From NCBI GenBank assembly GCA_041576235.1, contig JBFGLJ010000003.1, forward strand, positions 1 through 39,316: 39,316 nt of DNA, read 5' to 3'. Source of the stretch: Gemmatimonadales bacterium. GTDB lineage: Bacteria; Gemmatimonadota; Gemmatimonadetes; Gemmatimonadales; GWC2-71-9. Positions 1 to 39,316 of this stretch are shown here, piece after piece. Made by a program: the position numbers and the translations under genes. The notes under the pieces were generated by a model. The model saw nothing but the letters and a program-made list of their open reading frames with translations, was not told the DNA's origin and made no database searches. Each line of letters opens with the position of its first letter. Within the stretch, counting starts at the first letter, position 1.

Positions 1-265
1 CGGCCTCCTTGACGCGCTCCTCGGGGGTGAGCGCCAGGTCCGCCTCGAGCTGAGCCCTCCGCTGTTCCCCGATGCCGGCCGCGGGTACCTGATACGGCGA
101 CACCGGCTCGGCCACCACCCTGGCCGGCCTCGTCTGTCCCGCCAGGTAGCGCCGCAGGGCCTCGACCATGAGCCAGCTCCGGGAGCGATCCAGCCCCCGG
201 GCAGCCCGGTCGGCCGCCTCCACCAACTCCTCGGGAATGGTGATCGAGATGCGGGTCAGGGGCAT
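1..265 (-). CDS. Ribbon-helix-helix (CopG/MetJ-Arc-like) protein, runs off the left edge
   Basis: Not in the ORF track. My translation from the ATG at 265 gives MPLTRISITIPEELVEAADRAARGLDRSRSWLMVEALRRYL, the RHH pattern (alternating beta strand, helix, SRS-helix). It continues ...EQRRAQLEADLALTPEERVKEA with no stop before base 1. Confidence 0.8.
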   Translation of the reverse strand, partial: MPLTRISITIPEELVEAADRAARGLDRSRSWLMVEALRRYLAGQTRPARVVAEPVSPYQVPAAGIGEQRRAQLEADLALTPEERVKEA

Positions 266-275
266 GATATGATAG

Positions 276-294
276 AGTAATATTTAGTAATATT
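276..294. promoter_or_regulatory. Candidate RHH operator: tandem AGTAATATT
   Basis: AGTAATATT at 276-284 and 286-294, a 10-bp period, each containing the AATATT palindrome. It is an AT-rich patch just upstream of the RHH start codon. Confidence 0.55.
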
Positions 295-318
295 CTGTGC
301 AATGGCCTGTCAGGTATC

Positions 319-445
319 GGCGGATGGGCGGACCGGCGGAAAGACGGAAGGCGGAAAGTGACGAGGCCAACCGACCCGCCGACTTTCCGCCTGACCGCCT
401 TTCCTACTTTCTACTCCCTACTCCCTGCTCCCTACTCCCTACTCC

Positions 446-448
<3 letters not shown>
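319..448. repeat. Inverted octamer array (GGCGGANN) hairpin followed by a CTACTCC heptamer array
   Basis: AGGCGGAAAGT (349-359) is the exact reverse complement of ACTTTCCGCCT (382-392). Five CT(A/G)CTCC units at 411-445 run into the katG stop codon (446-448). Confidence 0.8.
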
Positions 449-2707
<2,259 letters not shown>

Positions 2708-3148
2708 TCAGTCGGTTGAATCCGGGACGCGTGCCACGCACTCCGGGCAACGGCCCCAGTAGATCACCTCGGCTTCGTCGATCTCATAGCCCGCGTCGTC
2801 CGCCGCGGTCAGGCACGGGCGGACGCCGACCGCACAGTCGACGTCGACCATCCGGCCACAACTGCGGCAAATGAGGTGATGGTGGTTGTCGCCCACCCGG
2901 TCCTCGTAACGAGCCGGTGAGCCGGCAGGCTGGATGCGGCGGATCAAGCCCTTGTCGGCCAGGATGCCCAGGGCATCGTACACCGCCTGGCGGGAGATGG
3001 CCCCGATCTCGGTCCGGACCGCCTCGGCCACTTCCTCGGTGGTGCCATGCGGCCGACCGGCTACCGCCCGCAGCACCGCCAGCCGCTGGGCGGTGACCAG
3101 GAGGTCGTGCTGGCGGAGCAGATCGGCGGGATCGCGGGTGGGCATCAT
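2708..3148 (-). CDS. furA: Fur-family peroxide-responsive regulator (FurA/CatR/PerR-like)
   Basis: [39 protein letters not shown] and [13 protein letters not shown]. It lies directly upstream of katG. Start is ATG 3148 or 3145. Confidence 0.9.
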
Positions 3149-3159
3149 AGGCACCCAAT

Positions 3160-3190
3160 AGTCTATCTAATTCTGGATTATGTCAAGATG
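3160..3190 (-). promoter_or_regulatory. furA promoter with overlapping FurA-type operator
   Basis: The minus strand reads TCTTGACATAATCCAGAATTAGATAGACT: a perfect TTGACA -35 inside an AT-rich box. The -10 position is uncertain (TAGACT at 15-nt spacing). Confidence 0.6.
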
Positions 3191-3353
3191 TGGATGTAGG
3201 CCATGCCCGGCCCTGCTATCTGCTATCGGCTATTGGCTAACCAACGCACGACCCACTACTCACGACCGACGACTCAATTCCCACTCGCCCAGGGGCCGAT
3301 CGCGCCGTATTCTGTGACCTGCTTTTCCTCGAGCCACCACCAACGAGGCACTC

Positions 3354-4685
3354 ATGACCACGCCTGCGTCTCCCGGCACCAGTCGCCCGACCACCCGGGT
3401 GCTCGGCATCTGGATGTGCACCGCCCTCGTGGTGGGCAACATGATCGGGTCGGGCATTTTCCTGCTGCCGGCGTCGCTCGCGAGCTTCGGCCCCATCAGC
3501 ATCTTCGGTTGGTTGTTCACCGCCGCGGGCGCAATCCTTGTGGCCCTGGTGTTCGCACGGCTGGCGCGCATGATCCCCAAGGCCGGCGGCCCCTACGCCT
3601 ACGCGCGGAGCGGGTTCGGCGACTTCATGGGGTTCTTGATCGCGTGGGGCTACTGGATCTCGCTCATGAGCGGGAACGCCGCGATCGCCGTTGCCATGGT
3701 GAGCTATGCCGGGGTGTTCTTCCCGCCGCTTTCGGCAAACCCGGCGCTGGGCGCCGCCACCGCCGCCGCCGCGGGCTGGATCCTGACCGCGGTCAACATC
3801 ATGGGCATCAAGATGGCGGGCCGGGTGCAGGTGGTGACCACGGTGATCAAGCTCATCCCCCTCATCTTGATCGGCACCCTGGGGTTTGCGTTCTTCAACG
3901 CCGAGCACTTCGTGCCGTTCAACGTGAGCGGCCAGTCGTCCTTCTCCGCCATCACCGCCACGGCGACGCTCACCCTCTGGGCCTTTCTGGGGCTCGAGTC
4001 GGCCACCATTCCCGCGGGCGACGTGATCGACGCCGAACGCACCATCCCCCGGGCCACCATGCTAGGCACCGTGTTCACTTCGATCGTCTACATCCTGGCC
4101 ACGGCCGCCATCATGGGCATGATCGCCCCCGGCGACCTGGTGGCCTCCACCGCCCCGTTCGCGGACGCCGCCCGCCGAATGCTGGGCTCCTGGGCCGCGT
4201 ACCTGGTGGCCGCGGGCGCCGCCATCTCCTGCTTCGGCGCCCTGAATGGCTGGATCCTGAACCAGGGCCAGATCCCCATGGCGGCCGCCCGCGACGGACT
4301 CTTCCCCAAACCCATGGCCCGGCTGGCCCCGAGTGGCGCGCCGGCCACCGCCCTCGTGGTCTCGAGCATCTTCGTGACCCTGTTGCTGGCCGCCAACTTC
4401 ACCCGCGGCCTCGTGGGTCTCTTTACCTTCGTGATCCTGCTGGCCACCCTCACATCACTCATCCCCTATGTCTTTGCCGCGATGGCCCAAGTGGTGATCT
4501 TCCTCCGCGAGCCCGAGCGCTTCCGGGGCCAGCGTTTGGCCGGTCCCACCGTGATCGCGGTGCTGGCCTTCATCTACAGCATGTGGGCCGTGGCCGGCTC
4601 CGGGCGCGACACCGTGTACTGGGGATTCCTGCTGCTCTTGGCCGGGATCCCGGTGTATGTGTGGATGGCGAGGCGGGAGACATGA
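3354..4685 (+). CDS. APC-family amino acid/polyamine permease (AdiC/PotE/CadB-like)
   Basis: VGNMIGSGIFLLP, GGPYAYAR, WAFLGLESA and about 12 hydrophobic segments. Confidence 0.93.
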   Translation: MTTPASPGTSRPTTRVLGIWMCTALVVGNMIGSGIFLLPASLASFGPISIFGWLFTAAGAILVALVFARLARMIPKAGGPYAYARSGFGDFMGFLIAWGYWISLMSGNAAIAVAMVSYAGVFFPPLSANPALGAATAAAAGWILTAVNIMGIKMAGRVQVVTTVIKLIPLILIGTLGFAFFNAEHFVPFNVSGQSSFSAITATATLTLWAFLGLESATIPAGDVIDAERTIPRATMLGTVFTSIVYILATAAIMGMIAPGDLVASTAPFADAARRMLGSWAAYLVAAGAAISCFGALNGWILNQGQIPMAAARDGLFPKPMARLAPSGAPATALVVSSIFVTLLLAANFTRGLVGLFTFVILLATLTSLIPYVFAAMAQVVIFLREPERFRGQRLAGPTVIAVLAFIYSMWAVAGSGRDTVYWGFLLLLAGIPVYVWMARRET

Positions 4686-4707
4686 GACGTGAGTCGTGAG
4701 TCGTCGG
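4678..4707. repeat. GAGACGT/GAGTCGT heptamer array overlapping the permease stop codon
   Basis: GAGACAT GAGACGT GAGTCGT GAGTCGT. The TGA at 4683-4685 lies within it. Confidence 0.75.
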
Positions 4708-4765
4708 CCGCCGGTCGTCAGTCTACGGGCGGGCTGCGCCAGCCTGGCGTTCCGGCCGACCCTTG

Positions 4766-6454
4766 ATGAAGAGGCCCCATCCCTTGCCGAGCCTTCGTTC
4801 CTCGCTGCTCGCCCTCACCACCCTCGGTTTCGTTGCCACCTGCCGGCCCACAGCGCCGCTGGAGGCCCCCCGGCTGGTGTTGGTCCTGGTCGTGGACCAG
4901 ATGCGGGCCGACTACCTGGACCGCTTCGCCGACCGGCTGACCGGCGGGTTCGCGCGCCTGGTGGAGAACGGCGCGGTCTTCACCGACGCCCACCACGACT
5001 ACGCCGCCACCGAGACCGCACCCGGCCACGCGTCGATCGTGACCGGCCTGTATCCATCCCATCACGGCCTGGTGCGCAACGATTGGTACGACCGACGGCG
5101 CGCCAAGAAGGTCTACTCGGTGGAAGACGAGACGGCGCCGATCGTCGACAACCCCGCCGCGGCCGGCCGCTCGCCGGCCAACCTGACCGCCACCACCGTA
5201 GGCGACTGGCTCAAACGGCGCTCACCGAGAAGCCAGGTCTTTTCCGTCGCCATCAAGGACCGCTCGGCCATCGCCATGGGAGGCAAGCGGCCCGACGGGG
5301 CGTACTGGTACGACAAGACCAACGGGCATTTCGTAACGTCGCGGTATTACCGATCCGCGTATCCCGACTGGGTCTCCCAGTGGAACGCCGGTGAGCCGGC
5401 GGCCGCCTATCACGGCCGGGATTGGGAACGGCTCTTTCCTGAAGAGACCTACCGGGCGAGCCGAGAGGACGACTTCCCACCCGAGTCTGACGGCTCGAGC
5501 ACGACGTTCCCCCACTGGATCGGAGCCAGCGAGGCCAGCGGCGGCTGGCCGCACTACTACGGTAAGGTGCTGCTGCGCTCGCCCTTCGCGGACGAGCTGA
5601 CGCTCCGCTTCGCCAGGCGGCTCATCGAGCACGAGCAGCTGGGCGCCGACCCCACACCGGACCTCTTGTTCCTCGGTCTCTCGGCGGCCGACTACGTCGG
5701 CCACGCCTACGGTCCGTACAGCCAGGAAGTCGAGGACTACTACCTCCGGCTCGACCGGCAGCTCGATTCGCTGTTCACCTGGCTGGACCACCGCGTCGGC
5801 CGGGCCGAGTACGCCGTGGTGCTGACCGCCGATCACGGGGTGATGCCCATGCCCGAGGAACTGGCCCGCCGCGGGGTCCCGGCCGCGCGGGTGATGCGTC
5901 GGAGCCTCGAGGCGCGCGCCCAAAGCGTCCTGGATTCCGCCACGGCGCGGTCCACCGTCACGAACGGGCCCAGCCCTGCGGTGCACGGGCTCGGTGGCCT
6001 GGTGCTCGCCTGGCCGCGCCCGACATCGGACCGCGAGCGCGCCGAGGCCCATCGACGTGTCGCCGAGGCGCTCCGCGAGCTGCCGGCCGTCGTCGAGGCG
6101 TACGCATACGAGGAACTGCTGGGCGATGATGCCGGGCGGGGGCGGGGGCGGAGTCGGCCCTACCTCGAGGCCTTCCGCCGGAGCTTCACCCCCACCCGCT
6201 CGTCGGACATCGTGTGGCTGCCGGCGGAGCACACCCTGATCACCAATCGCTCCACCGAGACCTCGCACGGCACACCCTACGCGTACGACACCCACGTTCC
6301 GCTCGTCTTCATGGGCCCCGGCATCGCACACCGCCGCGACGCGCGGCCCGTGAGCATCACCACCGTGGCCCCGACGCTGGCCGCGCTCCTGGGACTGGAC
6401 GCCCGCTCGGGGCTGGACGGGGAGGCGTGGAAGGGAGTCGGGACCAGGCGGTAG
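4766..6454 (+). CDS. Alkaline phosphatase superfamily protein, PafA-like, exported
   Basis: VVDQMRADY, TETAPGHASIVTG (Thr nucleophile), KDRSA, DYVGHAYGP, TADHG, HGTPY.YDTHVP and an N-terminal signal peptide. Confidence 0.9.
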   Translation: MKRPHPLPSLRSSLLALTTLGFVATCRPTAPLEAPRLVLVLVVDQMRADYLDRFADRLTGGFARLVENGAVFTDAHHDYAATETAPGHASIVTGLYPSHHGLVRNDWYDRRRAKKVYSVEDETAPIVDNPAAAGRSPANLTATTVGDWLKRRSPRSQVFSVAIKDRSAIAMGGKRPDGAYWYDKTNGHFVTSRYYRSAYPDWVSQWNAGEPAAAYHGRDWERLFPEETYRASREDDFPPESDGSSTTFPHWIGASEASGGWPHYYGKVLLRSPFADELTLRFARRLIEHEQLGADPTPDLLFLGLSAADYVGHAYGPYSQEVEDYYLRLDRQLDSLFTWLDHRVGRAEYAVVLTADHGVMPMPEELARRGVPAARVMRRSLEARAQSVLDSATARSTVTNGPSPAVHGLGGLVLAWPRPTSDRERAEAHRRVAEALRELPAVVEAYAYEELLGDDAGRGRGRSRPYLEAFRRSFTPTRSSDIVWLPAEHTLITNRSTETSHGTPYAYDTHVPLVFMGPGIAHRRDARPVSITTVAPTLAALLGLDARSGLDGEAWKGVGTRR

Positions 6455-6611
6455 GGAGTTGGGACTACTCCTGACTCCTTGCTCCATCTATTCTTCCCTT
6501 GCACCGGACCCAAGCGGTTCGGCCCGTACTCGTGTCAAGCTGGCCTCCAGCGCATACCGAGGCGCCCGATTCTCGAAGGATCGGGCGTTTACTCGTTCAG
6601 AGGGTAGTCCC

Positions 6612-7760
6612 ATGCACCCAACGTCACTTCGGAGCCTCCTCCTCCCCACGGTCCTGATCACGGCATCGTCGCCACTCGCCATCGCCGCCCAGGCCCCAGC
6701 CACGGCCAACGCGGCAACGGCCGTCAAGGCGGTGGCCCCGCATGAGCTTCGAGAATCGGCCAAGCTTTCGGACAAGATCGAGCGAGCGCTCGAGGGCAAG
6801 GGCGATCTCAACTGGGACAAGGTGATCCCTGACTTGGAGGAATCGCGTGCCCGAATAGAGGCGTACTTGGGCCATCACCCTAGAGACGTCGGCGCGCTCA
6901 TCCTCAAGGTGCGACAGGGGATGGTGTTGGCCTTGCTCGAGCCCATGCAGGTGAACCTTTCAGAGGACGACACCTCGGGTGCGACCGCGGATCCATACGT
7001 GCCGCTCAATGAGGCACTGGACCGCGTTATTGCGCTCGAGCCCCGACTCGCCGAGGCCTACTATTGGAAGGCGCGCATCAGCGCCACCCAGATTCCCAGG
7101 TTCGTCGACGGCACATTTCAGATGGTGGCCGACTGGGACCAGGCCGCAGTCTGGTCTTCCAGGGCGGTGGAGCTCGCGCCTGAGAGTGTTCGCGTCCGCG
7201 AACTCCTGGCCCTGGCCCTGGCACAGCAGGGTGCGACCGACCGGGCGCTCGAAGTCATCGGGTCGGTCGAGGGCGGCAAGCATCTCCTGGCGATGATCCT
7301 CAAGGACTTCAAGGGCTTCCCGTTGCCGGCCAGCGCGGTCGCGCTCCCGGAGCGGGCCCAGACCTTCGCCCAGATGTTTGCGGTCGACGCCAGAGCGCGG
7401 TTCGGGCCTCAACGGGTCCGCGCCTACCTGGTGCCCGGTCCGGCGAGCGAGCTCGCGGCATTCTTCAAGGCCCAGTGGCCTACGTTCGAGCTGCGATCGG
7501 ACGATGGCGACGGCGACGCCGGGTCCGGCGAGGGACCGCGGGCCTTCACCCAATTCCTGGAGCCCAAGGGCAGCGGCTGGACGCCGGCCAAGACGTCCAA
7601 GAACACCGACTTCCTCAGTTCGAAATGGCCGGACAAGGGAATCCAGATGGTGGTCATGGAGTGGACGGCAGCGGCCGAGGCCGTGCGCGGCCAGTATCCG
7701 TCCACCGTCGAGCTGCCCGAGGTGTTCTGTGAGCTGGTGCTGTTGAACTTCAGGCAATAA
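6612..7760 (+). CDS. Secreted TPR-containing hypothetical protein
   Basis: Signal peptide after the ATG at 6612 (MHPTSLRSLLLPTVLITASSPLAIAA). TPR-like helices ALDRVIALEPRLAEAYYWKA and RAVELAPES. Confidence 0.65.
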   Translation: MHPTSLRSLLLPTVLITASSPLAIAAQAPATANAATAVKAVAPHELRESAKLSDKIERALEGKGDLNWDKVIPDLEESRARIEAYLGHHPRDVGALILKVRQGMVLALLEPMQVNLSEDDTSGATADPYVPLNEALDRVIALEPRLAEAYYWKARISATQIPRFVDGTFQMVADWDQAAVWSSRAVELAPESVRVRELLALALAQQGATDRALEVIGSVEGGKHLLAMILKDFKGFPLPASAVALPERAQTFAQMFAVDARARFGPQRVRAYLVPGPASELAAFFKAQWPTFELRSDDGDGDAGSGEGPRAFTQFLEPKGSGWTPAKTSKNTDFLSSKWPDKGIQMVVMEWTAAAEAVRGQYPSTVELPEVFCELVLLNFRQ

Positions 7761-7783
7761 CGAGAGGAAGAGGATTCCGCCGG

Positions 7784-9049
7784 TTACGCCTCGAGCTCCA
7801 GCCCGAACCCCGGCGCGTCGGGCAGGATGAGGTTTCCATCCCGCATGGTGTAGTTGGACATGTCGACGCCGGGGGTCCGGCCGGGAACGCCCTCGACCAT
7901 GGGGATGTTGCCGATGCCGCCCGCCAGCTGGGCGGTATGGTGGGTTCGCATGCACCACATCCAGGCGTGGGGTGAGGCGGTCACCCCGGCCTTGACGAGT
8001 TCAGGCATCACCTGTCGCCAGTTGGTGAATCCCACGACATCCAAGTCCAGCACGAACGTATCCACCAGTCCTTCTTCGGCGAGGGCGAAGAGTCGGTCGG
8101 TAAACGCGCTGGTATACCCGCCGAACCTGGTGGGACGGGTGTCGGCGTGCGCACGCCGCGATTCCCCATCGGCGATCAGGGCCTTGGAGCCCACGCGCTC
8201 CATCGCCTCGCGCAAACGGCGGTAGTCATCGAGGTTTTCGGCGAAGGCCTCTTCGATCCAGTAGAGCGCGCAGTCGGCCGTCTCACGGACATAGCGCGAT
8301 GCCTCTTCGACCGTGTATGCGTCGTTGGCATCCACCAGCACGCGGCAGTCGGGAAAGGCCTCGCACACCGCATGGGTCACGGCGATGTCGCGCTCGAGTC
8401 CGGCTTTCCGGGTCATCCATTGCCGTCCGCGACCGACTTTCAGTTTGAAGGCACGATAACCAGCATGGTAGTCTTGCTCGCACGCACCCAACACTGCTCG
8501 GATGCCCCGCGGCCGGTCCTGTGGGACAACGTCTTCCATGTAGATGGCGCCGCTATACACCCGCACGGCCCGCGGGCCCTCGCCGCCGATCATCTTCCAG
8601 ACCGGGACCGCCGCAATGCGCGCGGCGAGGTCGTGGAGCGGTTTGTCCAGCCACCAAGGCACGTCCTCGGCCTTCCCCTGGGACACGTCGAACAGATCGC
8701 CGATGGCGGTGCCGATGAACGGGCTCGGGTCGATCTCGTGAGCGCCGCCCATGCACCACCCGGTGACCCCGCGGTCGGTGGTGATGATTCTGGCCTGGAA
8801 GCTGCCGCCGCGTCCCACCGGCTCGCCGATCGCGTTTGGGCCAATGACGCGGGGGTAGCGGTCGACGAGTTCCCGGGACTCGATCGCCGCTATCCGGTGC
8901 TCGGCCAAGCGGCGGTTGGCGCTTGCCGCGTCGAAGGGGATATCCCGAGAAGGGGGAGGGAGTGAATCGCCGCCACAGGCCAGATTCACGAGCGACGCGG
9001 AGGACAGACTCCCAACCACCGTGTGCTTCAGGAAATCCCGCCGGTTCAT
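7784..9049 (-). CDS. Mandelate racemase/muconate lactonizing enolase-superfamily protein with Tat lipoprotein signal
   Basis: NRRDFLK Tat motif and lipobox LAC. Also FKLKVG, VDAN, WIEE, DGE and PH barrel motifs. Confidence 0.85.
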   Translation of the reverse strand: MNRRDFLKHTVVGSLSSASLVNLACGGDSLPPPSRDIPFDAASANRRLAEHRIAAIESRELVDRYPRVIGPNAIGEPVGRGGSFQARIITTDRGVTGWCMGGAHEIDPSPFIGTAIGDLFDVSQGKAEDVPWWLDKPLHDLAARIAAVPVWKMIGGEGPRAVRVYSGAIYMEDVVPQDRPRGIRAVLGACEQDYHAGYRAFKLKVGRGRQWMTRKAGLERDIAVTHAVCEAFPDCRVLVDANDAYTVEEASRYVRETADCALYWIEEAFAENLDDYRRLREAMERVGSKALIADGESRRAHADTRPTRFGGYTSAFTDRLFALAEEGLVDTFVLDLDVVGFTNWRQVMPELVKAGVTASPHAWMWCMRTHHTAQLAGGIGNIPMVEGVPGRTPGVDMSNYTMRDGNLILPDAPGFGLELEA

Positions 9050-9109
9050 GACACTGTACCAGCAGTGGGTGGGCGCGCTATTCCCACCGAATCGCCGCTG
9101 GGACGGCGG

Positions 9110-9146
9110 ATAACAAGAGCGGGACCAGTCTCACGACTGGCCCCGC
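9110..9146 (-). terminator. Probable intrinsic terminator of the 9193-10719 gene
   Basis: 12-bp stem GCGGGACCAGTC/GACTGGCCCCGC (one G-U pair on the minus-strand RNA) with a 4-nt loop, followed by UCUUGUUAU on the minus strand. Confidence 0.55.
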
Positions 9147-9192
9147 ACTCGTTTCCACACATGCTACGCACTCGTCGCGATGTCCTGCCTCC

Positions 9193-10719
9193 TTACATGG
9201 TCGCCCGTTTCATGATATCGGCTCGGGTCATCGCATAGCCAACGCTGTTGAAATTGTACACCGCGAGTTCTTGGAACATCTTGTTGGCTTGATCGGATTG
9301 TCCCGACTCGGCCAGGGCCACGGCGTGGAAGTACTTGTTGTAATCGCTGTTGGGGTTGCCCGCGGCGAGATGCTTGGCGGCATCGGCATAGTTCTTCTGA
9401 TAGAAATCGCTCATGCCGAGGATGGTGTGCATCCGCTCGAGCTTCCGCGGATTCGACACATTCGCCACGTGCTTCTCGAACTCGCTGGCCTTGGCCCGCG
9501 CCAGCTTGGCATTGCCCTGCCGGGCGGCCAACATTCCCTCCAAGAAGGCGATATTGGCTTCTTGGGCATTGGCAAACTGATCCGTGCCAACTTCCTTGGC
9601 CTGCTGCCGGCGAAGCTCCGCCATCTCCTTGAGCGCCGTTTGGGCGGCCGCGTAGTCCCCGTGGTGCGTCGCGATCTGCACCACGTTGGTCAAGGCGTTG
9701 ATCTTGATGTCCCTCTTCCCCTCGACGTCCATCGCGTCCGCTTTGGCCGCCAGCTCGTTGAGCTCGGCGATCGCCGCCTTGTGATCGCCTTCGTGGAGAT
9801 TCACGTACGCACGGAAGACGGCGAAGAACGGAGCGTTGTTGTTGCCCCGCGCCATCTCCATTTCCATCGACTTGTCATAGTCGGCGCGGGCCTCGTCGTA
9901 TTTGCCGAGGAATGAATTGACGTGACCACGCTGCTGGAGCGGCGAGCCCATATCGGGCGCCCGCTCGGCCGCCATGGTGTAGTCCTGATAGGCCGCCTCG
10001 AGATTCCCCTGGGCCCGGTGCACATCGCCCAAGAGGTCGTACGGATTGGGCTCGTTGGGCGCCAGGTCAATAGCCTTCTTGAAATGCTCTTCCGCCTTGG
10101 CGAAGTCTTTGGGTTCTTGGAACAGGTAGTTGTTGCCGGCCTGCATGTGGGCCGCAGCGAAGTCCGGCGCCAGCGCGATCGCCTTGGCGAGCGTCTCACG
10201 CGAATCGGCAACTTGGGTCAACCCAGTCTGAATACCCGCCAACATGAGCAGCGCTCGCGGGCTCTCGGGCTCGGCCGCCACCAACTCCTTTGCGGTGGCC
10301 AGCTGGCCGTCGGCATTGTTCTCGAACCCGAGTTGGGTGATCCGGATCATCAACTGCTCTGAGGGTGAAGCATTCGCCGAGAGCTCAACGGCCTTGGCGA
10401 GGTGGGCGGTGAACTCCTCGGTCGATGCCGCGCTGGTGGCGGCCCGGAGGTACCCAAGAGCGAAACTCGGGTCGGCTTCTACCGCCTTCTCGAAATGGTC
10501 GTTGGCCTCGAAAGAGTGCCCCATGTCCTGGGCGTGGAGACCGGCCTTGTAATGGTCCATGGCCGCGTCGACGGACGTGGTCACAGGCAGGGTCATCAAG
10601 ACTTCGCCGGCGGGATGAGACCCCATCGATGCCGCCATTTCCCCACCCTGCGGCCGCTCACACCCCGCCAGCACGGCCAGTGCCGACAGGACGATCAGCG
10701 ACGGGACTGCCTTGTGCAT
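9193..10719 (-). CDS. TPR-repeat lipoprotein
   Basis: Lipobox LAGC, multiple TPRs (FEKAVEADPSFALGY, KAIALAPDFAAAH, KKAIDLAPNEPNPYDLLGD) and a GGAGG SD upstream. Confidence 0.85.
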   Translation of the reverse strand: MHKAVPSLIVLSALAVLAGCERPQGGEMAASMGSHPAGEVLMTLPVTTSVDAAMDHYKAGLHAQDMGHSFEANDHFEKAVEADPSFALGYLRAATSAASTEEFTAHLAKAVELSANASPSEQLMIRITQLGFENNADGQLATAKELVAAEPESPRALLMLAGIQTGLTQVADSRETLAKAIALAPDFAAAHMQAGNNYLFQEPKDFAKAEEHFKKAIDLAPNEPNPYDLLGDVHRAQGNLEAAYQDYTMAAERAPDMGSPLQQRGHVNSFLGKYDEARADYDKSMEMEMARGNNNAPFFAVFRAYVNLHEGDHKAAIAELNELAAKADAMDVEGKRDIKINALTNVVQIATHHGDYAAAQTALKEMAELRRQQAKEVGTDQFANAQEANIAFLEGMLAARQGNAKLARAKASEFEKHVANVSNPRKLERMHTILGMSDFYQKNYADAAKHLAAGNPNSDYNKYFHAVALAESGQSDQANKMFQELAVYNFNSVGYAMTRADIMKRATM

Positions 10720-10933
10720 ACTACCTCCAATGTTGGTGGCGCTGAGCGGGTCTCAACCCGTTACGCCACAAATGGTTACGTCCAGACACCTGCATGAGCA
10801 TGTATCGAGGGCTGGGCCAACAATGGCCTCATGAAGCGGTGGGTGCAAGCGGAAGTCGAATACTCACTCGACGGACCAGGCCCCCGGGGAGTTGCAAGAC
10901 GCGGGTGGAGGGGTAGTGATTATGGAGGGACGT

Positions 10934-10991
10934 GAGTCATGAGTCTCTGGCGTCTCGCGTCTCACAACTCACGTCTCACGTCTCATGACTC
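10934..10991. repeat. CGTCTCA heptamer array bounded by a 10-bp inverted repeat
   Basis: GAGTCATGAG (10934-10943) pairs with CTCATGACTC (10982-10991). Internal units include CGTCTCG, CGTCTCA, CAACTCA, CGTCTCA. Confidence 0.8.
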
Positions 10992-11419
10992 GAATCATGA
11001 TCCCCCCGCTCGAGCTCACCCGCGAACTCCCCGTCCCGCCGGATCGGGTGTGGAAGGCGCTCACCGATCCCCAGGAGCTGGCCCTGTGGTTTCCCGACCA
11101 GGCCGAGGTCGACGTGCGGCCCGGCGGCCGCGGGTGGTTCGTCTGGAAGGACCATGGGCGCAAGGCCGTCAGATTCGAGCTGGTCGAACCGCCACATCGG
11201 CTGTGCTGGCGCTGGTCCCTCGAATCAAACGTCGCCGTCGATATCGGCACCACCACCCGGATCGAATGGACGCTCACCAAACGCCACGACGGCGGCACCA
11301 CCCTCCGGCTCGAGGAAAGCGGCTTCAAGACCGACTATCACCGGGAGTCCAACGCCAAGGGCTGGAAGCGGGAGTTGAAGGAGTTGGAGGCGTGTCTGGA
11401 CGTGAGTCGTGAGACGTGA
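10985..11419 (+). CDS. SRPBCC/AHSA1-like START-domain protein
   Basis: LTRELPVPPDRVWKALTDPQELALWF, DVRPGG, VEPPHRL.WRW, GGTTLRL.ESGF and GW...L.EL. Start is 10985 or 10997. Confidence 0.9.
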   Translation: MTRIMIPPLELTRELPVPPDRVWKALTDPQELALWFPDQAEVDVRPGGRGWFVWKDHGRKAVRFELVEPPHRLCWRWSLESNVAVDIGTTTRIEWTLTKRHDGGTTLRLEESGFKTDYHRESNAKGWKRELKELEACLDVSRET

Positions 11420-11439
11420 GACATGAGACGTGAGTCGTG
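11399..11439. repeat. TGAGACG heptamer array carrying the SRPBCC stop and the next ATG
   Basis: GACGTGAGTCGTGAGACGTGAGACATGAGACGTGAGTCGTG, with TGA at 11417-11419 and ATG at 11423-11425. Confidence 0.8.
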
Positions 11440-11959
11440 TGGGGCAGGAGGCTTTCGGCCCGGAGCCGTTCGCCAACTCGTTCCGGTGTTCATGGTGCTT
11501 GCGCTGTCCTGTGCGTCGGATGCCCCGGGGCTCGCGACGCCCTGTGTGGTCGATCGAGTGGCCGACGGCGACAGCTTCCGCTGCGACGACGACACCCGGG
11601 TCCGCCTGATCGGAATCGATGCCCCGGAGCTGGACCAGGGACCCATCGGGCGCGAAGCCCGCGCCGCACTCCGCCGCCTCATGCCAGCCGGCGACACGGT
11701 CTGGCTGGAGCAGGATGTCGTCGGCACCGATCAGTACGGGAGGATTCTGGCCTACGTGTGGTTGACCGGCGGAGACACGCTGGTCAACGAGCGGATGCTG
11801 GACGACGGCTGGGCGGTGCTCTACACCGTCCCGCCCAATGTCAAGTACGCCGACCTGCTCCGGAAGGCGGCGAACGAGGCCCGGACCAACGGCACCGGTC
11901 TCTGGCAGGGCGGCGGGTTCGACTGCTTACCGAGTGAGCATCGGCGGGGGAGTTGCTAG
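11423..11959 (+). CDS. Thermonuclease (SNase) family lipoprotein
   Basis: VADGDSF, RVRLIGIDAPE, DQYGRILAYV, NERML..GWA, A...GLW and lipobox ALSC. Start uncertain (11423 or 11492). Confidence 0.9.
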   Translation: MRRESCGAGGFRPGAVRQLVPVFMVLALSCASDAPGLATPCVVDRVADGDSFRCDDDTRVRLIGIDAPELDQGPIGREARAALRRLMPAGDTVWLEQDVVGTDQYGRILAYVWLTGGDTLVNERMLDDGWAVLYTVPPNVKYADLLRKAANEARTNGTGLWQGGGFDCLPSEHRRGSC

Positions 11960-12879
11960 TCACGCGACTTGAGACTAGCAATCGCTATCTTCGCCGCCAG
12001 TTTCGCGTTGCCCTCCAGCACCGCCACGTTGGTCTCGACCGTGCGGCCGTGGCTCAAGCGCGCCAACTGGCCGAGCAGATAGGGGGTCACCGTCTTGCCG
12101 GTGATGCCCTGCTCGGTGGCCTCCCCGAGGGCCTGAGCCAGCCATCCCTCGACCTTCGAGCGATCGAGCGCGTGCTCGACGCAGGGCGGGTTGGCGAACA
12201 GGATGCCCGAGGGGCAGCCCAGGTCCATATGAATGCGCATGAGGCGGGCCGCGTCTTCCGGCGAGTCGACTCGGTGATGGAGCCCGAGCCCGCTCTCGCG
12301 GGAATAGAAGGCGGGGAATTCGTCGGTGCCGTAGCCCACCACCGGGACCCCCAGCGTCTCGAGCACCTCGAGTGTGCGGGGCAAGTCGAGCACCGACTTG
12401 ACGCCGGCCGACACCAGGGCCACCGGGGAGCGGGCGAGTTCGGTCAAATCGGCCGAGACATCGAACGTGTTTTCGCCGTCCCCCCACCGGTGCACCCCGC
12501 CCAGACCGCCGGTGGCGACCACCCGGATGCCCGCCTTCATCGCGAGCGCCAGCGTGCCCGCCACCGTGGTGGCGCCCAGCCGGTTGCCCGCAATCACCGC
12601 CGCGATATCGGCGCTGCTCACCTTGATCACGTCGGGATTAGTGGCCAGGGTCTTCAACTCTGCCTCCGACAGGCCGATCACCGCCCGACCCTCGAGGATC
12701 CCAATAGTGGCCGGCAGCGCACCACCGTCCCGGACGATCGCTTCCATGGCCAGCGCGGTCTCGAGATTCCTTGGCCTCGGCAGCCCGTGGGCGATCACGG
12801 TGGATTCGAGGGCAACGACGGGGTGGCCCGCCGCTAGGCCTTGGCGGATCGCGGGTCGGATATCAAGCGGGACGGCCAA
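11956..12879 (-). CDS. psuG: Pseudouridine-5'-phosphate glycosidase
   Basis: VALESTVIAHGLP, GATTVAGT, ATGGLGGVHR, DVSADLTEL, GVKSVLD and GKTVTPYLL. Confidence 0.95.
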   Translation of the reverse strand: MAVPLDIRPAIRQGLAAGHPVVALESTVIAHGLPRPRNLETALAMEAIVRDGGALPATIGILEGRAVIGLSEAELKTLATNPDVIKVSSADIAAVIAGNRLGATTVAGTLALAMKAGIRVVATGGLGGVHRWGDGENTFDVSADLTELARSPVALVSAGVKSVLDLPRTLEVLETLGVPVVGYGTDEFPAFYSRESGLGLHHRVDSPEDAARLMRIHMDLGCPSGILFANPPCVEHALDRSKVEGWLAQALGEATEQGITGKTVTPYLLGQLARLSHGRTVETNVAVLEGNAKLAAKIAIASLKSRD

Positions 12880-12885
12880 TGCTTC

Positions 12886-13797
12886 CTACCTGCTCCTCGC
12901 CTTGAGCGAGTCCGGCGAGAGGCGGGCAATCCGGCCCCCGTTCACCTCGAGCGCCAGGCTTGCCGCCGCGAGCCCGGATCGAACCGGATCCGAATGGTCG
13001 TGCAGGACGCCGTAGACGTATCCAGCGATCAGCGCGTCGCCGGCGCCCGTCACATCGCGGACATCCTGGGCGGGTATGGGCGGCAGGTATTCCTTGCGGG
13101 TTCCATCATTGAGGTACACACCCTGGGCGCCGAGCGAGACGATCACCGTGCCGGGGCCTTCATCCCAGATCGCGGCGGCGGCGAGGGCGACCTCGTCGGT
13201 GGTTTCGACTGGACAACCGGAGAGCGCCTGGGCTTCCATCCGGTTGGGCACGATGACGTCGATGGCGTCCAGTACCGGTCGCATCCGTGCTGCCTTGGCC
13301 ACGGAGACCGGATCGGCGATGACGGTGGCATCGCCGCCATAGGTATTGAGCAGCCGCTGGAGCGTCGCCGCCGGCAGGTTGGCGTCGACGACCCAGAGCG
13401 GAAACCGCTCGAGATCCTCGGCGATCTTGTCGCACCAGGCCTCATCCAACTCTTCGAAGAGGTCCATGTCGGCGAGTCCCAGAGCCAACTCGCCACTGGG
13501 TTCGAGCGCGGCGGTGTAGGTCGCCGTCGGACGATCGGGTGATCGGATGACCCCGGCAACGTCGATGTCTTTGGTGGCCAACTCGCGGAGGAGGTCGTAC
13601 CCGGCGCGGTCGTCCCCGACCGCCGAGTAGAGGGCGACCCCGACCCCGAGCTGGCTGAGCCAGTCCGCCACGTTCCGCGCCACCCCGCCGGAGGTGGTGG
13701 TGAGGGTCGCCGGGTTCGACGTTCCCCTGACCAGGGGAGCGTGGCTGCGAGCCCTCCGGTCCAGCGTGGTCCCGCCGATGCAGGCGATGGATGTCAT
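12886..13797 (-). CDS. psuK: PfkB-family kinase, probable pseudouridine kinase
   Basis: GGVARNVA, PNRME and DVTGAGDA PfkB signatures. It sits immediately upstream of psuG in the same orientation. Confidence 0.85.
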   Translation of the reverse strand: MTSIACIGGTTLDRRARSHAPLVRGTSNPATLTTTSGGVARNVADWLSQLGVGVALYSAVGDDRAGYDLLRELATKDIDVAGVIRSPDRPTATYTAALEPSGELALGLADMDLFEELDEAWCDKIAEDLERFPLWVVDANLPAATLQRLLNTYGGDATVIADPVSVAKAARMRPVLDAIDVIVPNRMEAQALSGCPVETTDEVALAAAAIWDEGPGTVIVSLGAQGVYLNDGTRKEYLPPIPAQDVRDVTGAGDALIAGYVYGVLHDHSDPVRSGLAAASLALEVNGGRIARLSPDSLKARSR

Positions 13798-13799
13798 GC

Positions 13800-13930
13800 G
13801 TCGTGAGTCGCTAGTCGTGAGTCGTGAGTCGTGAGTCGTGAGCCGGGAGTCGTGAGCCGTGAGCCCTTCAGTTAGTAGCGCTGCACAAGGAGGCTCACCT
13901 AAGGGACTAGAGACTCACGGCTCACGACTC
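13800..13930. repeat. Heptamer-armed palindromic element (copy B)
   Basis: About nine GTCGTGA-type units, then core CCCTTCAG...CCTAAGGG, then the inverted arm. 13847-13863 is the exact reverse complement of 13914-13930 (17 bp). Confidence 0.85.
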
Positions 13931-15460
13931 AACCCCATATCGCTCCAGGTACTCCCCCACCCTCAGCTTCCGGGCCGTGTTCTCGCTCGACATGTAGCGC
14001 AGCTTCCCGAAGATAGGGCGTTCGGGGCCCCAGGCCCGGTCGTAGCGGCCCAACACCCAGAAGATACCGCTGTAGCTGTTGGGGTTGCGACCGTCGAGGC
14101 CGTACTTGTTATTGAGTTCGATCATGACAGCGATGGCCTTCTTCGCATTGGGCGACCACTCGTAGATCTTCTTGCCCCAGAGCATACGCAGATAGTTGTG
14201 GATCACGCCGTCCTCGACCAGCTGGCGCTGGGCGGCATTCCAGAGTTCGTCGTGGGTCTCGGACGATTCGAAGCGTTTCAGGGAATAGCTGTACGCCCGC
14301 TTGTCCTCGGAGTGCAACTCGATGGTGTCTCGGGCCCACTCCGGCAGCGAGGCGTAGCGGGTGTAGTCGTCGCGCTGCCAGGCCATGTTGTAGCCCAGTT
14401 CCCGCCAGGTAATGAACTCATCCAGAAAGGCCTCGACGTTCTCGCTCGCTCCCCACCAGCCGCTCCGGCTGCCGGTGGCCTTGCGCGCGAGCCTGTCGGG
14501 CGTCCAGTCGTCCCAGTCCATCAACTCCTCGAACACCTGGTGGGCGGAGATGTGGCCCCAGTGGAGATAGGGCGAGAGCCCGCTGGTGACTTCCTCTTCG
14601 GGCTGGTTCCGCTCGTCCGCGTAGCGGTCGAGCCGAGAGTCGAGGAACCGGCGAAGGGCGCGGCGGGCTGCTCGTTCCCCGCCCTTCGTGTCGGTCACGC
14701 CGACCTCGTGATCGATGGGGAACCGCTCGAGCGGAGCCGGATCGCCGGCCAGTTTTGCGACATCGGCTGCGGGCCATGTCTTGGTGATCGACGAGGGCAG
14801 CGCCTTGAGTTTTGGCAGCTTGATCCGGGCCAGCGGGTTGGCCTTGGGGACCTCCTCCAGGTGGGGCTCCAGGGTCTTCTGCAGGAACCGCCGGAAGTCC
14901 ACCGCACGGAGATACACCTTGTCCGCCGCCCGCAGCGGCAGGATGCCGTTCGAATCGACCAACTCGAACGACACCGGGATCTGTCTGGTCGCCGCCTCGA
15001 TCATCCTCGGCAGGAAGAACGACGGAAAGTCATCACCCACGACAACGCACGAGCGCTTGGAAAGCTCGGCGAGCAACCCCTTACCGGCGTCCGGCTTGGG
15101 TTCGAGATAGGGGTAGTAGAGCACCGGTTTCGAGTCGAGCCGTCTCTGGTTATCGGCCATGCCCTGAATCACGAAATGGTGGAACCGGTCGCTGGCCCAT
15201 CGGTAGCCGGCACGTAGTGCCTCGAAGACCACCAACGGTTTGTCGAGTGCCTTGGCGTGCTCCACTGCCCGCTCGAGCGCAAAGTTGTAGCGGGTGCGCC
15301 GGAAGGCCGTCATCCAGTAAAGGACGAAGTCGCCCTCGGTGTCGATGGGCTTCCGGTTGAGCTGGCGCAAGCGAAGCGGCGGGATGTCGGTCTGCAGTCT
15401 TCGGTCCTCGGTCGTCGGTCGTCGGTCCTCAGTCAGAGAAGCTACTCCCGAGCCGCCCAA
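13922..15460 (-). CDS. phr: Class II CPD DNA photolyase (start uncertain)
   Basis: VLYWM...RR...NFAL, SGLSPYLHWGHIS, THDELWNAAQ, IHNYLRMLWGKK, NNKYGLDGRNPN and ERPIFGKLRYM are class II signatures. Confidence 0.9.
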   Translation of the reverse strand: MGGSGVASLTEDRRPTTEDRRLQTDIPPLRLRQLNRKPIDTEGDFVLYWMTAFRRTRYNFALERAVEHAKALDKPLVVFEALRAGYRWASDRFHHFVIQGMADNQRRLDSKPVLYYPYLEPKPDAGKGLLAELSKRSCVVVGDDFPSFFLPRMIEAATRQIPVSFELVDSNGILPLRAADKVYLRAVDFRRFLQKTLEPHLEEVPKANPLARIKLPKLKALPSSITKTWPAADVAKLAGDPAPLERFPIDHEVGVTDTKGGERAARRALRRFLDSRLDRYADERNQPEEEVTSGLSPYLHWGHISAHQVFEELMDWDDWTPDRLARKATGSRSGWWGASENVEAFLDEFITWRELGYNMAWQRDDYTRYASLPEWARDTIELHSEDKRAYSYSLKRFESSETHDELWNAAQRQLVEDGVIHNYLRMLWGKKIYEWSPNAKKAIAVMIELNNKYGLDGRNPNSYSGIFWVLGRYDRAWGPERPIFGKLRYMSSENTARKLRVGEYLERYGVES

Positions 15461-15604
15461 TCGCCCAACCCTGCTCGGTCATCCGGAGGACCGCTAGGCA
15501 GTTTCTCGGATGGACGATAGGTTCCGGCATCGAGAATCACAGCGGCAGACCTCACCTGCAGGACCGACGACTGACGACCAACGACTATCTCACGACCGAC
15601 GACT
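15397..15604. repeat. Heptamer-armed palindromic element (copy A, long loop)
   Basis: (GTCNTCG)4-GTCCTCAG, about 120 nt, then CCTGCAG-GACCGAC GACTGAC GACCAAC. The arms are reverse complements of each other. Confidence 0.75.
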
Positions 15605-15609
15605 TTCTC

Positions 15610-17058
15610 ATGCCTCCTTCCTCCCGCCTCATCCTGCTCACCGGCGCCACCGGCTACGTCGGCGGCCGGCTCCGCCCGCTGCTCGAGCAGCACGGGCTTG
15701 GGGTCCGCTGCCTCAGCCGCCGGCCCCAGAGCCTCGAGGCCCAGGTGGCTGCTACCACGGAGGTCGTCAAGGGCGATGTGCTGGATCGAGCGTCGCTCGA
15801 GAGGGCGCTTCGCGATGTGGATACCGCCTACTACTTCGTCCACTCGATGGGCAACAAGGCCGACTTCGAGGCACAGGATCGACAAGCCGCCCAGAACTTC
15901 GCCGACGCCGCCAAGGCGCGGGGCGTGCGCCGCATCATCTACCTCGGCGGGCTCGGGGATGCCGATGAGGCACTCTCCAAGCACCTCCGGAGCCGGCACG
16001 AGACCGGCGAGATCCTTCGGACCTCGGAGGCTCAGGTCATCGAGCTCCGGGCCTCGATCGTCATCGGCTCGGGCAGCCTGTCGTTCGAGTTGATCCGGGC
16101 CCTGGTGGAGCGGCTGCCGGTGATGATCTGCCCCAAGTGGGTGCGGGTTCTGGCCCAGCCCATCGCCATCGAGGACGTGCTGGCCTACTTGCTTCAGTCC
16201 TTAGACATCCCCGCCGGGCCCTCTCAAGTGTATGAGATCGGTGGGCCGGACCAGGTGTCCTACGGAGACATCATGCAGGAATACGCCCGCCAGCGCGGGC
16301 TCAGGCGGCTCATGATCTCGGTCCCCGTGCTCACCCCCCGGCTCTCGAGCCTGTGGCTGGGTCTGATAACCCCGGTGTATGCCAGGACCGGGCGAAAGCT
16401 GGTCGAGAGTCTGAGGAATCCGACACTGGTGAGGGATCGCGCGGCCGAGGCGGTCTTCACGGTGGAACCACGCGGCCTCGCGGAAGCCATCGCCCGGGCG
16501 CTCGCGAACGAGGACCGGGAGATCGCCGAGACCCGGTGGTCGGACGCCTTGAGCTCCGCGGGTCCACCCGAGGCGTTCGGGGGTGAGAGCTACCGGTCGC
16601 GCATCGTGGACTCGCGGACGGCGCAGGTGGACGCACCCCGCGAGGTCGCCTTCGCTCCCATCCAGCGGATCGGCGGGCAGACCGGCTGGTACTATGGTGA
16701 TTGGCTCTGGAGAATCAGGGGATTCCTGGATTTGCTTGTGGGCGGCGTGGGCGTACGCCGCGGACGCCGGGATCCGGTGAATCTGCGGGTGGGGGACGCG
16801 GTCGATTTCTGGCGGGTGGAGGCCGTCGAGCCGGATCGGCTGCTCCGGCTCCGGGCGGAGATGCGGCTGCCGGGCCGGGCCTGGCTCGAGTTCGAGGTCG
16901 CCGAGGACGGACAGGGGAGCACCATTCGTCAGACGGCGGTCTTCGATCCGGTGGGTTTGTTCGGCCTGGCGTATTGGTACGCCCTCTACCCGCTCCACGC
17001 CCTGGTCTTCCGCGGGATGTTGAAGGGCACCGCGCGAGCTGCGAAGACGAGTGCTTGA
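15610..17058 (+). CDS. Atypical SDR NAD(P)-binding protein with C-terminal DUF2867-like domain (YbjT-like)
   Basis: LTGATGYVGG, YYFVHSM, IIYLGGL, RASIVIGSGS, QPIAIEDV, IGG..GWY, GDAVDFWRVE and EMRLPG.AWLEF. Confidence 0.88.
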   Translation: MPPSSRLILLTGATGYVGGRLRPLLEQHGLGVRCLSRRPQSLEAQVAATTEVVKGDVLDRASLERALRDVDTAYYFVHSMGNKADFEAQDRQAAQNFADAAKARGVRRIIYLGGLGDADEALSKHLRSRHETGEILRTSEAQVIELRASIVIGSGSLSFELIRALVERLPVMICPKWVRVLAQPIAIEDVLAYLLQSLDIPAGPSQVYEIGGPDQVSYGDIMQEYARQRGLRRLMISVPVLTPRLSSLWLGLITPVYARTGRKLVESLRNPTLVRDRAAEAVFTVEPRGLAEAIARALANEDREIAETRWSDALSSAGPPEAFGGESYRSRIVDSRTAQVDAPREVAFAPIQRIGGQTGWYYGDWLWRIRGFLDLLVGGVGVRRGRRDPVNLRVGDAVDFWRVEAVEPDRLLRLRAEMRLPGRAWLEFEVAEDGQGSTIRQTAVFDPVGLFGLAYWYALYPLHALVFRGMLKGTARAAKTSA

Positions 17059-17101
17059 CAATCCCACCAGAATCCGGAGCTTAGGGGGGACCCGAGCGAG
17101 G

Positions 17102-18142
17102 ATGTCCTGGATGCGAGCTGGCCTTCTCAAGAAGAGGCGCCCCACCGCGAAGGCCACTGATCCCACCGCCCCTGCCTCCTCCACCATTCCCACAACAGCC
17201 GACGATCGTCCCCGCCCCCGCCCCCGCCCCTCGGTGACCGGGCTGGTCATCTGTTTCAACGAGGAAGCGAACATCGGCGGGTGCCTCGATTCGCTCGAAT
17301 GGTGTGACGAGATCATCGTGGTCGATTCGTTTTCGACCGACCGCACCCCCGAGATCGCCCGGCGCTACGAGACGGTCCGATTCCATCAGCGGCGCTACCG
17401 CGGCGGGGCTGGCCAGCGCAATTGGGCCCTGGGCCTGGTCAAGACCGACTGGGTGTTCGTGCTCGACGCCGATGAGCGCTGCCCGCCGGCGCTCCGCCAG
17501 GAGATCGAGGAGCTGCTCTCGGGCGATCCCCCGCCGAGTGAGGCCTACACCGTCGGGCGGCGGTGCTACTTCCTGGGCCGGCCCATTCGCTTCTCCGGGT
17601 GGCGCAACGATCGCGTGATCCGGCTCTTCCGGCGTGGGGCGGGCTACTACAACAACCGCCGGGTGCACGAGGAAGTGGTCACCGCTCGACCGGCGCCCCT
17701 CCTCCGGCATCGCCTCGACCATTTCCTCATCGATAGTTTCGACGACTACGTGCGCCGCATCAATCTCTACGGCTACTGGGGCGCGGCCCAGTACTGGCGC
17801 GACGGCCGTTATCCCTCGCCGGCGGCCCAGGTGCTGCTTCGCACGCCCTGGCGCTTTGTCCGCACCTACGTGGTGCAGCTGGGGTTCCTCGACGGGATGC
17901 ACGGCTTGGTCTTCTGCATACTCCAGACCTACGCGACCTATCTCAAATGGTCCCTGCTCTGGAGCTGGCACCAGGACGCGAAGCGCGGGCGGCAACCGGT
18001 CCTGCCCGAGTTCGACGATGACCCGGCGGTGTGGAGCGGCTTGGCAGCCATCCAGTCAGACCGGGCGGGCCGGAAGGCCTCCCCCTCGGACCTCTCGCCG
18101 CGTCCGGCGGTCGCCAGGACCCCGGTGCCCGACCAGCCGTAG
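17102..18142 (+). CDS. GT2 glycosyltransferase (WaaE/KdtX-like beta-glucosyltransferase type)
   Basis: ICFNEE..I..CL.S..WCDEIIVVDSFSTDRT, QRN, VLDADER, RLFRR, VHE and GFLDG..G. Start uncertain. Confidence 0.88.
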   Translation: MSWMRAGLLKKRRPTAKATDPTAPASSTIPTTADDRPRPRPRPSVTGLVICFNEEANIGGCLDSLEWCDEIIVVDSFSTDRTPEIARRYETVRFHQRRYRGGAGQRNWALGLVKTDWVFVLDADERCPPALRQEIEELLSGDPPPSEAYTVGRRCYFLGRPIRFSGWRNDRVIRLFRRGAGYYNNRRVHEEVVTARPAPLLRHRLDHFLIDSFDDYVRRINLYGYWGAAQYWRDGRYPSPAAQVLLRTPWRFVRTYVVQLGFLDGMHGLVFCILQTYATYLKWSLLWSWHQDAKRGRQPVLPEFDDDPAVWSGLAAIQSDRAGRKASPSDLSPRPAVARTPVPDQP

Positions 18143-18148
18143 TCGCCG

Positions 18149-18958
18149 TTACAGGTATTGATCGACCCCTCGGTCGACCCAGGTCCGGGCCGACCGTTCT
18201 TGCGCCTCCCACATGCGTTCGTTGTTGGGTCCGGGGGCGTTGGGTCCATGCCAGAGATGGATGACGGGGACCGCAAACCGTCCGTTCTTTCGGTAGACGC
18301 CATACTTGATCAAGCGGTCGACGAGATCCCAGTCCTCCTTGCCGTACCCCTCGTAGGCTTCGTTGAATCCGTTGACCGCTAGGAAATCCTCACGCCAGAG
18401 CGCCAGGTTCCGCCCGCAGGCCCCCTTCGGGCTGCGGGGCGCGAATTTTCTGAGGGGTCCAAGCGGGAGCCGGAAGAACGGCATGCACCGATTGACATGT
18501 CCGTTGAGCCGAGAGCCGAGCCAGCGGCCGAGACCCCACCGATGCGCGGCGGCGCCCCGCTGCAGTGCTGCCGCGGTGAGCGCGGGGCTCATGTCGACGT
18601 TGCTGCCCCGGACGAAGAAGCCTCGCTCGGCCAAGCGCCAATGGCGTTTGAGGAAATCGGGGAGCATGAGACAATCGCCGTCGATGAACACCAGATATGG
18701 TGCGCCCGACGCCGCCACTGCGCGGTTTCGGATAGCAGCCAAGCGGAACCCGCGGTCCTCCTGCCACACGTGCTGGATGGATATGGCCCCGGTCCGCTGA
18801 AACTCCTGTACCAACTCTTTGGTGGCGTCGCCGGACCCATCGTCCGCCACCAGGAGTTCGAAGTCCTGAAACACCTGATCACAAGCGCTCGCGAGCACCG
18901 CCCGGAGGGCCTCCGGACGATTGTAGGTGCTGACAATGAGACCGAGTGCTGGCGTCAT
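18149..18958 (-). CDS. GT2 glycosyltransferase with GT7-C-like C-terminus
   Basis: STYNRP, VADDGS, HVWQEDRGFR.A.IRN, FIDGDC, NGFNE.YEGYGKED and HLWH. Confidence 0.88.
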   Translation of the reverse strand: MTPALGLIVSTYNRPEALRAVLASACDQVFQDFELLVADDGSGDATKELVQEFQRTGAISIQHVWQEDRGFRLAAIRNRAVAASGAPYLVFIDGDCLMLPDFLKRHWRLAERGFFVRGSNVDMSPALTAAALQRGAAAHRWGLGRWLGSRLNGHVNRCMPFFRLPLGPLRKFAPRSPKGACGRNLALWREDFLAVNGFNEAYEGYGKEDWDLVDRLIKYGVYRKNGRFAVPVIHLWHGPNAPGPNNERMWEAQERSARTWVDRGVDQYL

Positions 18959-19053
18959 CCCACTCCTCGCTTGCCCCGCGGCGCTCCGGTGATACCCTAC
19001 ACGGACATGCTAGCCTCCCCCGTCTTGCCCCGGAAGGGACGCACGCACGCGCC

Positions 19054-19863
19054 ATGAACGCCACGCCACCGCTGCTCTACAACAGGCTATACCGCACCGC
19101 TCCGCTGGCGGTGCACGCCCCGGGCAAGCCCAAGGAGAGCCCCTGGTGGGAGACGGTCAAGCGCCACGCCTTGGCCGAGGCGCCGATCCCCGGTCCCTGC
19201 GAGTCCCTGGCGGTGGTGACCTGGAACTCGGGCGCGCCCGAATCCATCCGTAAGCTTCGCGGGCACACCCTGGGCTGGTTCGAGAGGTCGCTCGACCACC
19301 GCGGGGTTCCCTACACTGTGCTGGGCCAAGGCATCGGCGAGGCGTGGACGAACCGCATGAAGCTCGACTTGACCATCGAGTTTCTAGCCGCCCGGCGGGA
19401 GCCGTTCGTGATGGGCGCGGACTCCTCCGATGCGTTGCTCATCGGCGATCCGAGGGCCATCGTCGAGCGCTTCCGGCAGCAAGAGGCCGGGATGCTCTTC
19501 AACGCGGAGAAACAGTTCTGGCCTCCGGAGCTCAAGGACATGCGGCGATACGAGGACGGGGTGTGCCGGAAACCGTTTCGCTACTTGAACGCCGGGCTCT
19601 GGATCGGGCGGCGGGAGGCGTGTCTGGAGGCCTTTCGCCGGGCGCGGGTTTGGGCCGACCGGCTCGCCCTCCGGGAAGAGTCGGAGCAGGTCTGCTGGAA
19701 GCACGCCTACCGCGATCTCTACCCCGCCATCCAGATCGACGACCACTGCCGCATCTTCCAAAACCTGAACCGCGTTCGACGCGAAGTCCGGGTCGGTGGC
19801 GAGCGGCTCCCGTCGCCGGTCACGAGCTACATCCACAAACGGTTGGCGGCCCTCAGATCGTGA
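19054..19863 (+). CDS. Glycosyltransferase resembling the GT domain of procollagen lysyl hydroxylase (PLOD/LH3)
   Basis: Collinear motifs VLGQG, K, VMGADSSDAL, FNAEKQFWP, RYLNAGLWIG, SEQ and IDDHCRIFQNLN. Family recognized from memory, not by a search. Confidence 0.7.
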   Translation: MNATPPLLYNRLYRTAPLAVHAPGKPKESPWWETVKRHALAEAPIPGPCESLAVVTWNSGAPESIRKLRGHTLGWFERSLDHRGVPYTVLGQGIGEAWTNRMKLDLTIEFLAARREPFVMGADSSDALLIGDPRAIVERFRQQEAGMLFNAEKQFWPPELKDMRRYEDGVCRKPFRYLNAGLWIGRREACLEAFRRARVWADRLALREESEQVCWKHAYRDLYPAIQIDDHCRIFQNLNRVRREVRVGGERLPSPVTSYIHKRLAALRS

Positions 19864-21031
19864 CGTGATCCCGGTGCGGCGCGCCCTGGCGATGCTGTCC
19901 GAGCACTGTTGTGAGCAACCGGTGCATTGCCTCGCCGCTCGCGCGCCAGGTGTGGTGGGTTTGAGCGACGCGCTGCGCGGCCTCGCCGTGCCGATGCCGG
20001 CGCGCGGTGTCGCCGAGGAGCTCGACCACCCGGTCGCAGAAGGCGGCGCGGTCGGCCGCTATCAGATCGAACAGCGGTTCCTCGAGGTGGAGTCCGTTCG
20101 CCGCCAGCGGGGTCATCACCACCGGCCGGCCCGCGGCCCAGGCCTCGAGCACCTTGTTCTTGACCCCCGTCCCCGAGCGCATGGGCGCCACGGCCACCCA
20201 CGCCTCCTGGAGCGCCTCCCTCATCGAGGGCACATCGGTCCGGATCTCGACCCCGGGAGCGGAGGCCGCTTTCAAGACCGGCGGCTTGGGGTTGTGGCCG
20301 GCGATGACGAACCGGGCCTCGGGAACCCGGCGTCGGATGTGGGGCCAGTACGCACCCACGAAGTGCCGGATGGCATCCATGTTGGCGTAGTACGACAGGA
20401 TGCCGCTGAAGATGACCGTGGGCCGCGCGCTCTCGGCTTCGAACCGGGGGCCGCCGTGCACATGCACCCCATTCGGGATGACGGTGACCTTTCGTGATCC
20501 CGACAGCCGCCGCAGCATCCGGGCGTCATCTTCTCCCACCACTACCGTTGCCCTGAGCTCGTGAACCAGTCGCCGCTCGTACGGCGCGTACTGGATCGCG
20601 CGGGCGAGCGCCCCGGGCGAGACGCGGATCTTGCGCAATCGTTCGAGCGTGGCGCAATCGATCCGGTCGGCGACCGCGGGAGGGAAATCGCTTCGCCCGA
20701 AGGCGAGGAACTCGGCGCCGTTGAAGAGAAGGGCCGCCGCCGGCGAGCGCGCAGCGATGACGTCTTGGACCATGGCTCGGAGGGGACTGTTGCGGGCCGT
20801 CCGGGTGGGCGCCGCGACCCAGCGCCAGGCGCGTGGGAGGTAGTGGATCTCGTGCGCGTTGGGCTCGGCCCAGGGCGGTGTCTCGACCGGCCGGTCGGAC
20901 GCCACCACCAGGCTCAGGTCCCACCATTCGGCGAGGGCCTCGAGCATGTGGGCGGCCCGGAGCGAGAACCCCCCGCGCATGGGCCACGGCGTGGCCCCGG
21001 TGACCGCCAGCAGCCGCGGTCTATTGCTCAC
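19853..21031 (-). CDS. GT4 (GT-B) glycosyltransferase
   Basis: PWP..GG..LR, VIPNGV, FSG.LSY.AN.DA, VAPMRSGTGVKNKVLEAWAAGRPVV. Confidence 0.9.
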   Translation of the reverse strand: MSNRPRLLAVTGATPWPMRGGFSLRAAHMLEALAEWWDLSLVVASDRPVETPPWAEPNAHEIHYLPRAWRWVAAPTRTARNSPLRAMVQDVIAARSPAAALLFNGAEFLAFGRSDFPPAVADRIDCATLERLRKIRVSPGALARAIQYAPYERRLVHELRATVVVGEDDARMLRRLSGSRKVTVIPNGVHVHGGPRFEAESARPTVIFSGILSYYANMDAIRHFVGAYWPHIRRRVPEARFVIAGHNPKPPVLKAASAPGVEIRTDVPSMREALQEAWVAVAPMRSGTGVKNKVLEAWAAGRPVVMTPLAANGLHLEEPLFDLIAADRAAFCDRVVELLGDTARRHRHGEAAQRVAQTHHTWRASGEAMHRLLTTVLGQHRQGAPHRDHVTI

Positions 21032-21960
21032 CTGGCCACGCTCCGACTGGCCTCTACCCGATACCCTGCCAACGCCATCACCGGCGCAAACTCCCGCTCG
21101 ATGCGCCGCACCAGCGCCGCATCGACGTCCTCACGCCAGCTATCGATCGTCCCCATTCTGACGAAACGCCCCTCGCCGGCCGCTCTATCCTTATAGGCCT
21201 CGGCGCCGTGCCGGTCCTCGAGGGCGCGCATGGCGTCGAAGCCTCCGCGCTCGACGGCGAGGGACAGATCGGCCTCGCTCCGCTCGATGCCGGCGAACGC
21301 CATCACCCGCTCGAGCGAGCCGCGCCGGTCGCGCACCAGGTCTTCGTAGGTCATGATGTGAATCCGGTTCCCCTGGGCGGCTTCCGCCATGGTCGACCGC
21401 ACCTGCCGGTCCCAGCGCACCAGATCGCGGTTCCAGTCCACGAAGATGCCATCCATCGCCAGGTACTGGGCCAGGAAATCGGTCAGGGTCAGGTCACGGT
21501 CATCGAACATGACCTGGTACATGTGCCAGAGCGACGGTAACACGGCCCGGGGATCGCGCATCAGGTAGATGATCTTGGGATAGAGGTCCCAATAGCGCGG
21601 GTACTCATTGCGGAAGATCCTCGGATCGGGCAGGGTCCCATAACGGGCGATCTGATAGTCACGGCCGTGCACGAACGGCACGTGCTCGCCGACGTTCACC
21701 AGCGTCACCCGGTGGTCGTGATCGCGGGTCAGGAGCACGGCCAGCATGTAGGCCAGCCAGGTGTTGCCCGACTTAGGATGGCCTACGAGAAACACGTCGG
21801 TTGGCCTTCGCGCCCGGAGAAACTGGCCACGGCGAACCCGGCCGCGGAATTCGTAGTAGCCGAGCCGGCGCTTCACCCGCTTGAACCACGGGACCAGCCC
21901 GCGGGGCGGGCCTCTTCCGGGACGGCGTGGGGGCGAAAGGCGCGGCGAACGCCGCATCAT
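21028..21960 (-). CDS. PAPS-dependent sulfotransferase
   Basis: 5'-PSB loop GHPKSGNTW, 3'-PB YLMRDPRAVLPS, YEDL and FVRMG....W. ATGA overlap with the upstream gene supports a start at 21960. Confidence 0.9.
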   Translation of the reverse strand: MMRRSPRLSPPRRPGRGPPRGLVPWFKRVKRRLGYYEFRGRVRRGQFLRARRPTDVFLVGHPKSGNTWLAYMLAVLLTRDHDHRVTLVNVGEHVPFVHGRDYQIARYGTLPDPRIFRNEYPRYWDLYPKIIYLMRDPRAVLPSLWHMYQVMFDDRDLTLTDFLAQYLAMDGIFVDWNRDLVRWDRQVRSTMAEAAQGNRIHIMTYEDLVRDRRGSLERVMAFAGIERSEADLSLAVERGGFDAMRALEDRHGAEAYKDRAAGEGRFVRMGTIDSWREDVDAALVRRIEREFAPVMALAGYRVEASRSVAR

Positions 21961-22835
21961 GTCAGTTGATCGTCCAGGAATGTTCGTGAGAGACGCTGGA
22001 ACCGCTCGGGGTCGGGGTCGCCGTCCTTGACGGCGTGGAAGTTGAGCCACTCCCTCTGCTTCCGATCGCTGGGAAACTCGGTGGTCGACCAGTGATCGAA
22101 CTCGTCCTCGTCGGTGAACTTCAGCTCATAAAAGCTGACGGGCGCGAAATCGGCTTTGCGGATAGTCGTTGGCCGGGTGAGGCCTTCCCAATGCTGCCGC
22201 TTCCGGAACCGGCAGCGGAAGCTATAGGGGAAGACCTCGACCTCCGTATTCACCTCTCCCACCGCCAGATAGTACTCACCGACATGGTTTCGGTAGATCG
22301 TTTGGCCCGACAGGTTATAGTACGTCTCTCGCCGGGACTGGATCTCGCGAAGGAAGGAGATGAAGGCCGGACGCACGGCCCTTACGGCCACCATGTCACC
22401 GTCCCACTTGCACACATACCGATAGGAGCACTGCGATAGGGACCAGTTGGTGAAGTAGGCGAGACTGTGAACCGAGTCTTCAGGGGTCGCGTTATGCTCA
22501 GGCCCAAACCGTGAAACCCGATGCGGGTACGTCCTCAGGTGGATGATGGCATCGGTACCACTCTCTCGCATGACGTCGCGGACAATGTCGGTGCTGCCGT
22601 CATCACTCCCGTTGTCGATCACCACGATTTCGTCGAAGATGGGGAGAATCGAGCGGAGGCAGTACCCCAGCTTCGGAGCCTCATTCCTCACCCGGACCAT
22701 GGCGCTCACCCCCGGGCGGGCGCGCGACCGCTCCAGGGTGAAGTCGAAGTCAGCATGTCCCTCACGATTGGTGAATCGCTTCCGGCGCCTGAGTGTGTCT
22801 AGCACAGTCATATGGAAGGAGGGCTGGAGGGTCAT
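21957..22835 (-). CDS. GT-A glycosyltransferase (GT2/CgtA-like)
   Basis: GVSAMVRVRNE, IVVIDNGSDDGS, SLAYFTNWSLS and KWDGD (DxD). Start is 22835 or 22811. The longer track ORF overlaps the divergent gene. Confidence 0.75.
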   Translation of the reverse strand: MTLQPSFHMTVLDTLRRRKRFTNREGHADFDFTLERSRARPGVSAMVRVRNEAPKLGYCLRSILPIFDEIVVIDNGSDDGSTDIVRDVMRESGTDAIIHLRTYPHRVSRFGPEHNATPEDSVHSLAYFTNWSLSQCSYRYVCKWDGDMVAVRAVRPAFISFLREIQSRRETYYNLSGQTIYRNHVGEYYLAVGEVNTEVEVFPYSFRCRFRKRQHWEGLTRPTTIRKADFAPVSFYELKFTDEDEFDHWSTTEFPSDRKQREWLNFHAVKDGDPDPERFQRLSRTFLDDQLT

Positions 22836-22907
22836 TGACAAGAATCCGCTGGAGCCGTATCGGAAGATACCGGTCACAGGCAGGATTGGTAATGCAAGAA
22901 GGACCCA

Positions 22908-23924
22908 ATGGTAGGTAGACTGCGCGCCCTGACTTCGAAGCTCCGGTCTCGCTGGGATCCGGGCGTCGCCGTGCTCCGCTATCACCGGGTGGCCGACGTG
23001 GAGTCGGATCCGTTGGCCATCACCGTGTCGCCCACGCACTTCGCCGAGCACCTGGATGTGCTCAAGTCAGCATATGTCCCGATGACGCTTAGGGGCGTGA
23101 TAGAGTCGCTCCACGAGAAACCGCTTCCGCGGTTGGGCGTCGTGATCACGTTCGACGACGGCTACGCCGACAACTTGATCACGGCAACGCCAGCCCTGTC
23201 CCGCTACGACATCCCCGCAACGGTCTTCGTCATCACGGGCTACATTGGACGAGAGCACGAGTGTTGGTGGGACACGCTCGAGCGGGTGCTGCTCCGCCCC
23301 GGCCGTCTCCCGGAGCGGCTCCGTGTCAGCGTTAGGGACTTTGAGTTCACATGGAACCTGGGCCGGAGTGCCGTATATGGCCCTGATGAATACCGACGTC
23401 ATCGCGTTTGGAGCTGGCGAGCGGGCAAGCCGCCGACCGTTCGGCATCGTCTCTTTCGCCAGTTGTTCCGGGAACTCCAACGGTTCGACGAGTCCCTCCG
23501 CGAGGCGATTCTCCACGAGCTGGTGACTTGGGCCCAGGCCGAGCCCTGCGCGCCACCCACCCACCGAATGCTGACGGCTCAAGAAGTGACGCGACTCCAC
23601 AAGAGCCACCTCATCGAGGTCGGGGCCCACTCGGTGACCCATCCGGTGCTGGCACGACTCCCTGCCCCCACGCAAAAGCAGGAGATCGAGGCCAGCAAGG
23701 CGGCCTTGGAAGAGATCCTTGGATCCCCCGTTCGTAGCTTCGCCTATCCCTACGGCGATGCCGCCGGTGCGGCGGCACTGGTCAAACAGGCGGGCTTCGC
23801 CTCGGCATGCACGACCGAGGACGCCCTTGTTCGTCACGGCCAAGACCGGTATCGGCTGCCGCGTCTCTACGTTGGCAATTGGAATGGCGATCGGTTCGCC
23901 CGGTACTTGAGACGGTGGTTGTGA
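22908..23924 (+). CDS. Polysaccharide deacetylase (CE4/NodB domain)
   Basis: LRYHRV, ITFDDGYADN, PATVFV, GAHSVTH, FAYPYG and LPR. Confidence 0.92.
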   Translation: MVGRLRALTSKLRSRWDPGVAVLRYHRVADVESDPLAITVSPTHFAEHLDVLKSAYVPMTLRGVIESLHEKPLPRLGVVITFDDGYADNLITATPALSRYDIPATVFVITGYIGREHECWWDTLERVLLRPGRLPERLRVSVRDFEFTWNLGRSAVYGPDEYRRHRVWSWRAGKPPTVRHRLFRQLFRELQRFDESLREAILHELVTWAQAEPCAPPTHRMLTAQEVTRLHKSHLIEVGAHSVTHPVLARLPAPTQKQEIEASKAALEEILGSPVRSFAYPYGDAAGAAALVKQAGFASACTTEDALVRHGQDRYRLPRLYVGNWNGDRFARYLRRWL

Positions 23925-25135
23925 GCCGCGACTCGAGCCTCACCACGATCGACTACGTGACCGAACGCCTGGGCCCGCGGCTCCACGTCGTGCATCCGTC
24001 GGACCGCTTCCTCTACCTCGCCAACTGGACCTCGAACGACCTCTCGGCATACCGCATCGATCCCGACACCGGCGCGCTCCGGTCGCTGCCCGGGGCCCCC
24101 TTCCCCGCCGGCACCCATCCCCGCGGTGTGACCCTCGATGCCGAGGGCCGGTTCCTCTACGCCGGCAACTGGGGCTCTCATTCCATCTCGGTGTACGCCA
24201 TCGACCCCGAGGCCGGCACGCTCCGTCCCATCCCCGGATCGCCGTTTCCAGCCGGTCCGAACCCTCGGAACCTCCGTCTCCACCCCACCGGCCGGTTCGC
24301 ATACGTGTCCAACGCCGGGGGCGACAGCGTGTCCATGTATGCCGTGGATCAGGCGAGCGGAGGGCTCACCGAGCTCCCGGGATCACCGGTCGCGTCCGGT
24401 CCCCAACCCCGCTCCATCATGGTCGACCCGCGCGGCCGCTTCGCGTTCACGGCCAACGCCGGCTCCACCCTGGTCTCCGCGTATCGGATCGACGCCCGCT
24501 CGGGCGTGCTCAGCGTGGTGGACGGCTCGCCGTTTCGCGCCGGCTCCGACCCCCGGTTCGTGACGGTTCATCCGTCCGGGGCCTTCGCCTATGTGCCCAA
24601 CCAGCGGTCCCACGACCTCTCGGCCTACGCCGTCGACCCAGACACCGGTGGCCTCGCTTCCATTCCAGGCTCCCCATTCAAGACGGGACGCTGCCCGTTT
24701 CAAGTTCTGATCGAGCCCGGCGGCCGGTTTGCCTACGTGGCCAATCAGAAGTCTCGTTCCCTGGCAGGGTTTGCCATCGATCGGGCGACCGGTGCCCTCG
24801 AGCCGGTGCCAGGGTCGCCGTTCCGGACGGGACGACACCCCATCTGGCCCACGGTCGACCCGACCGGCCGGTTCGTGTACATCGCCAACAAGCGATCCAA
24901 CACGGTGTCGGGCTGGCGGATCGATCCGACGTCCGGTGCCCTCGCACCGGTCCCGGGAAGTCCCTTCACGACGGGGAAGCGGCCCCGGGCCATCACGGTG
25001 ACGGCGTCGGGTCGCTTTGCCTACGTCGGCAACGAGCGCTCGGATGACGTCACCGCGTTCGCCATCGCCCCGGACGGCCGCTTGAGCCAGGTCCCGGGAT
25101 CGCCGTTTCCAGCCGGACGGATCCAGCGTGCCTGA
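23921..25135 (+). CDS. Lactonase-family (Pgl/YkgB-like) beta-propeller protein
   Basis: Eight repeats of about 48 aa of GSPF.(A/T)G..P..V.(V/H)DP.GRF.YVAN. GTG 23921 overlaps the deacetylase stop. Confidence 0.85.
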   Translation: MSRDSSLTTIDYVTERLGPRLHVVHPSDRFLYLANWTSNDLSAYRIDPDTGALRSLPGAPFPAGTHPRGVTLDAEGRFLYAGNWGSHSISVYAIDPEAGTLRPIPGSPFPAGPNPRNLRLHPTGRFAYVSNAGGDSVSMYAVDQASGGLTELPGSPVASGPQPRSIMVDPRGRFAFTANAGSTLVSAYRIDARSGVLSVVDGSPFRAGSDPRFVTVHPSGAFAYVPNQRSHDLSAYAVDPDTGGLASIPGSPFKTGRCPFQVLIEPGGRFAYVANQKSRSLAGFAIDRATGALEPVPGSPFRTGRHPIWPTVDPTGRFVYIANKRSNTVSGWRIDPTSGALAPVPGSPFTTGKRPRAITVTASGRFAYVGNERSDDVTAFAIAPDGRLSQVPGSPFPAGRIQRA

Positions 25136-26270
25136 CGCCCAACACACCCACCCACGACCCACCGACGTACCCTCGTTGGTCTATATCCACCAATTCCGGT
25201 TTCCCAACCGGGGCGCGGCCTGGATCCAGATCACCCGCACCCTGAGCGCGCTGGCCGATCACGCCGACGTCGTGCTGGTGGTCGGGTCGCTCACCCAAAA
25301 GCGGTCCCGGCTCGACCAGGCCTGCATCGAGTATTTCGGACGCCCGCTGGCCCCCCGGATCAAGCTGGTTTCGGTGCGGCGCTGGCTCCGCCGCCTGTCC
25401 TTCCCGCTCATGATCCGCCGGGTGCTGGCGCAGGCGCCCAGACACGCGGCGTTGTACACTCGGTCGGTGTACACGGCGGAAAAATTGATTGCGTATCGCT
25501 CCCTTCATAAGCGACGTGTGATATTCGAATCCCACGCGGGAGGGGAGGGATTCCTCCGGGAGGATGCCGTGGCCAACTCTCGCTACGCCGCCATTCGGGA
25601 TGCGTTTGAATCCGACAGCCGGCACCATGCGCTACTCCGACACGTGTACTCGAATGCCGACACCGTCTTCTTTCTTCACCAGCATTGCCTCGACGCCGTC
25701 AAACGGGCACTCCCGCTCAACGATGCCGACGCCCTGTGGTACGGGTTTCGTCAGGATCGCAAGGCCTTCCAGCCGACCGGGTCGTCATTCGTCTTCTGCG
25801 GGTTGATTAGCGAACATAAGCTCATCGACCTGCTCCTCGACGCGTTCGATCTGGTCAAAAGCTCGGCCCGACTCGCGGTGTATGGGGGGAACGAGCACCA
25901 AGCCTCTCGCTGGCGGGAGAAAATGGAGAGCCGACCGTGTGCTGACCGCATCGCATTCCATTCGGCCCTGCCCTACCCGGCGCTGCAAGAGCGGCTCCGC
26001 GATTACCGCTTCGGCCTGGCCACCCAGGAAGGCATGAAGGTGGTGGACTACATCGAGAACGGGGTCACGCCCATCGTGCCCGATATTCCGTCTTACCGAG
26101 ACGTGTTCGACGAGCGACACGTGATCTTCTATCGGCCTGATGACCCGGTCGACCTGGCGCGGACGCTCGATGCAGCCGCCGGGCATGTGTACGACCCGGC
26201 GGCGATCCGCGAGCTGTGCGAGCGATATTCGTTGGAGCGGCGGGCGGAGAAGATTCTGGCACGGCTATAG
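25128..26270 (+). CDS. GT4-like (GT-B) glycosyltransferase
   Basis: FPNRGA..IQ, IFESH, FCG.I...K..DLLL.AF, MKVVDY...G.PIV.DIP and FYRPDDP.DLA. Confidence 0.75.
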   Translation: MPDAQHTHPRPTDVPSLVYIHQFRFPNRGAAWIQITRTLSALADHADVVLVVGSLTQKRSRLDQACIEYFGRPLAPRIKLVSVRRWLRRLSFPLMIRRVLAQAPRHAALYTRSVYTAEKLIAYRSLHKRRVIFESHAGGEGFLREDAVANSRYAAIRDAFESDSRHHALLRHVYSNADTVFFLHQHCLDAVKRALPLNDADALWYGFRQDRKAFQPTGSSFVFCGLISEHKLIDLLLDAFDLVKSSARLAVYGGNEHQASRWREKMESRPCADRIAFHSALPYPALQERLRDYRFGLATQEGMKVVDYIENGVTPIVPDIPSYRDVFDERHVIFYRPDDPVDLARTLDAAAGHVYDPAAIRELCERYSLERRAEKILARL

Positions 26271-26293
26271 ATGGCGGACCGAGGAAGGAATCG

Positions 26294-27042
26294 TTAGCGG
26301 TCTAGCGTCCGCTCTTTCGGCGAGCCCCGAATCGGCGGCCCCGGTCCGGGGCGCACCATGAGCCCGATCGCGTAGGGCCCGGACCGCGGCGTCGCTGCAA
26401 GGATCAGCACGTACACCCAGAGGCGCGGGCCTCGGAAGTAGACCAGAGCCCGCTGCCGGGCTCGGCGGGCGAGCAAGAGAATGAAGGCCCGCACACACCG
26501 CCCATCAAATTGCGTCCCGGCCCCGTGCCGGAGTTCCCGGAGGGCCTGGCCCAGGGGCAACGGGTCCCGGTACACCCGGGTGGTGGTCATGGCATCGAGG
26601 GCGTCGGCCACGGACACGATGCGGGCGACGAGTGGAATGTCTTGGTGGGTGAGCCCATCCGGGAATCCACTGCCATCCAGCCGCTCGTGATGCCACCGCA
26701 CCACCGCGAGCACAACCGGCCACGCGGCGAACAGGGGCCGTAGAATCTGTTCACCCACCACGCAGTGTTGTTGGATGACCCGGTGCTCGTCTGCGGTCAG
26801 CGGGCCGGGCTTCATGAGGAGCTCGTCCGGAGTCCCGATCTTGCCCACATCGTGCAGCTGCCCGCCGAGCCGCACCGCTTCCACGTGTCCTCTCGAAAGG
26901 CCGAGCTCCTGCGCGATGGCTGCGGCGTAGTCGCCCACGCGCCGCGAGTGGCCCCGCGTGTAGGGGTCTTTGGCGTTGAGCGCCTCGGTCAGACACCGGA
27001 TCGCCGCGCGCGCGAACCCACGTGATTCGGTCACGACCCACA
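26294..27042 (-). CDS. Stand-alone HD-GYP domain phosphodiesterase (start approximate)
   Basis: KDPYTRGHS.RV, LHDVGKIG, HHERLDGSGFP.GL, IVSVADALDAM...R.YR and GTQFD. The track N-terminus (27244) overlaps a candidate promoter, so the true start is probably a GTG near 27042. Confidence 0.88.
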
Positions 27043-27226
27043 CCCCGACCGGGCCGGGTCGAAACGCCCCAGCGTGTCGCCGGAGCCACGCACGTGACTG
27101 CGATCGATTCGAGATCCCGATCTCGATAGACAAGAGCCGACCAGCGAACGAGTTACCATCTTGAGCGACCAGCGCCTCCTCGAGGCGTGCGAGGGTGAAC
27201 CCACCTGTTGGCTCCACACCAAAGGG

Positions 27227-27241
27227 GCATGGGCCGCGCCA
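27227..27241 (-). promoter_or_regulatory. Candidate sigma54 -24/-12 promoter for the HD-GYP gene
   Basis: The minus strand reads TGGCGCG-GCCC-ATGC (GG-N10-GC; consensus TGGCACG-N4-TTGC). Confidence 0.5.
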
Positions 27242-27308
27242 CACCGGGGGTCTCCGCTAACCACTACCGATTCAATCCCTTACGGCCTCTGGTCAATTCC
27301 CGGTGGGC

Positions 27309-27324
27309 TGGTACGCTCCGTGCA
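27309..27324 (+). promoter_or_regulatory. Candidate sigma54 -24/-12 promoter for the bEBP gene
   Basis: TGGTACG-CTCC-GTGCA (GG-N10-GC), about 30 nt upstream of ATG 27352/27358. Confidence 0.6.
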
Positions 27325-27351
27325 TCCTGGGGCATTCGGACCCAACTCAGG

Positions 27352-28773
27352 ATGCGCATGACTGCTCCCGAGCCGAAACATCGCGCCAGGGCCTGGCGCT
27401 CAAAGCCCGACCCGGTGGTGTACGAACCGTCCGTGGCAGACCAACGAACGGCGTTCACGGTCGTGTGTCTGTCGCAGTCGTATAGCGATGTGTGGGAGCA
27501 GTTGGGCCGCGATGTCGATGCCGCGGTGCAGCTGGCCGACGCAACCGAGCCGGCCATGCTGCGCGACGCCGCCCTGGTGCTGGTGGCGGCCGGCGGCGCG
27601 GAACGGGACGCGATCGGCTGGCTGGACGGCCACAGCCACTACCCAGACATCCCGGTGATCGTCGTGGGCTCCGACCCCAGCCGCCGGCTCGCGGTTCAGT
27701 TAGTGCGGGCGGGCGCGACGGATTACCTCGTGCTTCCCGACGATCTGGAGACCTTGCGCAACGCGATTGGCGCCGCCGTCGAGGCTGGGCGGCTCCGAGC
27801 GCAGTCGCAGCGTGCCGCCCCAGCGGGGGCAGACGACGCGGCCTTCGGGACCATCGTCGGTCGAAGCCCTGCGATGATGGCGGTGCTCGACCGGGCCCAA
27901 CGGCTCCTTCCGCACGCCGACGCCACCGCGCTCATCATCGGAGAAACCGGCACCGGGAAGGAACTCCTGGCCCGCGGCATTCATGACGGCGGCCCGCGCG
28001 CCGCCGAGCCCTTCGTCGCGGTCAATTGCTCGGCCATCCCCGAGAACCTCATGGAATCAGAGCTCTTCGGCCACGAGCGGGGCGCCTTCACCAACGCCCA
28101 CGCCGCCAAACCAGGGCTCTTCGAGGTGGCCGACGGCGGGACGCTGTTTCTGGACGAAGTGGGGACCTTGAGCCCGAGCCTCCAGGCCAAGCTGCTCCGG
28201 GTCCTCGAGGACAAGGAGGTGCGCCGGGTGGGTGGAACCAAGTCGCGCCGGGTGGACGTCCGGATCTTGGCGGCCACCAACGAAAACCTGGGCGCCAACC
28301 TGGAGACCGGCACCTTCCGGCAGGATCTCTTCTTCCGGCTGAGCGTCGTAACGCTGAGTCTTCCTCCCCTTCGCGCCCGCGAGGACGATGTGCTCCTCAT
28401 CGCCGAGGCGTGCCTCACAGAGCGGGCCGAACGACAGGGCGTACCCGTTCCCCGTCTCGGTGCCGAGGTCCAGAGCGCGCTCCGTGGCTATCACTGGCCT
28501 GGGAACGTGCGCGAGCTTCGGAACGCCGTCGAGCGGGCGCTCTTGCTGTCGCCGCCGGGCGAATTGCGTATCGACGAGCTCATTCCGGCCGATGCGCCGG
28601 GCCCCGCGTCCGACGGGCCGCTGCCGTTTCCATCGACCTTGCGGGAGATCACTGCCTCGGCGGCCCGGGCCACGCTCGAGCTCTGCAACGGCAACCGAAG
28701 CGAGGCCGCTCGCCGGCTCGAGATCTCGCGCAAGCGGTTGCGCCGGCTCTTGAACGGCGGCGACCCGGCATGA
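27352..28773 (+). CDS. Sigma54-dependent activator (bEBP): pseudo-receiver, AAA+ and Fis HTH
   Basis: GETGTGKE, ESELFGHERGAFTNA, LFLDE, QAKLLRVL, FRQDLFFRL, WPGNVREL and GNRSEAARRLEISR. Confidence 0.95.
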   Translation: MRMTAPEPKHRARAWRSKPDPVVYEPSVADQRTAFTVVCLSQSYSDVWEQLGRDVDAAVQLADATEPAMLRDAALVLVAAGGAERDAIGWLDGHSHYPDIPVIVVGSDPSRRLAVQLVRAGATDYLVLPDDLETLRNAIGAAVEAGRLRAQSQRAAPAGADDAAFGTIVGRSPAMMAVLDRAQRLLPHADATALIIGETGTGKELLARGIHDGGPRAAEPFVAVNCSAIPENLMESELFGHERGAFTNAHAAKPGLFEVADGGTLFLDEVGTLSPSLQAKLLRVLEDKEVRRVGGTKSRRVDVRILAATNENLGANLETGTFRQDLFFRLSVVTLSLPPLRAREDDVLLIAEACLTERAERQGVPVPRLGAEVQSALRGYHWPGNVRELRNAVERALLLSPPGELRIDELIPADAPGPASDGPLPFPSTLREITASAARATLELCNGNRSEAARRLEISRKRLRRLLNGGDPA

Positions 28774-28785
28774 CCACTGGCAAGC

Positions 28786-28822
28786 GGGGAGTTTCGCTCC
28801 AGGGTGGGGCGTATCGCTCCAG
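28786..28822. promoter_or_regulatory. Candidate tandem bEBP enhancer (UAS) sites
   Basis: GGGGAGTTTCGCTCCAG (28786-28802) and GGGGCGTATCGCTCCAG (28806-28822) are 15/17 identical with a 20-bp period. Each is an imperfect GGAGCG-N3-CGCTCC palindrome. Confidence 0.6.
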
Positions 28823-28885
28823 CCCCCTGCCGGGAGTCCTGCCGGTAACCGTCGCGGGTGTCGTCAGTTACCGAACACCGGTCTC

Positions 28886-28900
28886 GGGCACGCCCCCTGC
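28886..28900 (+). promoter_or_regulatory. Candidate sigma54 -24/-12 promoter for the lipoprotein-TPR operon
   Basis: GGGCACG-CCCC-CTGC (GG-N10-GC), about 65-100 bp downstream of the tandem sites and upstream of the GGAGGAGG SD. Confidence 0.6.
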
Positions 28901-28990
28901 GCTCTTCTCACACGACCAGCAGGCGAACCACGACCATGGCCGCCGTCGATGCACCAGCACGTGCGGCAGACGATCTCGGAGGAGGTATTG

Positions 28991-29704
28991 ATGTCTATGC
29001 GGAGGTTTCTCGTTGCTCTGGGAGCGGGCCTGCTGGTCTTGGCCTGCGCCGAGAGTACCGCGCCCCCGATAGAGCCACCTCCGTTCGTGGCGGGCGCGGG
29101 TCCGCGTCACTTGCGCTGGAAAGCGACCCCGAGCCGCCCCCACTTCATTGCCCATCCAACGCCTCCCTCGGGGTCGAGCCAGGGGCTGCTCCCGGCGATC
29201 GCCTTCGACGCCGGCGGCAGTCCGGGCGGGCCGTTCACGGCCAGTTTCTGGGCGGTGGCCGGTGAAACCCGCTCGGTCACAATCGAGTACACGGAAGGCG
29301 ACGACGAGGAAGACGAAACGTATCCATTCGCCCAGCTGGTGGTGCCCGGCGGGGCGCTCGTGCAGCTGCCGGACGGCACCCCCATCGCCCCGGGCGATTC
29401 GGTGTTCATTACCGCGACCGTCGACCCCGACTTCCTGATCGTGAACCTGCAGCCCGGCGGGCTGGTGTTCAGCGCCGCTGATCCGGCGCAGCTCTGGCTC
29501 TGGTATGCCGGCGCCGATCAGGATTTCGATGGGGATGGAGATCTCGACTCGATCGATAGCTACATCGAAGGCGAGCTCCTGACCATTTGGTATCACCAAG
29601 CCCCTGAGGATCCCTGGACGATCATCGAAGCCCGGCATTTCGAGGGCTCGCAGGTCTTCAAGATCGATCTCCAGCATTTCTCGGGCTATGCCGTGTCCTA
29701 CTAG
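28991..29704 (+). CDS. Hypothetical lipoprotein
   Basis: GGAGGAGG SD, signal MSMRRFLVALGAGLLVLA-C, beta-rich acidic body with DQDFDGDGD, ending HFSGYAVSY. Confidence 0.8.
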   Translation: MSMRRFLVALGAGLLVLACAESTAPPIEPPPFVAGAGPRHLRWKATPSRPHFIAHPTPPSGSSQGLLPAIAFDAGGSPGGPFTASFWAVAGETRSVTIEYTEGDDEEDETYPFAQLVVPGGALVQLPDGTPIAPGDSVFITATVDPDFLIVNLQPGGLVFSAADPAQLWLWYAGADQDFDGDGDLDSIDSYIEGELLTIWYHQAPEDPWTIIEARHFEGSQVFKIDLQHFSGYAVSY

Positions 29705-29713
29705 GGTCTAGCC

Positions 29714-30691
29714 GTGCAAAAGGTTCTTCGCATGCTCAACGAAGCGCAGACGCTCTCGCAAGCCGGGCGCCACAGTGCGGTGGTGCAGCTGCTCGAGCCG
29801 AAGATGGAGGAGCTCGAGGACTCGCCGACCCTCGCCCTCCTGTACGGGATCGCGCAGGCCCGACTCGGCGCCCACGGCGCCGGGGACCGCTGGGTCACCG
29901 CCGCGCTGCGGCGGGCTCGGGAGCGCGGTGACCAGACCATCGAGGCCCGCGCCCAGAACGTGGCCGGGGCCATGGCGCTGGAGCAGGGTGACGTGACCCG
30001 GGCGGCCAAGGCCTTTACGGAGGCGCTGGCCGACGCCGAGAAGCGGGGCGACCACGCCATGGTTGGGCGCTGTTCGAACAACCTCGGCATCATCGCCAAC
30101 CTGCGCGGCGAGCACGGACAGGCGGTCGGCTGCTACACCATGGCGCAGGCCGCCTTTCAGCGGGCGCACTCGCGCGTGGGGAACGCCGAGACCCTCCACA
30201 ACCTCGGCATCAGCTATCGTGATCTCGGCGACCTCAAGAACGCCGTGGACGCCGCGGACCGCGCCGTGGGCGAGGCGGAGGCCGCCGGCGACATTCGGCT
30301 CATGGCCCAGACCATCGGCGGCCGTGCCGAGCTCCAGCTCCTGGCCGGAGAGCCCGGGGTGGCCTATCAAGAGGTCCAGCGGGCGATCGAGCTCAATCGG
30401 TCCATCCATGACGGCGTTGGCGAAGCCGAAAACCTGAGGGTCTTGGGGCGTGTCCTAGCCGCTCGGGGACAGAGCACTGAAGCCGAGCTTGCCTATCGCG
30501 AAGCTCAGCGACGCGCCGAGCACTACCAGCGGCCGCACCTCGCGGCCCAGACCGGCCGGGATCTCACGCACCTCTTGCTCGAGATGGGGCGCCGCGACGA
30601 GGCGCGCGAGGTGTGGCAGACCGCCCGGGCCTGCTTCAAGACGTTGGGCGCCGAAAGCGAAATCCAGAAACTGGATCGACTCGTCACCTAA
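29714..30691 (+). CDS. Cytoplasmic TPR protein (MalT/Rap-like long TPRs)
   Basis: ARAQNVAG, GRCSNNLGIIA, AETLHNLGISY and AENLRVLG. No signal peptide and no recognizable catalytic or DNA-binding domain. Confidence 0.85.
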   Translation: MQKVLRMLNEAQTLSQAGRHSAVVQLLEPKMEELEDSPTLALLYGIAQARLGAHGAGDRWVTAALRRARERGDQTIEARAQNVAGAMALEQGDVTRAAKAFTEALADAEKRGDHAMVGRCSNNLGIIANLRGEHGQAVGCYTMAQAAFQRAHSRVGNAETLHNLGISYRDLGDLKNAVDAADRAVGEAEAAGDIRLMAQTIGGRAELQLLAGEPGVAYQEVQRAIELNRSIHDGVGEAENLRVLGRVLAARGQSTEAELAYREAQRRAEHYQRPHLAAQTGRDLTHLLLEMGRRDEAREVWQTARACFKTLGAESEIQKLDRLVT

Positions 30692-30833
30692 CCCGGATAC
30701 CAACGATGATTCGCACGCATGACGGCGCCACCACCGTGGCGCCCCGGCCCCAGGGCCGTTCGAGCGACAGACAGTCGGCTGCCGTCGCGCCGCTCGCGCG
30801 GCGACGCAGTAGGTGGGGAAGGCGCCGCGGCGA

Positions 30834-32474
30834 TCAGCCGCCCAAGGCCACCGAATCCCGCGGCAACGCCAGCGCGGGATCGATCCGCCACTCGGCCACC
30901 TGGCTCAGCCAGGAATAGGGATCGATGGTGACGTTCTGGAATCGGCGCTCGATGGCCGCGACATTGGTAGGACTATAGAGAAACACCGCCGGCGCATCGG
31001 CGTTCAGCACATTCAGGGCCTCGGTCCAGAGTACCCGGGCACGCGCCACATCCGCCGCCGCGCTCGCGGCAGAGAGCAAGGAATCGAAGACCGGATTGCC
31101 GTAGCGTCCGAAGTTCTGAGCCGACCACCCGGCACGGGTCCACTGGTCGGTCAGCCCGCGCGGGCTGGGCTCGTCGAGCCAGGCGCCGATGTAGCTGTCG
31201 AACCGCTGCTCCCGAAGCCGCTCCTGGAACACCGGGAAGTCGACCGTGGTGATACTGGCGTCGACCCCCACCCGCCGCCACATCTCCTGGATCACGACCG
31301 CCGCCTGCCGGCGAGCGCGACTGGTGGACGGCACCAGGATATCGAACGCGAGCCGGGCCCCGTCCCGGCGACGCACATACTCGCCTGGACTGGCTCGCCA
31401 CCCTGCTTCCGTCAAGAGTCGGCGGGCCTGCGCCGTGTCATACGGCATGGTCTCGATGCCCACACTGTCCTGTCCGATCCAGAGGAGCCCCGACATGGGG
31501 CCCGGAGGCACCTGGGTCCCCGGTCCGATCACACTCTGGGCAATGGCCTCGCGATCGAGCGCCAGGGTGAGCGCCCGTCTCACCGTCCGCTCGCCCAGGA
31601 CCGGGTGCCCCTGCCCCGGCCGCCAGCCCGTGAGCCTGAAGCCCAGATAGCCGTAGACGGCGGACGGATAGGGGACCCGCAGGAAGGTGGGATCGGCGGC
31701 GATTTGCTCGACCTGGGCGGGCCCGCCCACGGACTCGATGGCATCGGCCTCGTGGGAGAGCAACAGGTTGACCGCCACCATGGGATCGGCGGCGAACCGC
31801 CAAATCAAACGCCGGATACGAGGCATCGCAGCGCCCACCGCCTCGAGTCTCAGAAACTCGGGCCGCTTCCATTCGGCCAGCCGGTAGTGGCCCGATCCCA
31901 CCAGACGTCCCGACACGGTGTCGGTTGCCCACTGGTCGAACGGCACGCCCCCCCACACATGGCTCGGCAGGATGCGCACATGATAGGTGGCGTCGTAGAG
32001 CTGTTCTGGTGAGGCACGAATGAAACGGATGTCGACAGTGGTGGAGTCCACCACGGTCACCGAGTCGATCCCTTCGAGCGCGGAGCGGGCCAAGGCATCG
32101 ATGGTGGGATCGGTAAAGGCCTGGAAACTGAAACGGACGTCCGCCGCGGTAACCGGTTGGCCATCGTGCCAGGTGGCGCCGGGCCGCAAGTGGAACCGCC
32201 AGGTGAGCGGGTCGATCCGCTCCCAGCGGGTGGCGAGCCCGGGCCGGTAGGCGGCCGAGTCGATCGGCGCGCCGCCCGGTGTGAGATAGGCGAGCCGCTC
32301 GAAGATCTGGTCGCCGATGTCGCGACCCACAGCGTCGAAGGTGAGCGGGGGGAAGATCGAGCGCGGCTCGCCCACCGCCGCGATGGTGAGGGTGCCGCAG
32401 TCCGGGCACGAGGCGGCCCGATCGCCGCCGCAGGCGGCGAGGAGCCCCACAGCCATAAACACCCAACGCCTCAT
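30834..32474 (-). CDS. Peptide/nickel ABC transporter substrate-binding lipoprotein (SBP family 5)
   Basis: MRRWVFMAVGLLAAC lipobox, PGLA.RWE....TWRFHLR...WHDG.PVTA.DV.FS and VRRAL..A.DR. The track N-terminal extension is an alternate frame of the PilT gene. Confidence 0.92.
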   Translation of the reverse strand: MRRWVFMAVGLLAACGGDRAASCPDCGTLTIAAVGEPRSIFPPLTFDAVGRDIGDQIFERLAYLTPGGAPIDSAAYRPGLATRWERIDPLTWRFHLRPGATWHDGQPVTAADVRFSFQAFTDPTIDALARSALEGIDSVTVVDSTTVDIRFIRASPEQLYDATYHVRILPSHVWGGVPFDQWATDTVSGRLVGSGHYRLAEWKRPEFLRLEAVGAAMPRIRRLIWRFAADPMVAVNLLLSHEADAIESVGGPAQVEQIAADPTFLRVPYPSAVYGYLGFRLTGWRPGQGHPVLGERTVRRALTLALDREAIAQSVIGPGTQVPPGPMSGLLWIGQDSVGIETMPYDTAQARRLLTEAGWRASPGEYVRRRDGARLAFDILVPSTSRARRQAAVVIQEMWRRVGVDASITTVDFPVFQERLREQRFDSYIGAWLDEPSPRGLTDQWTRAGWSAQNFGRYGNPVFDSLLSAASAAADVARARVLWTEALNVLNADAPAVFLYSPTNVAAIERRFQNVTIDPYSWLSQVAEWRIDPALALPRDSVALGG

Positions 32475-32485
32475 GGCAGCAAATC

Positions 32486-32518
32486 TCACGACTCGCGCCT
32501 CCCGGCTCAAGCCTCCTC
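32486..32518. repeat. Degenerate CTCACGA-type heptamer array between pilT and the SBP gene
   Basis: CTCACGA CTCGCGC CTCCCGG CTCAAGC CTCCT fills most of the 44-bp intergenic gap. Confidence 0.55.
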
Positions 32519-33622
32519 CTACTGGAACTGCAGATTCCGCTCGAAGTCGCCCGGGCTGGTGGCAGCCGCCTTGGCGGTCTCGACCGAAATCAACTCCTTG
32601 GTGAACAGCTCCATCAGGTGCTGGTCGAAGGTCTGCATGCCGTACTGGGTGCGCCCCTCGGCCAAATGATCCAAGATTTCGGGCGTTCTGTCCGGATCGG
32701 CAATACACTCGGCGATGGTAGCGGTGTTCCGCATGATCTCGACCGCCACCACCCGCCCCTTCCCGTCCTTCCGCGGCAGGAGCCGCTGCGAGACCACTGC
32801 CTTCAGAGTCTCTGACAACCGATTCCTGACGGGGAGTTGCTCCGCGGGCTCGAACACACTTGCCAACCGCGAGACCGTCTTCAGGGCATCGGTGGTGTGG
32901 ACCGTCGAGAAGACCATGTGACCTGTTTCTGCCGCCTTCAACGCCACGTCGATGGTCTGTCGGTCGCGCATCTCGCCCACCAAGATGATGTCCGGGTCCT
33001 GCCTGAGGGCTGCCCTGAGCGCAATGGCAAAGCTCTCGGTGTCGCCGCCCAGCTCCCGCTGGATGACGGTGCACTTGTCGTCCTTGTGGAGAAACTCGAT
33101 CGGGTCCTCGATGGTGACGATCTTGCCGGCCTTGGTCTGGTTGACATACGACACCATGGCCGCCAGGGTGGACGATTTGCCGCTGCCGGTCACCCCGGTG
33201 AGCAGCACCAAGCCCCGCTCCTCCATGGCGATGTCGGCCAGCACCTTGGGCAGGCCCAGGGCCTCGAAGTCGGGTACCGTGACGGGGATGTTCCGGAGCA
33301 CCACCGCCAGCGAGCCCCGCTGGCTGCAGACGTTGACCCGGAACCGGCCCAGGCCCTCCAGGGCGTACGAGCAGTCCAGGTCCTGCAAATCATGGAGTTC
33401 GGCCTCGACCTTGTCCGGGCTGGTCTTCTTGGCGGCGACCAGGATATGGCCCACGATCTGGGCGGTGTCCTGGGGCGAGAGGAGTTTGGCCCCGGTCACC
33501 GGCAGCATCTCGCCCCGGATCCGCATCCGGAAGGGGCCCCCGGCCGAGAGATGGACATCGGAGGCGTTGACTTCGATGGCTTTCTTGAGGATGGCGTTGA
33601 AGGTCTGGATGTTGGCAGTCAT
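32519..33622 (-). CDS. pilT: PilT/PilU-family type IV pilus ATPase
   Basis: ASDVHL, GRFRVN, GVTGSGKSST, TIEDPIE, ALRQDPD.ILVGEMRD, AAETGH.VFSTVHT and GMQTFDQ. Start ATG 33622. Confidence 0.9.
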   Translation of the reverse strand: MTANIQTFNAILKKAIEVNASDVHLSAGGPFRMRIRGEMLPVTGAKLLSPQDTAQIVGHILVAAKKTSPDKVEAELHDLQDLDCSYALEGLGRFRVNVCSQRGSLAVVLRNIPVTVPDFEALGLPKVLADIAMEERGLVLLTGVTGSGKSSTLAAMVSYVNQTKAGKIVTIEDPIEFLHKDDKCTVIQRELGGDTESFAIALRAALRQDPDIILVGEMRDRQTIDVALKAAETGHMVFSTVHTTDALKTVSRLASVFEPAEQLPVRNRLSETLKAVVSQRLLPRKDGKGRVVAVEIMRNTATIAECIADPDRTPEILDHLAEGRTQYGMQTFDQHLMELFTKELISVETAKAAATSPGDFERNLQFQ

Positions 33623-33826
33623 AGTCCGTTCCACCGCGTTTTGCCCACGGCAGTTTGTCAAATGCAAGATCGGGAGCTAGGGATCGGCCGAACGCACCGG
33701 CCCGGCGGCCGAAAAGTCAGGCAGCCAGCCGGGTTACGTGCAGGGGGCGTGCCGGGGGGGGGCAGGGCGGAGATCGTTGTCGGGGATGGTCGGGAGGCGG
33801 GGTCAGGATCAGGGGCGCCGGCGGGC

Positions 33827-33917
33827 AGTCGTGAGTCCTTTAGTGCGAACTTACGACCGTGCGGCCCTGGCGAGGTCATCCATCCCTGCAGGGCTAGAGA
33901 CTCACGGCTCAAGACTC
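33827..33917. repeat. Heptamer-armed palindromic element (copy C)
   Basis: AGTCGTGAG-TCCTTTAG...GGCGAGG-N8-CCCTGCAGGG-CTAGAGACTCACGGCTCAAGACTC. The right arm is 23/24 identical to that of copy B. Confidence 0.8.
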
Positions 33918-33969
33918 TACCGCTCGCTGGCGCGGCGCAGCAATCCCCGCCACCGGCCCCCCCGCCCGG

Positions 33970-34395
33970 CTATCTCGCCTGGCCACCCTCCAACCTCTCC
34001 CACCTGACCGCCCGGAGCGTCGCCCGGTACGCGTCCTTGTTGGTCGGCCGGTCGACTTGGGGGAGCGGGCTCAAGGCCTCGAGCTGGAGCACCAGCTGGC
34101 GGATGCCCGCCTCGGCGATCACGGCATGGCGGGGGTCGAGATCGGTGTTGACGGCCACGTGGCGGGTGGGCCTGTTGATCGCGAGCCGGATCCGGGCGTT
34201 CCCGGCCCAGACGCAGTCGGCGTTCACCGGGCAGCGGCTGTCCTGGAGCACGTCTTGGAACGTCACCGTGTAGCCGGTGTTCTCGATCGCCACCGACCGG
34301 CCGAAGGCCAAGGTGAAGTCCTGGTCGATGGCGACCTCGGTGGGGCCGCCGCAGGCGGTGGCGAGGAGGAGGGCGATCAGGACAAAGCGGCGCAT
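33970..34395 (-). CDS. Small lipoprotein with DSRCP-x4-CVWAG motif
   Basis: Lipobox ATAC and motif F.DV..DSRCPVNADCVWAGNA. Confidence 0.85.
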   Translation of the reverse strand: MRRFVLIALLLATACGGPTEVAIDQDFTLAFGRSVAIENTGYTVTFQDVLQDSRCPVNADCVWAGNARIRLAINRPTRHVAVNTDLDPRHAVIAEAGIRQLVLQLEALSPLPQVDRPTNKDAYRATLRAVRWERLEGGQAR

Positions 34396-34398
34396 AGG

Positions 34399-34502
34399 GA
34401 GACTCGAGACGGGAGACGTGAGTCGTCAGTCCTTCAATGAAAGATCCCCACGGCGAGGCAAACTAACCCTGAAGGACTCCTGACTCACGTCTCACGACTC
34501 AC
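34399..34502. repeat. Heptamer-armed palindromic element (copy D)
   Basis: GAGACGTGAGTC (34413-34424) pairs with 34482-34493, and AGTCCTTCA (34428-34436) pairs with TGAAGGACT (34470-34478). The core at 34430-34476 is 47 nt. Confidence 0.85.
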
Positions 34503-34503
34503 A

Positions 34504-34905
34504 TCAATTCGGCACCGAATTATGCCGGATGGCCCGCAGCGTGGCCCGGTAGTCGTCCTTGCCCAGCTGCTTGCCGAGCTCCGGCTCGGGGGCGAGCGCA
34601 ACCAGCCTAATCTCGATCGTGCCCACGAACACCCCCCGCGGGTCGTCGCCGGTGTGCACATCGGCCCGCCGGGTCGGGTTGTTCAGCTTGAGTACGACGA
34701 TGGCATCCCCGACGTCGACGCAGACGGCGTCGATGGGGCAGCGGGTGTCCGAGCGGACCTCCTCGAAGCTCACCACGATGCCGGTGCCCTCGACCGCGGC
34801 CGACTTGCCCGGGGCAAGGGTGAAGTCCTGCTCGACCTCGACATCGGTGGGCCCGGCGCACCCGGCCACGGCTAGGCCCAGTAAGACCAAAAGCGGCTTG
34901 TACAT
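34504..34905 (-). CDS. Small lipoprotein, paralog of 33970-34395
   Basis: Lipobox VAGC, with shared GPT.V...QDFTLA.G.S, D.RCP....CV..G.A and YRATLRA.R. Confidence 0.85.
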   Translation of the reverse strand: MYKPLLVLLGLAVAGCAGPTDVEVEQDFTLAPGKSAAVEGTGIVVSFEEVRSDTRCPIDAVCVDVGDAIVVLKLNNPTRRADVHTGDDPRGVFVGTIEIRLVALAPEPELGKQLGKDDYRATLRAIRHNSVPN

Positions 34906-35056
34906 AGTAGTCTCCGAATGAGACGGAAACCTGGGCAGTCGGCCGGCTGGAACATGCGTCCGCCCCCGTCCTGACCCACTTTCCGGCTGAAATATTGGAC
35001 GCCGGACCGGTCGGGGGAAGCACAGGGGTGGGGCATTCCTTACCTTTCCTGCGGCC

Positions 35057-35094
35057 CTACTCCCGACTTCCTACTCCCTACTTCCCACTCCCAC
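35057..35094. repeat. CTACTCC-type heptamer array directly 5' of pdxH
   Basis: CTACTCC CGACTTC CTACTCC CTACTTC CCACTCC CAC-ATG. Confidence 0.7.
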
Positions 35095-35748
35095 ATGTCC
35101 TTCCGCTCCTGGTTCCGCACACTCATCACCTTCGGCCGAGGCGTCACCCTGGGGATCGCCGAAGCCACGGCCGGCCGCGACCCCATCGATCTGTTCGGCG
35201 AGTGGTTCGACGCGGCCAGGCGATCCGGGATCATCCACCCCGAGGCCATGACCTTGGCCACCTCTTCTAATGAAGGGCGGCCCTCGGCTCGGATGGTGTT
35301 GCTCAAGGGACTCGATCAGCGCGGGTTCGTGTTCTTTGGCAACCACGAGAGCCGGAAGGCCCAGGAGTTGGCCGAGAACCCGAGGGCGGCGTTGCTGTTC
35401 CACTGGGCGGTGCTCGAGCGTCAGGTCCGGATCGAAGGCACCGTCACCACGATCACCACCGCGGAATCCGAGGCCTACTTCAAGACCCGCCCCCGCGGGG
35501 CCCAGATCGGTGCCTGGGCCTCGAAGCAGAGCAGTGAGCTCGAGGACCGGCGGGTGCTGGAGCAACGGGTCAAGGACTTCCAGGAGAAGTTCGCTGGCGG
35601 CGAGGTGCCGCTCCCGCCCTTCTGGGGCGGCTACCGGCTCCAGCCCGAGCGGATCGAGTTCTGGCAGGGCCGGGCCGACCGGCTGCACGATCGGTTGGTG
35701 TTCGAGAAAGAGGGAGACGGCTGGGTGAGCCGAAGGCTGTATCCGTAG
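35095..35748 (+). CDS. pdxH: Pyridoxine/pyridoxamine 5'-phosphate oxidase
   Basis: AMTLAT, PSARMVLLK, SRKA, RQVRIEG, YF.TRP...QIGAWAS.QS, P.PPFWGG, EFWQGRADRLHDR and RLYP. Confidence 0.97.
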   Translation: MSFRSWFRTLITFGRGVTLGIAEATAGRDPIDLFGEWFDAARRSGIIHPEAMTLATSSNEGRPSARMVLLKGLDQRGFVFFGNHESRKAQELAENPRAALLFHWAVLERQVRIEGTVTTITTAESEAYFKTRPRGAQIGAWASKQSSELEDRRVLEQRVKDFQEKFAGGEVPLPPFWGGYRLQPERIEFWQGRADRLHDRLVFEKEGDGWVSRRLYP

Positions 35749-35838
35749 ACTTGAGACTTGAGTCCGGCAGGGGTAGTTGGTCTCGCCGGGCCGATCTACC
35801 CCTGAAGGACTCACGACTCACGTCTCGCGTCTCGCATC
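35748..35838. repeat. Heptamer-armed palindromic element (copy E, inverted relative to D)
   Basis: TGAGTCC-GG-CAGGGGTAG...CTACCCCTG-AA-GGACTCA. The reverse complement of the core (35763-35809) matches core D at 35/47 positions without gaps. Confidence 0.85.
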
Positions 35839-35840
35839 TG

Positions 35841-37055
35841 CTACTGCTCGGCCATGACGCTGGTGGTGAGTTCTCCGTCTCGGACCACCACCTTGCCATC
35901 GATCGCGACCGTGGCCTTGGTGACCGGGAAGTAGAAGCTCCCCTGACCGTCGACCGCGTTGGCACCGCCAAAGAGCGAATTGTCACCGATGCCCAACCAC
36001 ACAATGCCGGCTGCGTCGTCGGGGCGGTAGTCGGCTCCCTCTTCGATCACCGTGCGACCGGGGTTGAGGCCTATCTGGAAGTAGCCGAACATGTCCTTGG
36101 GGCCGGTATAGGGCGCCATGGTTTCCCGGTAACACTCGCCCCCGGCCGCGGCATCGAACGTGGTGACCTTGCCGTCGGTGAACTCGTAGGTGGCCCCCGT
36201 CATGGGCTGAAAGCGGCAGCGGTCCTTGGGGACCACCACCCGGCCGTTGGCCGAGGTCTCGAGTGGTGCGGCGAATACACTGCCGCCCGGAAGGGTGGCC
36301 CACCGGGTGATGAACATGGCCTGCTTGGCGTCCTCGGCGGTCACGATGCCGTCGTTCACGAACACCGGCCGGTCGCCCATCGAGAACCGGAGATCGGTGC
36401 CCGCCGGCGAGGTCACTCGCACTTCCTTGGCTCCCTCGAGCATGCGCTGGAGCGCGGCCCCGTGGGCCGCGATCTTCTGGTAGTCGGCGTTCAGCGACTT
36501 CCAGTGAGACTGTTCGAAGGTCGCGAAGTCTAATCCGTACTCGGCGGCCTCCTGCTTCGAGGGATAGGCGATGAACGCCCCGCGGAGCCCCGACTCGTTG
36601 AGCGCGTCATAGATCACCCGCGACGCCTTGCCTGCCCGGGCGAGCCGGTCTTCCGGCACGTCGGCGAAGACGGCCTTCTCGTCCTCGATGCCCGGGAGCC
36701 CGATCCAGACGTCCATGTCCTCGAGCCAGTTGACGAAGTAGGTGGGCTCGATGTCGAGATACTTGGCGTCGGCCTCGGCCACGCCGGCGCGGATGACCCG
36801 GTCGGTGTTGAGGAACATGGTGACCTGCCCGCCGGCCATGGTGACCTCGGCGGCCAACGCCTCCATCAAGCCGATGGTGTGCTTGCCCCCGGACACCACC
36901 ACCACGTCACCCGGCTGAATGGCGAGCGAGGTGGTGACGATCCGCTTGGCGAGGGCCGCGTGCTGGGCCTCTTGAGCCGTGGCCGGACTCGATACGACTG
37001 CCAGGCCAAAGCCCAGCGCCAGGGCCAACAGCCCGAGTAGTGGTGAATGGCGCAT
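35841..37055 (-). CDS. Secreted M29/aminopeptidase T-like protein with degenerate metal ligands
   Basis: Signal peptide after a GGGAGG SD. Fold motifs IQPGDVVVV, VRVTSPAGTDL.F, LPGG.VF.AP, F.DGKV, IGLNP and IDGK.V..DG. Confidence 0.8.
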   Translation of the reverse strand: MRHSPLLGLLALALGFGLAVVSSPATAQEAQHAALAKRIVTTSLAIQPGDVVVVSGGKHTIGLMEALAAEVTMAGGQVTMFLNTDRVIRAGVAEADAKYLDIEPTYFVNWLEDMDVWIGLPGIEDEKAVFADVPEDRLARAGKASRVIYDALNESGLRGAFIAYPSKQEAAEYGLDFATFEQSHWKSLNADYQKIAAHGAALQRMLEGAKEVRVTSPAGTDLRFSMGDRPVFVNDGIVTAEDAKQAMFITRWATLPGGSVFAAPLETSANGRVVVPKDRCRFQPMTGATYEFTDGKVTTFDAAAGGECYRETMAPYTGPKDMFGYFQIGLNPGRTVIEEGADYRPDDAAGIVWLGIGDNSLFGGANAVDGQGSFYFPVTKATVAIDGKVVVRDGELTTSVMAEQ

Positions 37056-37178
37056 GGATACCTCCCGTTCGAGCGTGACCGGCCTATCACAGGGGATGTC
37101 GTCGGCCAGCCGTGGATCCAGCATCTGAGACAAGCTACGGGCCGAACCTGGGGGGCTCAAGCTGGATGCCTGTCGCCA

Positions 37179-37290
37179 GTCATTAGGGTCGTCGGTCATT
37201 AGGGTCGCTGGTCTTCGGTCTTCGGTCGTTGGCCCTGCGGGGGCAGATAGCGGCCGCGATCCAACCCCAAAGGACCGATGACTGAAGACC
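37179..37290. repeat. Heptamer-armed element (copy F)
   Basis: (GGTCNTC)n arm, core CCCTGCGGGGGCAGATAGCGGCCGCGATCCAACCCCAAAGGA, and inverted arm GACCGAT GACTGAA GACC. Confidence 0.9.
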
Positions 37291-37428
37291 TTCTTCCGGC
37301 ACACACCTTGCTCTTCCCCGACGCGCGTGCCCGAACTAGGCGAAATGGCGGGCTCGAGCGGGTAAATCGCACCCAGAGCGGGGCGAGTTGCCCGGGTGTA
37401 ACGGTTTATCACACGCATGGGGAAAAGA

Positions 37429-37854
37429 ATGAGACTGACGCATGTCTTGGCTTTGAGCATTGGGCTGTTCATGACCGGCGCCTGCGGGGATTCGACCGGG
37501 GTCACGGTCGAGGACCTGGTGGGCAGCTGGAACGCCTCGCAGTATCTCTACACCAACCCGGCCAACACCTCGCAGACGGTGGACATCATCACCACGCAGG
37601 GCGCCAGCTTCAGCATGAGCGTCGCCAATGACAGCACGGTGAGCACCCTCTTCGACGACGGGGTGGGCGGGTCGAGCTCCGACTCCGGCGACTTCAGCGG
37701 CGACGGCACGGTGCTCAACCTGGCCGGCGAGTCGTTCAACGCGAGCCGCACCGGCAGCCAGCTGACCCTGGTCGACGACACCAATGCCTACGATTTCGAC
37801 AACGACGGCAGCGACGACCCGGCCACGCTCACGATCACGATGGTGAAGCAGTAA
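37429..37854 (+). CDS. Hypothetical lipoprotein, lipocalin-like beta-barrel
   Basis: Lipobox TGAC, DLVGSW motif, beta-rich body and C-terminal DFDNDGSDD. Start is 37429 or 37417. Confidence 0.75.
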   Translation: MRLTHVLALSIGLFMTGACGDSTGVTVEDLVGSWNASQYLYTNPANTSQTVDIITTQGASFSMSVANDSTVSTLFDDGVGGSSSDSGDFSGDGTVLNLAGESFNASRTGSQLTLVDDTNAYDFDNDGSDDPATLTITMVKQ

Positions 37855-38026
37855 GATCGACTGGATCGATTCGTTACAGGAGGGGCGGCCTTCCCGCGTG
37901 GCGATCCCGCGGCAGTTCCTCCTATCCGTTGGCGTCGCTTGTGGTTGCCGTTCCCAGCCCCGAGGGAACGCCGCTTGCCGTTAGATTCCGATCGACGACA
38001 ACCGACGCTTACACGAGGATCGATTG

Positions 38027-38701
38027 ATGCGATGGAATAGACTTGCGACGGTGCTCCCTGCGGCCCTTTTGCTGTCCGCTTGCGCCGATGCCACCGGCCC
38101 TCTGGGCCAGAACCAGCTTCAGGTGACTGCCCGGGTCACCGACCGCGCTGCCAGCGGCACCACCGCTACCGTGGTCGAGATTCAGTCCGCCACCATGGTC
38201 TTGGGGGGGCTCAAGCTCGAGACCGCGGGTCTCGACAACACGGTCGATTGGGTCTGGGAGCGGTCGATCGTCATTCCGCTGGCCCTGAACGGCACTGCCG
38301 TCCTGGCCTATGACGTCGATGTGGTGCCCGGCATCTACAAGGAATTCGAGCTCTCGGTCGACAAGCTCGAGATCGGGAACCCGGCCGAGGATCCGCTGAT
38401 CGCTCAGTACCCGGGTCTGGCCGACGCCAGCGTGCTGGTCGACGGTCTGGTCACCCGCCCCGGCGGGACGCGTCAGCCGTTCGCCTTGTCGGCGCCGGTC
38501 GACATCGACCTCGAACTCCCGTTCGCGGCACCCATGGAGTTCACCGCCGCCGACAACCCGGTAGCTCTCATCGCCCTCGAGGTGGATGTGAGCAGCTGGT
38601 TCCAGGGTCCGACCGACCTGCTCGACCCCACCGACCCGGCCAACCGGAGCGACATCGAGGGGAATATCCAGAAGTCATTTGAGATGTTCGAGGACGACTA
38701 G
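38027..38701 (+). CDS. Hypothetical lipoprotein (beta-sandwich, possibly DUF4382-like)
   Basis: GAGG SD, lipobox LSAC, V.PG.Y...EL, and DVSSWF...DP...N...I..NI.KSF. Confidence 0.75.
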   Translation: MRWNRLATVLPAALLLSACADATGPLGQNQLQVTARVTDRAASGTTATVVEIQSATMVLGGLKLETAGLDNTVDWVWERSIVIPLALNGTAVLAYDVDVVPGIYKEFELSVDKLEIGNPAEDPLIAQYPGLADASVLVDGLVTRPGGTRQPFALSAPVDIDLELPFAAPMEFTAADNPVALIALEVDVSSWFQGPTDLLDPTDPANRSDIEGNIQKSFEMFEDD

Positions 38702-38707
38702 CCTCTA

Positions 38708-38817
38708 GTCATCGGTCTTTAAGGTCGTTGGTCGTCGGTCGTCGGTCGTTGGTCCTGCAGGGGCAGATAGCGGCCGCGATCCAACCCCAAAGGACCGATG
38801 ACTGATGACTGAAGACC
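38708..38817. repeat. Heptamer-armed element (copy G), direct repeat of F
   Basis: 38708-38805 matches 37188-37285 at 90/98 positions without gaps, then has one extra heptamer. Confidence 0.9.
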
Positions 38818-38878
38818 CCCCACCTTGCGCCCTCCAGTCCCCGCTGCATTCTAGGGACATATCCATCCGGAGGGACTC

Positions 38879-39316
38879 ATGAGATTCGCTCGCGTACTCT
38901 TGGCACCCGCGCTGCTCGCGGTCCTCGCGCCCGTGGCCGCGGCTCAGCAGTGGAGCCCGGCCCAGCAGGAGGTGATGGCCGGGATGGAGCAGTGTTGGGA
39001 GACCTGGCGGCAGGCGGTCGAGGCCAAGGACTACGACATGTGGGCAACCTGCATGGCGGGCGACCAGGTGCGGTTCTGGTGGGCCGACTGGTCGACGCCC
39101 AACACCAACGCCGAGTTGCGGCGCCGCTTCGCCAAAGGGCTCTTCAACTGGAACCTGAAGCGTTGGGACTGGGCTGGGCTCCGGCCGCTGGCCATCACCA
39201 TGGAAGGCAACAACCTGGCCCTGGTCTTCTTCAACGCCCATTGGCAGAACGAGACCATGGACGGCGAGATCAATTACCTGGAGCAGCGCCGCTTCGAGGT
39301 CTGGAAGAAGATCGAC
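38879..39316 (+). CDS. Secreted NTF2/SnoaL-like protein, runs off the right edge
   Basis: Not in the ORF track. GGAGGG SD, then MRFARVLLAPALLAVLAPVAAA-QQWSPAQQEV..., helix WRQAVEAKDYD, strand LALVFFNAHW and ...RRFEVWKKID. Confidence 0.7.
   Translation, partial: MRFARVLLAPALLAVLAPVAAAQQWSPAQQEVMAGMEQCWETWRQAVEAKDYDMWATCMAGDQVRFWWADWSTPNTNAELRRRFAKGLFNWNLKRWDWAGLRPLAITMEGNNLALVFFNAHWQNETMDGEINYLEQRRFEVWKKID

Follow-up and report, generated by a model that had tools for sequence, protein, structure and literature searches.

We found that the seven elements A to G of the window (the whole analysed stretch of 39,316 nt) are long hairpins between genes, with stems built of tandem 7-base repeats. 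They represent a local form of the class of heptameric intergenic repeats seen in Xanthomonas, Nostoc and Beggiatoaceae, an architecture already in print; the repeat unit and a common core subfamily are their own here. As to their nature, we give an about even chance to REP-like intergenic palindromes with tandem-heptanucleotide stems, which grow by 7-nt slippage and are occasionally copied. The host is an uncultured marine bacterium with a draft genome of 2.68 Mb (94% complete). The first-pass annotation of the window had described a palindromic intergenic repeat family that it could not match to a named one. The family stands and has no Rfam match, but its architecture is described in the accessible text of Rehm 2015 (PMC4692102), and a related case in that of MacGregor 2015 (PMC4679880).

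All seven elements are present in the sequence where that annotation had placed them, with the layout it gave: tandem heptamers on the left, an internal segment, and inverted heptamers on the right. The arm units are GAGTCGT/GAGACGT in B to E and GGTCGTC/GGTCTTC in A, F and G. The scores below are those of a covariance model, R1, built from six elements. Element B (13800..13931, no strand assigned; 66.6 bits) lies between tandem minus-strand genes; its G-rich arm, (GAGTCGT)~9, directly adjoins the minus-strand start of pfkB at 13797, and is followed by the core GCCCTTCAG...CTAAGGGAC and a C-rich arm, (GACTCAC)~3. Element A (15386..15610, no strand assigned), between divergent genes, has a GGTCGTC/GGTCCTC arm, a core of about 130 nt and a GACCGAC/GACTGAC arm that reaches the ATG at 15610; R1 matches it at 15407-15582 (E 8e-7), and a junction motif stands at 15555-15565 on the minus strand. 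Element C (33820..33917, minus strand) is the weakest member, again between tandem minus-strand genes, and its oriented core is on the minus strand (58.1 bits, vs 24.3 on the plus strand). Element D (34397..34505, minus strand; 86.8 bits) takes up all of the space between two tandem minus-strand genes, whose bounding stop and start lie at 34504-34506 and 34395, and both of its arms carry unit variants that match in register. Element E (35745..35840, minus strand) fills the spacer between a pyridoxamine-phosphate oxidase gene (plus strand) and a convergent M29 peptidase gene (minus strand), with a TAG stop at 35746-35748 inside its G-rich arm. Element F (37172..37295, plus strand) has GGTCGTC/GGTCTTC-type arms and the core GCCCTGCGGGGGCAGATAGCGGCCGCGATCCAACCCCAAAGGACC, and is a copy of G, located between divergent genes. 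Its twin G (38705..38820, plus strand; 78.8 bits) stands between tandem plus-strand genes and has several G-U pairs in its stem on the plus strand.

The pairwise likenesses on which the family had been proposed hold as well. The right arms of B and C, said to match at 23 of 24 positions, are 95.8% identical over 24 in blastn; GGCGAGG-N8-CCCTG.AGG is present in both C and D; D aligns with reverse-complemented E over arms and core; and G starts with TCCTGCAGGGGCAGAT against TCCTTCAGGGGTAGAT in the latter. ORFs and Pfam matches bear out the contexts, which are tandem for B, C, D and G, divergent for A and F, and convergent for E. The count of seven was too low, as R1 also matches 10925-10985. This eighth hairpin (10925..10990, no strand assigned; R1 match 10926-10979, E 3.4e-6) runs from GACGTGAGTCATGAG to (CGTCTCA)n and ends at the ATG (10985) of an AHSA1-like gene. 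Several long ORFs here run through C-rich arms, and the heptamer repeats mislead ORF callers.

Heptamer arrays of the window also occur with no listed partner. Two plus-strand arrays are G-rich: GAGACATGAGACGTGAGTCGTGAGTCGT at 4677..4704 contains the TGA stop (4683-4685) of a permease gene, and the array at 11399..11439 contains one gene's stop (11417-11419) together with the next gene's ATG (11423). A C-rich array, (CCTACTY)n (35055..35092, plus strand), ends 2 nt before the ATG at 35095, and the divergent fur-permease spacer holds (GCTATCK)n followed by CACGACC/CTCACGA-type units (3215..3276, plus strand). Downstream of katG, a hairpin with other units (318..449, no strand assigned) consists of GGCGGAAAG-type 8-mers and their inverse, then (CCTACTC)n, a unit typical of the congeners; its array at 403-449 has an inverted partner in the 8-mer units of 318-400.

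Against 200 shuffles, RNA folding of B to G and 10925..10990 gave z of −2.5 to −5.8 in six of these seven sequences (B −4.56, D −3.22, E −5.83, F −2.50, G −5.30, 10925..10990 −2.95), and only −1.06 for C on the plus strand. Covariation, which the first-pass annotation had named as a check, was found: 87.9% of cells were paired vs 83.0 ± 0.6 in shuffles, and 53 were changed on both sides vs 25.4 ± 3.6, neither value being reached in any of 500 shuffles; slid controls gave 20-40% pairing. The two arms of one element co-vary and carry matching unit variants. Against the REP-like explanation, the sense strand had no folding advantage in tandem-gene contexts: among loci with |dMFE| above 4 kcal/mol, it folded better in 4 and the antisense strand in 8, by crude gene calls.

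Strong hairpins just after stop codons could be plain intrinsic terminators of a high-GC organism, possibly bidirectional, and 24 of the 29 R1 loci with called genes on both sides (29 of the 31 loci) adjoin at least one gene 3' end. We regard this as extremely improbable. No U-tract follows any of the seven elements, as the first-pass annotation had stated; a terminator scan of 33600-39316 returned two sites, neither at an element, with 2.6 expected in shuffles. Canonical U-tract terminators do exist in these genomes, directly after an element downstream of a tRNA (contig C10), after the GIY-YIG gene, and in congener G001. The elements also lie between divergent genes and extend to start codons. 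Rfam gave no match at the gathering score in the whole window, and only chance-level sub-threshold matches in 33600-39316 and four congener loci.

Further copies are frequent in the genome: R1 detects 31 loci at E ≤ 0.01, and 25 of these were not used for training. The arms had been taken as part of one element family; such elements exist, but much of the arm sequence belongs to a genome-wide heptamer layer whose arrays occur also without any partner. TRF listed 212 period-7 rows. About 85% of the genome is coding by crude gene calls (gene starts came from a crude GC3-based caller), and 133 of the 224 period-7/14 arrays lie between genes. With periods 7, 14 and 21 merged, 140 of 256 arrays (55%) are intergenic, vs only 12-25% for periods 6 and 8-12. 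(GAGTCGT)3 with at most 2 mismatches occurs 76 times, its backwards control not at all.

That arrays are a neutral by-product, with slippage favouring 7-nt units and with arrays and fold-back copies piling up where they do no harm, is in our view decidedly unlikely. Under this explanation there is no function, and purifying selection against upstream starts, lost stops and exposed C-rich RNA leaves only the observed orientation; the 7-nt slippage idea goes back to Mrazek 2007, as cited in later papers. The 101 canonical period-7 units of this one genome would suit it, as would flanking genes in which we found no functional class and the statement in the accessible text of Rehm 2015 (PMC4692102) that no regulatory role was found. 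Arms that match in register, and dispersed loci that have one unit in common within a species, speak against it, and the comparison of strains and congeners bears on it from both sides.

Between strains, arm length differs by whole units: a variant of E carries 14 extra bases, or 2 units, behind 35809, in one contig of run X3 at a depth of 6.09 of 10.7. Such whole-unit differences would be expected of neutral slippage, as would the rapid turnover of units and cores between congeners. The four congeners contain 0, 1, 0 and 0 matches to (GAGTCGT)3, vs the 76 here, and 39, 66, 107 and 138 matches to (GGGAGTA)3, vs 10 here. Sites nevertheless stay occupied between congeners while the unit differs: the A-site, the B-site and a tRNA-downstream site are filled with other units in both congeners read (G002 and G004), and the E-site in G001 and G004. 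Against neutrality, occupied sites thus persist across species, and the C-rich array ahead of the oxidase gene (35055..35092) has stayed in position, with its unit type, in three species that share only 72-74% identity in this gene; the two congeners with this array type before the orthologue are G003 (BLAST alignment of 35055-35748) and G004. One point of significance is that sites are retained as units turn over between congeners. The genes on either side are ordinary ones in mixed orientation and syntenic in congeners. This context does not suit the attC and IVS readings of the first-pass annotation, and on it an integron attC, a site that bounds promoterless cassettes beside an integron integrase, was rejected.

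The order of the arms is fixed. Among adjacent intergenic arrays within 250 nt of each other, the G-rich (R) to C-rich (Y) order R..Y occurs 22 times and Y..R never, with 3 cases of Y..Y and 1 of R..R, so that inverted pairs always read G-rich arm, core, C-rich arm; of the 61 paired arrays, 56 conform to this. At 120 (GAGTCGT)n loci of other phyla, 127 arrays comprise 22 in R..Y order, none in Y..R, 82 solitary and 23 too close to a locus end. Polarity towards genes follows, by crude gene calls: within 40 nt of a start, paired arrays are C-rich in 20 cases and G-rich in none, and near a stop G-rich in 24 and C-rich in 7. Solitary arrays show weak polarity (starts, 9 C-rich vs 2 G-rich, p 0.065; stops, 21 G-rich vs 16 C-rich). 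GAGTCGT, GAGACGT and GGTCGTC hold no run of three G; therefore, the polarity in common with Xanthomonas is not due to G-quadruplexes. The G-rich-first order holds for a non-quadruplex unit and across phyla, which removes the quadruplex explanation of polarity.

An unknown trans-acting process might instead write, copy or homogenise the heptamer arms on one strand of intergenic hairpins, a proposal we rate as quite improbable. Its basis is the 22:0 order, here and again in other phyla, together with a unit that is common within a species and switched between congeners. It could be a conversion system acting on one strand, or an activity that adds repeats by hairpin priming or from a template; plain slippage would not suffice. 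If this were true, a single machinery, as yet undescribed, would have left its footprint in the heptamer arrays of bacteria at large. Taken with the kept sites and the RNase III result (below), the arm order replaces the vague slippage account by testable alternatives: Rho avoidance, coding neutrality, and an active strand-specific process.

Could the arrays bind a factor? On this account, a trans-acting protein that binds single-stranded RNA or DNA would recognise the heptamers of 5' leaders and so regulate translation or transcription, with the hairpin masking the sites. Such binding was proposed for TAACTGA repeats in the accessible text of MacGregor 2015 (PMC4679880) and for Nostoc heptamers by Pradhan 2022. 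C-rich arrays do stop 0-12 nt short of start codons without a Shine-Dalgarno motif, a motif present in 44% of 1181 ATG-start genes vs 15% in the background, and a species-specific unit would fit co-evolution with a factor. Several unrelated units in one genome argue against it, however, as do arrays that are equally common at gene 3' ends and between convergent genes, and we identified no candidate factor. We consider it very unlikely.

The shared core reported for the family is degenerate, with a mean column identity of 51% over 16 copies, and a loose two-sided core regular expression did no better than its reversed-genome control (9 vs 20 matches). The core subfamily, GTCCTKCAGGGG...AGGAC, has 10-16 copies, found only in this genome. 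Ten times, a G-rich arm carries the junction motif RGYCCTKCRGS at its inner end, where about 0.65 are expected. A core model detects 13 loci here and, at E ≤ 0.01 in 30 relatives, none except one weak match in G028. F and G, 1.5 kb apart and beside unrelated genes, are 92.5% identical over 94 nt; they are at least one recent duplicate pair of the subfamily and fit copying to a new site.

This pair is an argument for a non-autonomous mobile element, MITE- or REPIN-like, in which an enzyme encoded elsewhere copies arm, core and arm into intergenic sites, preferably into existing hairpins, so as to replace older (GGGAGTA)n-armed ones. A core subfamily nearly confined to this genome, at sites that are filled in congeners all the same, is consistent with it; so is an old-type (CCCTACC)n array that flanks a new-type element (contig C90, 4937-5087). 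Also in its favour, the repeats break metagenome assemblies: contigs end at D, E, F and G, and some connect the arm of E with that of D. In G004, a GIY-YIG ORF lies inside the inverted repeat at the A-site, in the loop. This palindrome, TGTCATCCCGAG..., is however a different one, and the small GIY-YIG gene of our genome is ordinary and free of repeats. F and G, the sole young pair, show no target-site duplication at their ends, and no fixed end motif was seen among the elements. Cores that are 51% identical on average give no sign of a recent burst apart from F/G, and 82 of the 104 testable arrays of other phyla are solitary. Y1/RAYT transposases (PF01797) gave no match in this genome or in G001 (90% complete); G002 has 3, G003 1 and G004 1. 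The first-pass annotation had inferred a mobile or recombination element or a structured RNA: the F/G copies fit the copying part, but no RAYT was found here for a REP/REPIN reading, and the loop ORF that it had suggested looking for is absent from every copy in this genome, the congener's GIY-YIG ORF being the sole one found. Overall, we judge a mobile element unlikely.

Returning to REP-like palindromes that grow by slippage, we propose that arrays would grow and shrink by 7-nt slippage, that pairing may be kept by selection or by one arm being copied from the other, and that new variants might spread between loci through occasional copying or gene conversion. Support comes from the folding and arm covariation, the number of loci, the arm order and polarity towards genes, the two-unit insertion in E, the turnover of units at kept sites, and the core subfamily with its F/G pair. 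The elements would be transcribed with their neighbours, though no RNA run was found to contain the window, and would act as stable, inert spacers, as hairpins at 3' ends, or as insulators from gene to gene. Tight packing against genes may be what the fixed order permits, with the G-rich arm first in either direction of transcription. In the commonest units, GTGAGTC and GTGAGAC, the G-rich arm would supply TGA in all three frames and the C-rich arm neither a start nor a stop codon; the C-rich arm would also never be exposed as free C-rich RNA for Rho loading, and Rho is present in this genome. Against this, GGTCGTC and the Xanthomonas unit GGGAATC hold no stop, so the stop-codon argument fails for them, and slippage alone does not explain a concerted unit change at dispersed loci. 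At A and F, which lie between divergent genes, a transcript that began in the core would carry one arm only; therefore, a hairpin cannot be the whole story.

Among known systems, REPs and REPINs are short palindromes of 20-40 nt that are well conserved and have a fixed tetranucleotide at the 5' end. Our elements measure 60-225 nt, with cores 51% identical and no conserved 5' tetranucleotide seen; unlike REP/REPIN, they have no RAYT found, periodic stems of variable length, and far more diverged copies. They resemble the REP/REPIN of Bertels and Rainey 2011 (PMC3116915, accessible text) in being dispersed, intergenic, imperfect, species-specific palindromes in tens of copies or more. Compared with a MITE, the heptamer arms provide the terminal inverted repeats, but no target-site duplication was seen at the F/G ends.

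The STRR heptanucleotide repeats and the small dispersed repeats of heterocystous cyanobacteria, reportedly described by Mazel in 1990 and Elhai in 2008, likewise have tandem heptamers scattered through intergenic DNA, in units that contain ACTG/CAGT.

The heptamer-armed hairpin in the hmw1A 5'-UTR of Haemophilus influenzae, as presented in the accessible text of Rapun-Araiz 2025 (PMC12721329), also has heptamers in one arm of a long RNA hairpin beside a gene, with a changing repeat number. It is a single phase-variable locus in which the repeat arm is pyrimidine-rich and comes first, and it requires RNase III. Searches for an RNase III domain found none in our genome (PF14622, none) or in 42 genomes of the class (PF00636, 0/5 in the genus and 0/42 in the class, vs 18/19 elsewhere in the phylum), and processing as in Haemophilus cannot apply here. 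The heptamer-hairpin architecture thus thrives in a class in which RNase III was not found.

The TAACTGA direct repeats of marine Beggiatoaceae, Cyanobacteria and Bacteroidetes (MacGregor 2015, PMC4679880) have ACTGA in common with the ACTGACG and ACTGATG found here. They too form arrays a few nt upstream of starts without a ribosome-binding site, and they are patchy across phyla. The accessible text gives only one inverted set among 170, whereas in our genome inverted pairing is the norm in about half of the arrays, and arrays are also found after stops.

A close likeness is to Xanthomonas and Nostoc. According to the accessible text of Rehm 2015 (PMC4692102), no long simple repeats are commoner in many bacterial genomes than heptanucleotide arrays, whose role is still open; 89-93% of the arrays of GGGAATC in Xanthomonas and GGGGA(C/T)T in Nostoc are intergenic, with 70 and 75 convergent inverted array pairs and the same strand polarity as here. 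Most arrays are transcribed, and related species are occupied at the same gene pairs with varying length and sequence. Arrays of 7 nt over-represented outside genes, convergent inverted pairs and strand polarity are thus common to both systems. Unlike the Xanthomonas and Nostoc units, GAGTCGT and GGTCGTC lack G3 tracts, so that no G-quadruplex is possible, and the unit differs between congeners here but is common to both Xanthomonas species studied. Finally, a recognisable core subfamily lies between the arms here; the supplementary tables of Rehm 2015 may list the Xanthomonas inter-arm sequence.

The first-pass annotation had assigned one layout to seven elements in the window, B (13800), A (15386), C (33820), D (34397), E (35745), F (37172) and G (38705), and reading of the sequence bore this out at all seven places. 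Tandem heptamers are followed by a junction resembling GTCCTTCAG or GTCCTGCAGGGG, a variable middle, CCCTGAAGGAC or CCCCAAAGGAC, and inverted heptamers. The arm units are GAGTCGT/GAGACGT in B, C, D and E, and GGTCGTC/GGTCTTC in A, F and G. The specific matches reported between elements were reproduced by reading, BLAST and alignments, and, as had also been claimed, no T-run stood behind any element on reading or scanning. Among the six elements scored (B to G), the predicted hairpins of B, D, E, F and G were far stabler than dinucleotide shuffles (z −2.5 to −5.8), and that of C was not much stabler (z −1.06). No Rfam family matched the window at the gathering score, and an E-value threshold gave no credible match in 33600–39316 or four loci of same-genus genomes (congeners). 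The genome behind the window is a 66% GC draft of 2.68 Mb in 237 contigs, 94% complete, and its best source runs in the public-run comparison were marine metagenomes. None of the public runs listed as containing the stretch was an RNA run.

We built a covariance model of the arm-core-arm elements (R1) from C, D, E, F, G and B. With 150 of 1044 candidates scored, R1 found at least 31 distinct loci in the genome at E ≤ 0.01, 25 of them beyond the training set; in the window it also recovered element A and a hairpin at 10925–10985. In a model-fitted alignment of 55 hits, with each locus on both strands, 87.9% of cells paired, versus 83.0 ± 0.6% with partners shuffled among sequences (0/500), and 53 cells were changed on both sides, versus 25.4 ± 3.6 in shuffles (0/500). 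Slid controls gave 20–40% pairing. The two arms therefore covary under the shuffle test. The compensatory columns were the positions at which unit variants differ (GAGTC/GAGAC, GTGAG/GTCAG and GAGTC/GGGTC); variants in one arm are thus matched in register by the same variants in the other, and D shows this on direct reading. Among the readings we considered, we rank first that these are REP-like hairpins, which would grow by slippage with pairing kept and would occasionally be copied.

The shared core was real, but looser than first described: sixteen oriented copies had a mean identity of 51%, with the consensus RGTCCTKCAGGGG-YMG-AT-..GGCG..-ACCCC..AGGACTGA. When the seven elements were compared with the genome by BLAST, the arms matched widely, and among the cores only those of F and G matched each other. 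The junction motif was not enriched genome-wide (149 matches versus 245 reversed), and occurred 10 times at the inner end of a G-rich arm versus about 0.65 expected. It was plain in the window because 5 of these 10 arm-end copies lie there. A loose two-sided core expression was uninformative, with 9 matches versus 20 in the reversed genome. RNAalifold predicted no consensus pair for the core, which left the core-only model (R2) based on sequence alone. In this genome R2 found its training loci and no others; in 30 relatives, with 150 of 1000–3800 candidates scored per genome, it gave nothing convincing, a weak absence.

The annotated set was genuine, yet only part of a larger layer of heptamer arrays. 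TRF placed further arrays in the window at 403–449, 3215–3276, 4677–4704, 10951–10985, 11399–11439 and 35055–35092, and found 212 period-7 rows in the genome, the commonest canonical units being ACGACTC (30), ACGTCTC (14), ACGACTG (13) and ACCGACG (7). By a crude GC3-based caller (2219 genes, 85% of the DNA), 140 of 256 merged period-7/14/21 arrays were intergenic, against 12–25% for other periods. With up to 2 mismatches, (GAGTCGT)3 matched 76 times in the genome and its backwards control 0 times. That control, (TGCTGAG)3, matched 11 times in G011 and 3 times in G005, which represent two other genera of the family and seem to carry heptamer arrays with yet another unit. A (GAGTCGT)5 array on another contig of this genome (C40, 18613–18840) has as partner, 113 nt away, (TGCCCTC)n of about 11 units, which is not its inverse. 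The hairpin at 318–400, downstream of katG, has 8-mer arms of the GGCGGAAAG/CTTTCCGCC type, and congeners carry similar GGAAAGNC 8-mer arrays (stretches L123 and L155). A katG-type catalase-peroxidase gene and a Fur-family regulator gene are adjacent on one strand at 446–3154, likely a peroxide-response pair.

We classed arrays as R (G-rich, such as GAGTCGT and GGGAGTA) or Y (C-rich, such as ACGACTC and CCTACTC). The 133 intergenic period-7/14 arrays comprised 63 R, 66 Y and 4 unclassed. Neighbouring arrays at most 250 nt apart were ordered R..Y in 22 cases, Y..R in 0, Y..Y in 3 and R..R in 1, and 56 of the 61 arrays with an inverted partner by local alignment fit the R..Y order. The R..Y order of such a palindrome is the same on either strand, so any adjacent gene has an R arm behind its stop or a Y arm ahead of its start. 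By the crude gene calls, at distances up to 40 nt from a start, paired arrays were Y in 20 cases versus R in 0, and near stops R in 24 versus Y in 7; solitary arrays were less biased (starts, Y 9 versus R 2; stops, R 21 versus Y 16). In the window, Y arms reach start codons at 13797 and 34395 (both minus strand), 15610, 10985 and 35095, and stop codons lie inside R arrays at 4683, 11417 and 35746. Genes preceded by Y arrays were without a Shine-Dalgarno motif; ATG-start genes overall had one in 44% of cases versus 15% background. An ordering of unit types along the arms (GAGTC outside, CAGTC/GGTC inside) was not established (20 arms versus 12, p 0.22).

Least explained of all is why the G-rich arm always comes first. 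This order might reflect coding neutrality, with stops in the R arm and neither starts nor stops in the Y arm, or might keep free C-rich RNA away from Rho, which is present in this genome. That the arrays bind a factor ranks fourth among the readings. A promoter scan of 33600–39316 gave 0 sites. The genes flanking the elements are ordinary (a pfkB-family kinase, an NmrA/DUF2867 protein, a type II/IV secretion ATPase, a pyridoxamine-phosphate oxidase and an M29 peptidase). C-rich arms are included in the longest ORFs of two minus-strand genes, that of F at 35841–37505 and that of A at 13922–15460. Congener homology stops near 36987 and 15376, respectively, which puts the true starts inside these ORFs; ORF calls are inflated where heptamer arms hold no stop codon.

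At the RNA level, a heptamer-armed hairpin of Haemophilus acts through RNase III, according to Rapun-Araiz 2025 (PMC12721329). Such processing was rejected here because genus and class lack the RNase III domain: it was absent from this genome and genus (0/5), PF00636 was found in 0 of 42 genomes searched in the class, and other classes of the phylum had the domain in 18 of 19 genomes. Nor was a sense-strand bias in RNA stability seen at tandem gene pairs (sense better in 4, antisense in 8). Immediately behind a core-subfamily element that directly follows a tRNA gene (L162, 15100–15260; contig C10 of this genome, ~22100–22260) stands a canonical terminator, GGCCCCCCGG...CGGGGGGCC and then TTTCATT, so the element is unlikely to be the terminator itself.

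Relatives differed in unit. (GAGTCGT)3 occurred 76 times here, 0, 1, 0 and 0 times in four congeners, and 25 times in one genome of another family, while (GGGAGTA)3 occurred 10 times here, 39, 66, 107 and 138 times in congeners, and 0 times in 25 of 26 other relatives. Judged from these counts, the choice of heptamer unit is species-specific. The 31-genome tallies take in one unpublished genome (G018), on which no claim depends. Occupied sites persist: R-core-Y hairpins also stand in congeners G002 and G004 at the sites orthologous to A (divergent genes) and B (tandem) and just downstream of a tRNA, and in G001 and G004 at the convergent E-site; the D-site of G004 has no hairpin. Units at the congener sites were GGGAGTA/CACTCCT, GGCTATT/AATAGCT, GCTATCA/TGATAGC or 8-mers, and the cores at filled sites were unrelated to those here. 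The (CCTACTY)n array ahead of the oxidase gene kept place and type in three species. Solitary GGAGTAA units, about 24 of them, follow one gene in G002 and are missing behind it in G004, and one site filled here is empty in G002 and G004, where synteny is broken. One metagenome contig has two extra units (14 nt) in the Y arm of E, and the ends of metagenome contigs tend to fall within D, E, F and G. That the hairpins are a neutral by-product ranks third.

The same element stands at two loci as F and G, with 92.5% identity over 94 nt and one arm unit different. The proteins downstream of them are unrelated (E 1.1), and an origin of the pair within a gene duplication was rejected on that ground. 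No target duplication was seen at either. Weak F–G similarity runs about 30 nt beyond the C-rich arm, CACCTTGC..CTC..TCCCCG (37285–37330 and 38812–38860); copying may have taken in more than the hairpin. A true mobile element ranks second, below the REP-like reading: candidate enzymes were not found, and this genome has no Y1/RAYT transposase, one of the enzymes the first-pass annotation had envisaged. An ORF in the loop of a copy, also envisaged, does exist in a congener, but inside a different palindrome. The A-site loop of G004 (L154, 850–1450, contig C1; orthologous to window ~15386–15610) holds a 106-aa GIY-YIG ORF (Pfam E 1.8e-13), bounded by inverted repeats TGTCATCCCGAG...CTCGGGATGACA. 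This palindrome also lies between heptamer arms without the ORF elsewhere in G004 (L123), and the whole has the look of a small mobile nuclease element lying within heptamer hairpins. GIY-YIG was rejected as the moving enzyme, as the small GIY-YIG gene of this genome is ordinary: it has a canonical terminator of its own and lacks repeats.

At least 120 public-genome stretches contained exact (GAGTCGT)3, the matches listed including Chloroflexota, Gemmatimonadota, Armatimonadota, Vulcanimicrobiota, Acidobacteriota, Bacteroidota, Planctomycetota, Actinomycetota, Patescibacteria, gammaproteobacteria and a cyanobacterium. An unbiased partner test of the arrays at these loci gave 22 R..Y, 0 Y..R and 82 solitary cases, with 23 more too close to an end. 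R1 gave 14 sites at 13 of the first 100 loci, with short loops unrelated to the core here. In a literature search outside most subscription journals, neither GAGTCGT-type arrays nor heptamer-armed palindromes sharing a core were the subject of any paper found. STRR sequences are a known kind of heptamer repeat, to which the arrays here can be likened. The annotation could match the elements to no named family; their kind is nevertheless already known. The heptameric intergenic repeats of Xanthomonas and Nostoc share the gene polarity and the convergent inverted pairs seen here (Rehm 2015, PMC4692102), and heptamers close to start codons, as here, have been described (MacGregor 2015, PMC4679880). 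The elements belong to this known kind and are new in this uncultured marine lineage, where they stand out by units that are not of the G4 type, by a core subfamily specific to the species and by a clear turnover of units from one congener to another.
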